Positions 1 through 64,000 of a DNA stretch of 64,000 bases are shown in pieces (positions within the stretch are counted from its first letter, which is position 1; the number at the start of each line of letters is the position of its first letter). A program made the position numbers and the translations under genes. The stretch covers positions 186,001 to 250,000 of the IMG/VR virus record IMGVR_UViG_3300029922_000001; one strand, 5' to 3'. Below the pieces are notes generated by a model. That model ran no database searches. It worked only from the letters and a program-made list of their open reading frames with translations, and had not been told where the DNA came from.

Positions 1-1
1 A

Positions 2-145
2 GTAGGTGTTAAACTCGAAAATGGTAGTCTTAAAACGATTGCCAGTATACCTAGTGGAAATGTTGCCGCTGTTTATGACGTAAATATTGTCGAAAGGATA
101 GACGAAAAATTAAAGGAAAAAGCCACAGCATCCAGTAAAAAATAA
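2..145 (+). CDS. 3' end of a hypothetical protein (truncated by window edge)
   Basis: Open frame from base 2 (VGVKLENG...ASSKK) to TAA 143-145, directly followed by the next gene. Confidence 0.6.
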   Translation, partial: VGVKLENGSLKTIASIPSGNVAAVYDVNIVERIDEKLKEKATASSKK

Positions 146-147
146 TT

Positions 148-429
148 ATGTGGTATTCGCCTGATGAAACTAATAAGATAAAGAAAGTAGAGGAACAAAA
201 AGGACCCAATGGGACTTTACTTTCTTTATTAACTAAAAAAATTGTTAAAAGAATTTTGTTTAGTAAGGGTGAGTATCGTATCTATGACGAAGACGTAGAA
301 GTTTTCACACGTAAAATCTTGAATCAAATTCAGAAAAGCTATGGTGACATTGAGAAAATTCGATATAAAATTCCTAATACCGAATTGTTACCCATTATAG
401 AAAAGATAGCCAAACAAATTGTAAAGTAA
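148..429 (+). CDS. hypothetical protein
   Basis: 93-aa ORF tightly packed between neighbours. Confidence 0.7.
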   Translation: MWYSPDETNKIKKVEEQKGPNGTLLSLLTKKIVKRILFSKGEYRIYDEDVEVFTRKILNQIQKSYGDIEKIRYKIPNTELLPIIEKIAKQIVK

Positions 430-445
430 ATTGTATAATTTAAGT

Positions 446-1456
446 ATGCAAAATAGAAAATTTGATCCAGATAGAATTATTGATTATAATGTAGACTATT
501 ACACTATATTAGGCTTGAAGAGAGATGACTTTCCTAAAGACACAAGCCCAAATTCTAAGAGAAAAATTGCCGATTTGCTTGATCGTGCCTACAGAGAAAG
601 TGCAATCATTTGTCATCCTGATAATGGTGGCACAGAAGAAGACTTTAAGAGACTTATTAGGGCACACACCGTTCTTAGTGACCATTTAATGCGTAAAATG
701 TATGATAGTGGCGGTACATATAGACCAAGAACGATAGAAGATGGTACCAGTGATTGGGAAATTGACTGGGATAAGTTAGGAAACTATAGAAAAGGTACTA
801 CAGCAGATACTATTGGATATGGTTTATTTGCCATCGTATGTGACATCATTGACGAATTGAATTTAATTCCAGCATTTTACCCATCTGAGCCTTATCACTC
901 TTATAATTGGGATTTTGTTATTCTTAAAAAAGAAATTAAAGCAATTATCAATGGTAATCTCGTTAAATCTCCTGAAATTCCCAAATTAGCTATTGCTGTC
1001 GTACCAGATGAAGAAGAAGTTTTACGACTTACAGATAGTAGTAAAATTGCAACATCATTGCCATTTAAAATTTATATATATATCCCTCGTAAAAGTATTC
1101 AGCCATTGAGAGCAAATGACGAAGAAATTAAAGGAAATAGTCGCTCATACACTATGAAAGGTCATATGAAAGCTATTACATATTCTGATATAGATTTAGT
1201 AGAAACAACGCAACTTTCAGTTGCTGAAGATTATCTTCGTAATAATTTGATTCATGATTTGGAAAAGTATCGTAATGGAACGCTTGAAAAAGAACAACAA
1301 AAGAAAGATACTGAAGCTAAACGTACCACTTGGATGGACACTGAGCAAATCAAACAAATGGATCAGAACTTATTGAAGGCAATTTTACAGACAAAGGTTT
1401 ACACATTTAAACCTGATCCTACTAAATCTGAGTTTTTACAAAAAATTCCAGATTAA
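446..1456 (+). CDS. J-domain (DnaJ-like) protein with novel C-terminal region
   Basis: YYTILGL...ICHPDNGGTEEDFKRLIRAHTVLSD J-domain with HPD motif; start moved to ATG 446, 6 nt after TATAAT (434-439). Confidence 0.85.
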   Translation: MQNRKFDPDRIIDYNVDYYTILGLKRDDFPKDTSPNSKRKIADLLDRAYRESAIICHPDNGGTEEDFKRLIRAHTVLSDHLMRKMYDSGGTYRPRTIEDGTSDWEIDWDKLGNYRKGTTADTIGYGLFAIVCDIIDELNLIPAFYPSEPYHSYNWDFVILKKEIKAIINGNLVKSPEIPKLAIAVVPDEEEVLRLTDSSKIATSLPFKIYIYIPRKSIQPLRANDEEIKGNSRSYTMKGHMKAITYSDIDLVETTQLSVAEDYLRNNLIHDLEKYRNGTLEKEQQKKDTEAKRTTWMDTEQIKQMDQNLLKAILQTKVYTFKPDPTKSEFLQKIPD

Positions 1457-1538
1457 TCATCATGTGGTTGTTAAAAGGGATAAAAAACATATTCTTATTA
1501 ATGACTGGTAATCGTCCCGTCCACCAGGAGGAATTATA

Positions 1539-2060
1539 TTGGCACAACGACATATATATATTTTAGACACTTGTGTATTGCTACACGATCCTAAATCTTT
1601 ATTCAAATTCCAGAACAATGATGTTTATTTACCTTTAGCCGTCATTGATGATCTTGACGACCAAAAGGCTCGTAAAGAAGCTGTTGCTGCGTCCGCAAGA
1701 GAGGTTTTTAGACAACTAAAACCTTTGAATTTGGATCAAATAGGAGATGAAGGCATACCCCTTAATAAAGAAGGTGGTAAATTGTTTATCTATAATCATG
1801 ATAAACAAAGCGAAACCCCTAACATTACACGCATGAATTCAGATAATGCATTAATTGTCTGCTGTCTTGTGTTGCAAGCTAAATTCCCAGATCAAAAGGT
1901 AACTATTGTTACAAAAGATACAGGATTGAGAGTCAGAGCAGCAGCTTATGGTTGTCTTACTGAAAACTATCGTTCCGATCTAATTGAAGATGGAATATAT
2001 TCTGGTGTCAGATATATTACTACAACTTTGATCCCAACTGAAGCTAAGGTTGAAGTTTAA
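1539..2060 (+). CDS. PIN domain (N-terminal half of PhoH2-type PIN-PhoH protein)
   Basis: YILDTCVLLHDP, DNALI, TKDTGLRVRA PIN motifs; AGGAGG RBS upstream; same frame as the PhoH ORF. Confidence 0.9.
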   Translation: MAQRHIYILDTCVLLHDPKSLFKFQNNDVYLPLAVIDDLDDQKARKEAVAASAREVFRQLKPLNLDQIGDEGIPLNKEGGKLFIYNHDKQSETPNITRMNSDNALIVCCLVLQAKFPDQKVTIVTKDTGLRVRAAAYGCLTENYRSDLIEDGIYSGVRYITTTLIPTEAKVEV

Positions 2061-2096
2061 TCTATCAATAAAAAACTTAAAGTAAAATTAGACAAC

Positions 2097-3935
2097 TTGA
2101 ATCCTAATGAATTTGTGATTTTCCAAACTCCTAAAAAGGCAGAAGAAATTGTAACTTCTAAAGTGTATCATCATTTTGATGGATTTCTTTATGAAGTTGC
2201 GGCTACCACAGATACATTTATGGGTATTAAGCCTAAAAACATTGAACAAGAATGCGCAATGCAATTGTTAATTGATCAAAGAATCCACATGGTTTGTTTG
2301 TCAGGAAAAGCAGGTTCAGGAAAAGCACAACCTCTATATTCTCAGGTTTTAACTCCAAGTGGATACGTTGAAATGGGTGATTTAAATAAAGGAGATTTTG
2401 TAATTGGTGACGATGGTTTACCTGCTGAAGTTTTAGATATTTACCCACAGGGTAAAAAAGATATTTATAGAGTTTATTTTTCAGATGGCTCTTTTACAGA
2501 TTCTTGTGATGAACACATTTGGTCCGTAAAAGATGAGCAGGATAGAAATTATAAAAGAGAATATCGTGATTTAGAGCTTAAAGAAATAATGAAAAAAATT
2601 AAAGGTCATGATGGTAGAAAAAACTATTCCATACCATTAGTGAAACCTGTTATTTTTGATGAAAAACAGCATGTAATAGATCCTTATTTGTTTGGGGTTT
2701 TATTGGGTGATGGTTGCATGAAGTTTAATGGTGTTTATTTATCCACTTCTGATAGTGAAATTTTAGAAAGTTTTAAACACTTATTGCCAAAAAACTATTA
2801 TCTTCAACACTCTGATAAATATGATTATAGAATTAATAACATAAAAACACCTGGAGTTAAACAGGAAAACGTTATACAGCAAGAAATTATTAGACTTAAT
2901 TTAAAAGGATCTTCTTCTATTGATAAATTTATCCCTAATGAATATAAGTTCGATTCTGTAGAAAACAGAATTAAACTACTGCAAGGACTAATGGATTCTG
3001 ATGGTACTTGTGATAAATCTGGTCAGAGTATAATCTTTACAACAGTATCTTCTAGATTAGCAGAAGATATGGAGTTTATTGTCAATAGTTTGGGTGGTGT
3101 TATTAAAAGCACCAATCAATATAAAAAATACAAATATAAAGGTGAAATGAAAATTGGTAAAAAATCTCATATATTAACTATAAGCTTGCCGATAGATATC
3201 AGTCCATTCAGACTTAGTAGAAAAAATAATCTTTATATTAATAAATCTAAATATTTACCTTCAAGATATATTACCGATGTTGAATTTATTGGAAACATAG
3301 ATTGCCAATGTATTTATGTTAATAACGAAAGTCATAGATATGTTACAGATAATTTCATTGTTACTCATAATACAATTCTTGCTCTAGCTGCTGCAATGGA
3401 TCAAATAAACGCTGGTGTCTTTAACAAAATAATTGTTATTAAACCAATTGTTCCAGTTGGTGGTAAAGATATTGGTGCTTTACCTGGTGATAAGTTTGAA
3501 AAATTAGCACCTTGGCTTGGACCTATTAGCGACAACTTCGCTCAATTATGTGGTAATTTTGGTTTTCATGGTGCAGACACTTTTGAAGCAGCAGTTAAGG
3601 ATGGTTTAATTGAAGTAGAAGCAATGGCTTATATTCAGGGACGATCTATTCCTAAAACCGTTATTCTTGTAGATGAAGCACAAAACTTAACTCCTAGAGA
3701 AGCTAGAAACATTGTGGAACGTTGTGGAGAGGGTAGTAAAATCATCTTACTTGGTGACGTTTCTCAAATTGAAAACAATTATCTTGATAAAGAAAGTTGT
3801 GGTTTAGCTCATGCTATGAATGGTACTAAAACACAAGATATTTGCGGTTGTGTAACATTAAAATCAGTTACTAGAAGTCCTCTTGCTGCTATTGCTAGTG
3901 AGATTTTCTCTTCTCCCGAAGCACAAGGTAGGTAA
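2097..3935 (+). CDS. phoH: PhoH-family ATPase interrupted by an intein
   Basis: GKAGSGK|T Walker A, GALPGDKFEKLAPW, YIQGRS, ILVDEAQNLT, GDVSQI motifs. Confidence 0.92.
   Translation: MNPNEFVIFQTPKKAEEIVTSKVYHHFDGFLYEVAATTDTFMGIKPKNIEQECAMQLLIDQRIHMVCLSGKAGSGKAQPLYSQVLTPSGYVEMGDLNKGDFVIGDDGLPAEVLDIYPQGKKDIYRVYFSDGSFTDSCDEHIWSVKDEQDRNYKREYRDLELKEIMKKIKGHDGRKNYSIPLVKPVIFDEKQHVIDPYLFGVLLGDGCMKFNGVYLSTSDSEILESFKHLLPKNYYLQHSDKYDYRINNIKTPGVKQENVIQQEIIRLNLKGSSSIDKFIPNEYKFDSVENRIKLLQGLMDSDGTCDKSGQSIIFTTVSSRLAEDMEFIVNSLGGVIKSTNQYKKYKYKGEMKIGKKSHILTISLPIDISPFRLSRKNNLYINKSKYLPSRYITDVEFIGNIDCQCIYVNNESHRYVTDNFIVTHNTILALAAAMDQINAGVFNKIIVIKPIVPVGGKDIGALPGDKFEKLAPWLGPISDNFAQLCGNFGFHGADTFEAAVKDGLIEVEAMAYIQGRSIPKTVILVDEAQNLTPREARNIVERCGEGSKIILLGDVSQIENNYLDKESCGLAHAMNGTKTQDICGCVTLKSVTRSPLAAIASEIFSSPEAQGR
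2325..3371 (+). mobile_element. 349-aa intein with LAGLIDADG homing endonuclease, Ala-start (class 3 type)
   Basis: Starts AQPLYSQVLTP after P-loop Lys, ends VTHN before Thr+1; GVLLGDG and QGLMDSDG endonuclease motifs; HIW / CQC / THN triad. Confidence 0.92.
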
Positions 3936-3984
3936 TTTTTATACACTTTATAGAAAATAAATCTTTAAAGTGTATAATTGAATT

Positions 3985-6534
3985 ATGGCAATTGGTGTTA
4001 ATTGGGTAGTTTATAATAATAGCGCGAATGTGGGCACTAATCCTACAATTGTAGATTATATTAATTTTACAACAGACTCTCCCTTACCCACAAGTACTAC
4101 ATGGTCTACACCAGTGTCTTTTGGTTTTCAAGCAGTTAGTGCGAATCTTAGTAATGTCAATCTTTGGGCAAATAAAAACATTATTGATAGAAATACGTTA
4201 AAATTTATTGATATGTCTCCTAAGCTGTCTGCACCAGCAGGGTCGGTAACATTAAATTTTGGCGGTTCAGGTTCTTTGACTGGATCTTATTTTTACGCTG
4301 TTACTTTTGTGACCGCAACAGGTGAAACAAACTTGGGTGGAATTAGCAGTATTAGTCTTACAGCACAACAAGTTAATATATCAGCTATTCAGATTGATTC
4401 ATCTGGTTTAGCTATTGCAAGAAATATATATAGAACCACTGCTGGTGGATCAACTTATCATTATTTAACAACGATTGCAGACAACACAACTACTACGTTT
4501 ACAGATAACATTCCTGACTCGAATCTTCCTACAATTGATTCTACAACAATTAGTAATACCACAGGATTGAATTTTTATAAGCTTAAAGCTTTAGATTTAG
4601 ATGCACCATATATTTTTCAAGTAGATTATGCAACTTCGGCTGTATATCCATTTTTTGAAACAGGTAATGTAGATCAATATGCAACATTGGGGACTCCTGT
4701 CACAGCGGCTAGTTTTATTATTGATGGTATTACCATTTCTACATCAATAACAGGCAGTAAAATTATATTACTTAAAAATCAAGGTTTTCCAGGTGTACAC
4801 GATCCAATTACTAATGGTGTTTATGTTCTAAATCATGGTTCTGGAACGTATACACTTACCAGACACCCTTTCTTTAGTACACATTTTAATTATTTAACTG
4901 ATGTTAAGATACAAGTGAATGGTGGAACTACGAACGCTGATACGTTTTGGGCGTTATCATTCTGTGCTGTTGATCAATTTTCACCACCATCCCCAAGTGC
5001 TAGTTTTAATCCTTTAAATATGGAATTTATTGCTTCCAGTTTATCGTCTGCCGCAAATGCGATCAGTGTTTATGCGTATCAACTAAGAAAGCCAACAGAA
5101 GCTTATGTTCCATATCCTACTTGCTCTATTAATATTGAAACGAATTTAACAACTGATAATTTAAGTGATTTATATACTGTTAATCTTCCATTGCGCCAAC
5201 AAGGTGTTAATTTAAGTAATAATGATGAAATTATTCTTTCTGGTCAAACTAATACTATACAAAATGGGTCTTATTTGGTAACGAATGTTAATTCCATTAA
5301 TCAAACTTGTAATTTGTCTAGAAAAACATCTACTAGTGAATTTTTAGCACCTGGTTTTAGTTTGATTTCAGGCGAAGGTGTAAATAAAGGTTTGTCAAGT
5401 TGCTTGTTTGCTTCTTGTGTTCCTCAAGAATATTTAGTGGCTAATTTACGTTTAACTAGTGCGGAAAATGCATTAACAGGTGGCAGTTATACTCCAAATG
5501 ATTTAGTGTACAATACTGCATTAATTGGCTGGAATAGTGTTTCGGTTTGTTATCAATATGACACCACAACGGTTGCTTCTAGTTTCACAGGTCAAAATTC
5601 ATTTATATTGGTCACTTCCGAACCATATGGCGGTTATTATGTACGTGTTGGATCATCTGCTATATTTAAACAGCATAATCCTTATCCTTTATGGCACATG
5701 GTAGTGAAATATGTATACACTCAAAGTGGTGTATACACTCGCACTGATCAAGTGTCTTCATTTACTTCAGGTAGCGTTACTATACCAGTAGGCTATACAG
5801 TAAGTTACCTTAATGATAAGGTGGTAGATCCTCTAGGTAATTCTACTAATCCATTTAGGGTGTCTTTAAACACATTTAATCATTATGAAGCAGTACAATA
5901 CACTCCAGTATCAGGCGATACAATTGCACCACCATCTCCTGCTATTCCAGGCTTTCCAAATGCTTTTGTATTAACAACAACCAATCCACCAGAGTTTAAC
6001 TTCGTACAATGGGCGGCTACCGCAACACCTACAGCAAGTGAAATCAATACTACATTTACAATTTACTATGTTGAGTCATCAACATTAGATCAAAAACAAT
6101 TTTACATACCATATAGCAGCACAGTATTAAAAACTGAAGGTGCGTATTTATTTAATCCTATATATGATTTTAGATACGTAACCTATTATGATGGAACCAA
6201 CTATTATTGGTTTACATGGGAAATAAATACAATGACAGATAGCACTACTATTTGGCATCCGTTTTTTGTGTTCCGCAATGACGTTTTTGGTTTTACTTGT
6301 AAAACTTTATACCCTTCGGATTACGTTGATATATCTGATGTTTTTGGAAATCCTTTGATGTTGAATTTTTGGAATTATGCTCCTATTATTTCTGATAATG
6401 CTTTAACAAATGGCACGTTTAGCATGGACGTAAATCAAAAATCATACTCAGGAAGGTATTTAATGAGCTATCAACAGCCACCAAATGGCAATTATCACTT
6501 AACATTAAACGCAACTTTAAATAATTCTATTTAA
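3985..6534 (+). CDS. putative virion structural protein (beta-rich, Thr/Ser-rich)
   Basis: 849 aa; contains a module also present twice in the 27242 fibre gene. Confidence 0.6.
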   Translation: MAIGVNWVVYNNSANVGTNPTIVDYINFTTDSPLPTSTTWSTPVSFGFQAVSANLSNVNLWANKNIIDRNTLKFIDMSPKLSAPAGSVTLNFGGSGSLTGSYFYAVTFVTATGETNLGGISSISLTAQQVNISAIQIDSSGLAIARNIYRTTAGGSTYHYLTTIADNTTTTFTDNIPDSNLPTIDSTTISNTTGLNFYKLKALDLDAPYIFQVDYATSAVYPFFETGNVDQYATLGTPVTAASFIIDGITISTSITGSKIILLKNQGFPGVHDPITNGVYVLNHGSGTYTLTRHPFFSTHFNYLTDVKIQVNGGTTNADTFWALSFCAVDQFSPPSPSASFNPLNMEFIASSLSSAANAISVYAYQLRKPTEAYVPYPTCSINIETNLTTDNLSDLYTVNLPLRQQGVNLSNNDEIILSGQTNTIQNGSYLVTNVNSINQTCNLSRKTSTSEFLAPGFSLISGEGVNKGLSSCLFASCVPQEYLVANLRLTSAENALTGGSYTPNDLVYNTALIGWNSVSVCYQYDTTTVASSFTGQNSFILVTSEPYGGYYVRVGSSAIFKQHNPYPLWHMVVKYVYTQSGVYTRTDQVSSFTSGSVTIPVGYTVSYLNDKVVDPLGNSTNPFRVSLNTFNHYEAVQYTPVSGDTIAPPSPAIPGFPNAFVLTTTNPPEFNFVQWAATATPTASEINTTFTIYYVESSTLDQKQFYIPYSSTVLKTEGAYLFNPIYDFRYVTYYDGTNYYWFTWEINTMTDSTTIWHPFFVFRNDVFGFTCKTLYPSDYVDISDVFGNPLMLNFWNYAPIISDNALTNGTFSMDVNQKSYSGRYLMSYQQPPNGNYHLTLNATLNNSI

Positions 6535-6544
6535 TAAAAGGTAA

Positions 6545-7087
6545 ATGAATGATGGTTTGAGAATAGAAATAATAGTTGGAGGACAATGCGAACTAATGTC
6601 TAATTTGAAGGAAGAATTTTTAAATACACTGATGGAACTTGCACCAGATGTTGATGGGTTTGATGAACAAGAAAGCATCATACATCTAGCTATCTCTAAG
6701 TATAATAAAATTACATCTAATAAAAGGGTGAGCGGTAAGCTTACATCTAAAATTAAAGAATCACAAATTGTAGATTCGTTACTTTATGCTCTAGATACTT
6801 ATGAAGATAAATCTGTCATTGCTAATAACTCAACAAAAGATTTAGATCGTATATTAAGACAGGCTTATAGAAACTCAGATAATATTGGCTTTGACTTAGT
6901 GGATGACAATAAAGATTTACATGTTTTCTTTGACGAAGAAGGTGTTGATGATCGTGATGAAGACGTGGAAGATGATGAAAATTATACTATTCACGACGAA
7001 TTGCATAATTCAGACAATAATAAACTCGAAGATTGCTTTGAGAATTTAGTTGGTGGAAAACACAGAAGTAACTGGAATATAGTTTAA
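6545..7087 (+). CDS. hypothetical protein, acidic C-terminus
   Basis: 180-aa ORF, AAGG RBS. Confidence 0.7.
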   Translation: MNDGLRIEIIVGGQCELMSNLKEEFLNTLMELAPDVDGFDEQESIIHLAISKYNKITSNKRVSGKLTSKIKESQIVDSLLYALDTYEDKSVIANNSTKDLDRILRQAYRNSDNIGFDLVDDNKDLHVFFDEEGVDDRDEDVEDDENYTIHDELHNSDNNKLEDCFENLVGGKHRSNWNIV

Positions 7088-7887
7088 TGAGTTTAATTGA
7101 TTTACGTTTAGTATATGCACAGGCACAAGCGCCACAACAACCTATGCCAGAAGATCCAATGGCAGCAATGGGTGCTGACCCAATGGGAATGGGTGGAGAT
7201 CCTGCAATGGGCGGTGGAGATCCAATGGCAGCAATGGGCGGTGCTGGAGGCGCACCACCAGGTGGAATGGATATGGGAATGGGTGGAGGCGGTGAAGGAA
7301 CTGCTGAAATGGCAAACCCACAAGGTGCTGATCGTCAAGAAATTGGTGGACCACTAAATGAAGTTGCATTAGTACTACACGATTTTGATATTCAGCAAAA
7401 AGTAGAAACTACAGGTAAAGATCCAGCTAAATTAGCTCAAGAAATTTGGATAGCTTATGGTGGTGATAAAACAGGTGGAGTAGTACCAGGTAGAGTAGGA
7501 CAAAGAGATCCTGATCAAAATGTACCAGAGGATCAAATTGAAGCAGAAAGACAATCTACTGAAGATACTCGTTGGGATAGATTACCTAGAGGTTTAAATA
7601 TTGCACAAGTTATTTTAGGTTCAGATGATCCTCAAGATAAAGCAGATCCACAAGAAGCTTTTAATACACTGGAAAAGCTTTGCCAAGGTATGTTGATTAG
7701 TTCCGCACAAAGTTTAAATCCTGTTTATCAAAAAGCTTATGGTGCCCCACCCCCTGCTGCTGGTGGTGGAGGAATGCCTACTGCCAGTGTTAAATATTGG
7801 TATAAATTAGCAAGCAAGTATGATCGTGGTAATAAATTGCGTTCAGCCGATTTAGTAGATAGAATGCTTGCCGCTTATTTAGTTTAA
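7087..7887 (+). CDS. hypothetical protein with Met/Gly/Pro low-complexity N-terminus
   Basis: MGADPMGMGGDP repeats; C-terminal WYKLASKYDRGNKLRSADLVDRML motif. Confidence 0.75.
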   Translation: MSLIDLRLVYAQAQAPQQPMPEDPMAAMGADPMGMGGDPAMGGGDPMAAMGGAGGAPPGGMDMGMGGGGEGTAEMANPQGADRQEIGGPLNEVALVLHDFDIQQKVETTGKDPAKLAQEIWIAYGGDKTGGVVPGRVGQRDPDQNVPEDQIEAERQSTEDTRWDRLPRGLNIAQVILGSDDPQDKADPQEAFNTLEKLCQGMLISSAQSLNPVYQKAYGAPPPAAGGGGMPTASVKYWYKLASKYDRGNKLRSADLVDRMLAAYLV

Positions 7888-8583
7888 TTTAAAAAATTGA
7901 TCTGAATTCAAATCATTATTAGTATTGCAGTAGCCAACATTATCTTTATTGGCATATGATGGAGTCATTGTTGTTATATGAATATCAGTCCACATAATAA
8001 GTCCCTTTGCACCATTTCTTGCTTGGAATGTAGGGTTTCCAAAAGAAGAAGGAATAAAATAAGGATTGCCTATTACTTGATTTTGATTCATTAACGCGGT
8101 AGTTCCAAAAGCTATTGTTGATGATGGGTAAGATATTTCTTCTAAACCTACACCTTTATAAGTTAAGGTTATTGTTGGTAATTGAGGACTTAGATAAAAA
8201 TAGTTATAGCCATAACCATTAAATCCAATCCAGTCCATTATGTGATTATTAAATAATGGATCTTGATTAATAGCTTTTGATTTAGTATAAAGAGATAAAA
8301 TTCCTTGATTATAGTCTAATACACCATTTTGGTATTTAGCCCACCAAAATATAGAGGTATTGGTGGAGTCATCAAATATGGCAAATGGCATTGTGTTTTC
8401 ATCATAATCACTATTGTATAGTTGCCAAGCGTAACCGATTTGTTTTAAATTAGAGGTTGATTGCGTCATTAGTGCTTGTCTTTTGACGCTACTGAATACA
8501 GGAAACAAAATCGCGGCTAATAAACACAAAATTGTGATTACCGTCAGTAATTCGATCAACGTAAAAGCCTGTTTTTTGTTCAT
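7879..8583 (-). CDS. prepilin-type N-terminal cleavage/methylation domain protein (DUF1559-like)
   Basis: A|FTLIELL cleavage motif, LAAILFPVF hydrophobic helix, SNLKQIG..WQLYNSDYDE, degenerate H-X9-DG-like C-terminus (ARNG...WTDIH). Confidence 0.9.
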   Translation of the reverse strand: MNKKQAFTLIELLTVITILCLLAAILFPVFSSVKRQALMTQSTSNLKQIGYAWQLYNSDYDENTMPFAIFDDSTNTSIFWWAKYQNGVLDYNQGILSLYTKSKAINQDPLFNNHIMDWIGFNGYGYNYFYLSPQLPTITLTYKGVGLEEISYPSSTIAFGTTALMNQNQVIGNPYFIPSSFGNPTFQARNGAKGLIMWTDIHITTMTPSYANKDNVGYCNTNNDLNSDQFFKLN

Positions 8584-8722
8584 GGTGTTGTTTTCTGAGG
8601 CAATATCTGTATTATACCATGTTTTTCAGTCACTAATGAAATTTATTTTTTAGATTTTTTCTTAAAAATCAGTTAAAACAAGGCACAGTGATGGAAAAAA
8701 TCGCTATACTGACTTATAGAAC

Positions 8723-10633
8723 ATGAACGAAAACAAAGTTAATAAATATAATGCGTCTAATATTGAAATTCTAGACGGGTTAGACCCTGTAAAACGTCGC
8801 CCTGGAATGTATATTGGCGATACTGGAGAAAGAGGATTTCATCATCTTTTTAAAGAGGTTCTAGATAACAGCATTGATGAAGCTATGAATGGTTATGCTA
8901 CAAGCATACACATTAAGCTACATGATGATGAACGAACCATAGAAATTAGAGATAATGGGCGTGGAATTCCAGTTGATATTCATCCAGACCGTGGAGTTAG
9001 TGCGCTTGAAGTCATTTTAACCACTTTACATGCTGGTGGAAAATTCAATAACGATTCCTATAAGGGTGGTGCTGGTGGTTTACATGGAGTTGGTATTTCG
9101 TGTGTTAATGCACTTTCTGAATTTTTAGAGGTTGTTGTTCAACGTAAAGGTGAAGGCGTTTTTTACCAAAAGTATGAAGAAGGTATTCCCTGTGCAGATG
9201 TTCGTAAAATTAAAGAAGCCACAGCACAAGGTACTTTGGTTAAATTTAAACCAAGTGCCAAGTACTTCAAAAGCTTAACCTTTGACGAAAACAAAATTAA
9301 AGATTTTCTTCAAGAAGCCGCATTTCTTAATGCTGGATTGATTTTAACTTTTGTTAGTAAAAAACACCCAGAAGGATTAAAATTCCAATTTTCAGGTGGT
9401 ATTTCTGATTACGTTAAATCATTAATGGTTAATGTTGATGGTGTATACCCAACTGAGCCTGTAATGATTAAAGGAAAGTTGGACACTATTTCTGTTGAAG
9501 TTGCTTTTCAATATTCCAATAAGGATGGTGAGTATATCCATTCTTTTGCAAACAACATTAGAACTATAGATGGTGGTTCACACGTTTCTGGTTTAAAGAA
9601 GGCATTTACTCGTGTGGTTAACAATCAAGCATTAAAGCAAAATATTCTCAAGGAAAAAGATGCTAAATTAGCTGGTGAAGATATTAGAGACGGTATTTTA
9701 GCTGTCGTTAGTGTTCGTTTACCACAAGCACAATTTGAGGGTCAAACTAAAAACAAATTAACTACAACTGAAGCCGAAACAGCTTTAAATACTGTTGTTG
9801 GAGAGGCGTTAACTACTTTCTTTGAAAAGAATCCTTCTATTCTTAAATCTATTACAGAACGTGCTATTACTAATCAGAAGGCTAAAGAAGCAGCTAAGAA
9901 AAGTTTTGATAATGAAAAGAAAAAGGGTGTCTTAAAATATAATAGACCTGAGAAATTGAAAGATTGTATTTCTAAAAAGACAGAAGAGAGAGAATTGTTC
10001 TTAGTTGAAGGTAATTCAGCCGCTGGTAGTGCTACTGATGGTAGAGATAACTATACACAAGCTGTTTTGCCAATTAAGGGTAAGATTATTAATGCCGAAA
10101 AGACTGATTTTGAATCTCTTTTTGCTAATAAAGAAGTTCAATCACTGATCGCTTCGATTGGTACAGGAATTCAGACTGACAAAAATGATAAATTCAATAT
10201 CAATGATTGTAAGTACAATAAAATCATTATTATGACTGATGCTGATATTGATGGCGCACATATTGCTATTTTACTTTTGACTTTCTTTTGGAGATATATG
10301 AAACCTCTTGTGGAAGCTGGTAAAATATACTTTGCTCAACCACCTTTATATAAAACTACCCTCGGTAAAGATATTAATTATTTTTGGGATCAAGATTTGA
10401 TGCAAAAGCACTTAAATAAAAACCCAAAGGCATTTTTAACACGCTTTAAGGGATTGGGTGAAATGAAGTCAGGAGAGCTAGGTTCTACTACAATGGATAA
10501 GCGTTTTAGGAAGTTAATTCAGATTACAGCACTTGATGCCCAACAAGCTGACGAAACATTGAGTATAGTAATGGGTAAGGATGCTGCTCCAAGAAAAGCA
10601 ATGATTATAGATTACACAAAGGATGGAAATTAA
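8723..10633 (+). CDS. gyrB: type IIA DNA topoisomerase subunit B (GyrB/ParE family)
   Basis: VKRRPGMYIG, EVLDNSIDE, DNGRGIP, GLHGVG, LVEGNSA, MTDADIDG, RFKGLGEM. Confidence 0.95.
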   Translation: MNENKVNKYNASNIEILDGLDPVKRRPGMYIGDTGERGFHHLFKEVLDNSIDEAMNGYATSIHIKLHDDERTIEIRDNGRGIPVDIHPDRGVSALEVILTTLHAGGKFNNDSYKGGAGGLHGVGISCVNALSEFLEVVVQRKGEGVFYQKYEEGIPCADVRKIKEATAQGTLVKFKPSAKYFKSLTFDENKIKDFLQEAAFLNAGLILTFVSKKHPEGLKFQFSGGISDYVKSLMVNVDGVYPTEPVMIKGKLDTISVEVAFQYSNKDGEYIHSFANNIRTIDGGSHVSGLKKAFTRVVNNQALKQNILKEKDAKLAGEDIRDGILAVVSVRLPQAQFEGQTKNKLTTTEAETALNTVVGEALTTFFEKNPSILKSITERAITNQKAKEAAKKSFDNEKKKGVLKYNRPEKLKDCISKKTEERELFLVEGNSAAGSATDGRDNYTQAVLPIKGKIINAEKTDFESLFANKEVQSLIASIGTGIQTDKNDKFNINDCKYNKIIIMTDADIDGAHIAILLLTFFWRYMKPLVEAGKIYFAQPPLYKTTLGKDINYFWDQDLMQKHLNKNPKAFLTRFKGLGEMKSGELGSTTMDKRFRKLIQITALDAQQADETLSIVMGKDAAPRKAMIIDYTKDGN

Positions 10634-13068
10634 TGGCACGTAAAACAGCAACGGAATTATCAATACCAGTAGTAGAAAAAATAGATACATCTTCATTGCA
10701 AGATGTATTAAAAAAGAATTTTAGAATTTATGCTGATTACGTTATCTCAGATCGTGCTTTACCAGACATGAGAGACGGATTAAAGCACTCTCAGCGTCGT
10801 GTACTTATTGCTATGAAAGACTTAGGATTAGAACCAAACGGTAAGTATTCTAAGTCTGCTAAAATTTGCGGTACAACTTCGGGTGATTATCATCCTCATG
10901 GTGAAGGTGTTGTCTATCCAACTATGGTTAGAATGGCTCAGGATTGGGTTTGTAGACATTGTTTAATTGAGGGGCAGGGTAATTACGGAAATATTAATGG
11001 AGAGCCACCAGCGGCAATGAGGTACACTGAAGCAAGATTGTCACAATTTGGTAATTTACTTTTAGAAGAATTAAGTCCTACTGTTGTTGACTATATTCCC
11101 ACCTATAATGATGAAAAGAAAGAACCTGTAGTCTTACCAAGTCGATTTCCTAATCTATTGGTAAATGGTGCGTCAGGTATTGCTGTTGGTTTTTCTACTG
11201 ATATTTTGCCACATAACTATATTGAAATATCAAATTTGATTTCAGCTTATGTAAAAAACAAGAAATTAAGCGTAGATGATATAATGAAAATTATGCCAGG
11301 ACCAGATTTTCCAACTGGCGGTGTCATTCGTGGACAAGATGGTGTTAAGGAATATTACAGAACCGGCAAAGGCTCTGTCGTGTTAGAAGGTGTTTATAAT
11401 GTAAAGAAAACTCCTAAAGATACACATATTATTGAAATTACAGGAGTTCCTTATCAGGTTTCCCCTGAAGCACTTACAACTCAAATCCGTGCATTATCTG
11501 ATACAAAAGTTATTGAAACCATTCTTGTAGAAGACTACTCCAATAGAAAAGAAGAAGAAATCAATATTTCTATTATTATAGAGATACCAAAACATGCAAA
11601 TGTTGATAATACTTTGGCTCATATCCTTAAAAGCACAGATTTAAGAGTTAAAATCAGCATCAATCAAACAGTTTTAATTGATAATAAGGTGGTAGAAAAC
11701 GTTCCAGTCTTGAAGTTCATTGAAAGCTTCGTAGATTATCGTGTAGATATTCTTACGAAGAAATTCAAAAATGAACTAGGTGAAGTGAACGCCAGATTGC
11801 ATATTATTGAAGGATTGATTAGTGCTATTAAGCACATTGATGCGGTTGTTGATCTAATTAAGAAGTCAAAATCCCCAAATGAAGCTATTGCTGGTATGAT
11901 TGAGGCTAAATATGTGACAACTGATATTCAAGCGAAGGCTGTATTGGCGTTAAGATTAAGCAAATTGACCAGACTGGAGACTGATACTCTACTTAATGAA
12001 GAAAAGGAATTGAATTCTAGAATGGATTTTATTAATGATTTATTCTCTAATGATACAAATATTTATAATTTTGTAGTTAAAGAACAAAAAGAACTATCTA
12101 AGAAGTATGGCAATGACAGGAAAACTCAAATTTCCACACCTGTTGATAATATCGTCATCAAGGTTCCTATTATTGAAGAAAAATTCAAGATCAATGTTAC
12201 TTGGGATGGATTCGTTAAGAAACAGCTAGTCAATCAGGTTGATGTTAGTGATGGCGTTGTATTAGGTGAACAATTAGAGGATTATTCTCGTGATTATTCT
12301 GTAACTTCTTCAAATGCTTTACTTGTTTTCACAAATAAAGGCTTATTGTATCGTAAATTATGTGCTGATATTCCTTTGACAGCTAAGAATGCTAAAGGCG
12401 CACATATCCACAATCTAATTGATCTACCTCAAGATGAACATGTTCTTGCTCATATGTTCGTGTCTAACTTCAGAGAAGATCAGTACGTAGTCATTGGCAC
12501 AACCTCTGGATTTATCAAGAAAACCTCTATTTCTGATTATGAAACCACTCAAAAGAATAGGATATTCACTTATCAACCTCTTGAAGATGGCGATGAAGTT
12601 GTTTCCCTAGATGTAATAAACACAAATGATAGTTTAGTTTGTGTCAGTAAGGAAGGATGTTTGGTTAGATATAATGAGTCTACAATTACACCTAGACCAA
12701 GAACAGCACAAGGTGTAGTTGCTATGAAGCACATAGATAATGATTCTTTAGCGGCTGTATTTAAGGTTAATGATAAGCAGAGAATTATTTTTAATACAAG
12801 TTTAGGTTTTGTAGTTACTGTTAACGTTAAAGAACTAGAAGAAGAAACTCGTTCCGCAACACCAAAACACACAATTACGATTCAGCCAGGACGAAATGGT
12901 AATCTAACGGGAATCAAAGTGGGAGACTGTATTAAATATAAGGACGGAGAAGGTAATATTCAGATTCTGCCATTTGACGCTTGTAAAGCCACTAAGCCTA
13001 TGACTGCTAAATCTAAAACAGTTGTATTAGGTAGTAAGGTCTTAAATCCCAACGATGTCCTTCTGTAA
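10633..13068 (+). CDS. gyrA: type IIA DNA topoisomerase subunit A (GyrA/ParC family; no GyrA-box seen)
   Basis: RALPDMRDGLK, YHPHG, AAMRYTE catalytic Tyr, PDFPTGG, C-terminal beta-pinwheel repeats. Confidence 0.92.
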   Translation: MARKTATELSIPVVEKIDTSSLQDVLKKNFRIYADYVISDRALPDMRDGLKHSQRRVLIAMKDLGLEPNGKYSKSAKICGTTSGDYHPHGEGVVYPTMVRMAQDWVCRHCLIEGQGNYGNINGEPPAAMRYTEARLSQFGNLLLEELSPTVVDYIPTYNDEKKEPVVLPSRFPNLLVNGASGIAVGFSTDILPHNYIEISNLISAYVKNKKLSVDDIMKIMPGPDFPTGGVIRGQDGVKEYYRTGKGSVVLEGVYNVKKTPKDTHIIEITGVPYQVSPEALTTQIRALSDTKVIETILVEDYSNRKEEEINISIIIEIPKHANVDNTLAHILKSTDLRVKISINQTVLIDNKVVENVPVLKFIESFVDYRVDILTKKFKNELGEVNARLHIIEGLISAIKHIDAVVDLIKKSKSPNEAIAGMIEAKYVTTDIQAKAVLALRLSKLTRLETDTLLNEEKELNSRMDFINDLFSNDTNIYNFVVKEQKELSKKYGNDRKTQISTPVDNIVIKVPIIEEKFKINVTWDGFVKKQLVNQVDVSDGVVLGEQLEDYSRDYSVTSSNALLVFTNKGLLYRKLCADIPLTAKNAKGAHIHNLIDLPQDEHVLAHMFVSNFREDQYVVIGTTSGFIKKTSISDYETTQKNRIFTYQPLEDGDEVVSLDVINTNDSLVCVSKEGCLVRYNESTITPRPRTAQGVVAMKHIDNDSLAAVFKVNDKQRIIFNTSLGFVVTVNVKELEEETRSATPKHTITIQPGRNGNLTGIKVGDCIKYKDGEGNIQILPFDACKATKPMTAKSKTVVLGSKVLNPNDVLL

Positions 13069-13107
13069 AATAAAGGGGTGAGCAATGATTTTATTGAAAA
13101 ATAAGAT

Positions 13108-14079
13108 ATGCTCACCCCAGGAATGATATATAGAATAGAACCAGCTACTGGTAGTGCGTCTAAAAGTATTCGATTAAAAACCAACGACGAAGCAAATTAT
13201 AATTATTTGCCCATTAATGAATGTACCTTAAATTGGGAACAAACATTTGAAATTAAATATTTGATTCAAGGTGGACCTAGAGCAAATATTGCCGATATTG
13301 GTTTGCGTGTAATTAAGGGTAAGCTATCCATGCCTTTAAGAGTAGATATTAATGGTGATTTATTACCTGGCGTTATATCTATTTTAAGATGCGCTGAATT
13401 TCAGGTCAACAATACGTATTTGGAGATTAGTACCAATCACTTTTTATCGCCTTCAGTTGTTCCATATGTTGTTGCTGATGGCTGGGCAAGTAACAATATT
13501 GGTTTATTGAATATTACAACCTGTTTAATATCTAATTTATCAATTGAGGGACGTTCTGGTGGTAATTTAACGTTAAGCTGTGATATTAGTGGAATTATTG
13601 ATTCTAGAAATATAAGTGACGTTATCAGTTTGGATGACATAGATTTATCTGGCAGAGAATTGGTTTTTGCTGATTGTAAAGCGTATAGATATGAAGCTAG
13701 ATTACCAATTAGTATGTTTCAAGTTAACGTGAAGTCTACTATTACTGAAGATGTTTTTATCAATCCACCAGGGACACCTATAAGTATGAGAAGTGATCAA
13801 GCACAGTTCATTTCAGCTAATAATTGGGAGTCTAGTGGTAAATATGAACAGTTTGTAAAGAAAAGACTTGAAAAAAGCAGTTTTCTTCAAGGTGGTATCA
13901 TGCAAAATCAAAATATGACTTTTGAAATTGGTCCATTAAAGGTTATCTACTATACGCCTATGTTTAATGTGTCTACTCAAAACATAGATCCTAAATTGAT
14001 TAAGAGAACCGCAACTTTCACAAATATAACACCACCATTTTATATGGAGAATACGGGATTCAATTTTTTTAATTATTGA
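13108..14079 (+). CDS. hypothetical protein, possibly tail tube-like
   Basis: 323-aa beta-rich ORF; resemblance to tube proteins is an impression only. Confidence 0.45.
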   Translation: MLTPGMIYRIEPATGSASKSIRLKTNDEANYNYLPINECTLNWEQTFEIKYLIQGGPRANIADIGLRVIKGKLSMPLRVDINGDLLPGVISILRCAEFQVNNTYLEISTNHFLSPSVVPYVVADGWASNNIGLLNITTCLISNLSIEGRSGGNLTLSCDISGIIDSRNISDVISLDDIDLSGRELVFADCKAYRYEARLPISMFQVNVKSTITEDVFINPPGTPISMRSDQAQFISANNWESSGKYEQFVKKRLEKSSFLQGGIMQNQNMTFEIGPLKVIYYTPMFNVSTQNIDPKLIKRTATFTNITPPFYMENTGFNFFNY

Positions 14080-14173
14080 AACGCTGGATATATTCTGTAA
14101 AACTCTATACGTTTATTTAAATACAGGAAGGAATTCTCTTTCATATGTTTAATTTATAATTAGGGGTTTAAAT

Positions 14174-15208
14174 ATGCCAATAGGTAATAAATTTAGTAGT
14201 GCTTTCAGACAATTACAAATAAGTGGTCAAACATACCTTGCTGATGATTTTACAAGAGCAAAGAGTATGGAAGTTTCAGATGTTGACCTTATCAAAGGTA
14301 CCATTTTAACTCAGGTTTTGGACATCGGTGGTGTTGTCGAAAAGTATACTGTAGAAGTTCCTATTCTTGTTGGTGGTGGTAAGCCATTAGATGGTCGTAC
14401 CCTCTTAACGACTAAGATTAACGAAATTATAACTCAAACATTTACATTACCAATTTTAGAAAGAGGCAATATAAATGTTAGCAAAGGTGAATGTAAGGCT
14501 TCTATTACTATGATTTCTGATGGTATCATCAATCCTTCTGTTTTCTCTGTTTTAGGCGAAGTTGATCCTTCAACTTCTGTATTAAATCCTGCTAATTCTG
14601 CCAATATTCCAACGAGAGTTGCAAAATGGTACGATTTCCGCATTGGTATTGGAAGATATCAGCTTTGGCTTGAACAATTATCTTTAGATGTTAACGTTAA
14701 GACTGAAAACCTTTATTTTTTTAATGGTCCTGGCGCTTTCTCGGGCAGTACAGACTTACCAAGTGGTTCTAACACATATAATTTTGGAACTCAGTTTCCT
14801 TGGATCATGGTAAAGTCTGTTGGTATCACTGGAAGTGGTACAGCCGCTGTTGAAATTGATACTGGAAATACAGATGTTGGTTATGGGGACTACAACTCAG
14901 TTAATGAAGCGTTAAACGTATCATTAGGCGCAAACGAACAAAGTGAACTAACATTACAAAGACCAGGTAGAGTTATGTGGGAACCTACAGGCTTTACAAT
15001 GGAAATTTTCCAACCATCTGACTCTGTTCCTGCTTCAGAAAATGAAAACACTACTGGAGCATGGATACCTTTGTTTACGTTAGATGGTACCAATTCCATA
15101 ATTGACTTTAGCAAGTGCGTTATCAAAAAAGCTGATTTTCACATGAAGGCAGCAGATAAGATGACTGTTAATTTCGAATTCCATTGTTGGGTTGGACAGC
15201 CTTATTAA
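14174..15208 (+). CDS. hypothetical protein, possibly tail tube-like
   Basis: 344-aa beta-rich ORF ending TVNFEFHCW; similar size and composition to the upstream gene. Confidence 0.45.
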   Translation: MPIGNKFSSAFRQLQISGQTYLADDFTRAKSMEVSDVDLIKGTILTQVLDIGGVVEKYTVEVPILVGGGKPLDGRTLLTTKINEIITQTFTLPILERGNINVSKGECKASITMISDGIINPSVFSVLGEVDPSTSVLNPANSANIPTRVAKWYDFRIGIGRYQLWLEQLSLDVNVKTENLYFFNGPGAFSGSTDLPSGSNTYNFGTQFPWIMVKSVGITGSGTAAVEIDTGNTDVGYGDYNSVNEALNVSLGANEQSELTLQRPGRVMWEPTGFTMEIFQPSDSVPASENENTTGAWIPLFTLDGTNSIIDFSKCVIKKADFHMKAADKMTVNFEFHCWVGQPY

Positions 15209-15768
15209 TGTTCTTCTAGATCATTATCATCATTATCATCATCATACCAATCATCGTTTTCATCATCGTAAAAATCGTAATTTGAACTTGAACTATCATA
15301 TGCTTCAAATTCATCTAATGCGCTTTTTACGACACCGAGTGTTACTGTTGATAGTTTACCAAATATCAATGCATCCCCAAGACTACACTGACTAGAAAAG
15401 AGTTTGTTTCTCTTTGTACGCCAAACAACTCTGCAATACACAATGTCACCTTTAACAGATTCTACAGTAATGGAATCTATATAATTTCCACAGTTTTTCA
15501 TATATTCCATGTATAGCTGATAAATTGTAGGTAACAATGAGTTGAAATGTAATTCAGCATAGTAAAAACTTAAATAATTGGCATCTCCAACAGTTAGAGG
15601 TTGAATAAACTTTTTGGATGGAGTCATTATTAAGATGAAAGGACCATGTTCAGGATCTGTGACAATCTTAGTATCTATTATTGCAACATGTTGTAAATCT
15701 TGAATAGATTTTAGTTTACGTTCAAAGGTAAATAAATCAGCACCAATTGGTATTTTTAAATTATCCAT
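15205..15768 (-). CDS. DUF151 / bifunctional nuclease-like protein
   Basis: IQPLTVGDA, LPTIYQL, ITVESVKGDIVYCRV, SLGDALIF pattern and acidic tail match the DUF151 layout. Confidence 0.6.
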   Translation of the reverse strand: MDNLKIPIGADLFTFERKLKSIQDLQHVAIIDTKIVTDPEHGPFILIMTPSKKFIQPLTVGDANYLSFYYAELHFNSLLPTIYQLYMEYMKNCGNYIDSITVESVKGDIVYCRVVWRTKRNKLFSSQCSLGDALIFGKLSTVTLGVVKSALDEFEAYDSSSSNYDFYDDENDDWYDDDNDDNDLEEH

Positions 15769-15777
15769 AATATATAT

Positions 15778-16419
15778 TTAACCCAAATCATTTAAAGAAA
15801 CCTGTGTATAATTCGATAAAGCTTTAATTTTAAACGACATTCTATGTAAACCTTGAATTTTACCATATTTTTTAATTAAAGCAATGTGTTCTGGATTACC
15901 ATAACCTTTATTGTCGGATAAATTGTAATTTGGATATGTTATAGATAATTCATCCATATATTTATCGTGTGTAACTTTTGCAAGTATAGATGCCGCCGCA
16001 ACTGACGCGCTTAAAGAATCCATTCTTGGCATCATTAACATATTTTTCATTTTTAATGGAGATTGATCTATTACGTATAAATCAATTTTTAATTTTGATG
16101 CACAAACGGTTTCTTTAATAGCTATTTCCATAGCCTTAGTATTAGATGGATTAATACCGATGCGATCTATTTCTTCTGCTTGTATAAAGGCAACATGCCA
16201 AGCAATAGCTTGTTTTGTAATTTCCTCATATAGATCTAGTCGATTTTTAGGGCTTAGTTGCTTACTATCTTTAATACCTTTTATGTTTGTGTCTGCGTGA
16301 AATATGACCGCTCCAGCGCATATGGGTCCAGCCAGACTACCTCTTGCGCACTCATCAACCCCAATAATATTGGGTCCATATTTAGCTCTAAGACTATTGT
16401 CAAAATCAAAAACGTTCAT
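15778..16419 (-). CDS. rnhB: ribonuclease HII
   Basis: IGVDECARGSLAGP, IKDSKQL, VAAASILAKV, KGYG, HRMSF. Confidence 0.93.
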   Translation of the reverse strand: MNVFDFDNSLRAKYGPNIIGVDECARGSLAGPICAGAVIFHADTNIKGIKDSKQLSPKNRLDLYEEITKQAIAWHVAFIQAEEIDRIGINPSNTKAMEIAIKETVCASKLKIDLYVIDQSPLKMKNMLMMPRMDSLSASVAAASILAKVTHDKYMDELSITYPNYNLSDNKGYGNPEHIALIKKYGKIQGLHRMSFKIKALSNYTQVSLNDLG

Positions 16420-16631
16420 TTTTTTAAGTGCATTGATAAATCAATTATATGATACAGTAGTAACACGATCATTAATAATATGTATACTCGTAACGTAAAG
16501 AGAGCTAATTTAGTCCCTTTACTTAGTTTCATTAACCCTAGTTCAGCACCATCGTATTTAACTTCTGGTTCGTCAAACATTGGGTGAATAACATAAAATT
16601 CTTTATTTTGTTTCTCCAATAGTCGCTCCAA
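16416..16631 (-). CDS. small membrane protein
   Basis: 71 aa with C-terminal hydrophobic helix; fills the gap between dnaK and rnhB. Confidence 0.55.
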   Translation of the reverse strand: MERLLEKQNKEFYVIHPMFDEPEVKYDGAELGLMKLSKGTKLALFTLRVYILLMIVLLLYHIIDLSMHLKK

Positions 16632-18387
16632 TTTTATTTACTTTGGTTTCTGCCCAAACATAAACATCATCTGAAGCATTCTTAATTATAGCTTCAACTT
16701 CCTTTGATAGTTCACTAAGGATCTCTATATTCGTAGAATCTTTTGCATCATTTAATGAAGCAAGCATATCTTCTAATTCATCAATAAATTCTTGTGTAAA
16801 TGCAGCCTTGTTATTGCGTAAGAATGATTCAATTTGAATGAGTTGTGAGAATAGAACAGCCTGACCATTTTTAATGGTCAGTTCTAATTGATCTTGTTCT
16901 TTGTGTAATTCTGCATTTTTTAGAATATCTTGAATTTCTTCAGGAGTTAATGAAGAACCACCAGTAATAAGCATTTCTACTTCAGTACCAGTGATAGCAT
17001 CTAATGCTTTAACACTTAAAATTCCATTAACGTCAATCTTAAAGGTAACATCAATCTTGGCTACGCCTCTTGGTGCTGGAGCTATTGTAAGTTTAAATTC
17101 GTCAAGTTTACGGTTATCTTTAACATTAGGACGTTCACCTTGGAAAACTTTAACATCAACAGATTCTTGACCATCTTCATAAGTGGTAAATCTTTCAGTG
17201 AATTCATGAGGGATGGTAGTGTTTCTACGAATCATAACACTCATTAACTCTCCATAAACCTCAACACCTAAACTGAGTGGTGTTACGTCAAGTAGTAAAA
17301 TATCTCTCTTTCGATTACCAGTGATCGTTGCAGCTTGAATAGCGGCACCAATTGCAACTGCTTCATCTGGATTAACACCCTTATGTGGTTCTAATCCAGT
17401 TAACTTTTTGAGTTCATCTGATACATATGGAATTCTTGTAGATCCACCAACTAAAACGATTTGATTAAGGTCTTTATAGTCTATGTGAGCATCGTTTAAA
17501 GCTTGCTTAACGGACATTAATGTTTCAGTGATCAACGGTTTAATCATTTCGTTGAATTTAGCTCTAAACATTTTATATCTAAAGGGTTTAGCACCGAAAA
17601 AGTAAGGAATTTTAACTTCGTATGATTGGTTAAATGATAATTGCTTTTTCATTTTTTCCGCAGCTTCTCTAAGGCGAGAAAGAACTGCAACATCACTACA
17701 GTCTAAATCAGGCATTTCTTTGTTTACTTCTTTGATGAAGACATTCATAATTAACTTATCAATATCGTCACCACCTAAAGCTGTGTTACCAGCAGTGGAT
17801 TTGACTTCAAAAACACCATCATCACTAAGTTTCAAAACAGTAACATCAAATGTTCCACCACCTAAATCATAGACCAAAATAGTTTCGTTTTTGTTTTTAC
17901 CTAATCCATAAGCTAATGAAGCGGCTGTAGGTTCATTGATAACTCTTAATACGTTCAAACCAGCAAGTTCACCCGCAACCATTGTGGCTTTTCTTTGATT
18001 ATTATCAAAGTAAGCTGGAACGGTAATAATAACATCTGTGATTTCTTCTTCTAAGAAACTTTCTGCATCATTTTTTAGCTTTCTAAGAATTTCTGAACTA
18101 ATTTCTTCTGGACTTAAAACTCTATCCTTAATCCTAAATCGTTTGTTAGTTCCCATATATCGCTTAATAGATCGAATAACATTTTCGGGAGTAAATGCCT
18201 CTTGTTCAATAGCAGAATTTCCAATAAGAACTTCTCCATCTACAATTGTGAAAACCGAAGGGGTGGTTCTGTCGCCTTCTGAATTTGTTAAAACTTCAAT
18301 AGTACCATCATCTTTAACGTGAGCTACGCAAGAAAATGTAGTTCCAAGGTCTATGCCGAGTACGGAAATATATTCTTTATTTTTCAT
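16603..18387 (-). CDS. dnaK: Hsp70/DnaK chaperone
   Basis: GIDLGTT, TVPAYF, INEPTAA, YDLGGGTFDV, LVGGSTRIP, LLDVTPLSLG; short subdomain IB and no acidic tail. Confidence 0.96.
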   Translation of the reverse strand: MKNKEYISVLGIDLGTTFSCVAHVKDDGTIEVLTNSEGDRTTPSVFTIVDGEVLIGNSAIEQEAFTPENVIRSIKRYMGTNKRFRIKDRVLSPEEISSEILRKLKNDAESFLEEEITDVIITVPAYFDNNQRKATMVAGELAGLNVLRVINEPTAASLAYGLGKNKNETILVYDLGGGTFDVTVLKLSDDGVFEVKSTAGNTALGGDDIDKLIMNVFIKEVNKEMPDLDCSDVAVLSRLREAAEKMKKQLSFNQSYEVKIPYFFGAKPFRYKMFRAKFNEMIKPLITETLMSVKQALNDAHIDYKDLNQIVLVGGSTRIPYVSDELKKLTGLEPHKGVNPDEAVAIGAAIQAATITGNRKRDILLLDVTPLSLGVEVYGELMSVMIRRNTTIPHEFTERFTTYEDGQESVDVKVFQGERPNVKDNRKLDEFKLTIAPAPRGVAKIDVTFKIDVNGILSVKALDAITGTEVEMLITGGSSLTPEEIQDILKNAELHKEQDQLELTIKNGQAVLFSQLIQIESFLRNNKAAFTQEFIDELEDMLASLNDAKDSTNIEILSELSKEVEAIIKNASDDVYVWAETKVNKIGATIGETK

Positions 18388-19060
18388 TGTGTAGTTCCTT
18401 GTACAATAAAATTAGTTCTGAAATAACTTTAATCCAACTATCTCTATTATAATTAGTTTTTGAGTGACATGAATAACACAAAGGTATAAGATTTTGTTCT
18501 GTGCAATTTTTTTTATTATAATCTATATGATGCACAGCTAATCTAACATTATTTTTATTGCATATTAAACATTTATTATCATATGTCTGTTTTATGTGAG
18601 TTTTTAATTTTTTTGTCCATTCTTTGGAATATGGTTCAAATGAAGTTCCTCCTTTCCAATTTGGATGATTTTCACCACTTAGTGAATTTTGACAAAGCAA
18701 TTCATATTGTTTACTTGTATATGCCCATTTACCCTTTTTAGATTCACTTAGATGTTTTTTAGTTTCATCAGAATGTTTTTTTGAGAAAAAATGATTTAAT
18801 TCACCAATTCTGGGGTTTTTAATTAAATAAGTTTTTAAACTCTCACTGATTTTTTGAGACACTTCAGGGCGACAGGATGGATTGTTTTCTCCGCTTACCT
18901 GTTTAGAACGTTTTTGACGTATTTCTTTTGCTCTTTGTTTCCCTATTCTTTCTTCCCATGTTATTTGAGATTGCCACTCTTTTTGACAATTTTTTGAACA
19001 AAATCTTTGTTTATTTTTTCTTTCAAATTCATTATTACATTTTTCACATATTAACATCAT
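18377..19060 (-). mobile_element. free-standing HNH homing endonuclease with NUMOD3-like DNA-binding repeats
   Basis: KKHSDETKKHLSESKKG, HPNWKGG, CLIC...VHHIDYNKKN...NLIPLCYSCH. Confidence 0.85.
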
Positions 19061-19149
19061 ACAACATGTATTATAAATAAAATTATTTGACCCTTGTTGA
19101 TCCTAGATCAATACCGGAAAAATAAGTATTTTTCTTGTAGAAATAAAAT

Positions 19150-21618
19150 ATGCCAGTACCTTTTCAACTGCCATATGATATTGTAACACTTGCTCAAAGT
19201 GGCACGATAAGGTTTATTAATCCCATAGATGATGTAACTGTTGGAACCGAAACAGATATCGTTTACCAAAGTGCATCTTCAATAGATACATTATCAATTG
19301 GTAGAGCTTCTTCTTCGGCTTTATTAACCTTGAAAATGTCTTCGAGTTTTGAAGGTGTTGGTATTGGTGTTACTTCACCAACTGCTAAATTACATCTTGA
19401 AGCAGGAACAACAACTATACCGATGTTACAATTCAATGCTGGATCTGTTTTAACTACGCCATTAGCTGGCGTTATGGAATGGGACGGAACCAGTTTATAT
19501 ATGACCCAAACCACAGGACCAACTAGAAAAACATTATTATATGCTGATTTTTCTAATTTAGGTGGTTCAGGTGTGTTGCCATTAGCGTATGGTGGTACTA
19601 ATGCAAACTTAACTGCTGCATTAGGTGGTGTTGTTTATAGTACATTAACATCACTGGCTATTTCTAGCGTAGGTGTATCGGGACAATTATTTAAATCAGG
19701 TGGAAGTGGTGTTCCAAGTTGGGGTTATATTTCCAGTATAGTTACTGCTAGTACTGGAATAATTATTTCTGGATCTAGTACTGTAACTGTTGCAGTTGAT
19801 CAAACGTCTGCATTTACTCCAACCTGGAATGGGTTACATATTTTTGCAAATGGTTTAACTGTAACTAATGCCAAAACCACAGTGGCTACTGCTACTGTTA
19901 GTTATGCATCATTAAGAATTCCTTCTTCTGGTGGCACAACACCTACTTCTCCTGTTTCTGGAGATTTTTGGTGGGATGGAACTGGTTTATATTTCAATAA
20001 TGGTTCATCTAATGTGAATATATTGGCACTAACTGGTGTTACTGGTAGTAGTTCTGCTGGAAATATTGCATATTGGACTGGATCAACTACAATAGCGGGT
20101 TATCCTGGTTTTGTTTATTCCCCAGGTTCAGGATTGTCTCTAGCTGAAGGTGCTGGATTTGGTGGTGGAATAACGATATCTGCGGGTGGTTTAGTTGTTG
20201 CTGGTGGTACTACAACTATTAATGGGTTAAATGGTTTTGTAGTAGCTGATTCTAGTGGTCTTTTATCTAGTGTTTCTTCAATTTCTATTGCGGTAGGTGG
20301 AACTGGAATAACATCATATACGACTGGAGACATGTTATATGCTTCTGCCACAAACGTATTAAGTACACTGCCTATTGGTTCTACAGATCAAGTGCTTACA
20401 GTTATAGGCGGTATTCCAGCTTGGTCAAATTTGTCATCTATTGGAATTAGTGGAACTATTACCAATAACGAAATCGCTTATGGTGGTGGAACAGATACCA
20501 TAACAGGAAGTTCCACGTTTGTTTATGTTTCTGGAAATGTGGGTATTGGAACCACTAACCCAACCGCTTTATTACAAATTGCTGCTGGAACCACAAGTAA
20601 TCCAATGCTTAAATTTACTTCTGGAGTTTTATTAACATCTGCTGTAGCTGGTGTTATGGAATGGAATGGAACTAGTCTATATATTACTCAAACTACAGGA
20701 CCAACTAGAAGAACTTTGTTATATACTGATTTTTCTAATTTGGGTGGTTCAGGTTTGCTACCGTTGGCAAATGGTGGAACTAATGCTAACTTAACTGCTT
20801 CGGCAGGTTCCATTGTTTATAGTACGTCATCAGCGATGGCACTTTCAGGAGTTGGAACTTCTGGACAATTATTACTTTCTGGTGGTACAGGTTCACCAAC
20901 TTGGTCTAGTGTTAGTACTGTTTTGTCTACTACTGCGTATTTACAAGGTGGAAATAGTTTTAGTGCTTTAGCCACATTGGGAACTAATGATAATAATAGT
21001 TTATCCATTAAAACAAATGGTAATATAGTAGCTACATTTACAACATCTGGAAGTTTAGGTATTGGTACTACAACTTCTCCATCTTCTCAGGTAACAGTTG
21101 TTACTAATTCAACTAGTAATATTGGTATATACGTAGATGCAATGTCGGAGCAAACCGCAAATCTTCAAGAATGGGCTGTTAACGGTGTTGTTATGGCTTC
21201 CATAGATAGTGTTGGGCATTTAAGAGCTACTGCTAAATCCTTCGATATTAAACATCCAATTAAACCCAATACCAGATTATTACATGGTAGTTTTGAAGGA
21301 CCTGAATACGGAATTTATTATCGTGGAGAAGTGGAAGGATACCTATCTAATGGAATTATACAGGTTAATTTACCTGATTATTGGGCTAAATTAGTTGGTA
21401 AAAATTATTCTGCTCATATTGATGCAATTGGTGATTATGATCTGTATAAGTATAGCCAAGATGAAATGGGTTTTCTTGTAAAAATCAAGTCAAAATGGTG
21501 GAATCGTTGGTTTATTCGCAATAAAAAAGTGAAATTTGATTTTATTGTGATTGGCGCACGATTAGACATTGATTTTGCGTTAGAAGAACCTGACAAAAAC
21601 ATAAAAAGACTCCAATAA
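19150..21618 (+). CDS. tail fibre / receptor-binding-like protein
   Basis: S/T/G-rich, VGIGTT repeats, internal duplication, C-terminal KSFDIKHP...EGPE...YYRG domain. Confidence 0.8.
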   Translation: MPVPFQLPYDIVTLAQSGTIRFINPIDDVTVGTETDIVYQSASSIDTLSIGRASSSALLTLKMSSSFEGVGIGVTSPTAKLHLEAGTTTIPMLQFNAGSVLTTPLAGVMEWDGTSLYMTQTTGPTRKTLLYADFSNLGGSGVLPLAYGGTNANLTAALGGVVYSTLTSLAISSVGVSGQLFKSGGSGVPSWGYISSIVTASTGIIISGSSTVTVAVDQTSAFTPTWNGLHIFANGLTVTNAKTTVATATVSYASLRIPSSGGTTPTSPVSGDFWWDGTGLYFNNGSSNVNILALTGVTGSSSAGNIAYWTGSTTIAGYPGFVYSPGSGLSLAEGAGFGGGITISAGGLVVAGGTTTINGLNGFVVADSSGLLSSVSSISIAVGGTGITSYTTGDMLYASATNVLSTLPIGSTDQVLTVIGGIPAWSNLSSIGISGTITNNEIAYGGGTDTITGSSTFVYVSGNVGIGTTNPTALLQIAAGTTSNPMLKFTSGVLLTSAVAGVMEWNGTSLYITQTTGPTRRTLLYTDFSNLGGSGLLPLANGGTNANLTASAGSIVYSTSSAMALSGVGTSGQLLLSGGTGSPTWSSVSTVLSTTAYLQGGNSFSALATLGTNDNNSLSIKTNGNIVATFTTSGSLGIGTTTSPSSQVTVVTNSTSNIGIYVDAMSEQTANLQEWAVNGVVMASIDSVGHLRATAKSFDIKHPIKPNTRLLHGSFEGPEYGIYYRGEVEGYLSNGIIQVNLPDYWAKLVGKNYSAHIDAIGDYDLYKYSQDEMGFLVKIKSKWWNRWFIRNKKVKFDFIVIGARLDIDFALEEPDKNIKRLQ

Positions 21619-21727
21619 TAAAGGTTTTTATATTTAAATATCTAAAAAGACTCCAATAATAAAGGTTTTTATATTTAAATATCTAAAAAGACTCCAATAA
21701 TAAAGGTTTTTATATTTAAATATCTAA
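21602..21727 (+). repeat. three exact tandem copies of a 41-bp unit
   Basis: taaaaagactccaataataaaggtttttatatttaaatatc at 21602, 21643 and 21684. Confidence 0.97.
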
Positions 21728-21756
21728 TTAAGAAATAGTATAACAGGGAAATCAGT

Positions 21757-24700
21757 ATGGCGAACAATAAGGGCAAAAAAAACGTGGGCGAACAAAATAC
21801 TTTCAACGATGATAATGTACTAGTTGACGAATTAGTTAGTAGTAAACAGGTTGAAGTTGAAACAACTGAAGAACCAAACGTTCAAGCAGAATCGTTAGAT
21901 TTTACTATGCAGTCTGGTACTAGTGAAGGTACTGGTATTACATCTGATCCTACTACCAGTAATGGTGGTGTTATTTCTAAAGATATTGAAATAATTACTA
22001 GCTGGGTTAATGGTTCCTTTGGTTCTACTGCCGCTGCCTATAGCTCTCTTGATTTTAAAATATCTAGAACTACAGATACTGAGCCAGTAACGACAGGCGA
22101 AGTTAAGGTTTCTTTATTTAATCATGGTGAGTGGCCCTCCACTCGTACTTCGTGGACAAACAACCCTAACTTACCAGTTTTAGCAATTGGTGGTTCTTGG
22201 AATAATGCAAGTACTGGTGCTACATCCTTTACATTAAGCGCCCCAACAGTTGGTGGATCTTTTGTTTATGGTGGAGCTAGTGGAGCGGGTTCAACATGGA
22301 CTGGTATTGCACCTACAATTTATCTAAAGCCATTTGATGGCACTGTTGAAGCATCAAACTTTGTCGCAATTGCACAACCTGCTGGTGGCGCACCAAACTC
22401 AGGTAGTGCTGGTACCTTTAATGGTTTAGTTTTAACTAATAACACTACTGGATTTGCAATGTATGGTGGAACTTCAACTGAACTTGGTCATGGACAAACA
22501 GCCGCAAATCAAATAACATTTTATAGTGGAACTTCATTTGGTTCTGGTGGTTCAACAGGAAGTGTAATAACATTTAACAGCAATTTAACCATTGGTAGTG
22601 CTGGTGCCCTTACTCTTAACCCAGCTTCTGGTGGTTCAACTGTTACTGTACCTGCTACTGGAACCTTAATCACTTCTACCCCTGCTGGTCAGCAACTTAT
22701 TTCAGGTGCCGCATCTTCTGCTGGTTTAAGACTTCAACCAAGTGCCACAGGTACTCCAAATATTGCAGAATTTTATGGTGCTACAGCTACATTAGGTACT
22801 TTAACTGTTGTTGCTAATGGTGGCACTTCAACAAACGCAAACTCAGCATATATTAGTCAAAATGCTGTATTTTTTGGTGATGGATCTGGATTAGTTAACA
22901 TTGTACCTGCTGGATTTAATGGTATTTTACCAATGAATAAAGGTGGTACTGGAGCAAACCTTACTGGTAATGCTGGTGCTATCGTTTATACTAATGGTAC
23001 AACCACAATGGCGATTAACTCTCCTGCTGGTTCTGCTGGTATTCCTTTATTGTCAGGAACTTCTGGTACAGGAACACCAACGTTTACAGCATTAAGTTTG
23101 GCTGGTGGTTCTTCTGTTGTAACAGGTACATTACCAATTGGTAATGGTGGAACAGGTACAGCATCAGCACCAACTCAATACGGTGTAATTTATGCTACTA
23201 CAACTTCAGCATATGCATCTACTGCTGCTGGTACTACAACTACAGTATTAATTGGTAACGCTGCTGGTTCCCCAACTTTTGGAGCAGTTGTCTTAACTAC
23301 AATGGTTTCTGGTACTTTGCCTATTGCTAATGGTGGAACTAACTCTACTACTGCTGCTTCTGCTGGTGCGGTAATTTATTCTTCTGCTTCCGCATTCTTA
23401 CCTAATACCCCTGCTGGTTCTGCTGGTATTCCACTTGTATCAGGAACTTCTGGTACAGGCGCACCAACATTTTCAGCATTAAACTTAGCTGGTGGAACTT
23501 CTATAATTACTGGTACCTTACCAGTTGGTAATGGTGGAACAGGCGCTTCATCTTTCTCTTCCACTAACTCATTAATAGTTTCAGGTTCAACTTCTACTAA
23601 TCCGCTTACTACAGTTACTGGTGCGGCAGGATTGCTTTATGGAACCGCTGCCAATACAGCCCCAACATTTGTAACATCAGTTGGTACCGCTATGACATTC
23701 ACTGCTGGTATAACTTTGAATGGTGGAACCAATAGTGTAACCGTTACACCAATTAACTCTACAGATATTGTCAATAAAGCTTATGTTGATAATGTAGCAC
23801 AAGGTATTTCTGTTCGTGGATCAGTTAGAGCTTCATCTGTACCAACATTTGAATCATTAATTGGTGGTTTACTATTGGGTGGTGGTATTAGCAGTGCTTG
23901 GTATACCAACTCTACTATTACATGGAATAGTGTTACTTACACTGGATATATTACAACCACTGTTACAACTACTAATAATACACCAGGTACTTCAGCCGTT
24001 ACTTCTGGTGGTATCTATACAGGATTTGACTCACCTAGTGGAACTTCATCAGCATTGAACTTAGGTGATCGTGTCTTAATTAAAGATTTCTCCAACTCTG
24101 CTACATATAATGCAATTCCAGGTACATTGCGTTCTTCAGCTAATGGTATTTATGTTGTTGTAACCACTGGTGGTGGTGGACCTAATTATACTATCGCTTT
24201 TGCTCGTGCGTTAGATTGTACAACCGCCGCTCAGTTAAGTGAAGGTGTATTCACGTTTATAGACGAAGGAGCAACTGAAGCTGAAACTGGTTGGATTCAA
24301 GTTGATAATACTTCAGTTATTAATCCTGCGTCAGCCGCAGCAAGTGCCGCTGTAACACCACAGTTTACTCAATTTACTGGTGCTGCTGATGTTACTGTTG
24401 TTATGGGACTTCAAAAGAGTACCAATACTATAGGTGCTAATGTTAATATAACATCTGGATCAACAACATTTAGTTTAGGTGGTAATGCTGTTTCTCCGTT
24501 CTCTAATAACACTAATCCAACATTTACAGTAACTTCAGCATCTGCCGCAACACTCACATTAACACAGAATACATCAGGTTGGTCATTAGCAGCGGGTAGT
24601 ACAAACGTTAATACATTAACATTGAGTCAAGCTGGAACTGCAACCTATACAATTGCTGGTACTGGTGGAACGTTAACAATTTCCAACTCAGCTTCATTAA

Positions 24701-26955
24701 CTGCTACAAATACAGGAACATTAACAATTACTGGTACTGGTGGAACATTAACAATTTCCAATACAGCTTCATTAACCGCTACTAACTCTGGAACATTAAC
24801 AATTGCTGGTACTGGTGGAACATTAACAATTTCCAATACAGCCTCCTTAACTGTTACTAACTCTGGAATTATTACTATTACTGGTGGTGGTGGAACTGTT
24901 TCAATTGGTTCAAACGTTACAGTTGCTGGTTCATCTGCTGTTTCAATTTCTTCACCTGTTACAGTTGCTGCTTCATCAACAGTATCAATCTCTTCTGGTG
25001 TTACAGTTGCTGGTTCATCTGCTGTTTCAATTTCTTCACCTGTTACGGTTGCCGCTTCCTCAACAGTATCAATCTCTTCTGGTGTTACAGTTGCCACTAA
25101 TGCTTCATTGTCTACTTCTGTTGCTGGTGGTGGTGCTGCTTCAACCGGTGGTATACTATTAACTAACAATATACAAGGTACTAATGCTGCTCAAGCTGCA
25201 TTAAGCTTAAATAGCGCATCAGGTGCGCTTGCTTTGGCTACATTCACCTTTACATTAGGTTCTTCTTCTACACTAAGTACAAATAGCCAAACCTTTACAT
25301 TAACTTCTTCAATGGGTAATGTAACCTTGGCGGCTGGTGTTGGTACATCTGCCACCACACACAACCTTGTTCAATCTGGTACTACTCAATATGTTCTAGA
25401 ATCTGCTACAGCACCAACAGCGTTGGGTGATATGTATTATGCCTCTACTACATCTTATGCTACCATGACTAAATTAAGTATTGGTGTCCGTGGCGCAACT
25501 TTGGTTGCTAATAGTGCAACTCCAACCCCAACCTGGCTTGCGCCATCAGCTACTGCTGGCGTAGCCGTTGTTTCTGGTGGTACTGGTGCTGACGTTGCCT
25601 ATGGAACAGTAGTTGTCGCGGGTGGTGGAACTGGTGCGATAACATTAACATTAAATGGTGTTCTCTACGGTAATGGAACTTCCGCTGTAGGTATTACGGC
25701 TCAAGGTGGAACTAATACAATTCTAACTGCTAATGCTGGCGCACCTAGCTTCTCAGCTACTCCAGTTATTAATACTTCTGTACAAATTGGTGTAGCAGGA
25801 ACATCTACAGGACAATTAATCTTAGCTAATGGAACTGGTGCTAACACTACTAAAATACAAGCTGGTGCTAGTGCCCCTTCATTAACATACACCTTGCCAA
25901 CAACCACACCAACTAGTGGTCAAATTCTATCTTCAGACAACGCTGGAAATCTTTCTTGGATTACAAACGTTACTGGTACCGTTACTGGTACAGGTACCGC
26001 TGGACAGGTAACTTATTGGAGTGGAACTAGTGTTATCACTGGCAGTGCAGGATTCCTATATGGAAGCAATCAGTTAACAGTTACTGGTTCTAGTGGTAGT
26101 GGTATTATTGATACAGTTACTGGTTTGACTACAACATCAACTCAGGGTTTTGCTTTACAAAATACTACTGCTTCTACATCTGGTGCTACACAACAACAAA
26201 GTCCTGGTTTTGACCTTATTGGACATGCTTGGAATACAACTCCTACCGCCGCTGATAATACTATCAGATTTAGAGAAGAACTTCAAGTTACTTCAGCTTC
26301 TACGCCTTCTGGAACTTTAGTTTGGAAATCATCTGTTGATACCGGTACAGCTTCATTCACTAATAGAATGACGTTGACTACAGGTGGTGCTTTAACAGTC
26401 ACTAGCTCATTAAGTGCTGGTGGTGGAGGATTTACTACTACAGCTAATGGTAATGTAACTATTGCACCACAAGCTTCTGGAACTAACACTATTACACTTA
26501 AAACAAATGTAACTGATGATGGTTCTGGAACAGTATATCTACTTAATGCTACTGACTCTACTGGTAATGTAAAGGCATCTATTACAGGTAGTGGTGTGAT
26601 TAGAGGTTCATCTAAGTCCTTCTGTATCCCTCACCCTACAAAAGCCAAAAAGAACCTTGTTTATGGATGTCTTGAAGGTCCAGAACATGGTGTTTATCAC
26701 AGAGGAACAGTAGAAGGTAAAGGAATAGTTAGAATTGATTTACCAGAATATTGGTCTAAGTTAGTTGCTAAGGGTGATTACACAGTTACTTTAACTGGTT
26801 GGAATGGCTCTAATATGACATTAGTTGATAAGGATGAAAATGGTTTCAATGTTCAATGCACCAACTTCTTTAAGAAACTATTTAGATTACCATACAAATT
26901 TGAATACGTCTTAGTTGGAGCTAGAGAATACTTTGATATTGAGGAAGATGTATGA
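21757..26955 (+). CDS. giant tail fibre-like protein (1732 aa)
   Basis: LPIxNGGTG repeats, VNKAYVD motif, C-terminal KSFCIPHP...EGPE...HRG domain. Confidence 0.82.
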   Translation: MANNKGKKNVGEQNTFNDDNVLVDELVSSKQVEVETTEEPNVQAESLDFTMQSGTSEGTGITSDPTTSNGGVISKDIEIITSWVNGSFGSTAAAYSSLDFKISRTTDTEPVTTGEVKVSLFNHGEWPSTRTSWTNNPNLPVLAIGGSWNNASTGATSFTLSAPTVGGSFVYGGASGAGSTWTGIAPTIYLKPFDGTVEASNFVAIAQPAGGAPNSGSAGTFNGLVLTNNTTGFAMYGGTSTELGHGQTAANQITFYSGTSFGSGGSTGSVITFNSNLTIGSAGALTLNPASGGSTVTVPATGTLITSTPAGQQLISGAASSAGLRLQPSATGTPNIAEFYGATATLGTLTVVANGGTSTNANSAYISQNAVFFGDGSGLVNIVPAGFNGILPMNKGGTGANLTGNAGAIVYTNGTTTMAINSPAGSAGIPLLSGTSGTGTPTFTALSLAGGSSVVTGTLPIGNGGTGTASAPTQYGVIYATTTSAYASTAAGTTTTVLIGNAAGSPTFGAVVLTTMVSGTLPIANGGTNSTTAASAGAVIYSSASAFLPNTPAGSAGIPLVSGTSGTGAPTFSALNLAGGTSIITGTLPVGNGGTGASSFSSTNSLIVSGSTSTNPLTTVTGAAGLLYGTAANTAPTFVTSVGTAMTFTAGITLNGGTNSVTVTPINSTDIVNKAYVDNVAQGISVRGSVRASSVPTFESLIGGLLLGGGISSAWYTNSTITWNSVTYTGYITTTVTTTNNTPGTSAVTSGGIYTGFDSPSGTSSALNLGDRVLIKDFSNSATYNAIPGTLRSSANGIYVVVTTGGGGPNYTIAFARALDCTTAAQLSEGVFTFIDEGATEAETGWIQVDNTSVINPASAAASAAVTPQFTQFTGAADVTVVMGLQKSTNTIGANVNITSGSTTFSLGGNAVSPFSNNTNPTFTVTSASAATLTLTQNTSGWSLAAGSTNVNTLTLSQAGTATYTIAGTGGTLTISNSASLTATNTGTLTITGTGGTLTISNTASLTATNSGTLTIAGTGGTLTISNTASLTVTNSGIITITGGGGTVSIGSNVTVAGSSAVSISSPVTVAASSTVSISSGVTVAGSSAVSISSPVTVAASSTVSISSGVTVATNASLSTSVAGGGAASTGGILLTNNIQGTNAAQAALSLNSASGALALATFTFTLGSSSTLSTNSQTFTLTSSMGNVTLAAGVGTSATTHNLVQSGTTQYVLESATAPTALGDMYYASTTSYATMTKLSIGVRGATLVANSATPTPTWLAPSATAGVAVVSGGTGADVAYGTVVVAGGGTGAITLTLNGVLYGNGTSAVGITAQGGTNTILTANAGAPSFSATPVINTSVQIGVAGTSTGQLILANGTGANTTKIQAGASAPSLTYTLPTTTPTSGQILSSDNAGNLSWITNVTGTVTGTGTAGQVTYWSGTSVITGSAGFLYGSNQLTVTGSSGSGIIDTVTGLTTTSTQGFALQNTTASTSGATQQQSPGFDLIGHAWNTTPTAADNTIRFREELQVTSASTPSGTLVWKSSVDTGTASFTNRMTLTTGGALTVTSSLSAGGGGFTTTANGNVTIAPQASGTNTITLKTNVTDDGSGTVYLLNATDSTGNVKASITGSGVIRGSSKSFCIPHPTKAKKNLVYGCLEGPEHGVYHRGTVEGKGIVRIDLPEYWSKLVAKGDYTVTLTGWNGSNMTLVDKDENGFNVQCTNFFKKLFRLPYKFEYVLVGAREYFDIEEDV
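24655..25094 (+). repeat. intragenic tandem repeats (3 x 75 nt, then 2 x 84 nt)
   Basis: AGTGGTLTISNxASLTxTNxGTLTI x3 from 24655; VTVAGSSAVSISSPVTVAASSTVSISSG x2 from 24916. Confidence 0.9.
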
Positions 26956-27218
26956 TTTTAATAAATATTAAATCTAACAAATACCCAGATGCTACAAAGC
27001 TAATGATTGAAGAAGGAAATTTCCATTTCATGGCTGGTATTCGCTGTTGTTTAAGTTTATTAGACAATGATCATAATGTTCTAGTGAAAAGATTATTAGT
27101 TATTAATGGTGAGGATTTCAAAAACATTCTACAAAAAGCTAATAGTCTTGCAGCTTTCAAGGTTAAAATAATGAATTTAATGGATTTGATTGAGTGTCCT
27201 GATATTCCATTAATTTAA
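26952..27218 (+). CDS. hypothetical protein
   Basis: 88-aa ORF overlapping the upstream stop (ATGA). Confidence 0.65.
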   Translation: MILINIKSNKYPDATKLMIEEGNFHFMAGIRCCLSLLDNDHNVLVKRLLVINGEDFKNILQKANSLAAFKVKIMNLMDLIECPDIPLI

Positions 27219-27241
27219 TTGTTGTATAAAGAATATAAATT

Positions 27242-30200
27242 ATGGCTCAAGTCGATGTAATTATAACGCCACTGACTGGTAACATTGTCTTTTACGACAA
27301 TGACCTTGCTGCACAAAATAGTGTCCGTATTCAAGGAGAGTCACAAGGTGTTTTGTATTTTGCTGGTGACGGAGTTAATATTCCTAGTTCTGGCTTAACA
27401 GCCCCAACAGCAAGTACTAATCCTAATCAATCTGCATTGCCATATCCAGGTCAAGCCGCAAATGCATCAGCTAGTAATTCCTTGTTTGTTATATTAGACT
27501 CTATAACCGGTACTATTACACCAGGTTTATCTGGTTATGAAATGGGTTCCAGTACATTACCTTGGAGATATTGGGGTACAGCCGCAAACTTTAGTGGTGC
27601 AGTTACTTTAGCTGCAACATCTTCTTTATTTTTAGCTAATACTGGTGGTTCCAATGGCGCACCATTAACTTTTTCCGTATCTGCTTCAGCCCCAACCTCT
27701 TTATCTGCTGGTCAAATGTGGTGGGATGGAACTAATCTTAATTTTTATACCTCCACAACCAAGATTTTTGGTTGGGCTGATTTTTCCAATGTATCGGGGT
27801 TTTTAAGCGTATCACATGGTGGAACAGGGGTTGGAACATTTACCTCTAACGGAGTGTTATATGGTAATACTACTTCAGCCATTCAGGTTACGGCAGCATC
27901 TGGTGCTATAGGCGCTATTCTGCAAACAACCTCTTCAGGTGGTGTCCCATCTTTTGCCAATACTTTACCAGGAACATACACATTTTCTGGTTCGGGAACC
28001 GCATTAACAGTTACGAATAATGCATTAATTTCTGGTAACACTACATCACCAACTTATTATGGTTCCTCTTCTTCTGGTGGAACCCTAACGCTTAGTTCGA
28101 CTTCGAATGCGACCAAAGGTAAGATTTTAATTGGTTCCAATGCTGCTTTTGATGAAGTAAACACTAGGCTTGGTGTTGGTACACAGGGTCCAGTCCAAAG
28201 ACTAGATGTTGGCTATGGACATTTTCGATTTACAACACTTTCACACCCAAGCGCACCAACCGTAGCAACAGGCTCTGCTGGATCACTCACGGGAAATTAT
28301 TACTATTTCGTAACTTTTGTTACTACCCAAGGTGAAACAAATGCTGGCATAGTCTCATCTGTAGTTACTCCATCATCTCAACAAGTGAGTCTTACGGCAA
28401 TTCCAACAGACGCAACAGGCAATGCCACATCTCGAAATATTTATCGAACGACTACTGGCGGTGCTTCGGGTGGACCATTCTACTTACTAACGACCATAGG
28501 TGACAATACTACCACCTCCTATACAGATAATACGGTTGATGGATCACTAGGTACTATAAATTATTTCAGCAGAGAAAACACCACCGCTGGCTATTTTTAT
28601 GTAGGAACCCAATTTAGCGGATATTCAGGATTTTCAAATACTATATTTGGTCAATCTAACCAGAACATAAACAATATTTCTGGTACTTCAAATGTTGGTT
28701 TCGGACCCTTCACATATACCTCGCTCACCACAGGAACCAGAAATTCCGCTGTAGGATATAATGCACTCAACGCCCTAACAACAGGAAGTTACAATACTGG
28801 AGTAGGATGTTTCACTTTAGTTTCAGTTACAACAGGACAAAATAATGTCGGAATGGGACACAAGACACTTCAGGGTAGTATTGTTGGCAGCAATAATACT
28901 GCAATAGGAAGTAGCTGTTGTGACTATAACGTAAATGGATCAAGTATTGTAAGTATTGGATATAATTCATTAAACCAAAACTCTTTTTCAAGTAATATTA
29001 CAGCATTAGGTACTAGTACGGACTTTGTGTGTCCTGCCACGTTCACTGCTACAGCGACGAGTGGCGCTGGTTTGAATACTGGTGTGTATCAGTACATGGT
29101 CACATTTGTTGTCAACTCTAATGAAACCAATCCAAACTGTATAGTTAATGCCCCTGTCAGCGTTACAACAACGGGTTCAAACTCTCAGGTTTCAATAACA
29201 GGTATCCCAACTTATACTGGTCCGTATACTGCCACCCGAAAATTGTATCGAACAAAAGTAGGAGGATCATCAACATCTACTTTTTACTTGCTAACAACAA
29301 TAGGAGATAACATAACAACTTCTTACACAGATAGCACGGCTGATACTTCATTGGTAACGACATATAACCCAGTGAATAGTGGTATCTTAATAGGAGCGGG
29401 GGCGACTGGGCTTTACGCAAATCAGTTGGTAATTGGAAGCACAACATCCTCGGTTGCTGATGCTTATATAGGCAATGGAATCTATACATCTTCTCCCCAA
29501 AGTGTAACACTTCACGCAACGGGTGCCTCTGCATCGAACACGGCTGGAGCGAATTTCACTATCGCTCCAGGTCAAAGTACAGGAACTGCTGCTGGAGGAT
29601 TCTTCTCAGTTCAAACTGCTGCTGCTGGCTCAAGTGGCTCTACCTTTAATGCTTTAACTGAGCGATTCCGAATTGATTCAACAGGCTTAACGAGTGTTAA
29701 GGGTTCATTTAACGCTGGTTCTAGTGCCCAAATGACCATTGATACCTCTGGAAATATCGGAACTTCTGGTGGATATACTCAAACTGGAACAACAGCAAAT
29801 ACTTTTTCTGGTGCAACTACATTTTCAGCCGCAAGTACAGCTTTAACTGTCAATAATAATGCTACAATTAGTGGTTTATTAGGTGTTGGAGCCGCATCTT
29901 CCGCAGGTAACCAATTAAATGTAGTTACAACCGCTATTGGTAATGTTGGAATTTATGTTAATGCCATTACTGGTCAAACAGCTAATTTACAAAACTGGGC
30001 TGTTAATGGTACTCTAGTAGCTAATATTAATGCAAGTGGTAATTTTACTGCTACAACAACTATAACAATAAACAACATTGCTAGTGGTAATCCAATTTCC
30101 TTTACAGCCTCTGCGGGTGTAAGTGCTACTCAAGCTTATATTCTACCAACTAACGTTCCAAGTGGAACCGGTCAATTCTTAACATGTACATCAACAGCAC

Positions 30201-32464
30201 CATATCAATTTGCTTGGGCTGTACCTGCCGCAAGTGCTTCTAGCGTATCTATTGGTAGCACGGTTACTGGTGGTACAGATACTTACATGCTTTACATTAC
30301 CAATATAGGAACTCCAACCTTATCTCAAGATCCTGGTTTGACTTATAACTATGGAAACCAAGCGTTGCAATTGGCTGGTACAGTCTCAAATGCGGCTAAT
30401 TTGATAGTAACAAAAGCTGGAATTACCACAACATCAACAGCGGTTGCCCAAATTGTTAATAGCACTTTATCAACTGGTGGAAGTACTTTACAACAAAGTC
30501 CTGCTTTAGATTATATTGGTCACGCTTGGAATACAACCGCTACAGCGGCTGATAATTTTGTAAGAATGAGAAGTGAACTTCAAGTTACTTCTGCGGCTAC
30601 TCCTACTGGTACATTTATTTGGAAATCTTCAGTAGATACTGGAACTGCCTCATACACCAATAGAATGACCTTAACCACTGGTGGATTACTTACAGTTTCT
30701 AATGGTTTAACTATTACAGCAGGAACTTTCACTATTGGTAGTTTTACTTTTGCATTGAGTTCTAATTCAACTTTAAGCCTTAACAGTCAAACGTTGACCA
30801 TGAATACTACAATAGGTAATTTTACTATTGGTGCTGGCACCGGTACTTCTGCTACTCAGCATAATTTTGTTCAATCAGGCACTACTCAATATGTTCTAGA
30901 GTCAGCTACCGCCCCAACAGCGTTGGGTGACATGTATTATGGTAGTACTACTTCTTATGCTACTATGACTAAATTAAGTATAGGAGTTCGTGGTGCAACG
31001 TTAGTTGCATCAACATCAACCCCAACACCAACTTGGCTTGCACCATCCTCCACCGCTGGCGTAGCCATCATTTCTGGAGGTACTGGTGCTGATTTGGCTT
31101 ATGGTACAATTGTTGTAGCGGGCGGTGGAACAGGAAATAATACATTTGGCTCTACTAATTCATTATTAGTAACTGGTTCTAGCTCCACAGGAGCATTTGC
31201 CACTGTTACTGGTGCTAGTGGATTATTATATGGTACCGCTGCCAATACCGCTCCTACATTCACCACTTCTATTGGTGCTACTATTACATTCAGTAATGGT
31301 GCTACTATTTCAGGTGGAACCTTTACTTTGAACACATTAGAAAGTTGTACTTTAACTATTACAGGTACTGCTCCAAATGCTGGTAGATCCGATGTTGATA
31401 CATGGCAACCATCAGGTGCCCCAACAACTGATTATTATGCTTATTATCAACAGGTCAAATATGATTCTAACCAAGCGAATACTTTTGGAATTGCTGGTTT
31501 AAGATCCGATGCTATTACCACTGCTACAATGACAAGCTCTACATTGGCTCGCACTGATAGTATGCTTGCTTTTTATAGTCCAGGTCATGGTGGTACAGTA
31601 TCTCAGGCTACAGGTTTAAGAGTTACACAATTAGCTACTTGGTTAGGAACTACTACTAATTATATGGGTGTTCGTATTGAAAGTAACTATACTTCAGGAA
31701 CATTAACTAATGCTGCTGGTTTATATATAGATGTTATTGGTAGTAAGGGTTCTTCATCAGGTGCTTCAGTTTATTTGGTTTCTGATGGAACAGCTAAAAC
31801 TGGATTATCTTGGGGAACTAGCACTTCTGCATACACTGCTGATGTAGGTTTATTCCGTTCTGGTGCAGGCACTTTAACTATTACTGGCACGGCAACTGTA
31901 ACTAATGGTTTAACTATTAATAATGCAAAAACAACAGTTGCTGCCTCTACAACAGGTTATGCATCCTTAAATATTCCTGCTGGTACAGCCCCAACTTCAC
32001 CATCTAATGGTGATACCTATTATGATAGTAGCGGAATTCTTTGGTTCTATGATGGAACGACAGCTAAGAGAATTAATAAGCATCAAGCTTCAATTTGTAT
32101 GTGTGCTGGTTACACTCCAACAGGTACGGGCACTGGAGACGTTTGTGAATTCGTAGTGCCATATAAGGGTGATGGAACTACTCAAATAACTTATAATGTA
32201 AGAAGAATTGATTTTAGAGTTGGTACTGCTGGTACTGGTGGTAGTGTTACTGTTGAGGTTTACACCGGAACATCTGCATTTCCAGCATATGGTACAGCAA
32301 CTGTTATTGGAACAACAACACTTACAACGGGTACATATGAAAATTCCACAACTTCCTCCTTTACAACGTCCACAGTTCAAAGTGGTAATAAAGTTAGATT
32401 TACCCCTGTCACCATTGCGGGTACTGCAAACTGGACAGTTATGTTAGAGTTGGAGGAAGCATAA
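27242..32464 (+). CDS. giant tail fibre / adhesin-like protein (1740 aa)
   Basis: S/T/G-rich, NTAVGxxAL-type repeats, blocks shared with neighbouring fibre genes. Confidence 0.8.
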   Translation: MAQVDVIITPLTGNIVFYDNDLAAQNSVRIQGESQGVLYFAGDGVNIPSSGLTAPTASTNPNQSALPYPGQAANASASNSLFVILDSITGTITPGLSGYEMGSSTLPWRYWGTAANFSGAVTLAATSSLFLANTGGSNGAPLTFSVSASAPTSLSAGQMWWDGTNLNFYTSTTKIFGWADFSNVSGFLSVSHGGTGVGTFTSNGVLYGNTTSAIQVTAASGAIGAILQTTSSGGVPSFANTLPGTYTFSGSGTALTVTNNALISGNTTSPTYYGSSSSGGTLTLSSTSNATKGKILIGSNAAFDEVNTRLGVGTQGPVQRLDVGYGHFRFTTLSHPSAPTVATGSAGSLTGNYYYFVTFVTTQGETNAGIVSSVVTPSSQQVSLTAIPTDATGNATSRNIYRTTTGGASGGPFYLLTTIGDNTTTSYTDNTVDGSLGTINYFSRENTTAGYFYVGTQFSGYSGFSNTIFGQSNQNINNISGTSNVGFGPFTYTSLTTGTRNSAVGYNALNALTTGSYNTGVGCFTLVSVTTGQNNVGMGHKTLQGSIVGSNNTAIGSSCCDYNVNGSSIVSIGYNSLNQNSFSSNITALGTSTDFVCPATFTATATSGAGLNTGVYQYMVTFVVNSNETNPNCIVNAPVSVTTTGSNSQVSITGIPTYTGPYTATRKLYRTKVGGSSTSTFYLLTTIGDNITTSYTDSTADTSLVTTYNPVNSGILIGAGATGLYANQLVIGSTTSSVADAYIGNGIYTSSPQSVTLHATGASASNTAGANFTIAPGQSTGTAAGGFFSVQTAAAGSSGSTFNALTERFRIDSTGLTSVKGSFNAGSSAQMTIDTSGNIGTSGGYTQTGTTANTFSGATTFSAASTALTVNNNATISGLLGVGAASSAGNQLNVVTTAIGNVGIYVNAITGQTANLQNWAVNGTLVANINASGNFTATTTITINNIASGNPISFTASAGVSATQAYILPTNVPSGTGQFLTCTSTAPYQFAWAVPAASASSVSIGSTVTGGTDTYMLYITNIGTPTLSQDPGLTYNYGNQALQLAGTVSNAANLIVTKAGITTTSTAVAQIVNSTLSTGGSTLQQSPALDYIGHAWNTTATAADNFVRMRSELQVTSAATPTGTFIWKSSVDTGTASYTNRMTLTTGGLLTVSNGLTITAGTFTIGSFTFALSSNSTLSLNSQTLTMNTTIGNFTIGAGTGTSATQHNFVQSGTTQYVLESATAPTALGDMYYGSTTSYATMTKLSIGVRGATLVASTSTPTPTWLAPSSTAGVAIISGGTGADLAYGTIVVAGGGTGNNTFGSTNSLLVTGSSSTGAFATVTGASGLLYGTAANTAPTFTTSIGATITFSNGATISGGTFTLNTLESCTLTITGTAPNAGRSDVDTWQPSGAPTTDYYAYYQQVKYDSNQANTFGIAGLRSDAITTATMTSSTLARTDSMLAFYSPGHGGTVSQATGLRVTQLATWLGTTTNYMGVRIESNYTSGTLTNAAGLYIDVIGSKGSSSGASVYLVSDGTAKTGLSWGTSTSAYTADVGLFRSGAGTLTITGTATVTNGLTINNAKTTVAASTTGYASLNIPAGTAPTSPSNGDTYYDSSGILWFYDGTTAKRINKHQASICMCAGYTPTGTGTGDVCEFVVPYKGDGTTQITYNVRRIDFRVGTAGTGGSVTVEVYTGTSAFPAYGTATVIGTTTLTTGTYENSTTSSFTTSTVQSGNKVRFTPVTIAGTANWTVMLELEEA

Positions 32465-32465
32465 T

Positions 32466-33200
32466 ATGGCAATTACATTAGTTAATAATAATTATACTAC
32501 ATCAACTTTAGGACCTTCTCCATCAAGTATTTCGGCTACTGTTACAGCCGCAACAAGTGGAAATGTTTTGATTTTAGCATTGATGGTGCCTAAAGCTGGA
32601 ACGATTTCTTCTTTAGCATTAACTAATGTAACTTGGACACTCGCTTCATCTGTAGCAAGTAATGGTTTATATGAGTTATATATTTATTATGGAATTGTAA
32701 GCGGAACTGGAGGTACTTCATTAACATTTACTGTGACTGGTGCTAGTTCTGGTCAACCATGTAGTATTCAAATGTCAGAATGGTCTGGACTAAGTACTTC
32801 TACTGTTGTTGATGGTTCTCCAGTAACAAATGCACAAGCTTTACAAACAGGAATTTCAGAAACTACATCTACAGGGAGCTTGACAACTGGCACTGCTGGT
32901 GATTTAGTGATTGCATTTATGTGCGCTGATGGTTCTGCTGGTTCTGGATATAGTGCAAGTGGTTCACCTGGTAATTCGTTTACATCTATTAGCACAACAA
33001 ATAGTGGTGGTGCCGCTATTATCGCAACACAGTTAGCATACCAAATTGAGAGTTCTACAGGCACTTATTCTAGTAGCCAAGCGTTCTCTGGAGGTTCTTC
33101 TCAAAACTTTTATTGCACAAGTATTATTCTTGGTTTCTTAGCGGCTACTGGTGGCGGTGGTGGTGCTGTTCGTCGTCGTTGTTGGGTGAGTATGAGTTAA
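32466..33200 (+). CDS. putative fibre-associated structural protein
   Basis: 244-aa S/T/G-rich beta protein co-transcribed with fibre genes. Confidence 0.55.
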   Translation: MAITLVNNNYTTSTLGPSPSSISATVTAATSGNVLILALMVPKAGTISSLALTNVTWTLASSVASNGLYELYIYYGIVSGTGGTSLTFTVTGASSGQPCSIQMSEWSGLSTSTVVDGSPVTNAQALQTGISETTSTGSLTTGTAGDLVIAFMCADGSAGSGYSASGSPGNSFTSISTTNSGGAAIIATQLAYQIESSTGTYSSSQAFSGGSSQNFYCTSIILGFLAATGGGGGAVRRRCWVSMS

Positions 33201-33212
33201 TAGGACGGTATT

Positions 33213-34259
33213 ATGAGATTTCATTTATTGGGTTTGCCAAATGCGCCTATTAGTAAAAAATACAATTCAAATCCATTTATTATTAAATGTTATCACATGG
33301 CAGATATGATGACTTCTTTAGGTTATGAAGTCTTTACGTATGGGGTTGAAGGATCTGAGGCTAATGCAAACAATATTACATGTTTAAGTAATGAATCATT
33401 TGATCATTTTTATCCTTATAATCCTGAAATTGTTGGATATGATTATGACGATTTACAACCTTGGCGTGAATTCAACAGTAATTGCGCTAGAGCTATTGAA
33501 ACCAATAAACAAGATGGTGATGTTATCTTATGTCCTATGGGGCATTATCATGATTTAGTCAGGGATCATACAAAATTGCCATGTGTTGAATTTAGTATTG
33601 GTCATATTGCTTCTACTGATAAAAACTACAGAATATTTGAAAGTTATTCTTGGGCTAATTTTGTATATGGTAGTGAAAACAAACAATTACCACACGAAAT
33701 GGACACTGTAATTCCTGCGTTTTTCGATCCTAAAGATTTTGACTCAACTCAAGAGACTGAAAAATACTTATTGTTTATAGGGCGATTAATTCCTGAAAAG
33801 GGAATTGATTTAGCTATAAAAACTGCGGAATATGCCAAAATGAAGTTAATTGTTGCGGGTGTTGGCGATTACAAGCCACAAAGTGATTACGTAGAATATA
33901 TTGGATCTATCAACGTGGAGCAACGTAAAGAATTACTTGCTAAAGCTAAAGCTTTATTGGTCCCAAGTCAATACAATGAACCATTTGGTTCTGTAGTGAT
34001 TGAAGCTATGTTATCGGGAACACCAATTATTAGTTCTAATCGTGGTGCTTTACCGGAAATCAATCTTCATAGGCAAACAGGCTTCGTTTGTTGGTGTGAG
34101 CAAGATTACTATGACGCTTATGATAACTTAATTAAATTACAAACCGATAAAAATTGGAAACATTATGACCAATATTCAAAAGAAAAAGTGCGTTGGTCTT
34201 ATGATACATATTTTAAACGATTAGATCAGTATTTGAAACAGGATGTTAAGACAAATTAA
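33213..34259 (+). CDS. glycosyltransferase, GT-B/GT4-like
   Basis: LLFIGRLIPEKGID, EPFGSVVIEAMLSGTPII. Confidence 0.88.
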   Translation: MRFHLLGLPNAPISKKYNSNPFIIKCYHMADMMTSLGYEVFTYGVEGSEANANNITCLSNESFDHFYPYNPEIVGYDYDDLQPWREFNSNCARAIETNKQDGDVILCPMGHYHDLVRDHTKLPCVEFSIGHIASTDKNYRIFESYSWANFVYGSENKQLPHEMDTVIPAFFDPKDFDSTQETEKYLLFIGRLIPEKGIDLAIKTAEYAKMKLIVAGVGDYKPQSDYVEYIGSINVEQRKELLAKAKALLVPSQYNEPFGSVVIEAMLSGTPIISSNRGALPEINLHRQTGFVCWCEQDYYDAYDNLIKLQTDKNWKHYDQYSKEKVRWSYDTYFKRLDQYLKQDVKTN

Positions 34260-34273
34260 GGAATAAATAAAAT

Positions 34274-35524
34274 ATGAACTATTTGATTATACCACCAAGA
34301 GGATTAGCCTCTAGTTTAGGTACACTATTTGTAACTAATGTAAACTCCAAAAATGGTGCATTATCCATTACTGGTGGCAGTGGTATAAGTATTGATAATA
34401 CTGGTTTAAGTGAAATTGTTGTTAATGTTACAACAAATGTAGTACAATCCAATTTAGCGGTGTCTTTTTCCGCTCCTGTCACTTTATCCAGCGTCATCAT
34501 TCCATTGGCTGCATCAGCCCCTGGATCGCCAACAAATGGTAATCTATATTACAATACAAGTAACTCTGAATTGCAATTATACTACAGTTCTTCCTGGGTC
34601 GTTTTAAATGCAACTGGTGGTTCAATTGGTGGTACTTTATCGGGAGGTCCAAACACTGGCAGTTTACTATTTGTTGGTAGTGCTGGTGTTCTTACTCAAA
34701 ATACAAATCTTGTAGTTAAAACAACTTCAGGTGTACAAGTTGGAATTGGTACCAGCACTCCAAGTACTGCATTGCAGGTTATTGGAACAGTTAAATCAAC
34801 TGCATTATTAGCTACTAGTTTAGCTACAGCAACAACACCAGGTGCTAATTTAGTTACTTCAGATGGTAGTGGTAATTTAATTGCGGCTTTACCATCAACA
34901 GTTATTGGTTCTGTTGGCGTTTTACAAGGTACAAATACAGGTCCATTAGTTATTAATTCAACTAATACAATGACTTTATCAGGTGCTGGATTGTTAGGTG
35001 TTTATATTGATAATAGTGGCAATGTAGGTATTGGAACTAATGTAGTAACCACTAAACTAACTGTTTTAGGAAATATTCAAGCTACTAATATTGGAGTAAG
35101 TAATGTTGGAAGCATAGAAAAGGGTGAAGACGTTGTATTAAGCGGCAGTAGTCAACAGTTAGCTTGTAAATCCTTATTAGATTTTGCTGGTAGTATTGTA
35201 GCCACTTTAACTACCACTAATAATACAATTGATCCTACTGGACGTGTGGTTATTCAATTAACTACTGGAAGTCCTTGGTTATCAACTGATAGAATGGCTT
35301 TAACTACAAATAAGGGGCATCACACTCAAACATTAGTATTACAATGGGTTAATTCGGTTACAGCACCAAATCCTATATTGGTATCAGGTGGAAATATTTT
35401 ATTAACTGCTAATTGGGTACCTGCTCAAAACAACATATTAGTATTAATGTACATTTGCAATAGCATTGGAACTGCTGGTAATTGGGCAGGTACTTGGTGT
35501 GAGATATCTAGAAGTGCGATTTAA
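34274..35524 (+). CDS. short tail fibre-like protein
   Basis: GNLYYNTS, VGIGTSTP, GNVGIGTN..KLTVLGNI motifs. Confidence 0.65.
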   Translation: MNYLIIPPRGLASSLGTLFVTNVNSKNGALSITGGSGISIDNTGLSEIVVNVTTNVVQSNLAVSFSAPVTLSSVIIPLAASAPGSPTNGNLYYNTSNSELQLYYSSSWVVLNATGGSIGGTLSGGPNTGSLLFVGSAGVLTQNTNLVVKTTSGVQVGIGTSTPSTALQVIGTVKSTALLATSLATATTPGANLVTSDGSGNLIAALPSTVIGSVGVLQGTNTGPLVINSTNTMTLSGAGLLGVYIDNSGNVGIGTNVVTTKLTVLGNIQATNIGVSNVGSIEKGEDVVLSGSSQQLACKSLLDFAGSIVATLTTTNNTIDPTGRVVIQLTTGSPWLSTDRMALTTNKGHHTQTLVLQWVNSVTAPNPILVSGGNILLTANWVPAQNNILVLMYICNSIGTAGNWAGTWCEISRSAI

Positions 35525-35730
35525 CTTTTAGTTTGATTTTGAACGTGTGGTTTTACAGCAGATTTTTTATAGTAGTCATCTTCTTTGTGTGTTTCTATAA
35601 CATTAAAACCAGGAATTTTATCTAAAAATTCCATCAACTTCAAACATTCTGGACCTTCAGTACCTTCTGGTTTAACGTGAATTTGTCCATTTTTATCAAT
35701 TTCAATATGTAGTTCAACTTTTTTTGCCAT
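35521..35730 (-). CDS. DUF2997-like protein
   Basis: IEIDKNGQIHVKPEGTEGPEC...DDYY; adjacent to a DUF1257-like gene. Confidence 0.7.
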   Translation of the reverse strand: MAKKVELHIEIDKNGQIHVKPEGTEGPECLKLMEFLDKIPGFNVIETHKEDDYYKKSAVKPHVQNQTKS

Positions 35731-36150
35731 TTAAATAACCTTTGATGATATAATGCTTACATTTACCCGTGCTTTTTGTTTTAGATTAGTAGTGCGAGTG
35801 TTTTTAAATCTATTCATAGATAAAGCTTTTTCAATACCAGCTTTAGCATAAGCTTGTATTACTCTTTTATCAATTTCTAAATTTTTATCGTAATCACTAA
35901 TTTTCATTAGATAACTTTGTGTTTTATCATCCCATTCAAAACCTAAATCATTTGATGCACCTGTAAAAATTGCATTTAATTGTTGTCTTGGTATAATAAT
36001 ACTAGCAGCTTCTGGTCTTTCATCACCCATAAAGCCTTTAAGTTTTACTTTAGTATCTGTTACAGTTGGTTTAAATCCTAACTCTTCTAAACCTGTCAAC
36101 AGAAATTCTTTGATTTTAAGATCGCATTGAATGATTTTATATGCAGACAT
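35731..36150 (-). CDS. DUF1257 (Ycf35-like) protein
   Basis: MSAY...LLTGLEELGF...SNDLGFEW...ISDYD...IQAYA. Confidence 0.72.
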   Translation of the reverse strand: MSAYKIIQCDLKIKEFLLTGLEELGFKPTVTDTKVKLKGFMGDERPEAASIIIPRQQLNAIFTGASNDLGFEWDDKTQSYLMKISDYDKNLEIDKRVIQAYAKAGIEKALSMNRFKNTRTTNLKQKARVNVSIISSKVI

Positions 36151-36192
36151 AATATAAGTATACGCCTCATGTAATGATATTTCCTTGATTTA

Positions 36193-36537
36193 TTATTGAT
36201 TTAATAAAAATGTATTATATTTAGGCATTAAATTAATTAATATTTTACATTTAGGACAGTGTAAAATATTAGATTTAATTTCTAGTGGTAATTTATCTGA
36301 AACATCATTAGGTATTTCTAATGGAATATTACGAATAGATGGTAGCCCACTTCCATTAAAATAAACAGGTTCTAAAAAACAAAATGGACAACCAAAAATT
36401 TTATTAAGTTTACCGTTGTTAGCACCAACAACGGTGTCTTCAAGTAAAAATAAATCTTCTTCTGTAAAATTTTCAGACAGGTTATCTATTATTTTTTTAT
36501 AAAACTCCGGGTGTGTATTTTTTAAATTAGTAATCAT
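36193..36537 (-). CDS. hypothetical protein with CxxC pairs
   Basis: CPFC and CPKC motifs. Confidence 0.65.
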   Translation of the reverse strand: MITNLKNTHPEFYKKIIDNLSENFTEEDLFLLEDTVVGANNGKLNKIFGCPFCFLEPVYFNGSGLPSIRNIPLEIPNDVSDKLPLEIKSNILHCPKCKILINLMPKYNTFLLNQ

Positions 36538-36887
36538 TATAGTTGAATTTTTTTATCAATTGATACTTCTTCGTTTGTAATATCTTGGTTGTCATAAATT
36601 ACAATACAATTTTCTTGAAACCAATTAAGTGTATTAGATAGTGTTTCTCTTAGTATCACAATTCCGTGTAGTAAAATAGCCCCTAGTTCACTGTTTCTTC
36701 CTGAATTACTCATTCCTTCAGTTAAAATATAGGTTGCGGCAAGTGCTTCTTCAATTCTTTGCATAACGATATCGGGAGATTCAGAAGCTAAATCATTTTT
36801 AATATCTTGTTCCTTTTGTTCAAAATCTTTACGACTTTCTTCAATATCTTCTTCAATATCTTCTTCAATAATTTTATTCTGTCTCAA
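36537..36887 (-). CDS. hypothetical protein
   Basis: 116-aa ORF, acidic/helical. Confidence 0.6.
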   Translation of the reverse strand: MRQNKIIEEDIEEDIEESRKDFEQKEQDIKNDLASESPDIVMQRIEEALAATYILTEGMSNSGRNSELGAILLHGIVILRETLSNTLNWFQENCIVIYDNQDITNEEVSIDKKIQL

Positions 36888-37224
36888 CTTTCAACTCCTT
36901 GTGTAAAACAAAATAATAAATAGCTGATGTTATTATTCTACAATATGAAATTTTTTTTCTAGAAAAAGCATCTGATTTAAAATTATCCATTTGAAGAAAA
37001 AGTTCCATAGGTAAGTCCACTACGGAAATCTTGTCATATTCAAGTTTAGTTTTATGTATTATTTTTCTTTTAGCACTTTTTTGATTTAATAATTTATGTA
37101 ATGCAAATATAATTGCATCTTTTTTGGATATATTGTTTTTTCTTGTGTGTGTATCAAATTCTTCCATCATGCCTTCTGGCAAATAATACACTATACGTTT
37201 AATATTTTTCTTAATCGGTTCCAT
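36874..37224 (-). CDS. hypothetical protein, possible tandem ribbon-helix-helix DNA-binding protein
   Basis: two beta-helix-helix-like segments (IVYYLPEGMMEEFD; VVDLPMELFLQMD). Confidence 0.45.
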   Translation of the reverse strand: MEPIKKNIKRIVYYLPEGMMEEFDTHTRKNNISKKDAIIFALHKLLNQKSAKRKIIHKTKLEYDKISVVDLPMELFLQMDNFKSDAFSRKKISYCRIITSAIYYFVLHKELKVETE

Positions 37225-37254
37225 CTTTCATCCTTATAGGCTAATTTTATATAT

Positions 37255-38211
37255 TTATACAGGATTTGCAGGTACTACTTCCTTCAAAGTGATAAAATTC
37301 ATAGGTAATCCACTACTTGCTGACATTCTCAACCAGTATTGTGGTCCATAGACAATAACTTGTGGAGGAAGTAAGTTGTCGCTATGTCTTCCTGCTAAGT
37401 TAGCATCTACGGCAGCTTGAATTGCATATTCAGGATCTTGTGTTAATTCTGTAGGTACCCAATCGGCTGGTGGTATAATTCTCATAACACCACTGTAAGC
37501 AAGATGTACCAAACCACTACTGTCATTATTAGATGTTCCATCAATAAGATTTCCAGTAGGTAGATTTGTCCAGGCACCATTCCAATATTGAATAGTTACA
37601 CCAGCGGTATTCCAAGTTTGTGGTTTATTAAAGAATAAATTGGTAATAGGAGAGAATGATGCCATATACCATTGATCAGTACTATTTTGCAATACAGGAA
37701 ATCCATAAGGGTTCATTGATTGTTTAAGTTCTCTTGTATAATCAATGAAACTGTTATCTGGGTGATTTACAAAATTCTTGAAACTAATATCGTTTAACCA
37801 AGGCGTAGTATCAGTAGCACTTAATGTACTAGGTTCTCTACCTTCACCAATTGCTGTAACATTGAAAATAGTTCCAGGTGTAATTGCTGAAGCATTAATT
37901 TTGATATACAAGCAATTAGTTCGATATAAATCTTCAACATATAATTCATTAAAAAAAATATTTTCATTTAAACTACCTGCTGTTACCGCGCCCCAGGTCA
38001 TAGCCAAATTAGTATTATTTGCATCTTCACCAGAATGGTTTACAATTGTGAAGGTTGGACTAGATACAGAGTGGTTTGCAGTTACAATCAATTGATTTAA
38101 TACAGAAAAATTCTCCCAATTGAAAATTGTAAGATAAACAGTGTTACCTGCTGAAGCCACACTGTATCCAGATGCTTTAATTCTTTTTTTAAACGTTGAA
38201 TAGTAACTCAT
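37255..38211 (-). CDS. hypothetical protein, possibly virion-associated
   Basis: 318-aa beta-rich ORF. Confidence 0.6.
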   Translation of the reverse strand: MSYYSTFKKRIKASGYSVASAGNTVYLTIFNWENFSVLNQLIVTANHSVSSPTFTIVNHSGEDANNTNLAMTWGAVTAGSLNENIFFNELYVEDLYRTNCLYIKINASAITPGTIFNVTAIGEGREPSTLSATDTTPWLNDISFKNFVNHPDNSFIDYTRELKQSMNPYGFPVLQNSTDQWYMASFSPITNLFFNKPQTWNTAGVTIQYWNGAWTNLPTGNLIDGTSNNDSSGLVHLAYSGVMRIIPPADWVPTELTQDPEYAIQAAVDANLAGRHSDNLLPPQVIVYGPQYWLRMSASSGLPMNFITLKEVVPANPV

Positions 38212-38304
38212 TTTTATTAATCCCTAGATAACAAGTTAGGAAAACGTCTTAAAGATTCCTTTTACTAGAAGGATTTTTTGATATGGAGCGTGTACAATAT
38301 CCAT

Positions 38305-38360
38305 AGTTGAATTGCATACCTTGTGAAATGGCATGACGGGGTTCTCTATAGAATTCAACT
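38305..38360 (+). ncRNA. candidate small structured RNA or leader
   Basis: TG-TACAAT (38291-38298), then 6 nt to a 9-bp terminal inverted repeat agttgaatt/aattcaact enclosing a smaller hairpin. Confidence 0.3.
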
Positions 38361-38366
38361 TCGAGT

Positions 38367-38396
38367 TTTACAATCAAGACTGATTCTCCTTATAAT
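38367..38396 (+). promoter_or_regulatory. sigma70-type promoter for a leaderless DHH/ThyX transcript
   Basis: TTTACA-N18-TATAAT, ATG 5 nt downstream. Confidence 0.65.
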
Positions 38397-38401
38397 AGAA
38401 T

Positions 38402-39526
38402 ATGAAGAAAACCTGTGTACTCAGCCACGCCGCCGACCTAGATGGTTGTGTTGCCGCATTAAATACTTATCACGCTTTAAAAAATAAACCTAATCTTTAT
38501 GAAATCAACTCAGAAGATGTTTACTTCGCTGACTACGCTGATTCAGAAGCTAAATTATTGGAATTAGTTTCCAAATATGAATGCTTATTTATCACTGATC
38601 TTTCTTGGAAGTCTACTTCTTTATTAGATAAACTTCCAAAAGATGAAAAGTTCTTCGTATTTCTAGATCATCATAAGGATTCTAAAGCTGTTTTTGATGC
38701 CTTTCGAAGTGATTTTCCTAATGTTTGGGCTGAATTATCAGATGATGATTCAAAATGTGCCGCTGATATGGCATTTGAACTGTTTGACTCTAAGTGGTCT
38801 GAAGAAATTAATAAGTTTGTTCCCAACAAAATGCAACCTTATATGTCAGAAAATGATTGGATTAAAGAGTGTCTAAGAACATTGACAAGATATACTCATT
38901 CTAGAGATTTGTGGATTCGTGACGAACCAATGGGTGAACTGTTAACAGAAGTTATCGCAGTGAAAGATGTTCCATTCCTCTTTAATTATTTTGTTGATTA
39001 TTTTGACAATGCATTTGGACCTGGTTATGACTATAATGGAGAAGTATTGTTTTCGGAAAGTTACGATTTTTATACTCCAAAAGAATTTAAGTGTTATCAT
39101 GATGAATGTGAAAGAACAAACGAAATTTCCTATGCTATGGCTGGTAGAACTCGTCTATCAGGTGAACTTAAACTACCTGGTGATACATCAGTTTGGCTAC
39201 ATAGTATGTACTCTTTTGGACCAATTTCAGAAATAGGTGCCACGGTAGTAGAACAATACAAATTAGGTTGGGCTGTTATGGTCAACTTAGAAAGAGGTTC
39301 ATTATCTATTAGGTCTAATAAGGAAACTTTTGAACTATTAGGTATTGGAGCAAATGATATCGCTAAAATGTATGGTGGTGGTGGACACACTCTTGCCGCT
39401 GGTGCCCCACTTGAAATTGATGATATGCGTAATATTAACAGTATTCATAACGAAATTATGACCGTATTAATCAAGGCGATTCCACAACAACTACAAAACA
39501 AAGGCTTATTAAAAGGTGTCGAATGA
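38402..39526 (+). CDS. DHH/DHHA1 phosphoesterase
   Basis: HAADLDG, FLDHH, SIRS, GGGH motifs. Confidence 0.88.
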   Translation: MKKTCVLSHAADLDGCVAALNTYHALKNKPNLYEINSEDVYFADYADSEAKLLELVSKYECLFITDLSWKSTSLLDKLPKDEKFFVFLDHHKDSKAVFDAFRSDFPNVWAELSDDDSKCAADMAFELFDSKWSEEINKFVPNKMQPYMSENDWIKECLRTLTRYTHSRDLWIRDEPMGELLTEVIAVKDVPFLFNYFVDYFDNAFGPGYDYNGEVLFSESYDFYTPKEFKCYHDECERTNEISYAMAGRTRLSGELKLPGDTSVWLHSMYSFGPISEIGATVVEQYKLGWAVMVNLERGSLSIRSNKETFELLGIGANDIAKMYGGGGHTLAAGAPLEIDDMRNINSIHNEIMTVLIKAIPQQLQNKGLLKGVE

Positions 39527-40989
39527 AAGTAACACAAGTATCAATTATCCCAACTGAAGCATCAAAGAATGCTGGTCGTCCCTCTTTAACACCTGAATTG
39601 TTAGCCGCAACAGGTGCTAGATATTCCCGAAATAATGAAGGATTAGAAAATATTTTAAATAAAATAGATATTAATAATCCAGATAAAAGTGTTGATACTA
39701 TTTTTAAGTACACGGATTTTGGTCACCAATCAATATTAGATAATATTCCTGTATCTATGTTTATGGATGATATCAGTGTTTTCTTAGCTTATTTTCTTTG
39801 GTCTGTTTGTCCAACCGCCAGTGGTCAAGAAAGCAGTACTAGATACGTTAAAATGACAAAAGATGGTTTAGTAGACCCAGAATTACTTGGTATTAACAAA
39901 GAAGAACATCAAGAATGGTATAAAAATATGAATGATGCTGTTATGGCTTATGAAGATCAATTAAAGTTTTGGACTAAATATGGCGAAGAACATCCTGAAT
40001 TAATGCGAATACCTAAGACATTAATGGAAGATACTTCCGAAAAAGCTAAAAAACAAGTTGACAGAATGAAGCGCAATTATGCATTCGATAGATCAAGATA
40101 TTACATTCCGGTTGCTATGAAAACAAATGTAATGATGGTTATGTCTGCAAGATCATGGGTTAGTCTTTGTGTTCAATTATTGAGTCATCCTATTCCAGAG
40201 TTTCAATTGCTTGGTGATAAAATTAAGTCTGAATTAGAATTGGTTTCTCCAAGATCTATAAAACATGCAGTTCCTCATGAGGCTATGATTGAAACCCATA
40301 AAGCTAATTTGGGAAATGCTCAATGTTACATTGGATCAGTATCAACTGATCAAGCTAGTGATTATCAATCTGATGGTGCATATTTACAAATTCACAAACA
40401 ATCTGGACAAGTTCCAATTGATTGTAACGAAGATGGTGATCTTGATGTATCATTCGATCTTAAAAAACGAACTAATAGATATTCTTCAGTTGGTCCATAT
40501 TTATCTAACCAATTTGTGACTTTTGGTTGGGATAATGTTTCTATTGCGGAAATTAGAGATTTTAATCGCCATAGAACAGGTAAGAAGTCTTGTATTTTAT
40601 GCCCTGGAGGATTTTACAAAGCTGATGATCAGTTACTTGAAGCTGATAAGTATTTAGCTAAGAAGAATTTTGTTGAAACTAAGACCACAAATATTGCATT
40701 AGAAAAATTAGGTGCTGGTGATGCCAGTTATATCTATTGGACGTTATTAGGTCATCAATATCCATTCGAACACACTACTTCCGCAGATCATTTTATCTAC
40801 GAAGCAGAATTAAGAACAGGAGTTGGTTCACACTATAAATATGCTGAACATCTTCGTAATGTACTACAATTATGGTATGCCGAATATCCAGAAACAAGTC
40901 CATATGAAAGAAAGAGAATTGCAGAAGATTTAGGTGTAGAGGTAGATTTGAGTGGTACTATTTTTGAAGGGAGTGCTGAACCAGAATGA
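39523..40989 (+). CDS. thyX: flavin-dependent thymidylate synthase (ThyX-like, tandem two-domain form)
   Basis: GHQSI, QESSTRY in the first half; RDFNRHR in the second half; 488 aa. Confidence 0.7.
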   Translation: MKVTQVSIIPTEASKNAGRPSLTPELLAATGARYSRNNEGLENILNKIDINNPDKSVDTIFKYTDFGHQSILDNIPVSMFMDDISVFLAYFLWSVCPTASGQESSTRYVKMTKDGLVDPELLGINKEEHQEWYKNMNDAVMAYEDQLKFWTKYGEEHPELMRIPKTLMEDTSEKAKKQVDRMKRNYAFDRSRYYIPVAMKTNVMMVMSARSWVSLCVQLLSHPIPEFQLLGDKIKSELELVSPRSIKHAVPHEAMIETHKANLGNAQCYIGSVSTDQASDYQSDGAYLQIHKQSGQVPIDCNEDGDLDVSFDLKKRTNRYSSVGPYLSNQFVTFGWDNVSIAEIRDFNRHRTGKKSCILCPGGFYKADDQLLEADKYLAKKNFVETKTTNIALEKLGAGDASYIYWTLLGHQYPFEHTTSADHFIYEAELRTGVGSHYKYAEHLRNVLQLWYAEYPETSPYERKRIAEDLGVEVDLSGTIFEGSAEPE

Positions 40990-41033
40990 GTAATGATATA
41001 GGTAAAAATATGAGTAATGATATAGGTAAAAAT
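40986..41033 (+). repeat. exact 24-bp tandem duplication
   Basis: atgagtaatgatataggtaaaaat x2. Confidence 0.95.
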
Positions 41034-41180
41034 TATCAGCAAAATCCTGATGGTACATGGTCGGAAGCAATTCCGTTACCTTTCTATTATAGTTTAATTC
41101 CTTTCTTGTGGCTTCGACTAACTGGTTATAAAGATAACTATGGTCGTAAGGCACAATTTATAGGATGGGAAAAAGATTAG
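40986..41180 (+). CDS. hypothetical small protein
   Basis: 64 aa; N-terminal 8 aa duplicated. Confidence 0.6.
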   Translation: MSNDIGKNMSNDIGKNYQQNPDGTWSEAIPLPFYYSLIPFLWLRLTGYKDNYGRKAQFIGWEKD

Positions 41181-42007
41181 TCTTTCTTAACACTAGTTAA
41201 CATTCTAATGATATTAGCATTTAAAATTAAATAGTCTTTGTTTTCAGAACGGAACCTTCTTAATGGTTTGATATTGTGTGGTAATTCATCCATACTACCA
41301 ACAATCATTATGAAGGTTCTACTATTTAATGATGCTAATACATCTAATTTAGACATTAAGTTATCAGTAACATAAAGTGTTACATCGTCACTATATTGAT
41401 TTGTAAACATTGTGTTGTGACTTAATATTTTAACCACATTATTATTGATATCTGAATATATTTTAGTTATGGGTATAGTGTCTGTAATAGCTTTAGCAAT
41501 ACCACTTTCATTAGATACATCTCCTGTTATAGCCTTACGGATGTCTTCTGGAGTGGCTTCTGAGAACGTTTCTAATTCCCCTTTGTCATTTTCTATGGGA
41601 ATACGAGAACCAAAGAATGGTAAACCTTCTAGACCATTAAGAATAATGAATTCTTTACGAACTCCCCAGAAATCTTTTTGAATAACAATTGGATCTTTAG
41701 TAAGCTGTCTTAAACCTTCCCAAATTGTCGTTGCAGCAGGTAAATCAGCCCCTTTTATAAATAATGTAGCTAAAGAAGACGGTAAAATAATTCCTGCCCT
41801 AATAGCTACAGCTTCACTATCTTTATTGATATCTTCTGGTATCATAAAGTAAAAATTTGGTTTAGTGATCCAATTTAATTTTGTTTCCTCAATGTCTTCA
41901 CCATAAAAAATAAACATTTTTTGATATCCAGGTAAATCCATAATCACTTCATTAGCACGAAGTGCATCATTGAGATTATAACATAATATAGCGATAGTAA
42001 ATAACAT
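41177..42007 (-). CDS. hypothetical protein
   Basis: 276-aa ORF. Confidence 0.7.
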   Translation of the reverse strand: MLFTIAILCYNLNDALRANEVIMDLPGYQKMFIFYGEDIEETKLNWITKPNFYFMIPEDINKDSEAVAIRAGIILPSSLATLFIKGADLPAATTIWEGLRQLTKDPIVIQKDFWGVRKEFIILNGLEGLPFFGSRIPIENDKGELETFSEATPEDIRKAITGDVSNESGIAKAITDTIPITKIYSDINNNVVKILSHNTMFTNQYSDDVTLYVTDNLMSKLDVLASLNSRTFIMIVGSMDELPHNIKPLRRFRSENKDYLILNANIIRMLTSVKKD

Positions 42008-42010
42008 GGT

Positions 42011-42652
42011 TTAAGAAAGTGTACTGTAATAGTTTATTGCATCAGATACCTCATGTGCAATGTCTTGATTTGAAATGAAAAAATGTAAATCTAAATCATT
42101 AAATTTAGGACTTACATTAAAGTCCACAGCTACTGGTATGTCTTTTTTATTTATATCGCAAATATAATCTATAGACCAAATAGGTTGTGGCACAGCATCA
42201 ATATATTGTTTTAGTGGTGATTCCGCAAGTATATCTACCGCATATCGCCCCTGATTAGCCATCCATTCATGATCACTGCTATATCTAATAATAAACTGCC
42301 TTTTGCCTATTTGTAATAGTTTATATGAAGTAGTTATTTGTTGAGAACATTCTATAAATTCACAACAGAAATTATCGGGGTATAAATCAGTGGCTACAGT
42401 TGATGGTAAAAGTAATTTACCTTTGCCTTCGTGTTGGTTAATATCCGTATAGACAACCAATGTCGGGAATTGCGATGATAATTCTTTTACTATACCATGT
42501 TGGGGTACGAAATACCCTAAACTTCTAAGCTTTTCAAATTGTTGAATTTTATTTGGTCCACCCGAAGAAATCCTTTGAAATTCCACTCCATCTTGAGTGA
42601 AATATTTATCATATGGTTGTTCAAAGTCAGATTTAAGTGTAACTTTATACAT
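42011..42652 (-). CDS. hypothetical protein, possible ATP-grasp-like fold
   Basis: PIWSIDY...AVDFNVSP C-terminal pattern. Confidence 0.5.
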   Translation of the reverse strand: MYKVTLKSDFEQPYDKYFTQDGVEFQRISSGGPNKIQQFEKLRSLGYFVPQHGIVKELSSQFPTLVVYTDINQHEGKGKLLLPSTVATDLYPDNFCCEFIECSQQITTSYKLLQIGKRQFIIRYSSDHEWMANQGRYAVDILAESPLKQYIDAVPQPIWSIDYICDINKKDIPVAVDFNVSPKFNDLDLHFFISNQDIAHEVSDAINYYSTLS

Positions 42653-42686
42653 TGATTAGCTCCTTACACACTTTATACAAATTTTC

Positions 42687-43361
42687 TTATATAAAACTTT
42701 TAAAAGGGCGGGTTCTTAGCTTCTTAACGGTAAAATTGTTGTTTTGTGTTTCTTGGGGTGCTAAAATCTTATCTAATAATGACTCATTAGATTCTTCTTC
42801 AGGTGCTGGCATAGGCTGTACGGGTTGTAATTGTGGCTTTGGCTTGGCTTTAGATGCTGGTTCTAAAATTTGTTTTGGTTGATATAGTTTATCTGGTGGG
42901 ATATTAGGTATTGGTTCAACTGGCTCATTTTCTTGAACGCCACTTTGTGGTTGCTCAATTTGAATTGGTGCGGCAACTCCACCATTTTGCTTAGGATATG
43001 TATCTTCTAGATATTGAGTACTGGCTTGATTGTAAATCTGTGACATCTTCTTACAGATTGGACAAGCACCTGGATTAATATTCCAGTAGCTAATAGTTTC
43101 ACCAGTTTCAGGAATAGCACCAACTTCTATCAAATCGCATCTACAGTGATTATGCATTTTTGGCACTCGAAAACCACGCCCATCAACTGGATGAATTTTC
43201 TTGATATAGTCAAGAACTTTACCTTGGGCATAGCTAGGTGTTGGCATATTACTCATAAGAGCAACTGCATAGTTTTCTAACCCATCTGGAAGATGGTGAG
43301 TGAGTTCTGCAACTTCAGGAAAGTCGGTTGCTAAATTTTGAGCTATCTTGTACCAAGGCAT
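42687..43361 (-). CDS. hypothetical protein with HNHCRC / CxxC motifs (head-morphogenesis-like)
   Basis: MPWYKIAQ start, MHNHCRC, ACPIC, Pro/Gln-rich tail. Confidence 0.55.
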   Translation of the reverse strand: MPWYKIAQNLATDFPEVAELTHHLPDGLENYAVALMSNMPTPSYAQGKVLDYIKKIHPVDGRGFRVPKMHNHCRCDLIEVGAIPETGETISYWNINPGACPICKKMSQIYNQASTQYLEDTYPKQNGGVAAPIQIEQPQSGVQENEPVEPIPNIPPDKLYQPKQILEPASKAKPKPQLQPVQPMPAPEEESNESLLDKILAPQETQNNNFTVKKLRTRPFKSFI

Positions 43362-43401
43362 ATAATCTCATTCTAAACGAATACAAGATAGCCCTTGTTA
43401 C

Positions 43402-43983
43402 CTATAGGAAATCTTCGATAGTAATATCTTTACCATCGAAGTTGGATCTTAGTTTCTTTAACGCTTTTTGAGTTGTTTTGTAAACCTTATTAACTTCCCA
43501 TCCTAATTGTTCGGCAATATCTGAAGCCTTTTCTCTTTCGCTATATGTGGCAAGCAAGACTAATTTTTCATCATCAGTAAGAGTGTTTAAAGCCTCTTTA
43601 AGAACTAATTTAATGGTGATAAGGTCTAATTCCTCATGAGCATTAGAAGAGTGTTCTAATGGCAATTCTACGTATGCAGGAATAGGCTCATTAGAGTTGT
43701 GAGGTATGTGCATTAAACCGGTTTCACCACGCAAATGCTTTCTGACAGCATTGTATGCTTTTACCCATGCAAACGTAATAAACTTAACGCCTTTAGATTC
43801 GTCATATTTTCTATGGGCATCAAGAATACCAAGCTGGGCGTGTTGAAATGCATCCTTATAATCTTCAGACTTTGGATCTGATTTAAACTTAGATGTAATT
43901 TCGTGTGCCAAAGAAGTGTAATCTTTTAGGACTTGATTTTCTTTGTCTGTGTTTTCTTCGTTTATATTTAATGTCTTTAGCAT
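43402..43983 (-). CDS. sigma-70 family RNA polymerase sigma factor (group 3/4-like)
   Basis: DAFQHAQLGILDAHRKYDESKGVKFITFA region 2; ASDIAEQLGWEVNKV HTH region 4. Confidence 0.88.
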   Translation of the reverse strand: MLKTLNINEENTDKENQVLKDYTSLAHEITSKFKSDPKSEDYKDAFQHAQLGILDAHRKYDESKGVKFITFAWVKAYNAVRKHLRGETGLMHIPHNSNEPIPAYVELPLEHSSNAHEELDLITIKLVLKEALNTLTDDEKLVLLATYSEREKASDIAEQLGWEVNKVYKTTQKALKKLRSNFDGKDITIEDFL

Positions 43984-44049
43984 TTTCTCACATTCCTTAA
44001 CTTCGCAAGAAGGACTTTCAATGGTGCAAAGGTAATTATTATATTATAG

Positions 44050-45252
44050 ATGAAACACAAAATTCCTGCTCCATTATATAAAAATATACTCAACCCCGTA
44101 AAGCTCTCTTCTATAGACTATACCACACTAAAGGGCATTGATGGTATGGCAACACATTTAATGAGAGAATCCCAGTATGGTGGGAATGCTTTGAATCATG
44201 TTGGACTCAATATAGCAGATAGATTTCGTGATAATTTCGATGATATCTTTAAAAATATTCAAGAAGCATATCAAGGAATACAAAATATTCCTAATTTGCC
44301 ATTAACTTACAAAAACTATATTTGTCAGTATTTGTATACTATGTTAGATATAATGGCACCCGAAGTGCAAAATCCAGAATATAAAGAAAATTACAGTGCA
44401 ATTCAATCTACTGTGTATCAACAGTATTTACAACAACAAAAAGGGATGACGACTAAGAATGTTAATCAAATGCATCAGGATAACTATGTACCACCTAAAT
44501 TCAAATCTTCTGCTAGTATTAGAAATATTGTTTTAGCACAAGGTTATACTGCTGGTGTTCCTGTTGATCCTGCTTCAATTCCTGCTGGACCACAAACCCC
44601 TCCAACACAAACTCCTGCTCAAAAACCGCAAATTACTAACGATCAACAAAATTCTATGAATCAAGTTCTTGGTATGATTGGTGATATCATTAATCGTATT
44701 GAAAGTAATGCAGGGGATTTTAAAAAACTAGGTGATCATATGGTTGACTTTAATGCTAATATTACAGCCTTGAAGTCTTTAATTTCTCAAAACCCAGCGG
44801 CAAGAAGTAAGTATATTCAAGATAAACAAACAGCGGCAACACAAAGTCAAGCTAATGGTGGACAGCTTAGTACAAACGGTAAAGATGCCAATTTTGTTGA
44901 TGCTAATGGTACTATTCATAAATATAAATTAGATGAAGAAATCGTGCCAACCGGAATGTCTACGATTCAAGGTGCTGGCGATGTCTATCAACGTATTATC
45001 CAAAATGGTTTAGCTGCTAAAGCGCCTTGGTTACAAATTGCTCCACAATTAGTTAAAGCATGGCAAGTAGAACACAAACAAACTATGCCACCACCTATTT
45101 ATGAGCAATATAGAATGTTTTATGCTCAAGAACTTAATGGTACATCACAACAAAAACCAGCAACACCAGGACAACCACAAACGCCACAACCACAAACGCC
45201 AGGACAACAAACACCAGGACAACCTGTAATTCCTGCCGCAAATGCTAATTAA
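44050..45252 (+). CDS. hypothetical protein, Gln/Pro-rich
   Basis: 400-aa ORF; internal IRNIVLAQ motif. Confidence 0.7.
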   Translation: MKHKIPAPLYKNILNPVKLSSIDYTTLKGIDGMATHLMRESQYGGNALNHVGLNIADRFRDNFDDIFKNIQEAYQGIQNIPNLPLTYKNYICQYLYTMLDIMAPEVQNPEYKENYSAIQSTVYQQYLQQQKGMTTKNVNQMHQDNYVPPKFKSSASIRNIVLAQGYTAGVPVDPASIPAGPQTPPTQTPAQKPQITNDQQNSMNQVLGMIGDIINRIESNAGDFKKLGDHMVDFNANITALKSLISQNPAARSKYIQDKQTAATQSQANGGQLSTNGKDANFVDANGTIHKYKLDEEIVPTGMSTIQGAGDVYQRIIQNGLAAKAPWLQIAPQLVKAWQVEHKQTMPPPIYEQYRMFYAQELNGTSQQKPATPGQPQTPQPQTPGQQTPGQPVIPAANAN

Positions 45253-45572
45253 GGCGTTTTAGGTTTGATTGCAAAGTATATTCCACCATCTGCTTGAAAA
45301 GAAGTCCAACCATCTAAAACACTAGACTGATCTATACCACCACATTTAATATTGAATCCAAATGTGGTTTTTTTACTTCTTATAATTAAGAATGTTTCAT
45401 TTTGTTCATTGGTTCTTAATGAAATATCTTGTAAGATTTCATACTCGTTTTTAAATTTTTTATTCACAATTTTAATAAAACTTTTTCTTAGATCAACGAT
45501 AAAGCCGTTTTTGTATTTAGCTTTATCGTTGACTAGCTGTTCCCAAAATTCTAAATTCTTAATTAAATACAT
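45249..45572 (-). CDS. hypothetical protein
   Basis: ATG 6 nt after TATAAT. Confidence 0.65.
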   Translation of the reverse strand: MYLIKNLEFWEQLVNDKAKYKNGFIVDLRKSFIKIVNKKFKNEYEILQDISLRTNEQNETFLIIRSKKTTFGFNIKCGGIDQSSVLDGWTSFQADGGIYFAIKPKTP

Positions 45573-45579
45573 GCATACA

Positions 45580-45981
45580 TTATACAATAGGTTTGTTAAT
45601 ATATTGATACAGATGATTTAATAGCCACGCCGCAATACGATATCCGTCAACTTCAGGATCATAACCAGCTTGTTTGCAAGCCACTACCAAATTGTAACCA
45701 TTCATGGGATCACCTTGTAAATCGTCATCTAAAATATCTACTTGCTCCCAAAAATCCTTATCTTCTTGAGTGTATTCATCTCCATCAGGTGGATTTGGTA
45801 AAGGTTTGGCGGTAATAACATAAGATGGATCATTCATTCGAACTAAACCTAACTCACCTTCATACCATCCATAGTCTGCTGAATCATAAGATTCAGTAGC
45901 CACATATAAATAATAACCAGGAAGGACTTCGGATTCATCATCTCTTACTGGTTTTGCTTCGGTCAAACATTGCATACACAT
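45580..45981 (-). CDS. hypothetical protein
   Basis: 133 aa; ATG 6 nt after TATAAT. Confidence 0.7.
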   Translation of the reverse strand: MCMQCLTEAKPVRDDESEVLPGYYLYVATESYDSADYGWYEGELGLVRMNDPSYVITAKPLPNPPDGDEYTQEDKDFWEQVDILDDDLQGDPMNGYNLVVACKQAGYDPEVDGYRIAAWLLNHLYQYINKPIV

Positions 45982-45996
45982 GCCTGTATTATAGCA

Positions 45997-46545
45997 TTAA
46001 TAATGGGTAATAGATCGTTTTTCTAGTTCTTTTTCGATCATTGGATAAATCGTTTCAAGAGTTTTTCTGTGTTCTACTAAAACCGGGTTATAAGAGACTT
46101 CATATTTACAAAGAAAGTCTACGATTGCATTATCTACTTCAATTGATTTTTTTAGATCATGTAATCTATTGTCATTTTCAAATTTATTATTAGGATTTCT
46201 GGTAAGTAGAATATTGTAATTATCAAATTCATTGAATAATTCTAAAATGAAATTATTCCAAGCCTTTTTTGGCTTGGGATTATAAAAAATACCAAGTAAG
46301 ATAGGAGAATCAGTAATAACAATATCCACTTGTCCATGCGGTTGCATTTGTCTTTGAATTTGAGTTCCTGTAACATAAGCTTGGTTTTTAATTGTTTTTT
46401 CATCCTGATCATAGACTAAATCTTTGGCAAATTCCCTAACTAATTCAACATTATAACTATTTAATTTTAATTCATAAAATAGACCAGCAGCGAGCGTACT
46501 TTTTCCACAGCTTGGTCCTCCGAAGAAGTTTATTATGAGAGACAT
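45997..46545 (-). CDS. NadR/AAA_28-like P-loop kinase/ATPase
   Basis: NFFGGPSCGKST, ELVREFAKDL, ITDSPILL; start at ATG 46545. Confidence 0.8.
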   Translation of the reverse strand: MSLIINFFGGPSCGKSTLAAGLFYELKLNSYNVELVREFAKDLVYDQDEKTIKNQAYVTGTQIQRQMQPHGQVDIVITDSPILLGIFYNPKPKKAWNNFILELFNEFDNYNILLTRNPNNKFENDNRLHDLKKSIEVDNAIVDFLCKYEVSYNPVLVEHRKTLETIYPMIEKELEKRSITHY

Positions 46546-46551
46546 ACTTTT

Positions 46552-46573
46552 ATTGTACAGCTTGTGGTATAGT
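46552..46573. promoter_or_regulatory. back-to-back -10 elements driving two divergent leaderless genes
   Basis: TACAAT (minus, 46552-46557) and TATAGT (plus, 46568-46573), each exactly 6 nt from an ATG. Confidence 0.7.
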
Positions 46574-46579
46574 TGATAC

Positions 46580-48103
46580 ATGAAAGCACCCGTGCTAGAC
46601 CTAATTAATTACGATCCCTCTAAAGATTATCTAATCCCGCCAGATAAGTTGGCAATGTGGGCAAAACACAAAATGAATGTTTTGTTCATTGGTGAGACTG
46701 GTGTAGGAAAAACCGCAATTATCATGTCGTTTTTTGAACAACTTGGATTGCGCTGCAAATATTTTTCTGCACCTACGCTTGAACCATATATTGACATTAT
46801 TGGTGTTCCTCGTGAACATACAGACGCAGATGGTAATACGTTCCTAGAGTTTATTCAAAAAAGAGAATTTGCTAAGGATGAAATTGATGTTGTGTTTATT
46901 GATGAATTCAATAGGGCACGTCCTGAAGTTCGTAATGCTGTTATGGAGTTCGTGCAATTTAAGAGTATCAACGGTAAGAAATACCACAATCTTAAAATGG
47001 TTTGGGCTGCAATTAACCCTTACGATGAAGATGGCACTTATGATGTTGATCGTCTTGACCCTGCTATGATGGGAAGATTCCCTATTAAGCATTTCGTAGA
47101 TAATCGTCCTTGTCCAGCTTATTTTGAAGCTGTATTTGGTAAATATATAGCGGATACTTCTATTGAGTGGTGGACTAAGTTGACAACAGATCATCCTAAT
47201 ACTTTGGCTTTGGTTCCACCTAGAACATTACATGATGCAGTTAGTTGGTATTTGCTTGGTGGAGACGTTAGAGACGTGATGCCAAAAGACACTAATATTA
47301 ATTGCACTGAATTTGTAACAACTCTCGCGGCTGATCCAATTGAGGTTCAGGTTGAAAAACTCTTTACTAGACAAGATCAAAATGCTACTAAAGCATTTTT
47401 GAATACTGCTAATACATTGTTCAGAGCTAAAAGTATTATTGAATCAAAAGAAGAGTGGCTAAACTACTTCCTTCCTTTGGCACGTCCTGAAGTAATTTCG
47501 GGTTGGGCTAGAGAATCAGAAGTGGTGTTAGATAATCTAGTTCGTAATATCAATATTGGTCCTAATCGAAGTATCATTGATGATTTTATCAATTTTCAAC
47601 CTGATCTTAAACCAAAAATTAAGCAAGCTTGGGTAACAACACCATTTATTCAAGATCCAGCTTATAGAGTTTTGACAGAAAAGATTGTTTTTGATATCAA
47701 TCTAGCTTGTTCGGAATTTTATGTTTCTGTACCAACAGGTAAAGTTAATTATTCTTTCACAGAACGATTAATTGCCCTCAAGGTAAAAACTAATAATTTC
47801 GAATATAAGAATGATCAGGATAAAGCAGGAACATGGACGGCACTTTGTGCTTATGTTCCAGGTGATCTTTCGGAAGATGATGCTAAATTCGGTCTGTATG
47901 TTATGGATACATTGGCATCTGCCAAACTTGGCTTCTTGGCTGAATTTGATAAATCTGTTTCTTTGTTGAATACTTTTGCTGCAACCCTGTATTTTAAGCA
48001 TGGTTATACTCCTGAACAGATTTGGAAAATCTGTCCACACGTTGAACAAAGTAATAAGTCTTTGACTTCAGCTAAGCATACTAAAAGTATGTTTTTGAAA
48101 TAA
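46580..48103 (+). CDS. MoxR-like AAA+ ATPase
   Basis: GETGVGKT Walker A, VFIDEFNRA Walker B, AAINP, LDPAMMGRF. Confidence 0.85.
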   Translation: MKAPVLDLINYDPSKDYLIPPDKLAMWAKHKMNVLFIGETGVGKTAIIMSFFEQLGLRCKYFSAPTLEPYIDIIGVPREHTDADGNTFLEFIQKREFAKDEIDVVFIDEFNRARPEVRNAVMEFVQFKSINGKKYHNLKMVWAAINPYDEDGTYDVDRLDPAMMGRFPIKHFVDNRPCPAYFEAVFGKYIADTSIEWWTKLTTDHPNTLALVPPRTLHDAVSWYLLGGDVRDVMPKDTNINCTEFVTTLAADPIEVQVEKLFTRQDQNATKAFLNTANTLFRAKSIIESKEEWLNYFLPLARPEVISGWARESEVVLDNLVRNINIGPNRSIIDDFINFQPDLKPKIKQAWVTTPFIQDPAYRVLTEKIVFDINLACSEFYVSVPTGKVNYSFTERLIALKVKTNNFEYKNDQDKAGTWTALCAYVPGDLSEDDAKFGLYVMDTLASAKLGFLAEFDKSVSLLNTFAATLYFKHGYTPEQIWKICPHVEQSNKSLTSAKHTKSMFLK

Positions 48104-48132
48104 GATTAGAGGCTAAAATTTAGCCTCTAATC
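48104..48132. promoter_or_regulatory. perfect 14-bp inverted repeat (operator or terminator-like) overlapping the next promoter
   Basis: gattagaggctaaa-a-tttagcctctaatc immediately before TATACT (48136-48141). Confidence 0.55.
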
Positions 48133-48147
48133 TGGTATACTCTAATT

Positions 48148-49545
48148 ATGCAATTCCTTAATCCAGTGGAAACCACAAAGATTCTTCGCGCTCTTGAGCG
48201 TTATCATATTGTGTTTTCTAAAATATTTGAATTTGGTTATGTCAGTTTCGATAAATCTGTACCTAGAGCATGTTTAAGATTTAATAAAGAAACTGGTAAA
48301 CCTTTTCAGTATGTTTTTAACCCAGATTTTTGGGAGTCAATTGATTTTGATACTAAACTTTTTATTATTAAACACGAAACTGCACACTCATTTTTGAATC
48401 ATTGTCAAAGGGGAAAACAAATTTTGGCATCTGGTGGGAAAATAGAGACTTTGAATGTAGCTATGGATCTTGCCGTTAATCACATGTTGGTTGATTGCTT
48501 TGGTGTTGACAGAGATAACGTTAAAGATGCTGATAGTTATTGTTGGGTTGATACGGTTTTTCCTGATGATAAAATCCCTGATGATCTACACTTTGAGGGT
48601 TATTATGCTTTATTGTTAAAGAAAGAACAAGATAAAAACGACGATAAAGAAGAACAAGATAAGGGTGACAATAAGGGTGATCAAGAATCTTCCGAAGACG
48701 ATAAAGGTTCATCACAAGGATCTGATGGCGGTAAAGGTTCGTCTAAACCACAAATTGTAGATAGTCATGAATTTTTAGATGAACAAGCGCAAGAAGCGTT
48801 TGAGAAAGTTCTTGAAAGAGTCAAAAAGCAATTAAACGTGGATGAACTTAAAGATTTTAATGATAAGCTTCAACAACATGGTGATGGTCCAAGCGGAATT
48901 CAATTTGAAATTGAATTACCAAAACTTAAACCCAACTTAAAGTGGCTTAATCTTGTTACAAAATTTAAGTATAAACACAACGAACTACATTATAAAATTA
49001 AACCTCAGTTTGTTTTTAAAAATAGGCGCATGAATATGTTGCCTAAAACAAATTTAATGCCTCAAGAATATGAAGTCAGAGAAATTAGTGAAAAGAAAAC
49101 CATTATTGATGTTTGGTGTTTTTTAGATGTTTCCGGTTCATGTATTAGTTTTAAAGAACATTTTCTTTTAGCTGTTAAAACTTTTCCAGAAGAATATTTT
49201 AGATTGAGGGTTTTTGTTTTTGATACTACCGTATTAGAAATAGACTTAAAAAAAACTATATTACGTTGTGGTGGTGGAACACATTTTCATATTATTGAGG
49301 ATAAAATTCAACATATATGTAAAACTGAATCTTGTAATTATCCAAGTATGGTTGTAGTGGTTACTGACGGAGAAGGAACCAGGGTTAATCCACAATATCC
49401 AAAAAGATGGCATTGGCTTTTGACTGATAAAGCGGCTTATAAGAAAAAAGGACTAACTTATATTCCTGTGAAGTCTCGAATTTTTGAATTGAAGGAATTC
49501 TTTGATATTCCTACAGTTCAAAAACAATTAAGAAAGAAGTTTTGA
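48148..49545 (+). CDS. metallopeptidase-vWA domain protein (DUF2201-like), MoxR partner
   Basis: KHETAH (HExxH), NVAMDLAVN, acidic linker, FLDVSGS MIDAS, GGGT, VVTDG. Confidence 0.85.
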   Translation: MQFLNPVETTKILRALERYHIVFSKIFEFGYVSFDKSVPRACLRFNKETGKPFQYVFNPDFWESIDFDTKLFIIKHETAHSFLNHCQRGKQILASGGKIETLNVAMDLAVNHMLVDCFGVDRDNVKDADSYCWVDTVFPDDKIPDDLHFEGYYALLLKKEQDKNDDKEEQDKGDNKGDQESSEDDKGSSQGSDGGKGSSKPQIVDSHEFLDEQAQEAFEKVLERVKKQLNVDELKDFNDKLQQHGDGPSGIQFEIELPKLKPNLKWLNLVTKFKYKHNELHYKIKPQFVFKNRRMNMLPKTNLMPQEYEVREISEKKTIIDVWCFLDVSGSCISFKEHFLLAVKTFPEEYFRLRVFVFDTTVLEIDLKKTILRCGGGTHFHIIEDKIQHICKTESCNYPSMVVVVTDGEGTRVNPQYPKRWHWLLTDKAAYKKKGLTYIPVKSRIFELKEFFDIPTVQKQLRKKF

Positions 49546-50595
49546 TTCTTTCATACTACCTGGTGTTAGAATAATGTATTCAGAATTGTCTCTAAGTTCT
49601 GTAATTGTTCTAGCACCAGAATAGGTTAAACCAGAACGGATACCACCAACAATTTCTTCTACTACATCTTCAGTGTTGCCTTTATATAGAACTTGTTTAT
49701 CAACACCTTCAGCGGCAATACCCTTTTTCATTCCACCGCGTAAATGTTCCTGTGCGGTCTTACTAGACATTCCATACATGATCTTGTAATGTTTGCCATC
49801 AGACTCAAAAACATCGCCAGGAGAGGCACTAGTGCCACACAACATGCCACCTAAAGTAATAGTATCAGCACCAAAAGCTAAAGCCTTGACAATATCACCA
49901 GAAGTAGTAAAACCACCATCACCAATAATTTTGACATTATTAAAACCACGATTCGTTAATGATTCTTTTGCTTCTATAATTGATGTAAGTGTTGGAACTC
50001 CAAAACCAGTTTGAGTTCTCGTACTACAAACTGAACCTCCACCGATTCCACAACGTATTGCATCAGCACCAGCGTCAGCAAGATATAAAGCACCTGAACC
50101 TGTAGCAACATTTCCAGCAATAACTTCGATATCATAATGATCTTTAATGTATTTGATCATTTTCTTAACTGAGTTTGAGTGACCGTGCGCAATGTCAATT
50201 AAAATAGCATCGGGTTTAAGTTGAACGTCAGGAAAGCCGTAAGATGCATTCATGAGTTTATCCACTAGCTCACAATCTTCATCTTTAGTTCCTACAGATG
50301 GAACAATAATAGAATTAGGATATTTTACCCTAAAGTCCATTAAAGTAGCTACCATTTTGTCTGGATGCATAAATCTATGTAAGAACCCTAATGATCCTGT
50401 TTTATACATAGCTTCCAACATGTTCTCTTCAGTAACCGTTGACATATTTGTTGATATAATTGGAATATCTAATTTAATATTAGGTGTTAAATAAGTTGAT
50501 ACATCGGTTTTAAGTCTACTTTCAACATCGCTATATTGAGGGACTAATAGAATATCATTAAAAGATAGTGCTTTGTGATTGTATAGATTCGCCAT
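49528..50595 (-). CDS. guaC: GMP reductase / IMP dehydrogenase family enzyme (no CBS domains)
   Basis: IDIAHGHS, AGNVAT, GIGGGSVCSTR, YGMSS (GMPR-like), AAEG. Confidence 0.8.
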   Translation of the reverse strand: MANLYNHKALSFNDILLVPQYSDVESRLKTDVSTYLTPNIKLDIPIISTNMSTVTEENMLEAMYKTGSLGFLHRFMHPDKMVATLMDFRVKYPNSIIVPSVGTKDEDCELVDKLMNASYGFPDVQLKPDAILIDIAHGHSNSVKKMIKYIKDHYDIEVIAGNVATGSGALYLADAGADAIRCGIGGGSVCSTRTQTGFGVPTLTSIIEAKESLTNRGFNNVKIIGDGGFTTSGDIVKALAFGADTITLGGMLCGTSASPGDVFESDGKHYKIMYGMSSKTAQEHLRGGMKKGIAAEGVDKQVLYKGNTEDVVEEIVGGIRSGLTYSGARTITELRDNSEYIILTPGSMKESKLLS

Positions 50596-50651
50596 GTTTT
50601 CCTTGAGGGGAAGTTCAGGTCCTTATTCATTTTACGTAAGTTTCGAATAGA

Positions 50652-51506
50652 ATGCAGGATTCGTTATCTAATAATTCCGAAAAAGTTTATATGGTTCAAG
50701 AAGAGTTAATTGGTTTAGTACGCTTTGCAGCAAAGCTAGAAGCTGACGGATATAGTGAGGATTCCGATTACGTCCTTAATGAAACAGTTCGTTTAGCTGG
50801 TTGGCTTGGTGAATTAGCTGGTGGCGTTGCGGAAAATGCAGGTAAATTAAAACAATTTTTAAGCCCAGCAAGCGAATATGGCGAAAACTTTTTTAAGAAC
50901 ATAGATAATACAAAAACTTTTGCTCAACCAGCCGCCCAGAGTGCTTTAACTAACGCAACTTCAACTTTGACTAATTCAGATGCTCCTGCATTATTACAAT
51001 TCGTTCAAAAGTATTTACCTGGTCAAACGGGCACAGTAACTAAGTTAGTACAAGATTCTTCTGCACTGGCAGAAGAAATAGCTAATCCTAGTGCTAATCC
51101 TTTTAGTACTTTTAGATCCGAATTTGAAAAAGAATTAGCAGATAGAGGGAAGACATTGGCACCAGAAGCTACAGATCCTAATTACTATAAGCAATTTTTA
51201 GAAAATAAACAAACTATAATTAACAATCAACTTTCATCATTAAAGAATGATATTGTTGCTAATCAATCGAACGCTATTAAGAAAAGTGTATTAGATAGTA
51301 ATAATGGTGCTTTCCAAAATCAATACAGCTTAAATGGTTTAAATGCTGCCAAAAGCGGTGCTTTAGCTTATCTTGGATATAATCAAATTAAGAACCAATT
51401 TAATCAACCTAAAACACCAGGAGAAGGAGCCACAACTCCGACAACATCGACAACTCCCACTGCTCAAACATTAGACCCTAATTTTAAATTATTTGCCACT
51501 AATTAA
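50652..51506 (+). CDS. hypothetical protein
   Basis: 284 aa; LVRFAAKLEADGYSEDSDYV motif near the N-terminus. Confidence 0.7.
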   Translation: MQDSLSNNSEKVYMVQEELIGLVRFAAKLEADGYSEDSDYVLNETVRLAGWLGELAGGVAENAGKLKQFLSPASEYGENFFKNIDNTKTFAQPAAQSALTNATSTLTNSDAPALLQFVQKYLPGQTGTVTKLVQDSSALAEEIANPSANPFSTFRSEFEKELADRGKTLAPEATDPNYYKQFLENKQTIINNQLSSLKNDIVANQSNAIKKSVLDSNNGAFQNQYSLNGLNAAKSGALAYLGYNQIKNQFNQPKTPGEGATTPTTSTTPTAQTLDPNFKLFATN

Positions 51507-52122
51507 ATAATAGTTTAGATAGGGCAATTGCTCTCATTCGATGAAAAGCTGCTGAAGATGCTAGAATTTTTTCCATAGGTGATGACTCTGGATTTTCAGC
51601 AATAGCTTGTAAATCTAGTACACTTAAATCATTAGCGTCACAGTTGTCATCATCTTCTTCTAATAAAGCTTCCCATTTTGCTTTTAATGCATTGTATTCT
51701 GATTCTAATTGAGACTGTGCAAACATAGAAAGGATTTGATCATCAATAGGATCACCAGGTTGAGCTAATTCTTCAATAGGATACGTTTTGATGTTTTCAA
51801 TATCATCTTTTGTAAATGTTCCAGTACTCGCCGCACCAGTTGTGAGGGTAAGTGTGTTTTTAGGATCTGTAATGGTGATTGTTGTTGTAGTATTTGGTGT
51901 CATGGAGTTTAAAGTTTTATTTGCGGCATCATAATCGGTAATGAATCTTTGTTTGAGTTCTTCAACTGCGTTTTTTTCATAGTCCCAACTAAGTGGATCT
52001 TCTGGTAATTTGTAGTGTGCCGATTTTGACCATAAAACGTTCCAACCATAACAGAATCTTTCTAAAAAAGATAAGTGTTTGAAAGAGTGAACATTATAAT
52101 GCACAGTTTTAATTTCGTTCAT
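51499..52122 (-). CDS. hypothetical protein
   Basis: ATG 52122 lies 6 nt after TATAAT. Confidence 0.7.
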   Translation of the reverse strand: MNEIKTVHYNVHSFKHLSFLERFCYGWNVLWSKSAHYKLPEDPLSWDYEKNAVEELKQRFITDYDAANKTLNSMTPNTTTTITITDPKNTLTLTTGAASTGTFTKDDIENIKTYPIEELAQPGDPIDDQILSMFAQSQLESEYNALKAKWEALLEEDDDNCDANDLSVLDLQAIAENPESSPMEKILASSAAFHRMRAIALSKLLFN

Positions 52123-52160
52123 GTCCTTATTATACATATCAATTAGGGTATAATAGAGAC

Positions 52161-52442
52161 ATGGTTAATGACGAAGTAATCCAAAAAAAAATCACCGGAC
52201 GAAGACTCTCAACAGTTTTCACTGAAATTAAAACAATCAAGAAGGATCTTGGCAACAAGTTCATTCGTGAACAACGCACACTCGTTAATGAGTATATTCG
52301 ATTGGCACAATCTGCTTTTGATCGTGAAGATTGGGGTAAGGCTCGTCTTTGGTCTGACGAAGCACTAGATATTGCTAAAACCAATCCTAATGGTAGAGCA
52401 TGGATGTCTCGAAAGAACGATAGGAACACAGTAACCAAGTAG
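52161..52442 (+). CDS. hypothetical protein
   Basis: 93 aa; ATG 6 nt after TATAAT. Confidence 0.7.
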   Translation: MVNDEVIQKKITGRRLSTVFTEIKTIKKDLGNKFIREQRTLVNEYIRLAQSAFDREDWGKARLWSDEALDIAKTNPNGRAWMSRKNDRNTVTK

Positions 52443-52481
52443 ATTGGAGGGTTTTAGCTTCATAATATATAATTATATATT

Positions 52482-52667
52482 ATGAAGCTAATAGATTTAA
52501 TTGGTGAAAAATTTGGAAGATTAATGGTTTTAAAACGAGAAAACTCCAAATGGCTATGTAAGTGTGAATGTGGAAATGAAAAGTTAATTTCTGGATGTAG
52601 TTTAAAAAACGGGAAAACTCAATCTTGCGGATGTCTACGTAGTAAACCATGCGAAGCTAGTTCTTGA
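52482..52667 (+). pseudogene. truncated N-terminal module of an HNH/AP2-type homing endonuclease
   Basis: DLIGEKFGRLMVL...WLCKCECGN...GKTQSCGCL, then a stop with no nuclease domain. Confidence 0.7.
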
Positions 52668-52790
52668 GTGGTTCTTTCTATTGAACTTTGTTGTATTCCG
52701 GTACAAGTGCAAACTTCAAAAACACAAAAACACAAAACACCACAACCGATGACGAATCTTGTAAAATCATTCCAATTAAATCTCATGATG

Positions 52791-53018
52791 TTATGATACC
52801 TGACTTTGTGGAATCCATACTTCAACTTTCGCAATACCAGCAGTAGGTTTTGAACAATTTCTAATGATTTCAGCGCATTCTTCAACTGTATCAACTTGAT
52901 AAGAATTTTCAGGGAAAAATGTTCTTGCTGAATTAGGAGTAAATATATCAACACAATACTTATTTTCTAGGGATCTATCTCCACTCATGGCTTTTTCGAG
53001 AATTTTTTCTTTAGTCAT
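52791..53018 (-). CDS. hypothetical protein
   Basis: 75 aa; ATG 5 nt after TATAAT. Confidence 0.65.
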   Translation of the reverse strand: MTKEKILEKAMSGDRSLENKYCVDIFTPNSARTFFPENSYQVDTVEECAEIIRNCSKPTAGIAKVEVWIPQSQVS

Positions 53019-53024
53019 GACTTA

Positions 53025-53252
53025 TTATAAATCAACTTTACACTTATTGTTAGTGCAATGACCTAAAGCGTCTTTTAATAGATAATTCTTAGCACCACGA
53101 TCTTCATCACTCATAAGGCGATAATTTAATTTATCAATGCCTTCGTAACGAAATTTGAATTCGCTAATGATAGTTTCCATGAGTGTTTCAGCCATATCTG
53201 CTGATTCTTTTTCGTCTGTAAATAATGGGATGTCGATATGCAATCTGAACAT
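53025..53252 (-). CDS. hypothetical protein
   Basis: 75 aa; GGAG RBS, follows the tRNA. Confidence 0.65.
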   Translation of the reverse strand: MFRLHIDIPLFTDEKESADMAETLMETIISEFKFRYEGIDKLNYRLMSDEDRGAKNYLLKDALGHCTNNKCKVDL

Positions 53253-53270
53253 AATAATTCTCCTGTCTCG

Positions 53271-53344
53271 TGGTCCCTCTGCTGAGAATCGAACTCAGAC
53301 CGAACCGTTATAAGCGGTTCCGCTCTACCTTGAGCTACAAAGGG
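53271..53344 (-). tRNA. tRNA-Ile (anticodon UAU)
   Basis: CCCTTTG/CAGAGGG acceptor, GCTC/GAGC D-stem, AACCG-CTTATAA-CGGTT, CTGAG-TTCGATT-CTCAG, encoded CCA. Confidence 0.92.
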
Positions 53345-53368
53345 GTGTTTGTAATGGGTGTGGGGTTG

Positions 53369-53390
53369 GTATACGCTAATTAGCGTATAC
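53369..53390. repeat. perfect 22-bp palindrome upstream of tRNA-Ile
   Basis: gtatacgctaa-ttagcgtatac. Confidence 0.9.
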
Positions 53391-53507
53391 TTATGAAGCC
53401 AAACGCAGGAGAGTTCTGGGAAATATCATTATAGATTTGATAGTTTGACTTCATTACGTATCTATTATACCAGCATTTAGAGGAAAATTGTCTGAATTTC
53501 TATGTGT

Positions 53508-53744
53508 TTATTGATATTCTACTGTTACTGTTCCGCTAACATCAACTTCTTTATGGTTATCTTTAGTGCAAAAATAATAAATACCACTTGAGAGATGAAC
53601 TTCTCCATCAGAAGTATATTGATTGAGAATCTTGCCATCACTTGAATAAACCGTAACTTTGGAGTCAGTGTAATCTGCTCCACAACCGCACATGATTAAC
53701 GAAAATAAGGATAAGGTAAGAATAGAGATTGTAATTCTTTTCAT
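53508..53744 (-). CDS. putative lipoprotein
   Basis: signal peptide ending IMCGC. Confidence 0.65.
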   Translation of the reverse strand: MKRITISILTLSLFSLIMCGCGADYTDSKVTVYSSDGKILNQYTSDGEVHLSSGIYYFCTKDNHKEVDVSGTVTVEYQ

Positions 53745-54163
53745 GGTTTTATTATACCATATTTTGGCATACGAATCATATCTATGTAACCGCCCATTTC
53801 TGCACGAGTTTTGCCGGTTTGGTTTATGAAATTTTCAACTACAAATCCATGACGATTATACCATTCGATAAGTTGTTGTTCATTTAATTTAGGTATTCCA
53901 TGATCATATAAAGGAAGTGGTTTAACTTCTAACCATAAGGTTACACCATGACGATCTGCGTAATAGGAAATTTCATCTAGAGTTCTAGAAGCAAAGCCTT
54001 TAAATTCATGATCTGATTTGATGTAATCAATATAAAGTATTTTATTATTTCTGCCTATCAATAGTTCAACTTCAATAAGACCAAAATAAATAAAATGCTG
54101 TGATGTTTTTGGTGTAACATTATATGAACATTTCATATCAAGAAGCATTTCAGAGACGCCCAT
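53741..54163 (-). CDS. GNAT-family acetyltransferase
   Basis: IDYIKS..EFKGFASRTL, LWLEV, LIEWYNRHGF. Confidence 0.7.
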   Translation of the reverse strand: MGVSEMLLDMKCSYNVTPKTSQHFIYFGLIEVELLIGRNNKILYIDYIKSDHEFKGFASRTLDEISYYADRHGVTLWLEVKPLPLYDHGIPKLNEQQLIEWYNRHGFVVENFINQTGKTRAEMGGYIDMIRMPKYGIIKP

Positions 54164-54202
54164 ATTGAATCATTCAAAAAATAAAGCTTTTATCCTATGT
54201 AA

Positions 54203-54538
54203 TTACTTACTTATGATAAAAGCTTTATCGCTGATTCGCATGACAAAAACAGCTTCTTGTGCATAATGTTTCAAAGTGAATTCCACAATCGTTTTAATTT
54301 GTTCTTCGTTACAGGCAATCCTTACTGGAATCATTAATTCTTTATGGATTTTACCTGTGGGACTAACCCATTGCCCTTTAGAAACTTTTTGAATAGTTAA
54401 TCCTCCAGCAATATCTCTCACATAATCATCCCAGATATTGTGATAGGGAACTAATACATTTTTCCTTCCCATTTTATAGGGAACCAATATTTCCCAAACT
54501 TCAGTTTCTAAATTCATGATGAAATTATTATGACACAA
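54203..54538 (-). CDS. hypothetical phage protein
   Basis: WEILVP, GGLTI, GQW, MIPVRIAC. Confidence 0.65.
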   Translation of the reverse strand: MCHNNFIMNLETEVWEILVPYKMGRKNVLVPYHNIWDDYVRDIAGGLTIQKVSKGQWVSPTGKIHKELMIPVRIACNEEQIKTIVEFTLKHYAQEAVFVMRISDKAFIISK

Positions 54539-54548
54539 TCTATGCTAT

Positions 54549-54833
54549 TTATGCAAGGGCAGGAGATTTTGTTTTAATAACGTTCAAACAGTCGATGTAA
54601 CCCATTGCTCTTTCTTTAATTTCTTTATTATCAAAGATTAGAACTGTAGGTACGGTAGTGATAAAAAATGATTCTGCGGCTTCCATGTTTTCTTCGATAT
54701 CACAAATAGCAACATTCATATCGTCTGTAATTTGCTTTTTAAGATTTTGGCATGGCGCACACCAAGGGGCAGAAAATAAGACTATGCTTTGCGAAGCTGT
54801 GTCTTTAATTTGTTCGTATGTAATTGATTTCAT
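54549..54833 (-). CDS. thioredoxin-like protein
   Basis: FSAPWCAPC, TTVPT cis-Pro loop. Confidence 0.85.
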   Translation of the reverse strand: MKSITYEQIKDTASQSIVLFSAPWCAPCQNLKKQITDDMNVAICDIEENMEAAESFFITTVPTVLIFDNKEIKERAMGYIDCLNVIKTKSPALA

Positions 54834-54905
54834 AGGTATATATTATGATAATTCAAATGAACCCAAATATAACCAAAAAGGTTAGAACTCGTCGGAGTGA
54901 ATCAG

Positions 54906-54994
54906 TAGAAGGCTAGGAAATCGAGTCCTTAACGGCTATTTACCGTCACACCTATTTTCGAAATAGGGCTAATAACCATATTAGAAAACCTTCT
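54906..54994 (-). tRNA. non-canonical tRNA-like RNA, anticodon CGA (Ser), 8/4 fold with 6-bp D-stem and long variable arm
   Basis: AGAAGGTT/AGCCTTCT; CTAATA-TGGT-TATTAG; CCTAT-TTCGAAA-ATAGG; TGACGG/CCGTTA; AGGA-CTCGATT-TCCT; no encoded CCA. Confidence 0.75.
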
Positions 54995-55002
54995 TATAAT
55001 TC

Positions 55003-55257
55003 TTACTGTAGTGTAGCCAAGAATTCATCAATAGCTTCGCTAAATGATGCAAACTCAACTCTGGAACGATCAGGGTACAAAACAGACCAAGTTTCACCAT
55101 CCATCTTTTCAATTAAAGATTTTTTACCTGAAACCTTCAATCCATATTGCAAAACTTGAGCAATAGGCATCTTTAACAGTGAGTTGTGATAATAAGGTTC
55201 TGGGGCAGGAATTGGTGGAACGACGTTAGATTCTTTTACTGGTTTTTCTTTTTTCAT
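55003..55257 (-). CDS. hypothetical protein
   Basis: 84 aa; GGAG RBS. Confidence 0.65.
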   Translation of the reverse strand: MKKEKPVKESNVVPPIPAPEPYYHNSLLKMPIAQVLQYGLKVSGKKSLIEKMDGETWSVLYPDRSRVEFASFSEAIDEFLATLQ

Positions 55258-55277
55258 ATTAATCTCCTAATAATGAA

Positions 55278-55625
55278 TTATACAGTTAATTCAGTATTAG
55301 GAGATTTGATTTTGGATTTTTGATATAAATCTTCGTAGTGTTTATCAATTTCTTGTTTAAAAGTCTTGAAATTCAAACCATGTTCAGGTGCCCATGATCT
55401 ACTACCACAAGAAGTAACGACATCTAAATCAATAAGCATTTTGCCCACTGTGCTATCAGAAATATAAGCATCATGATTTTCTAACTCTTCTAAAAGTTCG
55501 AATAAATCTTGAAGATCATATTCAACATCGTTAATAGTAATCCAATAACGATAAGCTATATATGGTTCAAGTCTTGGTTTACTAATAGGCAAATCGTTAG
55601 TCAAATCTAAGGTTAATTGTGGCAT
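55278..55625 (-). CDS. hypothetical protein (paralogue of the next gene)
   Basis: YWITINDVEYDLQDLFELL; ATG 6 nt after TATACT. Confidence 0.7.
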   Translation of the reverse strand: MPQLTLDLTNDLPISKPRLEPYIAYRYWITINDVEYDLQDLFELLEELENHDAYISDSTVGKMLIDLDVVTSCGSRSWAPEHGLNFKTFKQEIDKHYEDLYQKSKIKSPNTELTV

Positions 55626-55643
55626 AATCTGAGTATACCTTAA

Positions 55644-56003
55644 TTAGTCATTTATGTGTGCTAAACGACTTTTATAGATTAAAGTCGTTAATTCTTCATT
55701 GAGAAAAGATATAAATTTATCATAATTAACATCGGCATTTTGAATGGAATGATTTACCTCTGGATATTTACCTTTATTCGAATGCACAATAACTTTTAAG
55801 TCTTGTAACATAGCTCTTGTGGCTGGATTCCAAACATGTCCCCATCTACGATGTTCAAAACTTTTAAATATATCCAGTAATTCCTGAATGTTATATTTGA
55901 CTCCCTTAACCACAATGAAATAATGATGAACCCAAACTTGCTCAGACTCATATTTAACAGTATCAATGCCTAAATCATTCATAATATCAGAAGTATACCT
56001 CAA
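55644..56003 (-). CDS. hypothetical protein (paralogue of the previous gene)
   Basis: YFIVVKGVKYNIQELLDIF. Confidence 0.7.
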   Translation of the reverse strand: MRYTSDIMNDLGIDTVKYESEQVWVHHYFIVVKGVKYNIQELLDIFKSFEHRRWGHVWNPATRAMLQDLKVIVHSNKGKYPEVNHSIQNADVNYDKFISFLNEELTTLIYKSRLAHIND

Positions 56004-56647
56004 ATCGTATATGATTTGAGGTTATAAAAATACGCCCTTGTTAATCTTTTGACCGTAGAGCTAGGTCCAATCCAAGACATGACGTGCCAACCACTAACAC
56101 CCATTGACGAGCCTGTAACAGCCATTTGGAGCCTAATGGATATGTTCTTGACTTTCATGCCCAACTCTACACATAATGCTTTAATTGTGGTTTGAACCCA
56201 CTCTAAGGAAATGTCATTCTCACCTTCAAGAAGAGGTATATAATGATCTAAAAACAATCTAAAATCATCATCAAAAAGAGTTGGATTCTCAAAGGGAATT
56301 TCATAGTCAGAAATGGCAATACAACTCAAATGTTTAGCAAAATCAGATAGAATAAATGCTTTATCCTTAATATGCACAAGCATTTCATCAATGCGAGGAT
56401 GATTCAAAGTGTCTTTGAAATGATGTAGTTGCGCTCCCATCAATCGTTTATTGAAATCCTTAATTTGCTTATTGTAGTCAACCTCATTGTCCTCATTGAC
56501 TTCTATGGGGTTGTTTTTAATGATCGTATCTAAGATCATGAGATTTGGTAACTTTGAGTTATCAATATCGAACAAATTTGGTTTGTATAGAAAATCGCGC
56601 ATAATGCGTTTATTATACTTTATATTAACCCCTTTCAGCTTCTTCAA
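56000..56647 (-). CDS. stand-alone class I aaRS (GluRS-type) anticodon-binding domain protein
   Basis: IKALCVELGMKVKNISIRLQMAVTGSSMGVSGWHVMSWIGPSSTVKRL resembles the GluRS C-terminal helical domain; no HIGH/KMSKS; true start may be ATG 56602. Confidence 0.6.
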   Translation of the reverse strand: MKKLKGVNIKYNKRIMRDFLYKPNLFDIDNSKLPNLMILDTIIKNNPIEVNEDNEVDYNKQIKDFNKRLMGAQLHHFKDTLNHPRIDEMLVHIKDKAFILSDFAKHLSCIAISDYEIPFENPTLFDDDFRLFLDHYIPLLEGENDISLEWVQTTIKALCVELGMKVKNISIRLQMAVTGSSMGVSGWHVMSWIGPSSTVKRLTRAYFYNLKSYTI

Positions 56648-57044
56648 GAGCTAATTTAAGCATACCAACTTGACATTCTTTCCAATTAGCCACTCTTGGA
56701 TTTTTGGAGTTTTGTTCGTATTTGCGAATATTATCTTTTAGATATTCGCATTGTTGAGCTAATTCTTTTTTCTTTTTATCTAAAATGATAACCAGTTGTT
56801 CTTTAAGTGTTTTAACATTATTATCAATCAAAATATGTTTTACGTCCCAAGGATTATAATGTCTATAATTGTACTTACCAAGTCTAACAACAAATAAATC
56901 AACTTTACCATTTGGCAAAATTACATCTTCTGTAGCGTTTGTCCAGTCGGATTCGTAAACATAACATTCCGTTATAACGAATTCATTATTGGCTTGACTA
57001 TACAATAAACCGAATGTATTTGGTTTTTCTTTGGGCAATAACAT
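56625..57044 (-). CDS. hypothetical protein
   Basis: 139-aa ORF. Confidence 0.65.
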   Translation of the reverse strand: MLLPKEKPNTFGLLYSQANNEFVITECYVYESDWTNATEDVILPNGKVDLFVVRLGKYNYRHYNPWDVKHILIDNNVKTLKEQLVIILDKKKKELAQQCEYLKDNIRKYEQNSKNPRVANWKECQVGMLKLALEEAERG

Positions 57045-57328
57045 TATAATGGTATTATACCTTTTTTGCCGTATGTCTTGTTAGGTAATGGTTTTGTCCA
57101 TGAAATCAAATCATCGCCAGCTTTTTGCAGTTCTTTTCTAGTTGGTGTTCCATGAAGCATATACATTCCTATTGCTTTAACATCTTTTGATACATCTTCC
57201 AGTACATAATCTAATCCAGTGTAATCATGTAATTTCAACTGTGCGGCATTAGATTGTGCAATTACAGTTAAAATTGAAGCTTCTTCTGCGGGAACATTAA
57301 TCATATTATTCCTCAATATAGAAGTCAC
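57044..57328 (-). CDS. hypothetical protein
   Basis: 94-aa ORF. Confidence 0.6.
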   Translation of the reverse strand: MTSILRNNMINVPAEEASILTVIAQSNAAQLKLHDYTGLDYVLEDVSKDVKAIGMYMLHGTPTRKELQKAGDDLISWTKPLPNKTYGKKGIIPL

Positions 57329-57692
57329 TTAATTTGCCAAGGAAAAAATCGTGAATTATTTCAGTGTCACTTTCTGCGTCTTCGTCAGTTGTTTTAGTGT
57401 CACCCTCTTCATCTTCGTCACCTACTTCAATTGTTGCAACTATAACATTATTACTATCACTAACTATTGCAACCAAACCGTTAATTAAACCTAGTGCTGA
57501 AATGTAAAACTTGTCATCAATACAAGTAAGACCACAAGTTAAACCATCTAATTTTTCTACTGTTTCGGTATCTATTGGATGTTTAGTTAACAAAACCTTT
57601 GATACTATTTCTGGGGCAACTTCAACATATTTATTTAATAATGAAATGATAGATTCTAAATTGTCACTTCCAAGTCCACTGTACATACTCAT
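57306..57692 (-). CDS. hypothetical protein
   Basis: 128 aa; ATG 5 nt after TACAAT. Confidence 0.7.
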   Translation of the reverse strand: MSMYSGLGSDNLESIISLLNKYVEVAPEIVSKVLLTKHPIDTETVEKLDGLTCGLTCIDDKFYISALGLINGLVAIVSDSNNVIVATIEVGDEDEEGDTKTTDEDAESDTEIIHDFFLGKLSDFYIEE

Positions 57693-57708
57693 GCTTTATT
57701 GTAAAGCA

Positions 57709-58053
57709 TTAAAATGTGTCATGTGGTTCTTGACCAATAGCTTGTTTTAAATCTGTGTGAAATTGGGCAACAGGATTTGGTTGTTGTTGCAATAATGGTT
57801 GTTGAGTAGCGTCAGGCTTATAAATTAAATGCCACAACCCTTCAATGGTCTTTAAGATTTGTGGTAGTTTAGAATCGGTATCATCAACTTCATGTTCTAT
57901 AACAGAAGCAAGATCACGTAACTCTCCAGCGGCATGAGTACAAGTACTTGCAGTTGTTAATCTAATAGCAACTCTAGTAACAGAGTCCGCTTTTTTAAAT
58001 TCACCCTTTTTGTCATATGCCGTTGCGTATTCAATAAGTTTATCTGCGTTCAT
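57709..58053 (-). CDS. hypothetical protein with recurrent motif
   Basis: KLIEYATAYDKKGEFKKADSV. Confidence 0.7.
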   Translation of the reverse strand: MNADKLIEYATAYDKKGEFKKADSVTRVAIRLTTASTCTHAAGELRDLASVIEHEVDDTDSKLPQILKTIEGLWHLIYKPDATQQPLLQQQPNPVAQFHTDLKQAIGQEPHDTF

Positions 58054-58089
58054 GATTACCAAATTCTACAAACCTGGTAATCATTCCTT

Positions 58090-58446
58090 TTAATCAGTAT
58101 TAACTTTTAGAATTAATCTTGTTAAATCTGCGGTGTCTGCTTTAATGCCATAAAATTCTTGTAAGTCTAATGCCCTATTCCATGCGGAATTGTATGGATT
58201 TTCAGGTTTACTAACTTCAAATTCCTTTTGAATTGCCACAATTTCTTCATCTAGTCTAAATTGTGCGTTAGTTAAATATTTATAAATCCACTTTACCGTT
58301 CCATATTCTTTTTGACGTTCAACATGCACTGTTGCGTGTGCTAAAATAGCATCAGTAAAATTGTGATTTTTTCTAACAACGATCACTGGATTGAAAGCAA
58401 AAGCTTGACATGCTCCAGGTAGCCAAGACACACGGATAATTTTCAT
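58090..58446 (-). CDS. zincin-like small protein with degenerate HExxH
   Basis: AILAHATVHVERQKEYG..WIYKYL. Confidence 0.5.
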   Translation of the reverse strand: MKIIRVSWLPGACQAFAFNPVIVVRKNHNFTDAILAHATVHVERQKEYGTVKWIYKYLTNAQFRLDEEIVAIQKEFEVSKPENPYNSAWNRALDLQEFYGIKADTADLTRLILKVNTD

Positions 58447-58655
58447 ATGATTATTATAGCTTGTTTTGTTGAGCTAAATCAAGTAGTATTTTTTGACGTT
58501 CTAATGGTGCAGAGACATAATCTGTTTTGATTAATTTACTGGTTTGCGTACTAGATAGACGATCTAATATACCAATCATGCTATTTAATAATATAATTTT
58601 TCTATTTTTTCTTTATCGCAATTTACAATAATTTTATCCAGTCTATCCAATCTAT

Positions 58656-58982
58656 TCATTTTATTCGCTCCATTAATATTTTGCTTCTTTTAGATGGTGA
58701 TTTGGTTAGGAAGCCACAACCTTTAGCTTTATTGTAATCTAAATCAAAATCAAATTGATCTTTAGTGATATCAACTATGTCTTGTGTTTGTGGATTTTTT
58801 AAAAACCAATGAGTAATACCATCGACATTTAAAATGAATGGTTTGAAACCCAATTCTTTATATTTAAGATGATAAGCTACCTCGGAAGCCACATAACAAT
58901 GACCCCAATAAGGATTAGAATGACCCCTGAATTGGGGTTTTAATAAATCTTGTGTTAAATGGCTTTGGATTTGTGTAATCAT
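58656..58982 (-). CDS. hypothetical phage protein
   Basis: WGHCYVASE, THWFL, VDITKDQF (possible Cys-His-Asp triad). Confidence 0.7.
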   Translation of the reverse strand: MITQIQSHLTQDLLKPQFRGHSNPYWGHCYVASEVAYHLKYKELGFKPFILNVDGITHWFLKNPQTQDIVDITKDQFDFDLDYNKAKGCGFLTKSPSKRSKILMERIK

Positions 58983-59527
58983 TTCTTGACGATTCTTTTC
59001 CTGATATCAGCTTCAATTAAGGCATAGTCAGCACGTACTCTATCTGTGACTTGATAACCATCCTCAACATCAATACCAAAACGTTTTCGTGCATTGACGG
59101 TATCAGCATCTGGACCTGTCATGGGTAGATATTTAAGACTACCATTAACTTTAACCATTTCTCTATCGTTATTGCCGTAAGCACATTTAGCTACTGAATT
59201 GTAAGGATTACCATCTTCTGGAATATAACCACGCAGTTTACTTCCGTCCCAATAAATAATAAAGAACACCGGATATTCCCAGTCTCCACCAGCACTAACT
59301 CCTAAAAAGGTTAAACCATTATCAAGGGTGTGAATACCCGTTAATGGTGTGAATTTATCTTCAGCATCTTCTACGTTCTCACAATCAAAGCTAACTTTTG
59401 CTAAATCCTTTGTGATAGTTGTGGTAAGTGTTGGGTATTGATAATAACCGAATTCATCAGAATCTCTAGCTTTTTGAAGTTTAATTCTAAAATCTTTTTC
59501 AGGTATTTCCACAAAGAATCTACTCAT
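58979..59527 (-). CDS. hypothetical protein
   Basis: 182 aa; AGGDWEYPVFFIIYWDG. Confidence 0.7.
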   Translation of the reverse strand: MSRFFVEIPEKDFRIKLQKARDSDEFGYYQYPTLTTTITKDLAKVSFDCENVEDAEDKFTPLTGIHTLDNGLTFLGVSAGGDWEYPVFFIIYWDGSKLRGYIPEDGNPYNSVAKCAYGNNDREMVKVNGSLKYLPMTGPDADTVNARKRFGIDVEDGYQVTDRVRADYALIEADIRKRIVKK

Positions 59528-59720
59528 TGTCTAGATCCACTACTTTAGTTAAATTAGGTAATAACTCTACTAGCTTACGATAAGCTTTAGTGTTAATATG
59601 AAATTTTTCAGTATCTGTGTATATTCTAAACTGACTATCATTGAACGAAGTTACAATACCTACAATTTTATCTGTATTAACATGGTAAATATATGGTCCA
59701 TTTTTATATGTGATATACAT
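59520..59720 (-). CDS. hypothetical protein
   Basis: 66 aa; ATG 6 nt after TATAAT. Confidence 0.65.
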   Translation of the reverse strand: MYITYKNGPYIYHVNTDKIVGIVTSFNDSQFRIYTDTEKFHINTKAYRKLVELLPNLTKVVDLDNE

Positions 59721-59887
59721 GCTTACATTATAACACTATTTGACTATAAAATACAACACTTTAGGTGGATTACGGTAATATTTAGCTAAAGTTGCTTGAC
59801 CCTCCAGTGTTGCTAATGCACGATCAATAATAGCTTCTCTATCTTTCATATCTTGAATAATTGCATTAATATTTTTCGTGTTACTCG

Positions 59888-59993
59888 TGGAGCGGGTAGC
59901 GGAATTCGAATCCGCATTTTAGCGTTCCTCTAAGTAAATATTTTAATATTTCTCACAGGCAACGCCATGTTCTAACCATTGAACTATATCCGC
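59888..59993 (-). tRNA. tRNA-Gly (GCC) with a 31-nt insert/intron (59927-59957) between positions 36 and 37
   Basis: GCGGATA acceptor, GTTC/GAAC D-stem, TGGCG-TTGCC|insert|AA-CGCTA, GCGGA-TTCGAAT-TCCGC, CCA; removing the insert gives a canonical 75-nt tRNA. Confidence 0.88.
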
Positions 59994-60014
59994 GTGAATA
60001 TATTATACCACTTA

Positions 60015-60281
60015 TTAAGACGCTTTGACCTTTTTGTGAGTGTATTGTTCGGCGTTAATTAATTGTGAAATATTAGGATCTGAGCTAAATTCAATATCAT
60101 TCTTAATGATATTGAGGACTTCTTCACCATTTGGCATAGAAATTAATTTCTCTATTAAAGAAAATAATTTTCTATTTTGTTCCATTTGTGCGTCAAGTAC
60201 ATCTTTATTAACCATAATTTTGGGTGTAAAATTTGGTATATATTTATAACTGCATGGCATTCTTTCTGATCGTATTGGCAT
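60015..60281 (-). CDS. hypothetical protein
   Basis: 88-aa ORF. Confidence 0.55.
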   Translation of the reverse strand: MPIRSERMPCSYKYIPNFTPKIMVNKDVLDAQMEQNRKLFSLIEKLISMPNGEEVLNIIKNDIEFSSDPNISQLINAEQYTHKKVKAS

Positions 60282-60287
60282 AGATTA

Positions 60288-60656
60288 TTATAGTCTAATT
60301 CTAAAAGAAACTGATGGATCAACAATAATTACAGGTTCTGGATCATAATAACCAACAATAGGACCGTTTTCATAATAAGCTACCCCACCACCTTCATACC
60401 AAAACATGGTGACATCACCAATAACGTAGGTTGTAACCCAATGGCATCTAGGTCTTTCACCAATGCGCCAAACACGAGTAGGAGTGAATCTATAATGTTC
60501 AAATCTACGAATTCTAGAGTGTTCTGGTCTGCGATTTTGTTCTTGTCTAATTGCGGGTCTGCGTGATTCTTGATGACCACCACGACGCTGAGCTAAACCA
60601 CTAACAGAAAGAGCTAGAATAGAGCAAAGAGCAATAAGTTTTAGATTTTGTTTCAT
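60288..60656 (-). CDS. putative secreted protein
   Basis: N-terminal signal peptide (LIALCSILALSVSGLA), Arg-rich segment. Confidence 0.65.
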   Translation of the reverse strand: MKQNLKLIALCSILALSVSGLAQRRGGHQESRRPAIRQEQNRRPEHSRIRRFEHYRFTPTRVWRIGERPRCHWVTTYVIGDVTMFWYEGGGVAYYENGPIVGYYDPEPVIIVDPSVSFRIRL

Positions 60657-60686
60657 ACCTTATTATTATCCCTTTGCACTTTAAAT

Positions 60687-61037
60687 TTACTGAGAATTAT
60701 TTAAGATATCACTTCTTAAATGATCATATTTGCTTCGTTCATCTGCATACAAAGTGATAAGGGATTGTAGTCTTTCATCAGTAATGTCAGTAAGAATTTC
60801 CATTTCTGGAATTTCACCCCATACGTTGTATATCTTATGTTTAATACAAAACTGCGTATGTCTTCGTTTACAATAAGGCTGGAAAATTAGCACATAAAAC
60901 ATAAATATTGTGAAAATACAGCCCATTACAAGTACCCAATGGAAAATAGCACTTGCAATTAAAAGAAAGTATCCACCAAAAACAATCCACATTGGCAGAA
61001 CACGAGTGGTGAAATGTGTGTTATAAAAATTACTCAT
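60687..61037 (-). CDS. putative membrane protein
   Basis: two N-terminal hydrophobic helices. Confidence 0.65.
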   Translation of the reverse strand: MSNFYNTHFTTRVLPMWIVFGGYFLLIASAIFHWVLVMGCIFTIFMFYVLIFQPYCKRRHTQFCIKHKIYNVWGEIPEMEILTDITDERLQSLITLYADERSKYDHLRSDILNNSQ

Positions 61038-61264
61038 GATGAAAGTGTACCTTATTTCTTGATATGTTTATGGGTGTACTCATGAAATTCGGCAAGATGA
61101 AGATGCGGATGGGCGTTATTTTGAGCCATTTGCTGTATTGATTTCTTTGCCTTTAAGCATTTAGTATGGAAATATCCTTCCGGGGGGTTGACACAAGCTT
61201 AAAACATTTTAAATGCCAATTCCAGTGTTTGTTACAAAACTTACAAGTTTTCATATATAACTCG

Positions 61265-61292
61265 TGGAGCGAATAGCGGGATTCGAACCCGC
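61265..61292 (-). pseudogene. orphan tRNA 3' half (T-arm, acceptor 3' strand, CCA), Gly-like
   Basis: GCGGG-TTCGAAT-CCCGC-TATTCGC-T-CCA with no matching 5' half upstream. Confidence 0.75.
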
Positions 61293-61521
61293 CGATTTAT
61301 AATTTAATGTGGTTTACCATATTGATCGCCAAAATATATCAAAGCAATTAATTCTAGAAAAACAGAACTAAAATGATGAAATTCCAATGAACCTAATAAG
61401 GCTATGAAGAAAAATATCATGGAAACTTACACTTTTACATTTTGGACAATGTAGTTTTTCTGTAGCTTTCAAGTCTTTGAAATTGACAATAAATTGTCTT
61501 GTTGCTATCATAGTTTTACTC

Positions 61522-61620
61522 GGAGCGGGTGTGGGTAGTCGAAACCCAATCTACTACTTCCTTTAGGTATATTCCTATCCCAAAGGAAGGAAGTTATAAT
61601 AGCCGTTATAAGACACCCGC
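61522..61620 (-). tRNA. tRNA-Gly (UCC) with a 25-nt insert/intron (61560-61584) between positions 36 and 37
   Basis: GCGGGTG/CACCCGC acceptor, glyT-like D-arm, ACTTC-CTTCC|insert|AA-GTAGT (one T-T mismatch), TGGGT-TTCGACT-ACCCA; ends TCC without the final A. Confidence 0.82.
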
Positions 61621-61647
61621 TTACACATATATTATGCCCAATAATGA

Positions 61648-61869
61648 TTAGGTTTTTAGTGCAAATTCCTCATTTGTAGATACTAATTTTCTGATATATT
61701 CGGAAAGAACGTCTTCTACACCATTTGAACCATAGTCGGCAGTAAAAGCATAATCACCACCATCAATTCCTGAATTTTCGTATTTAACCAGTAGGCGCTT
61801 ATGTGGTCTTTCATAAATACCAACAGCACGTCCACATACCATAGTTACATATAATCTTTGATTTTCCAT
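61648..61869 (-). CDS. hypothetical protein
   Basis: ATG 61869 lies 6 nt after TATAAT. Confidence 0.65.
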   Translation of the reverse strand: MENQRLYVTMVCGRAVGIYERPHKRLLVKYENSGIDGGDYAFTADYGSNGVEDVLSEYIRKLVSTNEEFALKT

Positions 61870-61876
61870 GTGATTA

Positions 61877-62224
61877 TTATAGCACAAAATCCGCCGCAAC
61901 TTCTATGTGTTTTACAGTACTCACCTCACTTGCTTCTTTATTGTATTGATCAATTTTATTAGCCATACCAACAAGGCATTCTGCTATTTCTCTTAAATCT
62001 TCTGTTTCTATAAACGGCATATGTATTTCTGATCTACAATCCCCTTCTTCGCCACAAAACACAAACGTCGTGAATAAATTAGGACCTCCTGGGAATTGAC
62101 GATTTGGATTGATATCTATTGTGTCAATATAAAAACATTGTTTAGCGCCTTCTCTATCCGTATTTTCCGCACCAACTACTCTATATGTTTTTGTTTTAAC
62201 TTCACGATCAATCATTTTATTCAT
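61877..62224 (-). CDS. hypothetical protein
   Basis: 115-aa ORF. Confidence 0.65.
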   Translation of the reverse strand: MNKMIDREVKTKTYRVVGAENTDREGAKQCFYIDTIDINPNRQFPGGPNLFTTFVFCGEEGDCRSEIHMPFIETEDLREIAECLVGMANKIDQYNKEASEVSTVKHIEVAADFVL

Positions 62225-62496
62225 CCTTCAACCTCAATAACTTTATTATATTGAATTTGTTCAGATAGCGTGTACTCTACAATTTCTACGGAATTTAAAT
62301 ATTCTTTATTAGAAACATTTCTTTGAGGATCATAATAAGAAATGTTTCTAAACTGAGTTAAATGCGCTTTAATATGATTTAACTGTTTCCATATTTTACC
62401 TTTTTTGTTAAATAACGGATCTAATCCACCTGTAGAAAATAATCCAGTTTCTTTATTTCTTAATTTATATACTTTCATTGTAAAACTCGAATACAT
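62221..62496 (-). CDS. hypothetical phage protein
   Basis: VYKLRNKETGLFSTGG..P.F.KKGKIW. Confidence 0.7.
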   Translation of the reverse strand: MYSSFTMKVYKLRNKETGLFSTGGLDPLFNKKGKIWKQLNHIKAHLTQFRNISYYDPQRNVSNKEYLNSVEIVEYTLSEQIQYNKVIEVEG

Positions 62497-62513
62497 TATT
62501 AGTATATAATGTA

Positions 62514-62801
62514 TTATTTAATTAATGATTTAGCAGAAACTTCAACTAATTCCACTAAAGATTTTTCACTCAAATATCCACTATTAAATAATTTAACAGA
62601 TTGAGCAAGAAATTCAGATTCTTCCAATACCATTTTTTCTGTTAATGGCACAGAATTTCGTAATTTTTCAGCAAGTAAAATTATGGTTTTTCGCAATTCT
62701 ACATCTAAATGTTTTCCGTTTTCTAATTTAAATTTAAGTAAATTTAAAGTTTCATTCAATTCGTAATTAATTTCTTCTAGGGTTTCAACAGTGTGTTTCA
62801 T
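62514..62801 (-). CDS. hypothetical protein
   Basis: 95-aa helical ORF. Confidence 0.65.
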   Translation of the reverse strand: MKHTVETLEEINYELNETLNLLKFKLENGKHLDVELRKTIILLAEKLRNSVPLTEKMVLEESEFLAQSVKLFNSGYLSEKSLVELVEVSAKSLIK

Positions 62802-62940
62802 ATCAAATAATAATTTAATAATTTATATATTCTATACCTTCGGTTTGTTAATGAGTTTTGTCTGCAAATCATATTATATTTAAAATACTAGTAATTTTAC
62901 TTGTTTATGGTATATAAATAAAATTATTCTTATCACAATC

Positions 62941-63429
62941 CTAAGTACTATCTTTAGTTGGATTAACACTAAATAATTCTTTTCTTATTTCCATCCACAA
63001 TTTTCCTAATTGATTTTGTCCATCTTTATTAGGTCCCCATCCCCAAAAATTATCACGCCAACTACACTCTACGATTGCATTATCACCACTAGCTTTAAGT
63101 TTTTTCATAACATACGGATGTTGATTTGCTTTTTCTTTTAAAATTTCTTTCATAATATCAAGTTTAACTTCATCCCAATCAACACGTCTTATATTTTTAT
63201 TTTCCTCAGCCCATTTGAAACAAGCATGTGCTGAAGGCATTTTTCTAATCATATTTTTGATTTTTGGATCGTCAAATTTCTCAGAATGATAAGCGTGTTC
63301 TGATGTTGGATAAATCTTACCCTTCCAATATAGTTGAAATGCAGAAAAATTAGAGAAAATATAATAATCACGTTCATAACAATCAAGGATTGGTAAGTCG
63401 TAATTCGCTAAATCGTGATATTCAATCAT
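62941..63429 (-). CDS. NADAR (YbiA/DUF1768) family hydrolase
   Basis: FSNF, YPTSEHAYHSEKF, DNFWGWG, GQNQLGKLWMEIR; start at ATG 63429. Confidence 0.9.
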   Translation of the reverse strand: MIEYHDLANYDLPILDCYERDYYIFSNFSAFQLYWKGKIYPTSEHAYHSEKFDDPKIKNMIRKMPSAHACFKWAEENKNIRRVDWDEVKLDIMKEILKEKANQHPYVMKKLKASGDNAIVECSWRDNFWGWGPNKDGQNQLGKLWMEIRKELFSVNPTKDST

Positions 63430-63436
63430 GCTATTA

Positions 63437-63697
63437 TTATAAGTAATCTTCATGATATTCTACTACTGGAGTGTTTGATTTAGCTTTAGACTCTTCTTCA
63501 GCTAACATGCCCTTTTGATAAGCCTCATTAAGCAATCTTAAATGTCTAGCTTCATGATCAGTAATCTCTCCATCCATTTGTGAAATTGAATTTATATCTT
63601 GTTCAACATACATCATCTTAGGAGATTCGTTAACGTCCTGAAATAATTTAAGATCGTGTGTTTTGGTTGTATTTTCGTTTATGATATTTGGTTTCAT
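63437..63697 (-). CDS. hypothetical protein
   Basis: 86 aa; ATG 5 nt after CATAAT. Confidence 0.6.
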   Translation of the reverse strand: MKPNIINENTTKTHDLKLFQDVNESPKMMYVEQDINSISQMDGEITDHEARHLRLLNEAYQKGMLAEEESKAKSNTPVVEYHEDYL

Positions 63698-63753
63698 GCT
63701 TTATTATGAGCAATAATCACGTAAGAATACCTGTTTTTGGGACTTTTAGAAAT

Positions 63754-64000
63754 TTAATGATGTAAATAAATAATCCTGATAATGCCAAAAACAGCAAAAG
63801 TAGCGACAATTATATTGATGATTGCAGATTGATAAATTTTCTTATGATAAGTTAGAATGAATGCGCCAGTAGCACCCATTAAAACAATAATGTAATAAAT
63901 TACTTGATTGGAATTAATGACATTAAAACTAGATAATGCATAAGAAAGTATTACAAAAAATACACCTATCCAACCAATAAATTCAATGATTTTGTTTTTC
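63754..64000 (-). CDS. small membrane protein (5' truncated by window edge)
   Basis: KNKIIEFIGWIGVFFVILSYAL...YQSAIINIIVATFAVFGII, three hydrophobic helices; not in the supplied ORF track. Confidence 0.65.
   Translation of the reverse strand, partial: KNKIIEFIGWIGVFFVILSYALSSFNVINSNQVIYYIIVLMGATGAFILTYHKKIYQSAIINIIVATFAVFGIIRIIYLHH

What the first reader, a model, noticed from the sequence alone, without database searches (positions are those of the whole stretch)
434..63697. Window-wide leaderless gene architecture: TATAAT-N5/6-ATG
Seen: a -10 hexamer (TATAAT/TATACT/TACAAT/TATAGT/CATAAT) sits 5-6 nt before the ATG, with almost no room for a leader, at 446, 3985, 36150, 38402, 45572, 45981, 46545, 46580, 48148, 52122, 52161, 52482, 53018, 53744, 54833, 55625, 57692, 58446, 59720, 61869, 63429 and 63697. 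Two divergent pairs (46545/46580 and 52122/52161) have only 34-38 bp between start codons. Inference: most early/middle genes are single leaderless transcripts starting at the A of AUG, so the host translates leaderless mRNA efficiently. Several supplied ORF starts are therefore too long.
Basis: partly seen in the sequence, partly recalled or inferred. Interest (0 to 1): 0.62.

Follow-up and report, generated by a model that had tools for sequence, protein, structure and literature searches.

The report
Leaderless promoter-at-start-codon architecture, huge phage
About 40% of the genes of this 441-kb uncultured phage have a promoter -10 box exactly 5-6 bases before their ATG, so they are most likely expressed as leaderless mRNAs; this strategy is already known from Thermus phage phiYS40 and from Deinococcus, but is seen here on an unusually large scale.

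Summary
Twenty of the 22 listed sites have a TATAAT-like hexamer exactly 5-6 nt before an ATG; 52482 and 54833 have it at 8 nt. The window holds 11 TATAAT-N6-ATG against 2.1 expected from shuffles.

The window is part of a 441,498-bp IMG/VR phage record. Genome-wide, 22% of first ATGs carry the hexamer at gap 6 and 10% at gap 5, against under 1% at internal ATGs. That is about 213-251 of 573 genes.

Independent signs of transcription starting at the A of ATG:
- The base at -1 is a pyrimidine in 90% of these genes, against 40% in SD-led genes.
- The motif precedes ATG almost exclusively.
- SD-like motifs appear mostly where the same promoter box lies 21 nt or more upstream.
- Seven divergent pairs have only 26-38 bp between start codons.

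There are at least three promoter classes. One is a 97-copy phage-specific box, ATCCCCAAY-N10-RAGGTATACT-N6-ATG, outside the window.

No phage RNA polymerase was found. The phage encodes three sigma-like proteins and an IF3. Relatives show the same peak.

No RNA data could be obtained and the host is unknown. This is a new member of a known kind (phiYS40, Deinococcus).

The parts
434..448 (+). -10 hexamer TATAAT, 6 nt, ATG (preceded by TG); true start of ORF listed from TTG 431
3973..3987 (+). TG-TATAAT, 6 nt, ATG of 849-aa gene
36148..36162 (-). TATACT, 6 nt, ATG of 139-aa gene; hexamer at the same distance in the closer relative L135
38391..38404 (+). TATAAT, 5 nt, ATG of DHH phosphoesterase; ortholog in L135 has TATAAT at 6 nt with diverged flanks
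43402..43983 (-). Phage sigma-70-family factor (regions 2 and 4 only, ECF-like), itself SD-led
45570..45584 (-). TG-TATAAT, 6 nt, ATG (ORF listed from TTG 45587)
45979..45993 (-). TATAAT, 6 nt, ATG of 133-aa gene
46543..46582 (.). Divergent pair: TACAAT-N6-ATG (46545, minus strand) and GGTATAGT-N6-ATG (46580, plus strand), 34 bp between start codons
48136..48150 (+). GGTATACT, 6 nt, ATG of VWA/metallopeptidase-like gene (class II)
52120..52163 (.). Divergent pair: TG-TATAAT-N6-ATG (52122, minus strand) and GGTATAAT-N6-ATG (52161, plus strand), 38 bp between start codons
52468..52484 (+). Ambiguous site: TATAAT lies 8 nt before ATG in an AT run; the gene itself is doubtful
53016..53029 (-). TATAAT, 5 nt, ATG
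53742..53756 (-). GGTATAAT, 6 nt, ATG; the promoter lies inside the 3' end of the upstream gene (4-nt overlap)
54831..54847 (-). Inexact site: CATAAT at 8 nt; a 2-mismatch TAATAT at 6 nt
55255..55282 (-). Internal control: TG-TATAAT 19 nt before ATG, with an AGGAG Shine-Dalgarno in the short leader
55623..55637 (-). GGTATACT, 6 nt, ATG (class II)
57690..57703 (-). TACAAT, 5 nt, ATG
58444..58458 (-). TATAAT, 6 nt, ATG
59718..59732 (-). TATAAT, 6 nt, ATG
60279..60292 (-).
61867..61881 (-). TATAAT, 6 nt, ATG (ORF listed from TTG 61899)
62799..62812 (-).
63427..63441 (-). TATAAT, 6 nt, ATG (ORF listed from ATG 63453)
63695..63708 (-). CATAAT, 5 nt, ATG

Best explanation
The hexamers are -10 elements of promoters read by the host RNA polymerase core. 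No phage polymerase was found, so the sigma is either the host primary sigma or one of the phage's sigma-like proteins. The elements are placed so that transcription starts on, or within one base of, the A of the ATG. The resulting mRNAs have no 5' leader and no Shine-Dalgarno sequence. They would be translated through recognition of a 5'-terminal AUG by ribosomes with initiator tRNA; that pathway is established for leaderless mRNAs elsewhere and is inferred here.

Genes that are not first behind such a promoter use ordinary SD motifs or start/stop overlap. About 37-44% of the 573 genes follow the leaderless plan.

At least three promoter classes share the geometry:
- Class I: ATCCCCAAY-N10-RAGGTATACT-N6-ATG. 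97 copies, all on one strand, at G000 354-441 kb.
- Class II: GGTATA(A/C)T-N6-ATG without the C box.
- Class III: (TG)TATAAT-N5/6-ATG, often TATAATAAR-N-Y-ATG.

The window holds classes II and III. What is shown: the motif, its positional precision, its correlates and its presence in relatives. What is inferred: the transcription start sites, which sigma reads which class, and the mode of translation.
For: 1. Position. The hexamer peaks at gap 6, then 5, about 25-35 times over internal-ATG controls and over shuffles. A 6-nt gap is the canonical distance from a -10 hexamer to +1.
2. The -1 base is C or T in 90% of these genes, against 40% in SD-led genes and 53% at internal ATGs. This holds in each class at gaps 5 and 6 but not at gap 7. 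It matches the known pyrimidine(-1)/purine(+1) preference of RNA polymerase (my own knowledge) and is not a known translation signal.
3. Start codon. The motif precedes 20.5% of candidate ATGs but only 5.1% of GTGs and 2.2% of TTGs. SD-led genes use GTG or TTG in 18%. After GGTATA[AC]T-N6 the next triplet is ATG in 120 of 211 copies; the next most frequent triplet occurs 8 times.
4. Internal control. GGTATA[AC]T lies 5-7 nt from a called gene start in 119 of 211 copies and 8-60 nt in only 19. The leaders of 21 nt or more mostly carry GGAG or AAGGA (window example 55257).
5. Class I has a second conserved box at -34 to -29, separated by a 16-nt spacer (+/-1) from the -10 hexamer. That is sigma-70-family promoter geometry. 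It precedes 77 genes whose proteins are unrelated (72 singletons by blastp), so it is kept by selection and not by gene duplication.
6. Seven divergent pairs have only 26-38 bp between ATGs, filled by two opposed hexamers.
7. The G000 257593 gene has a full TTGACA-17 bp-TATTAT-N6-ATG. Its ortholog in a relative keeps the TTGACA-17-TAAAAT promoter, 8 nt from the ATG.
8. The same gap-6 peak appears in three TerL-clade relatives, at 7-13% against under 2%. It is also present at orthologous genes of a closer relative despite diverged flanks.
9. No phage RNA polymerase beta, beta' or T7-type enzyme was found.
10. The same architecture is experimentally validated in D. radiodurans: TANNNT about 6-7 bp upstream of nearly one third of ORFs (PMC12340547). 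It is also reported for phiYS40 middle/late genes (PMC3594737).
Against:
- Canonical bipartite sigma-70 sites are not enriched (92 found, 92.4 expected).
- The canonical TGn extended -10 is not enriched (9% against 8%). How -35-less class II and III promoters recruit polymerase is therefore unexplained.
- In class I the RAGG just upstream of the hexamer looks like an SD at 12-nt spacing.
- In distant relatives only 4 of 16 orthologs of leaderless genes keep the motif.
- About 38 of the 251 calls are expected to be false.
- My gene calls are home-made.
Confidence: 0.8

Rival explanations
1. The leaderless geometry is right, but the class I promoters (ATCCCCAAY...GGTATACT), and perhaps class II, are read by a phage-encoded sigma-like factor or a phage activator and not by the host primary sigma alone. 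They would mark a temporal class of a sigma cascade. This rival concerns the polymerase specificity only, not the leaderless reading.
For: The phage encodes three sigma-like proteins, and its relatives carry a pair of them next to TerL. The class I -35-position box (TCCCCA) is unlike TTGACA. All 97 copies sit in one co-oriented block.
Against: The hexamer keeps T-12, A-11 and T-7, typical of primary-sigma -10 elements, whereas the phage sigmas look ECF-like (region 2 plus region 4). A co-oriented array of about 100 small genes looks like an early region, which must be read before phage proteins exist unless a factor is injected. No assignment is possible from sequence.
Confidence: 0.35
2. The motif is a translation signal inside longer polycistronic mRNAs. 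It would be a non-canonical ribosome-binding element, AU-rich and combined in classes I and II with RAGG as a long-spaced Shine-Dalgarno. The real promoters would lie elsewhere.
For: The motif occupies roughly the place of an RBS. RAGG or AGGAGG directly precedes the hexamer in class I and at G000 257593. Spacers are tight and terminators are not enriched, so read-through transcripts are likely.
Against: - In this genome SD 4-mers peak 6-10 nt from the start; 12 nt is rare.
- Class III has no purine-rich element at all.
- The invariant positions (T1, A2, T6) are those of a -10 element, not of any known rRNA pairing.
- The -1 pyrimidine, the -34/-29 box at a 16-nt spacer, the ATG-only rule and the appearance of true SDs when the box lies further upstream all point to transcription.
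- In D. radiodurans the same motif could not be replaced by an RBS.
Confidence: 0.07
3. The motif is an RNA processing site. A phage or host endoribonuclease would cut long precursors just 5' of each AUG and so make leaderless mRNAs after transcription.
For: The motif is sharply positioned relative to the AUG. The genes are co-oriented and densely packed without terminators.
Against: No nuclease was linked to it. The motif matches the -10 consensus and, in class I, has a partner box at promoter spacing. Divergent pairs carry the motif on both strands back to back, which suits promoters and not a precursor RNA.
Confidence: 0.04
4. The signal is a chance or compositional artefact of an AT-rich genome, or of TAA stop codons near gene junctions.
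For: The genome has 34% G+C. TATAAT contains TAA. A small excess of TATAAT directly abutting the ATG (gap 0) probably reflects stop/start junctions.
Against: None of 100 shuffles reached the observed count. Control hexamers are flat. The enrichment over internal ATGs is 25-35-fold. Only 21% of leaderless genes have an upstream gene ending within 12 nt.
Confidence: 0.01

Closest known systems
Thermus thermophilus phage phiYS40 middle/late genes (Sevostyanova et al. 2007, as summarised in PMC3594737)
   Same: A large lytic phage without its own RNA polymerase. Most middle/late mRNAs lack a leader. From my own recollection of the 2007 paper, which is not held, their promoters have a single -10-type consensus.
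   Different: - phiYS40 is about 152 kb (my own knowledge) and infects a host phylum in which ORF-adjacent -10 boxes are common. Here the host is unknown and the genome is at least 441 kb with 34% G+C.
- This phage has at least three promoter classes, including a bipartite phage-specific one with 97 copies.
- phiYS40 is reported to raise host IF2 and lower IF3. This phage encodes an IF3 of its own.
ORF-adjacent -10 motif of Deinococcus-Thermus (PMC12340547); GeneMarkS-2 'group C' genomes (PMC8153819)
   Same: TANNNT about 6-7 bp upstream of the ORF in about one third of genes, coexisting with GGAG-type RBS genes. It is experimentally shown to be a -10 region that gives leaderless mRNA. The phage shows the same two-signal pattern.
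   Different: Those are cellular genomes; this is a virus. The preferred form here is TATAAT or TATACT at 5-6 nt, often with GG directly upstream and sometimes a C-rich -35-position box.
Phage lambda cI mRNA from PRM and other single leaderless phage genes
   Same: An mRNA starting at the A of AUG and translated without an SD (my own knowledge; Shean and Gottesman 1992 is cited).
   Different: Those are isolated genes. Here there are hundreds per genome.
Jumbo phages phiKZ and AR9
   Same: Very large phage genomes with dedicated, highly conserved promoter motifs repeated many times.
   Different: phiKZ has no leaderless transcript and 5' UTRs mostly of 31-40 nt (PMC8244752). AR9 has UTRs of 26-491 nt (PMC5312081). 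Both encode their own multisubunit RNA polymerases, which were not found here.

Membership tests
Leaderless expression from an ORF-adjacent -10 promoter (Deinococcus / phiYS40 type) | A TANNNT-type hexamer with sharp positional enrichment about 5-7 nt upstream of start codons | tested here: met
   22.4% at gap 6 and 9.6% at gap 5 of first ATGs, against under 1% at internal ATGs. Window shuffles: 11 found against 2.1 expected.
Leaderless expression from an ORF-adjacent -10 promoter (Deinococcus / phiYS40 type) | No Shine-Dalgarno between the promoter and the start; SD is used by other genes of the same genome | tested here: met
   Only 5-6 nt are available. About 156 other genes carry GGAG-type motifs 4-10 nt upstream. 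Most leaders of 21 nt or more behind the same box carry an SD-like motif.
Leaderless expression from an ORF-adjacent -10 promoter (Deinococcus / phiYS40 type) | Primary transcript 5' end at or within a few nt of the start codon | not testable with these tools
Indirect support: a pyrimidine at -1 in 90%.
Leaderless expression from an ORF-adjacent -10 promoter (Deinococcus / phiYS40 type) | A 5'-terminal AUG as start codon | tested here: met
   The motif precedes 20.5% of ATG candidates, 5.1% of GTG and 2.2% of TTG. SD-led genes use 18% GTG/TTG.
Leaderless expression from an ORF-adjacent -10 promoter (Deinococcus / phiYS40 type) | Leaderless mRNAs are actually translated in the host | not testable with these tools
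   The host is unknown. There are no proteomic or ribosome-profiling data.
Canonical bipartite sigma-70 promoter (TTGACA, 17 bp, TATAAT) | A -35 hexamer resembling TTGACA 16-18 bp upstream of the -10 | tested here: not met
   No information at -35 in classes II and III. Class I has TCCCCA instead. Bipartite sites: 92 found against 92.4 expected. Single exception at G000 257593.
Extended -10 (TGn) promoter | TG at -15/-14, one base before the hexamer | tested here: not met
   TGn occurs in 9% of class III sites against 8% of other TATAAT copies. Instead, G at -13 is enriched: GG in classes I and II, and TG abutting the hexamer in 17% against 4.5%.
phiYS40-type phage strategy | The phage lacks its own RNA polymerase and relies on the host core enzyme | tested here: met
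   No match to Rpb2_6, Rpb1_2 or the T7-type RNA_pol family. Divergent or unknown polymerases cannot be excluded, and the T7-type control rang nowhere.
phiYS40-type phage strategy | A shift of host IF2/IF3 balance in favour of leaderless translation | not testable with these tools
   Only relevant fact: the phage encodes a full-length IF3 and no IF1, IF2 or S21.

The most novel reading that the evidence does not exclude
The phage may use leaderless versus SD-led initiation as a programmed translational switch. Hundreds of small genes would be expressed as leaderless 5'-proximal cistrons of nested read-through transcripts, from back-to-back or in-gene promoters. The phage-encoded IF3, a factor known to discriminate against leaderless starts in E. 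coli, would later shift ribosomes to the SD-led replication and structural operons. The RAGG before class I hexamers could act as a weak long-spaced SD for the same ORFs when they lie inside read-through RNAs. This would be a virus-encoded control of the mode of translation initiation, in a host that may not itself favour leaderless mRNAs.
Probability: 0.15. Interest if true: 0.8.

Novelty: new member of a known kind. Interest (0 to 1): 0.55.

Why it matters
1. Annotation. Gene callers that know only SD models will misplace many of the roughly 220 starts. The motif gives single-base start predictions for hypothetical genes of a whole clade of huge phages.
2. Biology. Leaderless expression can dominate a very large phage genome outside the Thermus and actinobacterial systems where it has been described. 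It coexists here with phage sigma factors and a phage IF3, which gives a concrete, testable handle on why huge phages carry translation-initiation genes.
3. The 97-copy class I box is a ready-made promoter set for transcription studies and for recognising close relatives of this phage in metagenomes.

Tried and rejected
- Close DNA relatives in isolated phages: none by megablast. GyrA, the 1732-aa protein, TerL and DnaE hits are all below 50% identity.
- Single-protein locus search in IMG/VR found nothing. An alignment of TerL relatives was needed.
- Whole-record pattern counts on metagenome loci L022 and L025 were not possible because those records are not held. Relatives cannot be drawn for a virus record.
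- Host inference failed. DnaK is about 48% identical to many Clostridia and deep-branching. IF3 is 43% identical to a Micavibrio protein and 37% to Acetobacter, which is not decisive. The GMP reductase scan of genome contigs gave one irrelevant hit.
- Ortholog-level conservation in distant relatives (TerL 37-47% identical) is weak. 4 of 16 leaderless orthologs keep the motif, against 0 of 25 SD orthologs. The sample is too small to weigh.
- TAG recoding was considered because of two tRNA(CUA) genes and rejected. The standard code gives 90% coding density and TAG ends 50 genes.
- T4-late-type TATAAATA was considered for the gap-5 class (TATAATAAR). The sequence differs, and no gp55 search was made.
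- The original phiYS40 paper (PMC1885378) is not held. I relied on a review's summary and on my own recollection, marked as such.
Full report
WHAT THE WINDOW IS. The window is G000:C1:186001-250000 of a single 441,498-bp IMG/VR virus record, with 33.9% G+C and a CheckV completeness of 100%.
- The record has 24 tRNA genes, including two with a CUA anticodon, and a tmRNA.
- The window encodes GyrB, GyrA, DnaK, ThyX, a GMP-reductase-like enzyme and a sigma factor.
- Elsewhere the record encodes a DnaE-type polymerase, helicase, UvsX, RecJ, RNR and TerL.
- No isolated phage is close.
- TerL defines a large clade of uncultured huge phages with contigs up to 358 kb.

THE OBSERVATION. All 22 sites were read.
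- Twenty have a TATAAT-like hexamer ending exactly 5 or 6 nt before the ATG. 52482 and 54833 have the named hexamer at 8 nt.
- Both divergent pairs are as described, with 34 and 38 bp between start codons.
- In the window, TATAAT-N6-ATG occurs 11 times against 2.14 +/- 1.65 in dinucleotide-preserving shuffles. TATAMT-N5-Y-ATG occurs 14 times against 1.71.
- Genome-wide, the distance from TATAAT to the next ATG spikes at 5 and 6 nt (51 and 58, against roughly 3-22 at the other distances from 0 to 19). Control hexamers are flat.

GENOME-WIDE EXTENT. I made greedy hexamer-score gene calls: 573 genes covering 90% of the record.
- The hexamer (at most one mismatch, A2 and T6 fixed) sits at gap 6 before 22.4% of first ATGs and at gap 5 before 9.6%. 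At internal ATGs the figures are 0.66% and 0.90%.
- 251 genes have it at a candidate ATG, and 205 of these at the first in-frame ATG.
- About 38 would be expected by chance, so roughly 213 are real, or 37%.
- Another 156 or so genes have GGAG, GAGG or AGGA 4-10 nt upstream, so they are ordinary SD-led genes.
- Leaderless-type genes dominate 0-25 kb and 230-441 kb. The replication and structural block at 25-186 kb is mostly SD-led and operon-like.
- In the window, 26 of about 75 genes qualify, most of them between 44 and 64 kb.

ANATOMY: MORE THAN TATAAT. Aligning the sites separates three classes.
- Class I is AAATCCCCAAY-N10-RAGGTATACT-N6-ATG. It has 97 copies on the plus strand between G000 354 and 441 kb and one on the minus strand. 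In 75 of the plus-strand copies the ATG follows at exactly 6 nt. It heads 77 small genes (median 113 aa) whose products are unrelated to each other (72 singletons), so the box is not carried along by gene duplication.
- Class II is GGTATA(A/C)T-N6-ATG without the C box. Window examples: 46580, 48148, 52161, 53744, 55625.
- Class III is TATAAT-like with no upstream conservation except frequent TG abutting the hexamer. At gap 5 it is typically TATAATAAR-N-Y-ATG. Most window sites belong here.
- The canonical -35 is absent except in one gene. The canonical TGn extended -10 is not enriched. What is enriched is G at -13.

WHY THIS IS TRANSCRIPTION STARTING AT THE ATG.
1. Six nucleotides is the canonical distance from a -10 hexamer to +1.
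2. The base before the ATG is a pyrimidine in 90% of these genes (C 47%, T 43%). In SD-led genes it is 40%, and at internal ATGs 53%. This is true in every class at gaps 5 and 6. It fits the polymerase's preference for pyrimidine(-1)/purine(+1) (my own knowledge).
3. The motif is tied to ATG, preceding 20.5% of ATG candidates against 5.1% of GTG and 2.2% of TTG. SD-led genes use GTG or TTG in 18%. After GGTATA[AC]T-N6 the triplet is ATG in 120 of 211 copies.
4. When the same box lies further from a gene, an SD often appears in the leader. Examples are window 55257 with AGGAG, and G000 408742 and 409771. This is an internal control showing that the box is a promoter and that SD is dispensed with only at N5-7.
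5. Class I has a second box at promoter spacing.
6. Seven divergent pairs leave only 26-38 bp between ATGs. In the 26-bp cases this is exactly two opposed hexamers, two 6-nt spacers and 2 bp between them.
7. The PARP-like gene at G000 257593 has TTGACA-17-TATTAT-N6-ATG. The promoter (TTGACA-17-TAAAAT) is conserved in a relative, there 8 nt from the ATG.

TRANSCRIPT ARCHITECTURE.
- The median distance from the upstream same-strand gene is 29 nt. In 21% of cases the hexamer itself overlaps the upstream ORF or its stop codon.
- Intrinsic terminator-like sites are not enriched in 45-64 kb (10 found against 8.3 expected).
- Leaderless genes are often followed by SD-led or overlapping genes.
Leaderless first cistrons of short operons and/or nested read-through RNAs fit better. 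This is inferred.

WHO TRANSCRIBES AND TRANSLATES.
- No RNA polymerase beta, beta' or T7-type enzyme was detected.
- Three sigma-like genes exist: window 43402-43983 (regions 2 and 4), G000 59271-59876 (region 4), and a weak one at 56284-56937. Relatives keep a pair next to TerL.
- Which sigma reads which class cannot be told from sequence. The hexamer looks like a primary-sigma -10 element. The class I C box suggests a phage-specific factor.
- The phage encodes a full-length IF3 (176 aa, N and C domains) at G000 254486-255016, 4.5 kb beyond the window. It has no IF1, IF2 or S21. Its own GGTATAAT box lies 13 nt from its ATG.

RELATIVES.
- Three large clade members (TerL 37-47% identical, G+C 33-40%) show the same gap-6 peak at first ATGs: 7.1%, 7.2% and 13.4%, against 0.3-1.9% at internal ATGs.
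- Two contigs of a closer relative (IF3 73%, DnaK 80% identical) keep the hexamer at leaderless distance at orthologs of window 38402 and 36150 and of G000 255837, although the flanking sequence has diverged.
- In the distant relatives, ortholog-level retention is weak, at 4 of 16.

COMPARISON WITH WHAT IS KNOWN.
- In D. radiodurans a TANNNT motif about 6-7 bp upstream of nearly one third of ORFs was shown experimentally to be a -10 region that gives leaderless mRNAs (PMC12340547).
- GeneMarkS-2 recognises a whole group of such bacterial genomes (PMC8153819).
- Thermus phage phiYS40 makes most middle/late mRNAs leaderless and is reported to shift host IF2 and IF3 (PMC3594737).
- The studied jumbo phages phiKZ and AR9 have no leaderless transcripts.
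- I found no paper linking huge uncultured phages to leaderless architecture.
- The finding is therefore a new, very large-scale member of a known kind. It has its own promoter classes and a phage IF3 as distinctive extras.

LIMITS. The host is unknown. The gene calls are home-made. Another assembly carries the identical DnaK on a 521,591-bp contig, so the record may be incomplete.

Noticed in passing
G000:C1:354000-441498 (outside the window; loci L017-L021): An array of 97 copies of a roughly 30-bp box, ATCCCCAAY-N10-RAGGTATACT, all on the plus strand. 75 are followed by ATG at exactly 6 nt. They head unrelated small genes. 13 of 77 copies can form a CCCC/GGGG hairpin across the spacer. The record ends inside the array.
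   Followed up: yes
G000:C1:254486-255016 (-), locus L132:1495-2025: A phage-encoded full-length translation initiation factor IF3 (IF3_N plus IF3_C, 176 aa). The nearest homolog, 73% identical, is on an 11-kb contig of a related phage; the next is a Micavibrio IF3 at 43%. Its GGTATAAT box lies 13 nt from the ATG. No IF1, IF2 or S21 was found in the genome.
   Followed up: partly
window 43402-43983 (-); G000:C1:59271-59876 (+); G000:C1:56284-56937 (+): Three sigma-70-family-like genes. The pair upstream of TerL is syntenic in related huge phages, alongside the clamp loader, the DNA polymerase III beta subunit and RNR.
   Followed up: partly
G000:C1:172128-172200 and 353602-353673; tmRNA at 293574-293927: Two tRNAs with a CUA (amber-reading) anticodon and a tmRNA. 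The standard code still gives 90% coding density and TAG ends 50 genes, so there is no sign of genome-wide TAG recoding.
   Followed up: partly
window 59891-59993 (-): Rfam reports a 103-nt tRNA match (52.8 bits) that ARAGORN does not call. It could be a tRNA with an insertion or intron.
   Followed up: no
window 21757-26955 and 27242-32464 (+): Two adjacent giant ORFs (1732 and 1740 aa) lie in a block of higher G+C (about 41%). They share a 134-aa segment at 76% identity. The C-terminal 100-130 aa of the first matches hypothetical proteins of Synechococcus and Flavobacterium phages (phrog_17490). They are probably fibre or surface proteins.
   Followed up: partly
whole record: The identical DnaK is on record on a contig of 521,591 bp and a 99%-identical TerL on one of 295,442 bp. 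The true genome may therefore be larger than this 441-kb record, despite the 100% CheckV estimate.
   Followed up: no
G000:C1:257550-257595 (+) and L134:5070-5115 (-): The PARP-like gene (WGR plus PARP domains in the relative) has a full consensus promoter, TTGACA-17 bp-TATTAT, ending 6 nt before its ATG, with AGGAGG directly before the hexamer. The promoter is conserved in the relative, where the -10 is TAAAAT and lies 8 nt from the ATG.
   Followed up: partly
G000:C1:49528-53163 (+); TerL homologs P0010-P0012, P0025, P0032, P0041-P0043: Several clade TerL genes are 300-350 aa longer and carry LAGLIDADG/intein domains. The 1211-aa RNR large subunit of this phage also looks interrupted.
   Followed up: no

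What the first reader, a model, noticed from the sequence alone, without database searches (positions are those of the whole stretch)
7879..8583. Phage-encoded prepilin-type protein of the Armatimonadota/DUF1559 style
Seen: MNKKQA|FTLIELL...LAAILFPVF..VKRQA...SNLKQIG..WQLYNSDYDE, with its own promoter, on the strand opposite its neighbours. Established: the FTLIELL...ILFPVF...SNLKQIG signature is the greatly expanded prepilin/DUF1559 family typical of Armatimonadota (related forms in Planctomycetota and Verrucomicrobiota). Inference: strongest host clue in the window. A phage pilin-like protein could poison or remodel host pili for superinfection exclusion; its conserved H-X9-DG motif is degenerate (ARNG...TDIH).
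Basis: partly seen in the sequence, partly recalled or inferred. Interest (0 to 1): 0.68.

Follow-up and report, generated by a model that had tools for sequence, protein, structure and literature searches.

The report
Host-derived pilin gene in huge phage
A 441-kb phage from peat and bog water carries a trimmed, diverged copy of one particular pilin-like gene of Armatimonadota bacteria; this points to its likely host and suggests that the phage re-dresses the host's surface filaments, but the function has not been tested.

Summary
The ORF at 7879-8583 (-) is real. It encodes a 234-aa type IV prepilin-like protein with leader MNKKQA, then FTLIE, and a 50-residue helix packed on a beta-sheet (AF2 pLDDT 93). 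The window lies in a 441,498-bp virus record that has no other prepilin, no prepilin peptidase and no pilus ATPase.

Its full-length relatives (35-47% identity) are almost all Armatimonadota, mostly Fimbriimonadia. Those genomes hold 13-54 prepilin paralogues, but only one full-length counterpart each: 81 of 401 sampled genomes had a counterpart, and 77 of those had exactly one. The phage copy therefore derives from a specific, nearly single-copy orthogroup.

It belongs to a strongly supported clade of six. Five of these sit on huge-phage contigs (241-441 kb). The clade lies on a long stem, is under purifying selection (dN/dS about 0.1), lacks three peripheral host segments, and has a degenerate H-X9-DG motif.

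Best reading: a host-derived pilin mimic, processed and assembled by host machinery, that alters the filament surface. The likely benefit is superinfection exclusion, by analogy with the published P-FimU and P-PilA proteins. The mechanism is inferred only.

The host clue is good but is the only one. Identity never exceeds 47%. The phage is 34% GC against 42-71% for the bacterial loci. DnaK, TnpB and a limited spacer-type search gave nothing.

The parts
7879..8583 (-). Phage prepilin-like gene (234 aa plus TAA stop), protein P0001
   Evidence: ORF list and translation. N_methyl and TIGR02532 score above their cut-offs. AF2 model has pLDDT 93.1. A 97%-identical copy sits in sister strain L001 with dN/dS 0.13.
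8566..8583 (-). Class III signal-peptide leader MNKKQA: short, basic, with Ala at -1
   Evidence: Read from the sequence. The consensus of cellular orthologues also has Ala before FTLIELL. Cleavage itself was not tested.
8407..8565 (-). Mature N-terminus: F7 (+1), E11 (+5), the hydrophobic alpha1-N segment and the rest of the long alpha1 helix (residues 7-59)
   Evidence: DSSP on the model gives a helix at 9-59. This is the only part that matches solved pilins by sequence, such as geopilin, PilA and GspG. Columns conserved in cellular orthologues are almost all kept here.
7882..8406 (-). Globular beta-sheet domain (residues 60-234), DUF1559-type fold. It lacks three peripheral host segments, after residues 135, 166 and 213.
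   Evidence: VIA-align puts type IV pilins and pseudopilins at the top (Z 5.7-3.1). An ESM Atlas DUF1559 cluster matches at TM 0.91 over 234 residues. The deletions were mapped by alignment and by the model of the host orthologue.
7978..8019 (-). Degenerate H-X9-DG stretch, R189-N190...D200-I201-H202. R189, W198, D200 and H202 are kept; the H and the G are lost.
   Evidence: Alignments. TIGR04294 gives no hit in the phage copies and 18.7 bits (cut-off 19) in the F. ginsengisoli orthologue.
8611..8619 (-). Extended -10 promoter-like element TGGTATAAT, 28 nt upstream of the ATG
   Evidence: Pattern search found 15 copies in the window against 7.6 expected. Genome-wide, 35% of the 71 copies lie in the 10.6% of the genome that is intergenic. 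There is no -35 element, and the consensus scan was negative. This is a consensus match only.
8584..8722 (.). 139-bp divergent spacer between the pilin gene (-) and gyrB (+). No Shine-Dalgarno sequence is visible for either gene.
   Evidence: Sequence. No Rfam family was found (locus L010).
7879..7887 (.). 9-nt overlap of the convergent 3' ends of the pilin gene and the 266-aa ORF (7087..7887, +). No terminator-like hairpin.
   Evidence: A peat metatranscriptome contig (7799-7988, no mismatches) spans this junction, but its strand is unknown.

Best explanation
This is a phage-encoded mimic of one particular host pilin-like protein. An ancestor of a group of huge peat and bog-lake phages captured the gene from an Armatimonadota (Fimbriimonadia-like) bacterium, and it has been kept under selection since. 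The proposed mechanism is as follows. The gene is transcribed from its own promoter and the protein inserts into the host inner membrane through its class III signal peptide. The host prepilin peptidase cleaves it after Ala6. It then enters the host's type IV filament machinery through its conserved N-terminal helix, in place of or alongside the host orthologue. Its globular domain has lost three peripheral segments and about a fifth of the host-conserved residues, so the filament surface changes. The most likely benefit is that further phages which use this filament can no longer adsorb to the infected cell (superinfection exclusion by receptor mimicry). Shown here: homology, fold, signal motifs, orthogroup origin, phage-clade conservation, purifying selection, and absence of phage-encoded pilus machinery. 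Inferred: processing, incorporation into a filament, receptor role of the host protein, and the exclusion phenotype.
For: Prepilin motifs score above curated cut-offs. The model is confident and has a pilin fold, with TM 0.91 to a DUF1559 cluster. The phage genome has a single prepilin and no Peptidase_A24 or T2SSE ATPase. The three Fimbriimonad genomes tested each have one peptidase and 9-12 ATPase-family matches. There is one full-length counterpart per Armatimonadota genome among 13-54 paralogues, and 77 of the 81 positive genomes have exactly one. The phage clade has SH-aLRT 100 and is nested in a Fimbriimonadia-dominated group supported at 98. Relatives of the phage share a RecA-primase-RecJ module at 36-45% identity and carry the pilin at 49-51%. 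dN/dS is 0.13, and at most 0.09 in the second pair. Of 100 columns conserved in cellular orthologues, 55 are kept and 22 are changed in the phage clade, and three peripheral segments are deleted while the assembly helix stays intact. Two other huge phages carry host-like copies. Published precedent: prophage P-FimU is built into the pilus and blocks tip-binding phages, and PilA-like genes occur in prophages and virulent phages (PMC12952977).
Against: There is no experimental or expression evidence. The one RNA contig covers only the shared 3' end, and its strand is unknown. It is not known whether the host orthogroup forms a surface filament at all. The function of DUF1559/H-X9-DG proteins is unknown. 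The cellular orthologues are stand-alone genes with no pilus genes beside them. It is not known whether these phages use pili as receptors. The host is unconfirmed: identity is at most 47%, the GC gap is large, and no spacer-type match was found. P-FimU gained loops, whereas this protein lost them. Several losses may be structural swaps rather than surface changes; for example R164 and E171, on strands of the same hairpin in the model, became L and I. Ala at -1 instead of Gly might slow cleavage, although the cellular orthologues share it.
Confidence: 0.42

Rival explanations
1. Dominant-negative poison. The phage pilin enters the assembly platform through its intact N-terminal helix, but its altered globular domain stalls polymerisation. 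This shuts down the host's pili or pseudopili, and with them motility, secretion or DNA uptake. Exclusion of pilus-dependent phages would then follow from loss of the filament rather than from a re-dressed filament.
For: The assembly helix is conserved, while 22 of 100 host-conserved columns and three segments are lost. The H-X9-DG motif is degenerate in every member of the clade. PMC12952977 notes that over-expressing FimU alone disrupts pilus assembly, and that truncated PilA-like phage proteins might inhibit assembly.
Against: The whole globular fold is retained with high model confidence, and purifying selection acts over the full length. A blocker would need far less than this, for example the 60-residue phage PilA fragments cited. 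The invariant core residues W198, D200, H202, R189 and the GYGYNY block are kept.
Confidence: 0.2
2. Auxiliary 'virocell' gene. The phage copy simply replaces the host protein after host transcription is shut off, and so keeps up whatever this orthogroup does during a long huge-phage infection (adhesion, uptake or secretion).
For: It is a full-length orthologue of a conserved host gene. The phage also carries many other host-type housekeeping genes, including DnaK, DnaJ-domain protein, gyrase, PhoH, tRNAs and tmRNA. Two other huge phages carry nearly host-like copies with an intact H-X9-DG.
Against: The window's clade sits on a very long stem (1.17 substitutions per site). It has replaced residues that are 90-100% conserved in the 80 cellular orthologues (R116, R164, E171, R211, T122) and has deleted a segment holding an F at 99% and a G at 95%. 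That is not expected if the original function were retained.
Confidence: 0.18
3. Not a filament subunit. Like many of the dozens of DUF1559-type prepilins, the protein may stay anchored in the membrane or periplasm as a binding or sensing module. The phage version would then interfere with or exploit that unknown process, for example envelope signalling or nutrient capture.
For: The function of the family is unknown. The cellular orthologues lie away from pilus genes. There is no D-region disulfide: the globular domain has a single Cys. Z-scores to solved pilins are only modest.
Against: The leader, F+1, E+5 and hydrophobic helix are all conserved, and these features are tied to prepilin-peptidase processing and filament assembly. 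All top structural matches are pilins or pseudopilins.
Confidence: 0.15
4. Decaying passenger gene or mis-assembly: a fragment of host DNA on a viral contig, with no function for the phage.
For: Only the general fact that metagenomic viral contigs can be chimeric.
Against: The gene's GC content is 31%, matching the phage at 34% and not the bacterial loci at 42-71%. The same gene sits in the same place in an independent 295-kb scaffold and is covered by contigs from several peat runs. Homologues occur in three further phage lineages. dN/dS is about 0.1.
Confidence: 0.02

Closest known systems
Phage-encoded pilin mimics: P-FimU of Pseudomonas F10-like prophages, and the PilA-like proteins of Xylella prophages and some virulent phages (Sztanko et al., Cell Rep 2026, PMC12952977)
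   Same: A phage carries a diverged homologue of a host type IV filament subunit. The assembly-competent N-terminus is kept and the outer parts differ. About 50% identity between phage and host forms was reported for P-PilA. The virulent phages cited there also lack pilus machinery of their own.
   Different: This one comes from a different pilin family (DUF1559/H-X9-DG type, 234 aa) and a different host phylum. It sits on a 441-kb, probably virulent phage. Its loops are deleted rather than added. Incorporation into a pilus and anti-phage activity were shown for P-FimU and are untested here. No sequence match was found in 50,697 GenBank phage records, and no significant match (E at most 0.001) in BFVD.
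The near single-copy Armatimonadota orthogroup, e.g. Fimbriimonas ginsengisoli Gsoil 348 protein P0053 (CP007139.1, locus L172 9001-9774)
   Same: Full-length alignment at 35-47% identity, the same predicted fold and order of secondary structure, and the same Ala-Phe cleavage context.
   Different: The phage form is about 20 residues shorter and lacks three peripheral elements. It has changed 22 of the 100 columns conserved in the 80 cellular orthologues and has lost the H and the G of H-X9-DG. The cellular genes are 42-71% GC and stand alone behind 360-550-bp upstream gaps.
DUF1559 / SBP_bac_10 (PF07596) with the H-X9-DG C-terminal domain (TIGR04294), of Planctomycetota, Verrucomicrobiota and Lentisphaerota
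   Same: Prepilin leader followed by the same globular fold (TM 0.91, rmsd 2.2 over 234 residues). The family is massively paralogous, with 68 copies in Planctopirus limnophila (PMC10632474).
   Different: Both curated HMMs score below threshold. The family has no known function, so membership explains nothing about mechanism.
Solved type IV pilins and pseudopilins: Thermus thermophilus PilA4 (6xxd), V. cholerae EpsG (4lw9), Klebsiella PulG (5wda)
   Same: A long N-terminal helix packed on an antiparallel sheet. Sequence similarity exists in the first 55 or so mature residues.
   Different: Z is only 5.7-3.8 and the globular domain is about twice as large. TIGR01710 (GspG) scores 31.8 bits against a cut-off of 88.85. 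There is no disulfide-bonded D-region.
Phage proteins that switch off type IV pili through the motor: Tip of D3112 and Aqs1 of DMS3 (named from my own knowledge; the field is reviewed in PMC11436027 and PMC11656802, which one search listed but I did not read)
   Same: The same proposed benefit, namely exclusion of pilus-dependent phages.
   Different: Those are small cytoplasmic proteins that bind the PilB ATPase. They are not pilin homologues and carry no signal peptide.

Membership tests
Type IV pilin-like proteins (class III signal peptide; PF07963 / TIGR02532) | Short basic leader, then [G/A]-F-x-x-x-E and about 20 hydrophobic residues, scoring above the curated HMM cut-offs | tested here: met
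   PF07963 scores 29.3 bits (cut-off 21.2) and TIGR02532 scores 25.7 bits (cut-off 16.3). F7, E11 and P28 are invariant in 112 relatives.
Type IV pilin-like proteins (class III signal peptide; PF07963 / TIGR02532) | Gly at position -1 of the cleavage site | tested here: inconclusive
   The phage protein has Ala, as does the consensus of the cellular orthologues; a few have Gly. From my own knowledge, Ala is the one substitution reported as tolerated by the Pseudomonas peptidase.
Type IV pilin-like proteins (class III signal peptide; PF07963 / TIGR02532) | Pilin fold: an extended alpha1 helix packed on an antiparallel beta-sheet | tested here: met
   AF2 model has pLDDT 93.1, a helix at 9-59 and a sheet. 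The 21 best VIA-align rows are all pilins or pseudopilins, though Z is only 5.7-3.1. Foldseek found nothing significant in the PDB.
Type IV pilin-like proteins (class III signal peptide; PF07963 / TIGR02532) | Cleavage and N-methylation by a prepilin peptidase, and polymerisation by a type IV filament machine | not testable with these tools
   The phage has no peptidase or ATPase. Candidate host genomes have both. This needs biochemistry.
DUF1559 / SBP_bac_10 (PF07596) | Pfam HMM at or above the gathering score (23.3 bits) | tested here: not met
   14.1 bits, residues 40-76 only. Many cellular orthologues carry a precomputed PF07596 hit, but it is often faint.
DUF1559 / SBP_bac_10 (PF07596) | The same three-dimensional fold as family members | tested here: met
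   An ESM Atlas cluster in which 100% of members carry PF07596 matches at TM 0.91 by query, rmsd 2.2, over all 234 residues.
H-X9-DG domain proteins (TIGR04294) | His, nine residues, then Asp-Gly near the C-terminus; HMM at or above 19 bits | tested here: not met
   No hit in the phage copies. N190 replaces the His and I201 replaces the Gly; the other clade members have R or V at the His position and L at the Gly position. The F. ginsengisoli orthologue scores 18.7 bits.
Near single-copy Armatimonadota pilin orthogroup | A unique full-length best match per genome, clearly separated from the paralogues | tested here: met
   One match per genome at E 1e-42 to 1e-55, against the next best at 1e-17. 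81 of 401 genomes are positive, 77 of them with exactly one match.
Near single-copy Armatimonadota pilin orthogroup | Branches inside the orthogroup in a tree | tested here: met
   The phage clade is nested within a Fimbriimonadia-dominated group (SH-aLRT 98), on a stem of 1.17 substitutions per site. The tree is from a quick search rooted at the midpoint.
Near single-copy Armatimonadota pilin orthogroup | Keeps the residues and segments conserved across the orthogroup | tested here: not met
   55 of 100 conserved columns are kept, 22 are changed in at least five of the six clade members, and three segments are deleted.
Phage-encoded pilin mimics (P-FimU / P-PilA type) | A phage-borne homologue of a host filament subunit, with a conserved assembly helix and altered outer parts | tested here: met
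   Here the alteration is by deletion, whereas P-FimU gained loops.
Phage-encoded pilin mimics (P-FimU / P-PilA type) | Incorporated into the host pilus, and blocks adsorption of pilus-binding phages | not testable with these tools
   No cultured host-phage pair exists. Complex prediction was not run because a pass between two pilin helices would not discriminate.
Type II secretion major pseudopilin GspG (TIGR01710) | Equivalog HMM at or above 88.85 bits | tested here: not met
   31.8 bits, N-terminal 55 residues only.

The most novel reading that the evidence does not exclude
The near single-copy orthogroup is the main subunit, or a tip subunit, of the surface fimbriae of Fimbriimonadia, and it is the receptor used by a whole group of huge peat and bog-lake phages. 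The phage-borne copies are trimmed receptor mimics that make infected cells invisible to competing phages. If so, this would give the first function for a member of the enigmatic DUF1559/H-X9-DG prepilin expansion. It would also give the first defined virus-host interface for the phylum Armatimonadota, and would extend pilin-mimic exclusion from temperate Pseudomonas phages to virulent huge phages.
Probability: 0.22. Interest if true: 0.72.

Novelty: new member of a known kind. Interest (0 to 1): 0.5.

Why it matters
I know of no cultured phage of Armatimonadota, and two literature searches here turned up none. Most huge phages from peat and humic lakes have no host assignment. This gene is a specific and phylogenetically informative link between a group of 241-441-kb phages and Fimbriimonadia-type bacteria. 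It also singles out one conserved, near single-copy protein from the dozens of DUF1559-type prepilins whose function nobody knows. Phages have captured it, perhaps more than once (two other huge phages carry host-like copies), and kept it, which argues that the protein is exposed and matters at the cell surface. This makes a testable entry point, since Fimbriimonas ginsengisoli and Chthonomonas calidirosea are cultured. If the mimicry model holds, the recently described pilin-replacement defence would be widespread and old rather than a Pseudomonas curiosity.

Tried and rejected
1. Host evidence independent of the pilin gave nothing.
- TnpB (G000 24503-25627): nearest relatives are 78% identical, unnamed and mostly on long phage-like contigs. 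The best named hit is a Melioribacteraceae MAG at 59%.
- DnaK: the nearest sequences are unnamed metagenomic proteins (80%, then 57-50% identity). Named cellular hits are about 48% and come from Clostridia and Thermoplasmata.
- BLAST of window 1-20000 against 401 Armatimonadota genomes returned only conserved dnaK, gyrase and pilin-helix similarity. There was no short, near-identical, spacer-like hit. Only 20 kb of the 441 kb was tested.
- Shine-Dalgarno use is low in both phage and candidate hosts (25% and 20% of starts). Start calls in GC-rich DNA are unreliable, so I treat this as uninformative.

2. The low-GC, 1.5-Mb genomes of the phylum that share the most DNA similarity in dnaK (G379, G389) lack the orthologue. 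They are not obvious hosts.

3. No Rfam family was found in the long upstream regions of the cellular orthologues or around the phage gene.

4. The claim of several independent captures is not proven. The tree places the L092 and L093 copies apart from the window's clade. However, an AU test does not reject a single clade of all eight copies that I labelled as phage-borne (p = 0.35). Two of those eight, P0003 and the clade member P0122's kin aside, rest on clade membership or context; P0003 has no genomic context at all.

5. Phage hallmark genes were not found with Pfam Terminase_6C, Phage_sheath_1 or phrog_15; the phrog_15 matches were intein-like only. The viral nature therefore rests on the IMG/VR and CheckV record, the gene content and the PHROG hits.

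6. Expression could not be established. One metatranscriptome contig touches the last 110 nt of the gene together with the converging neighbour, and its strand is unknown.

7. Complex prediction was not used, because hydrophobic pilin helices would pair regardless. No verdict is claimed.

8. P0003 has no genomic context (a 1-kb contig with no DNA served). Its label as phage-borne rests on clade membership only.

9. No alternative genetic code was used. Read laying was given 4,001 letters.
Full report
**Observation**

The ORF at 7879..8583 on the minus strand is real. It has an ATG start and a TAA stop and encodes 234 aa (P0001).

Both neighbours lie on the plus strand. The 266-aa ORF at 7087..7887 converges on the pilin gene and overlaps its 3' end by 9 nt. 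gyrB (8723..10633) diverges from it across a 139-bp spacer.

The prepilin signature is statistically solid. Pfam N_methyl scores 29.3 bits against a cut-off of 21.2, and TIGR02532 scores 25.7 against 16.3. The leader is MNKKQA, followed by F(+1)TLIE(+5) and a hydrophobic helix.

- The promoter is only a perfect extended -10 (TGGTATAAT, 8611-8619, minus strand, 28 nt before the ATG) with no -35. The two-hexamer scan found nothing in the spacer. However, 35% of the 71 genomic copies of this nonamer lie in the 10.6% of the genome that is intergenic.
- Pfam DUF1559 is hit below threshold: 14.1 against 23.3 bits.

**Where the gene sits**

The window is G000:C1:186001-250000 of a 441,498-bp IMG/VR virus record that CheckV rates as complete. 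An identical TnpB and an identical DnaK occur on a 521,591-bp contig, so the genome may be larger.

The genome is 34% GC and the pilin gene is 31% GC. It carries 23 tRNAs, a tmRNA and two tRNAs with anticodon CTA. It also has gyrase, a DnaK-like Hsp70, DnaJ-domain proteins, PIN-PhoH, RecA, primase and RecJ, plus many PHROG-only genes.

The genome has exactly one prepilin gene, no prepilin peptidase (Peptidase_A24) and no T2SSE-type ATPase. Any processing or assembly would therefore have to be done by the host.

**What the protein is**

A search of 5.8 billion proteins gave thousands of hits. After a few close ones come full-length matches at about 40% identity, and every named one is Fimbriimonadaceae, Fimbriimonas or Armatimonadetes. 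An exhaustive HMMER scan found 94,302 representative clusters at E <= 1e-3, but only 15 at E <= 1e-30.

In one genome per species (GTDB), 74 of the 80 best loci carry an Armatimonadota label. One more is Abditibacteriota and three are unclassified. The remaining two (Methanoregulaceae, Solirubrobacterales) pair with Fimbriimonadaceae sequences in the tree; one is nearly identical to its partner, so both are probably mis-binned. This scan used peptide patterns taken from my alignment and is therefore biased. The unbiased search agrees with it.

AlphaFold2 with 112 relatives gives a confident model (pLDDT 93.1, pTM 0.86). It has a helix at residues 9-59 packed on a beta-sheet.
- Foldseek finds nothing significant in the PDB.
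- The exhaustive aligner puts 21 type IV pilins or pseudopilins at the top (Thermus PilA4 Z 5.7, EpsG 4.4, PulG 3.8). These scores are modest.
- By sequence, only the N-terminal helix matches solved pilins.
- In the ESM Atlas the whole model superposes on a Planctomycetota cluster in which every member carries PF07596 (TM 0.91, rmsd 2.2).

So the fold is the DUF1559 fold, although the curated HMM is not reached.

**A specific orthogroup, not a random paralogue**

Three Fimbriimonad genomes of 3.3, 3.1 and 2.2 Mb hold 54, 38 and 13 prepilin matches at E <= 1e-10. Each holds only one full-length counterpart (E 1e-42 to 1e-55, 41-47% identity), and the next best match is near 1e-17.

Across 401 sampled genomes of the phylum, 81 have a match at E <= 1e-35, and 77 of those have exactly one. 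Identity never exceeds 47%.

The cellular orthologues examined (F. ginsengisoli and two long contigs) are stand-alone genes behind 360-550-bp upstream gaps. Their neighbourhoods are unrelated to one another and contain no pilus genes. No Rfam element lies upstream. The same genomes each have one prepilin peptidase and 9-12 T2SSE-family matches.

**The phage clade**

- A 295-kb scaffold (L001) is a sister strain. Its proteins are mostly 97-100% identical, and the pilin is in the same place at 97%.
- Three more lineages carry copies at 49-52% identity: L002/L003 (265 and 241 kb), L006 (41 kb) and L178/L179 (53 and 25 kb). There the context is DnaJ, a 48-aa membrane ORF, the pilin, then ClpP.
- L002 and L006 share the RecA-primase-RecJ module with the window's genome at 36-45% identity. 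They are therefore distant kin, and the pilin is at least as conserved as the core replication genes.
- In the tree, the six clade members form one group (SH-aLRT 100) on a stem of 1.17 substitutions per site. The group is nested in a Fimbriimonadia-dominated set supported at 98.
- Selection is purifying. Between the sister strains there are 11 synonymous and 6 non-synonymous changes (dN/dS 0.13). Between L002 and L006, dN is 0.20 with saturated dS.
- Two other huge phages (379 and 479 kb, 42-44% GC) carry copies that still look like the host protein, with the H-X9-DG and the long C-terminal segment present. One sits in tandem with a second prepilin, downstream of GroEL.
- These two copies fall elsewhere in the tree, but an AU test does not reject a single origin for all eight copies that I labelled as phage-borne (p = 0.35). 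One of the eight (P0003) has no genomic context.
- No relative exists in 50,697 GenBank phage records, and BFVD gave no significant match.

**What changed in the phage copy**

Of 100 alignment columns that are at least 85% conserved in the 80 cellular orthologues, the clade keeps 55 in at least five of six members. These include almost the entire N-terminal helix, the WW and GYGYNY blocks, and R189, W198, D200 and H202.

It changes 22 columns in at least five of six members. These include R116, R164, E171, R211 and T122, which are 90-100% conserved in cells. R164 and E171 lie on the two strands of one hairpin in the model (157-166 and 169-172). Their change to L and I may be a coupled structural swap; that is my inference.

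Three segments are missing, after residues 135, 166 and 213. In the model of the F. ginsengisoli orthologue (pLDDT 95.0) these correspond to:
- a small extra hairpin,
- a longer hairpin loop,
- a run of about 15 residues of short turns near the C-terminus.

The H and the G of H-X9-DG are replaced in every clade member, and TIGR04294 gives no hit.

**Mechanism**

The pattern is an intact processing site and assembly helix, a retained core fold, trimmed periphery and strong constraint. It is what a subunit that must still be accepted by the host machinery while presenting a different surface would look like.

A direct precedent exists. Prophage P-FimU proteins of Pseudomonas are built into the pilus tip, leave motility intact and block phages that bind there. 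The same paper reports PilA-like genes in Xylella prophages and in virulent phages. It proposes pilin replacement as a general exclusion strategy, and notes that virulent phages also benefit from exclusion (PMC12952977).

I therefore rank receptor mimicry first (0.42). The rivals are:
- a dominant-negative poison (0.20),
- a plain functional substitute (0.18),
- a non-filament role (0.15),
- a non-functional passenger (0.02).

Every step after translation is inferred. The only expression hint is a 190-nt peat metatranscriptome contig (7799-7988, no mismatches). It covers the overlapping 3' ends of two converging genes, and its strand is unknown.

**Host clue**

The pilin is the only taxon-specific signal I found. 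TnpB, DnaK and a 20-kb DNA search against 401 Armatimonadota genomes gave no host information.

The GC gap is large: 34% for the phage against 42-71% for the bacterial loci. From my own knowledge, jumbo phages with their own replication genes can differ from their hosts by as much (phiKZ and Pseudomonas aeruginosa).

The habitat fits. The phage occurs in many peat metagenomes and in humic-lake assemblies. I put the probability of an Armatimonadota host at about 0.6.

**Novelty and verdict**

Phage-encoded pilin homologues are a known kind. This is a new member from an unstudied pilin family, an unstudied host phylum and a huge-phage lineage.

The function of DUF1559/H-X9-DG proteins is unknown in the literature I could search. 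No paper linking huge phages to such prepilins was found.

Interest is moderate. The finding is solid as annotation and as a host lead. It singles out one conserved host protein for experiment, but the mechanism is only an analogy.

Noticed in passing
window 1539-3935 (+): The PIN-PhoH gene is interrupted. A PIN ORF (1539-2060) is followed by a 612-aa ORF (2097-3935) that holds a LAGLIDADG domain (aa 292-348), an intein-like stretch that PHROGs labels 'terminase', and then PhoH (aa 425-602). Sister strain L001 has one uninterrupted PIN-PhoH gene of 436-449 aa. This looks like a presence/absence polymorphism of an intein or homing-endonuclease insertion.
   Followed up: partly
window 21757-26955 and 27242-32464 (+): Two giant ORFs of 1732 and 1740 aa have about 41% GC in a 33% GC background and no Pfam domain. 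The C-terminus of the first, and of the 822-aa ORF at 19150-21618, share phrog_17490 and phrog_28536 (unknown function). They may be virion or fibre proteins, or a more recent acquisition.
   Followed up: partly
G000:C1 172128-172200 and 353602-353673 (outside the window); window 53271-53344 (-): The phage genome encodes 23 tRNAs, a tmRNA (G000 293574-293927) and two tRNAs with anticodon CTA, which would read the amber codon TAG. The window itself holds tRNA-Ile(TAT). The window's ORFs are open under the standard code, so I named no recoding. Whether late genes elsewhere use TAG as a sense codon was not examined.
   Followed up: no
L002 ~9855-10001, L006 9900-10046, L178 7858-8004: In the DnaJ/ClpP-type relatives, a conserved 48-aa ORF with a C-terminal hydrophobic helix ends in an ATGA overlap with the pilin start codon, which suggests translational coupling. 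No homologue was found in the window's genome by tblastn.
   Followed up: partly
L092 5319-8759; L093 7491-8771: Another huge phage (379 kb) has GroEL followed by two tandem prepilin genes of 291 and 253 aa. In a 479-kb phage the pilin is in frame with a 155-residue multi-membrane-span N-terminal extension, which is either a fusion or an unmarked upstream gene. Chaperone genes (DnaJ-domain, GroEL, Hsp70) recur near phage pilins, and this may be coincidence.
   Followed up: no
G000:C1 24503-25627 and 177134-178255 (outside the window); L001 17147-18268; L006 6765-7934: IS605-type TnpB genes sit in the phage genome. Copies in related phages are 76-87% identical, and many 72-78% identical copies lie on other long contigs. 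This suggests a TnpB element circulating within this phage group.
   Followed up: partly
window 16603-19060 (-): A DnaK-like Hsp70 (594 aa) has no close cellular relative. The nearest sequences are metagenomic at 80% and then 57%, and named cellular hits are about 48%. It is followed directly by an HNH/NUMOD3 homing-endonuclease-like ORF (18377-19060).
   Followed up: partly
window 3985-6534 (+) compared with L001 12038-14587: Synonymous divergence between the two sister strains is uneven: gyrB 0.018, the pilin 0.081, and the 849-aa Ser/Thr/Asn-rich ORF 0.163. The block just upstream of the pilin is therefore a local hot spot of variation, as might be expected for host-interaction genes.
   Followed up: partly
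G000:C1 80791-81024 (outside the window): A second intein-like match to phrog_15 lies inside a 1874-aa open frame. The phage seems to carry several intein or homing-endonuclease insertions.
   Followed up: no
window 8545-8583, runs X3 and X6: Contigs from peat runs match only the roughly 35 nt that encode FTLIELL and continue into unlike, GC-rich sequence. They are most simply explained as prepilin genes of other organisms in the same samples, not as variants of the phage.
   Followed up: no

What the first reader, a model, noticed from the sequence alone, without database searches (positions are those of the whole stretch)
53267..61522. All five tRNA-type elements share a CGAG 3' trailer
Seen (minus strand): CCA-CGAG after tRNA-Ile (53267-53270), tRNA-Gly GCC (59884-59887) and the orphan half (61261-61264); TC-CGAG after tRNA-Gly UCC (61519-61522, as if CA were deleted); and CTCCGA-CGAG 14 nt after the CGA-anticodon element (54888-54891). 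These tRNAs are otherwise different isotypes. Inference: a dedicated 3'-processing signal for a phage or host nuclease, or the scar of a common capture/integration mechanism.
Basis: partly seen in the sequence, partly recalled or inferred. Interest (0 to 1): 0.6.

Follow-up and report, generated by a model that had tools for sequence, protein, structure and literature searches.

The report
Universal CGAG tag after phage tRNAs
In this 441-kb peat phage essentially every tRNA gene is followed by the four letters CGAG, and the phage's own protein-coding messages avoid CGAG about four-fold, which points to an undescribed sequence-specific RNA-cutting or RNA-marking step.

Summary
All five CGAG strings sit at the stated coordinates. 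Four follow tRNA-type 3' ends; the 'CGA-anticodon element' is not a tRNA. The window lies in a 441,498-bp virus record from peat. Genome-wide, 30 of 31 tRNA calls carry CGAG(A) at the 3' end, usually straight after the discriminator N73, or after N73-C or N73-CCA. About nine further tRNA-like ends carry it too (chance P about 1e-49).

CGAG also follows plain hairpins in non-coding stretches. The exact tetramer is purged from the sense strand of ORFs: 71 observed against 288 in synonymous-codon shuffles, in all three frames and for genes on both DNA strands. The antisense strand and every one-letter variant are near expectation. This indicates an RNA-level signal, not a DNA scar.

A second, distantly related peat megaphage (521-kb contig) shows the same trailer and avoidance. 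Three phages with terminase 37-46% identical lack the trailer, two of them tested also lack the avoidance, and no cellular genome scanned shows the trailer.

Best reading: CGAG marks a cut site for a sequence-specific endoribonuclease that releases tRNAs and small RNAs. No enzyme was identified and no RNA data exist, so the mechanism is inferred.

The parts
53271..53344 (-). tRNA-Ile(TAT), canonical, CCA encoded
   Evidence: Aragorn; Rfam RF00005 58.7 bits; cloverleaf
53267..53270 (-). CGAG trailer directly after the encoded CCA. It is followed by ACAGGAGAATTATT and the ATG of a 75-aa ORF.
   Evidence: sequence; offset class N73-CCA|CGAG
54892..54985 (-). Non-coding row of four hairpins (one with a T-loop-like TTCGAAA loop, one with a CTCGATT loop). 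Not a tRNA.
   Evidence: MFE fold without acceptor closure; no tRNA match at E up to 10
54888..54891 (-). CGAG 17 nt downstream of the last hairpin of that element. The weakest of the five; possibly chance.
   Evidence: gap 17
59888..59993 (-). tRNA-Gly(GCC)-like gene with a 31-nt insertion in the anticodon loop, CCA encoded
   Evidence: Rfam 52.8 bits with a 35-nt insert in the loop; Aragorn -i; fold; reproduced in other samples
59884..59887 (-). CGAG trailer (CCA|CGAGT)
60002..60007 (-). TATAAT box 8 nt upstream of position +1 of the Gly-GCC element (promoter-like; no CGAG upstream)
   Evidence: sequence reading; inference
61265..61330 (-). Truncated tRNA-like element: canonical T-arm and acceptor 3' strand with CCA, weak 5' acceptor strand, no anticodon arm
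   Evidence: fold; partial tmRNA/T-arm match at 61276-61292
61261..61264 (-). CGAG trailer (CCA|CGAGT)
61523..61620 (-). tRNA-Gly(UCC)-like element with a ~22-nt insertion that pairs with the anticodon. Acceptor, D- and T-arms fold. Not called by Rfam or Aragorn.
   Evidence: fold -37.7 kcal/mol; T-loop regex
61519..61522 (-). CGAG trailer (N73-C|CGAGT), the common 'C' offset class rather than a deleted CA
   Evidence: 8 other tRNAs of the genome have the same N73-C-CGAG arrangement
61631..61636 (-). CATAAT box 10 nt upstream of +1 of the Gly-UCC element (promoter-like)
   Evidence: sequence reading; inference

Best explanation
CGAG is an RNA-level punctuation mark: the recognition or cleavage site of a sequence-specific endoribonuclease, phage- or host-encoded and not yet identified. 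The enzyme would act on single-stranded CGAG, best when it lies 0-3 nt past the 3' end of a helix.

Proposed steps:
1. tRNA genes are transcribed in arrays or together with neighbouring ORFs.
2. A cut at or just 5' of CGAG leaves N73, N73-C or N73-CCA.
3. All three are ends that a CCA-adding enzyme can complete, or that are already complete.
4. RNase P trims the short A/U-rich leader (...AAAU) of the next tRNA.
5. The same mark releases small hairpin RNAs and separates cistrons.

Because a stray CGAG in a message would be cut, the phage has purged the tetramer from the sense strand of its genes.

Shown: the universality, position, strand logic and specificity of the motif, and its recurrence in a second phage. 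Inferred: that the event is cleavage, where exactly the cut falls, and who makes it.
For: 1. 30 of 31 tRNA calls, plus about 9 further T-arm/acceptor ends, are followed by CGAG, mostly CGAGA.
2. Offsets after N73 are none (11), C (8) and CCA (4) in this genome, and none (7) and C (2) in the second phage. A cut 5' of CGAG would always give a legitimate tRNA end.
3. Isolated tRNAs (genome 413604, 353602, 359405; window Ile and Gly-GCC) have CGAG downstream but not upstream. The CGAG-to-next-tRNA distance varies from 9 to 15 nt. The tag therefore belongs to the 3' side and is not a fixed-distance promoter.
4. Sense-strand ORF counts are 75 against 246 expected (second-order Markov) and 71 against 288 (synonymous shuffles; z = -13.7). 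All three frames are depleted (27/99, 24/69, 20/120). Genes on the + and - strands give ratios of 0.25 and 0.47. The antisense ratio is 0.87 by the Markov expectation and 0.74 in the synonymous shuffles. All 12 one-letter variants give 0.69-1.09.
5. Relatives without the trailer do not avoid CGAG (ratios 1.22 and 0.97).
6. A second peat megaphage (JGI Ga0302280_1000099, part of the 521,591-bp ENA contig k141_1408874) shares only 3 ORFs with this genome in the 30 kb held. It has CGAG after all nine Aragorn tRNA calls, with about 15 tRNA-type 3' ends tagged in total and one tRNA-like end in the cluster untagged (CCAATTTT trailer). Its sense count is 8 against 20.5 expected, Poisson P = 0.0015.
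7. Non-tRNA intergenic CGAGA sites lie 0-3 nt after a hairpin in 21 of 40 cases, against 102 of 406 for control pentamers (P = 6e-4).
8. RNA end-healing genes are present: a T4 Rnl1-like ligase, PNK-like kinases, Tpt1 flanking a 10-tRNA array, and a DEDD 3'-5' exoribonuclease beside another array.
Against: - No RNA data exist. All 20 sequencing runs that hold the phage are DNA, so no cleavage has been seen.
- No candidate nuclease was found. Six-frame searches of the genome for RegB, MazF/PemK, ToxN, RNase III, RNase E/G, PIN, RNase Z (Lactamase_B_2), RNase T and tRNA-splicing endonuclease were all negative. ORFs inside and beside the arrays gave no nuclease domain except homing endonucleases.
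- Six tRNAs carry CGAG inside the T-loop (TTCGAGT) and would have to be protected by structure.
- A few tRNAs have odd offsets (CTC, TA, CCG, or N73 inside CGAG).
- About 18 copies of CGAG sit in a conserved promoter-like motif upstream of late genes, where the tetramer may be read as DNA.
- 71 sense-strand sites remain.
Confidence: 0.5

Rival explanations
1. CGAG is not cut itself. It steers exonucleolytic 3' maturation or RNase P. The leading C (C74, sometimes C75) pairs with the RNase P L15 loop and brakes DEDD-type 3'-5' exonucleases (the RNase T 'C effect'). Trimming of the A/U-rich spacer would then stop at N73-C(C).
For: Every trailer starts with C at position 74. A Rv2179c-like DEDD 3'-5' exoribonuclease is encoded just upstream of the 172-kb tRNA array. 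An RNase_T-family gene lies near a tRNA cluster of the second phage. The C effect of RNase T and the RCCA-L15 pairing are established knowledge; I did not test either here.
Against: This reading explains the C but not the invariant GAG. It does not explain the four-fold sense-strand purge of the exact tetramer inside ORFs, where every one-letter variant (including CGAA, CGAC and CGAT) is near expectation. The two exonucleases are not homologous to each other. CCA-CGAG ends would be left with an extra C.
Confidence: 0.12
2. CGAG is a transcription-level signal, acting as a pause, terminator or promoter element for the polymerase that transcribes the phage. It would be read on the non-template strand or in nascent RNA just past a helix.
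For: About 18 late-gene upstream regions share ATCCCCAATAGGGGA-WWY-CGAG-GTATACT-N6-7-ATG, so the tetramer is part of a conserved DNA motif. A helix followed by a short conserved sequence resembles a terminator layout. Avoidance restricted to the sense strand would also follow from a termination signal.
Against: Arrays of up to 10 tRNAs have spacers of only 9-15 nt, and some spacers leave just 5 nt between CGAG and the next tRNA. That leaves no room for re-initiation, so termination at each tag would silence the array. The variable distance to the next +1 and the absence of CGAG upstream of isolated tRNAs argue against a promoter. ORFs start 9-17 nt after some tags (window Ile; genome 353673).
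Confidence: 0.1
3. CGAG is the binding site of an RNA-binding protein that sorts, protects or escorts phage tRNAs and small RNAs, with no cleavage. Messages avoid it so as not to be sequestered.
For: The positional and avoidance data are the same as for cleavage. No nuclease was found.
Against: A tag that stays on the RNA would block aminoacylation, so it must still be removed. That adds a step without explaining anything extra. No candidate binder was found.
Confidence: 0.08
4. CGAG is a DNA scar of the way the tRNA genes were captured, duplicated or integrated, or the five window cases are coincidence.
For: Three window elements share a longer 3' string (CGCTCCACGAG or CGCTCCGAG), as duplicated copies would. 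Homing endonuclease genes lie beside several arrays.
Against: - The tag follows about 40 unrelated tRNAs of many isotypes at five-plus loci.
- It follows non-tRNA hairpins.
- It recurs in a second phage with different tRNAs.
- It is tied to transcription-oriented avoidance in ORFs.
- Chance is excluded at P about 1e-49.
- Unrelated phage tRNA arrays show 0-10% CGAG trailers.
Confidence: 0.02

Closest known systems
T4 RegB endoribonuclease (cuts GG|AG in early-mRNA Shine-Dalgarno regions; PMC1702504, PMC3014915)
   Same: It would be a phage system built on one tetranucleotide in single-stranded RNA, mostly intergenic, with not every copy being a target. Here - strand genes keep more CGAG than + strand genes (ratios 0.47 and 0.25), which may mean the effect differs between gene classes.
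   Different: The tetramer differs (CGAG, not GGAG). No RegB homologue is present. The sites sit at tRNA and hairpin 3' ends rather than in ribosome-binding sites. To my knowledge RegB is not used for tRNA maturation.
Bacterial tRNA 3'-end maturation (RNase Z after N73 for CCA-less genes; RNase E plus exonucleases for CCA-encoding genes; CCA-adding enzyme)
   Same: Most of these tRNAs lack CCA, and the inferred product ends at N73 or at a partial CCA, as after RNase Z. The spacers are A/U-rich, like RNase E sites.
   Different: No known pathway uses a fixed tetranucleotide trailer. C74 is an anti-determinant for B. subtilis RNase Z (established knowledge), yet here every trailer begins with C. 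The phage encodes neither RNase Z nor a CCA-adding enzyme. Relatives use plain CCA-A/T or T-rich trailers.
MazF/ToxN-type sequence-specific mRNA interferases, including type III toxin-antitoxin RNA repeats
   Same: These enzymes recognise short (3-7 nt) single-stranded sites and select for site-free transcripts. ToxN cuts its own tandem RNA repeats at a fixed motif. Here four tandem hairpins (genome 355,130-355,350) each end in AAC-CGAGA.
   Different: No PemK/MazF or ToxN homologue was found. Those toxins are not tRNA maturases. To my knowledge, and in the paper search, no described member cuts CGAG.
Cas6/Csy4-type hairpin-anchored processing and the mitochondrial 'tRNA punctuation' model
   Same: Cleavage is placed by a helix and occurs at its 3' base. 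Structured RNAs punctuate polycistronic transcripts.
   Different: Here a sequence tag outside the helix is the invariant feature and is avoided elsewhere. No CRISPR array is involved, and I did not search for Cas6.

Membership tests
RegB-type phage endoribonuclease system | A RegB (PF10715) homologue is encoded | tested here: not met
   Six-frame search of the 441-kb genome gave no match. The control genomes cannot ring for this family, so sensitivity is unverified.
RegB-type phage endoribonuclease system | The target is GGAG within ribosome-binding sites | tested here: not met
   The motif is CGAG at tRNA or hairpin 3' ends. GGAG is only mildly depleted (ratio 0.69).
RegB-type phage endoribonuclease system | Endonucleolytic cleavage inside the tetramer | not testable with these tools
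   No RNA runs hold the phage.
RNase Z-dependent CCA-less tRNA genes | The gene lacks CCA and the trailer is permissive (no C74/C75) | tested here: not met
   Most genes lack CCA, but every trailer starts with C, and 8 start with CC.
RNase Z-dependent CCA-less tRNA genes | An RNase Z gene is available | tested here: inconclusive
   None is found in the phage (PF12706). The host is unknown.
MazF/PemK or ToxN mRNA interferase | A toxin-fold protein is encoded | tested here: not met
   PF02452 and PF13958 are absent. The ToxN control genomes did not ring.
MazF/PemK or ToxN mRNA interferase | The short single-stranded recognition site is avoided in protected transcripts | tested here: met
   Sense-strand CGAG is 0.25 of expectation, and the effect is specific to the exact tetramer.
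Canonical tRNA genes (the five window elements) | A cloverleaf scoring above the Rfam RF00005 gathering score | tested here: inconclusive
   Met for 2 of 5 elements (Ile, Gly-GCC). Gly-UCC and the truncated element are tRNA-like by fold only. The CGA element fails.
Intrinsic terminator | A G+C-rich hairpin followed by a T-run | tested here: not met
   The helices are followed by N-CGAGA and A-rich sequence, not a T-run.

The most novel reading that the evidence does not exclude
Two barely related peat megaphages depend on one tetranucleotide-specific endoribonuclease. It matures every phage tRNA and small RNA at a CGAG tag and at the same time destroys CGAG-bearing host messages (host shut-off), while phage messages are purged of the site. 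Together with the intron-like anticodon-loop insertions and the Tpt1, Rnl1-like ligase and PNK-like genes, this would amount to a self-contained, partly eukaryote-like tRNA biogenesis pathway in a bacteriophage.
Probability: 0.25. Interest if true: 0.9.

Novelty: new variant of a known kind. Interest (0 to 1): 0.75.

Why it matters
tRNA 3'-end formation in bacteria and their phages is thought to rely on structure (RNase Z, RNase P) and loose A/U-rich sites, not on a fixed sequence tag. Here a four-letter tag follows every tRNA, and the same four letters are the only non-palindromic tetramer strongly and strand-specifically removed from the phage's genes. That predicts a new RNA-cleaving or RNA-marking specificity. 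The prediction can be tested directly with a simple substrate: a minihelix or pre-tRNA with or without CGAG. If the enzyme is phage-encoded, it would be a new tool-like ribonuclease and a possible host shut-off mechanism. If it is host-encoded, it shows phages adopting a host nuclease's site as their own processing signal while evading it in their messages. It also gives a cheap genomic signature, tag plus sense-strand avoidance, for finding such systems elsewhere.

Tried and rejected
RNA evidence: the look-up of sequencing runs returned only DNA runs, all peat metagenomes. Read laying on four of them confirmed the sequence (2 SNPs, no indels) but gave no diversity to test conservation.

Candidate enzymes: six-frame family searches of the genome were negative for PolyA_pol, RegB, Lactamase_B_2, RtcB, PemK, ToxN, RNase III, tRNA_int_endo, RNase_T, RNase_E_G and PIN. 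Pfam and PHROG scans of about 45 ORFs in and around the tRNA arrays and hairpin-rich regions found no endoribonuclease. Atlas look-ups of three unknown ORFs gave a TraB/GumN-like fold, an HTH-like protein and nothing.

Relatives:
- A single-protein GyrA search found only an unrelated 47-52% GC virus (G001, GyrA 30% identical) with intron-bearing tRNAs and no CGAG.
- INPHARED tblastn found nothing.
- Loose T-loop...CGAGA patterns in IMG/VR gave only chance hits.
- The 185,579-species genome scan gave 52 single chance hits and no genome with tagged tandem tRNAs. The host may not be in the collection, and the pattern required tandem tRNAs.

Promoter reading of the spacer: rejected because of the variable 9-15 nt distance and the lack of upstream tags at isolated tRNAs.

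DNA-level (restriction) avoidance: rejected because the depletion follows gene orientation on both strands. The palindrome GGCC behaves differently.

Rfam scans: about 301 kb were scanned at gathering threshold, namely the window and genome 140,001-186,000 and 250,001-441,498. They found only tRNAs and no RNase P RNA, ribozyme or tmRNA. The first 140 kb received only the tRNA-family search.

The second phage's record could not be opened as a whole genome and is not in IMG/VR.

Full report
WHAT IS THERE. The window is bases 186,001-250,000 of a 441,498-bp virus record (34% G+C, CheckV 100% complete) assembled from a peat metagenome.

Four of them follow tRNA-type 3' ends:
- a canonical tRNA-Ile(TAT);
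- an Rfam-positive tRNA-Gly(GCC) with a 31-nt insertion in the anticodon loop;
- a Gly(UCC)-like cloverleaf with a ~22-nt insertion that pairs with the anticodon;
- a truncated element with only a T-arm, an acceptor 3' strand and a weak 5' strand.

The fifth, the 'CGA-anticodon element', is a row of four hairpins without acceptor closure. Its CGAG lies 17 nt beyond the last helix. I do not count it as a tRNA. Contigs from four other peat samples reproduce the 56.5-62 kb stretch with two SNPs and no indel, so these odd genes are real sequence.

THE PATTERN IS GENOME-WIDE. Aragorn and Rfam together tRNAs in the record, and 30 have CGAG at the 3' end. The exception is a doubtful 265-nt call. A T-loop regex adds about nine more tagged tRNA-like ends. 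With a conservative background, P is about 2e-49.

After pairing each 5' end with its 3' partner, CGAG starts directly after the discriminator N73 in 11 tRNAs, after N73-C in 8 and after N73-CCA in 4, with a few odd cases. The tag is usually CGAGA, followed by 4-10 A/T letters and then the next tRNA.

Isolated tRNAs have the tag downstream but not upstream, and the distance from the tag to the next tRNA varies from 9 to 15 nt. The tag therefore belongs to the 3' side of the upstream RNA. tRNA arrays of unrelated IMG/VR phages show it at chance level: 1 of 36, 4 of 38 and 0 of 9.

IT IS AN RNA-LEVEL SIGNAL. On the sense strand of 536 crude ORF calls, CGAG is the second most under-represented tetramer (75 observed, 246 expected by a second-order Markov model), after GGCC at 1 against 275.
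- Against synonymous-codon shuffles the count is 71 against 288 (z = -13.7 in the first run). All three frames are depleted (27/99, 24/69, 20/120).
- The complement CTCG, which is CGAG on the antisense strand, is at 0.74-0.87 of expectation.
- All twelve one-letter variants are at 0.69-1.09.
- The depletion follows gene orientation: ratio 0.25 for + strand genes and 0.47 for - strand genes, in every quarter of the genome. That excludes a DNA-level cause such as restriction avoidance, which is what the palindrome GGCC shows.
- On the transcribed strand of co-directional intergenic DNA, CGAG instead outnumbers CTCG 81 to 37.

NOT ONLY tRNAs. Many intergenic CGAGA sites follow plain hairpins with 0-3 unpaired letters between, in 21 of 40 cases against 25% for control pentamers (P = 6e-4). 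Examples:
- hairpins that precede the first tRNA of an array (genome 251,619 and 275,169);
- a 1.5-kb non-coding stretch (354,989-356,511) with four tandem hairpins, each ending AAC-CGAGA, and six more tagged hairpins;
- repeats at 316.8-317.2 kb and 389.3-389.6 kb.

About 18 further copies lie in a conserved motif before late genes (ATCCCCAATAGGGGA-WWY-CGAG-GTATACT-N6-7-ATG). There the tetramer may be part of a promoter or overlap a GAGG ribosome-binding site. I treat this as a separate feature.

RELATIVES.
- A terminase alignment found IMG/VR relatives with 37-46% identity. Their tRNAs end in CCA plus A/T, or in T-rich trailers, with no CGAG. The two of them tested (G003, G006) do not avoid CGAG in ORFs (ratios 1.22 and 0.97), although each avoids its own palindromes.
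- A tandem-tag pattern scanned over JGI metagenomes found, besides the record itself, one other contig from the same sample. It is part of a 521,591-bp ENA contig.
- In the 30 kb I could hold, this second phage has two tRNA clusters. All nine Aragorn tRNA calls and about six further T-arm ends are followed by CGAG(A); one tRNA-like end in the cluster instead has a CCAATTTT trailer. GGCC is 0 against 14 expected, and sense-strand CGAG is 8 against 20.5 (P = 0.0015).
- Only three of its ORFs match this genome.
- The same pattern found nothing convincing in IMG/VR or in 185,579 species genomes.

The tag and the avoidance therefore travel together. They occur in two distantly related phages that probably share a host, since both avoid GGCC, and they are absent from phages whose terminase is 37-46% identical.

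MECHANISM. The best reading is that single-stranded CGAG, preferably just past a helix, is the site of a sequence-specific endoribonuclease.
- A cut 5' of CGAG would leave N73, N73-C or N73-CCA. All three are proper substrates or products of CCA addition.
- RNase P would remove the ...AAAU leader of the next tRNA.
- Messages avoid the site because it would be cut.
- CGAG inside six T-loops (TTCGAGT) would be shielded by tertiary structure.

What is shown is the motif's universality, position, strand logic, specificity and recurrence. The cleavage, its exact position and the enzyme are inferred.

I could not find the enzyme. Searches for RegB, MazF, ToxN, RNase III, RNase E/G, PIN, RNase Z, RNase T and splicing endonuclease were negative. 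ORFs around the arrays gave no endoribonuclease.

The genome does encode an RNA end-healing kit:
- Tpt1 (E = 1.6e-44) directly beside the 10-tRNA array;
- a T4 Rnl1-like ligase;
- four other RNA-ligase-family ORFs;
- PNK-like kinases;
- a DEDD 3'-5' exoribonuclease beside the 172-kb array.

That kit would suit ends made by a metal-independent RNase, which leaves a 2',3'-cyclic phosphate. This link is inference.

Because two barely related phages share the tag, a host enzyme or a mobile phage gene is as likely as a vertically inherited phage gene.

RIVALS.
- An exonuclease brake or RNase P contact explains the leading C but not GAG, and not the purge from ORFs.
- A terminator or pause reading conflicts with arrays whose spacers leave no room to restart.
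- A promoter reading conflicts with the variable spacing and with isolated tRNAs.
- A binding-protein tag is possible but still needs removal.
- A capture scar or chance is excluded.

COMPARISON AND NOVELTY. The closest analogue in logic is T4 RegB, which cuts GGAG (PMC1702504, PMC3014915), along with MazF/ToxN-type interferases. No homologue of any of these is present, and none is known to serve as a tRNA 3' maturase. Known bacterial tRNA 3' processing uses no fixed trailer sequence, and a leading C is unfavourable for RNase Z (established knowledge). Full-text searches found no report of a CGAG-specific RNase or of a conserved phage tRNA trailer. I rate this a new variant of a known kind, namely sequence-specific RNA processing. 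It is well supported as a signal and unproven as a mechanism.

Noticed in passing
window 59888-59993 and 61523-61620; genome 172713-172810, 251433-251524, 253296-253394, 275381-275484, 389592-389681; second phage L331 about 1690-1790: At least seven tRNA genes carry 14-31 nt insertions in the anticodon loop, too short for group I introns. In several the insertion pairs with the anticodon to form one long helix. The genome encodes Tpt1 (genome 253903-254463, beside a tRNA array), a T4 Rnl1-like ligase (402911-403441) and PNK-like kinases (287907, 270258), but no RtcB or splicing endonuclease. This suggests protein-catalysed tRNA splicing or anticodon-loop repair in a phage.
   Followed up: partly
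whole genome; also second phage (L399, L397, L396): GGCC is almost absent: 1 site in ORFs against about 275 expected, and 0 against 14 in the second phage. This is classic avoidance of a HaeIII-type restriction system and hints that the two phages share a host. The relatives avoid other palindromes (GATC; CGCG and CATG).
   Followed up: partly
genome 357,400-436,000, + strand, about 18 copies (e.g. 357412, 392687, 415277, 427759): A conserved motif, ATCCCCAATAGGGGA-WWY-CGAGGTATACT-N6-7-ATG, lies upstream of genes. It looks like a late promoter whose -10-like TATACT sits 6-7 nt before the ATG, which would give leaderless or near-leaderless messages.
   Followed up: partly
window, e.g. 60002-60007, 61631-61636, and before the ORF starts at 54833, 54538 and 53744: TATAAT or CATAAT boxes lie only 6-10 nt upstream of ATG codons and of tRNA +1 positions, with no Shine-Dalgarno sequence between. 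Many early-looking genes may be transcribed as leaderless RNAs. A phage IF3 gene lies at genome 254486-255016.
   Followed up: no
genome 172128-172200 and 353602-353673: There are two tRNAs with anticodon CTA (amber suppressors). ORF coverage rises only from 0.75 to 0.80 when TAG is read through, similar to the rise for TGA, so the genome does not look broadly recoded.
   Followed up: partly
genome 354,989-356,511 (L186 4989-6511): A 1.5-kb non-coding stretch holds four tandem hairpins with loop RGGTTCTCGAAAA and tail AAC-CGAGA, plus six more hairpin-CGAGA units. No Rfam family matches. It may be an array of small RNAs.
   Followed up: partly
window 56000-56647 (-), 62941-63453 (-), 2097-3935 (+): Three notable ORFs: a stand-alone Anticodon_2 (GluRS/GlnRS anticodon-binding) domain protein among the tRNA elements; a NADAR-domain protein; and a PhoH-like ATPase interrupted by a LAGLIDADG intein. 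An ADP-ribosylglycohydrolase lies at genome 5753-6676.
   Followed up: no
window about 59923 (loose ends in runs X2, X3, X4): Contigs from another organism in the same samples match the 3' part of the Gly-GCC element and then continue as an ordinary, insertion-free tRNA-Gly 5' half that contains GGCC. This may be a cellular (host?) tRNA-Gly related to the phage copy.
   Followed up: no
genome 293574-293927: Aragorn calls a tmRNA (tag GKSYAYVG) that Rfam does not confirm at gathering score. Its 3' end is followed by CGCGA and a terminator-like hairpin, not CGAG.
   Followed up: partly
window 53369-53390: A perfect 22-nt palindrome, GTATACGCTAATTAGCGTATAC, lies 25 nt upstream of tRNA-Ile. It could be an operator or an RNA hairpin.
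   Followed up: no
genome 276283-277275; second phage L396 4115-5275: TnpB/Cas12f-like (OrfB_IS605) genes sit beside tRNA clusters in both CGAG phages (38% identical to each other). HNH homing endonuclease genes flank several arrays.
   Followed up: no
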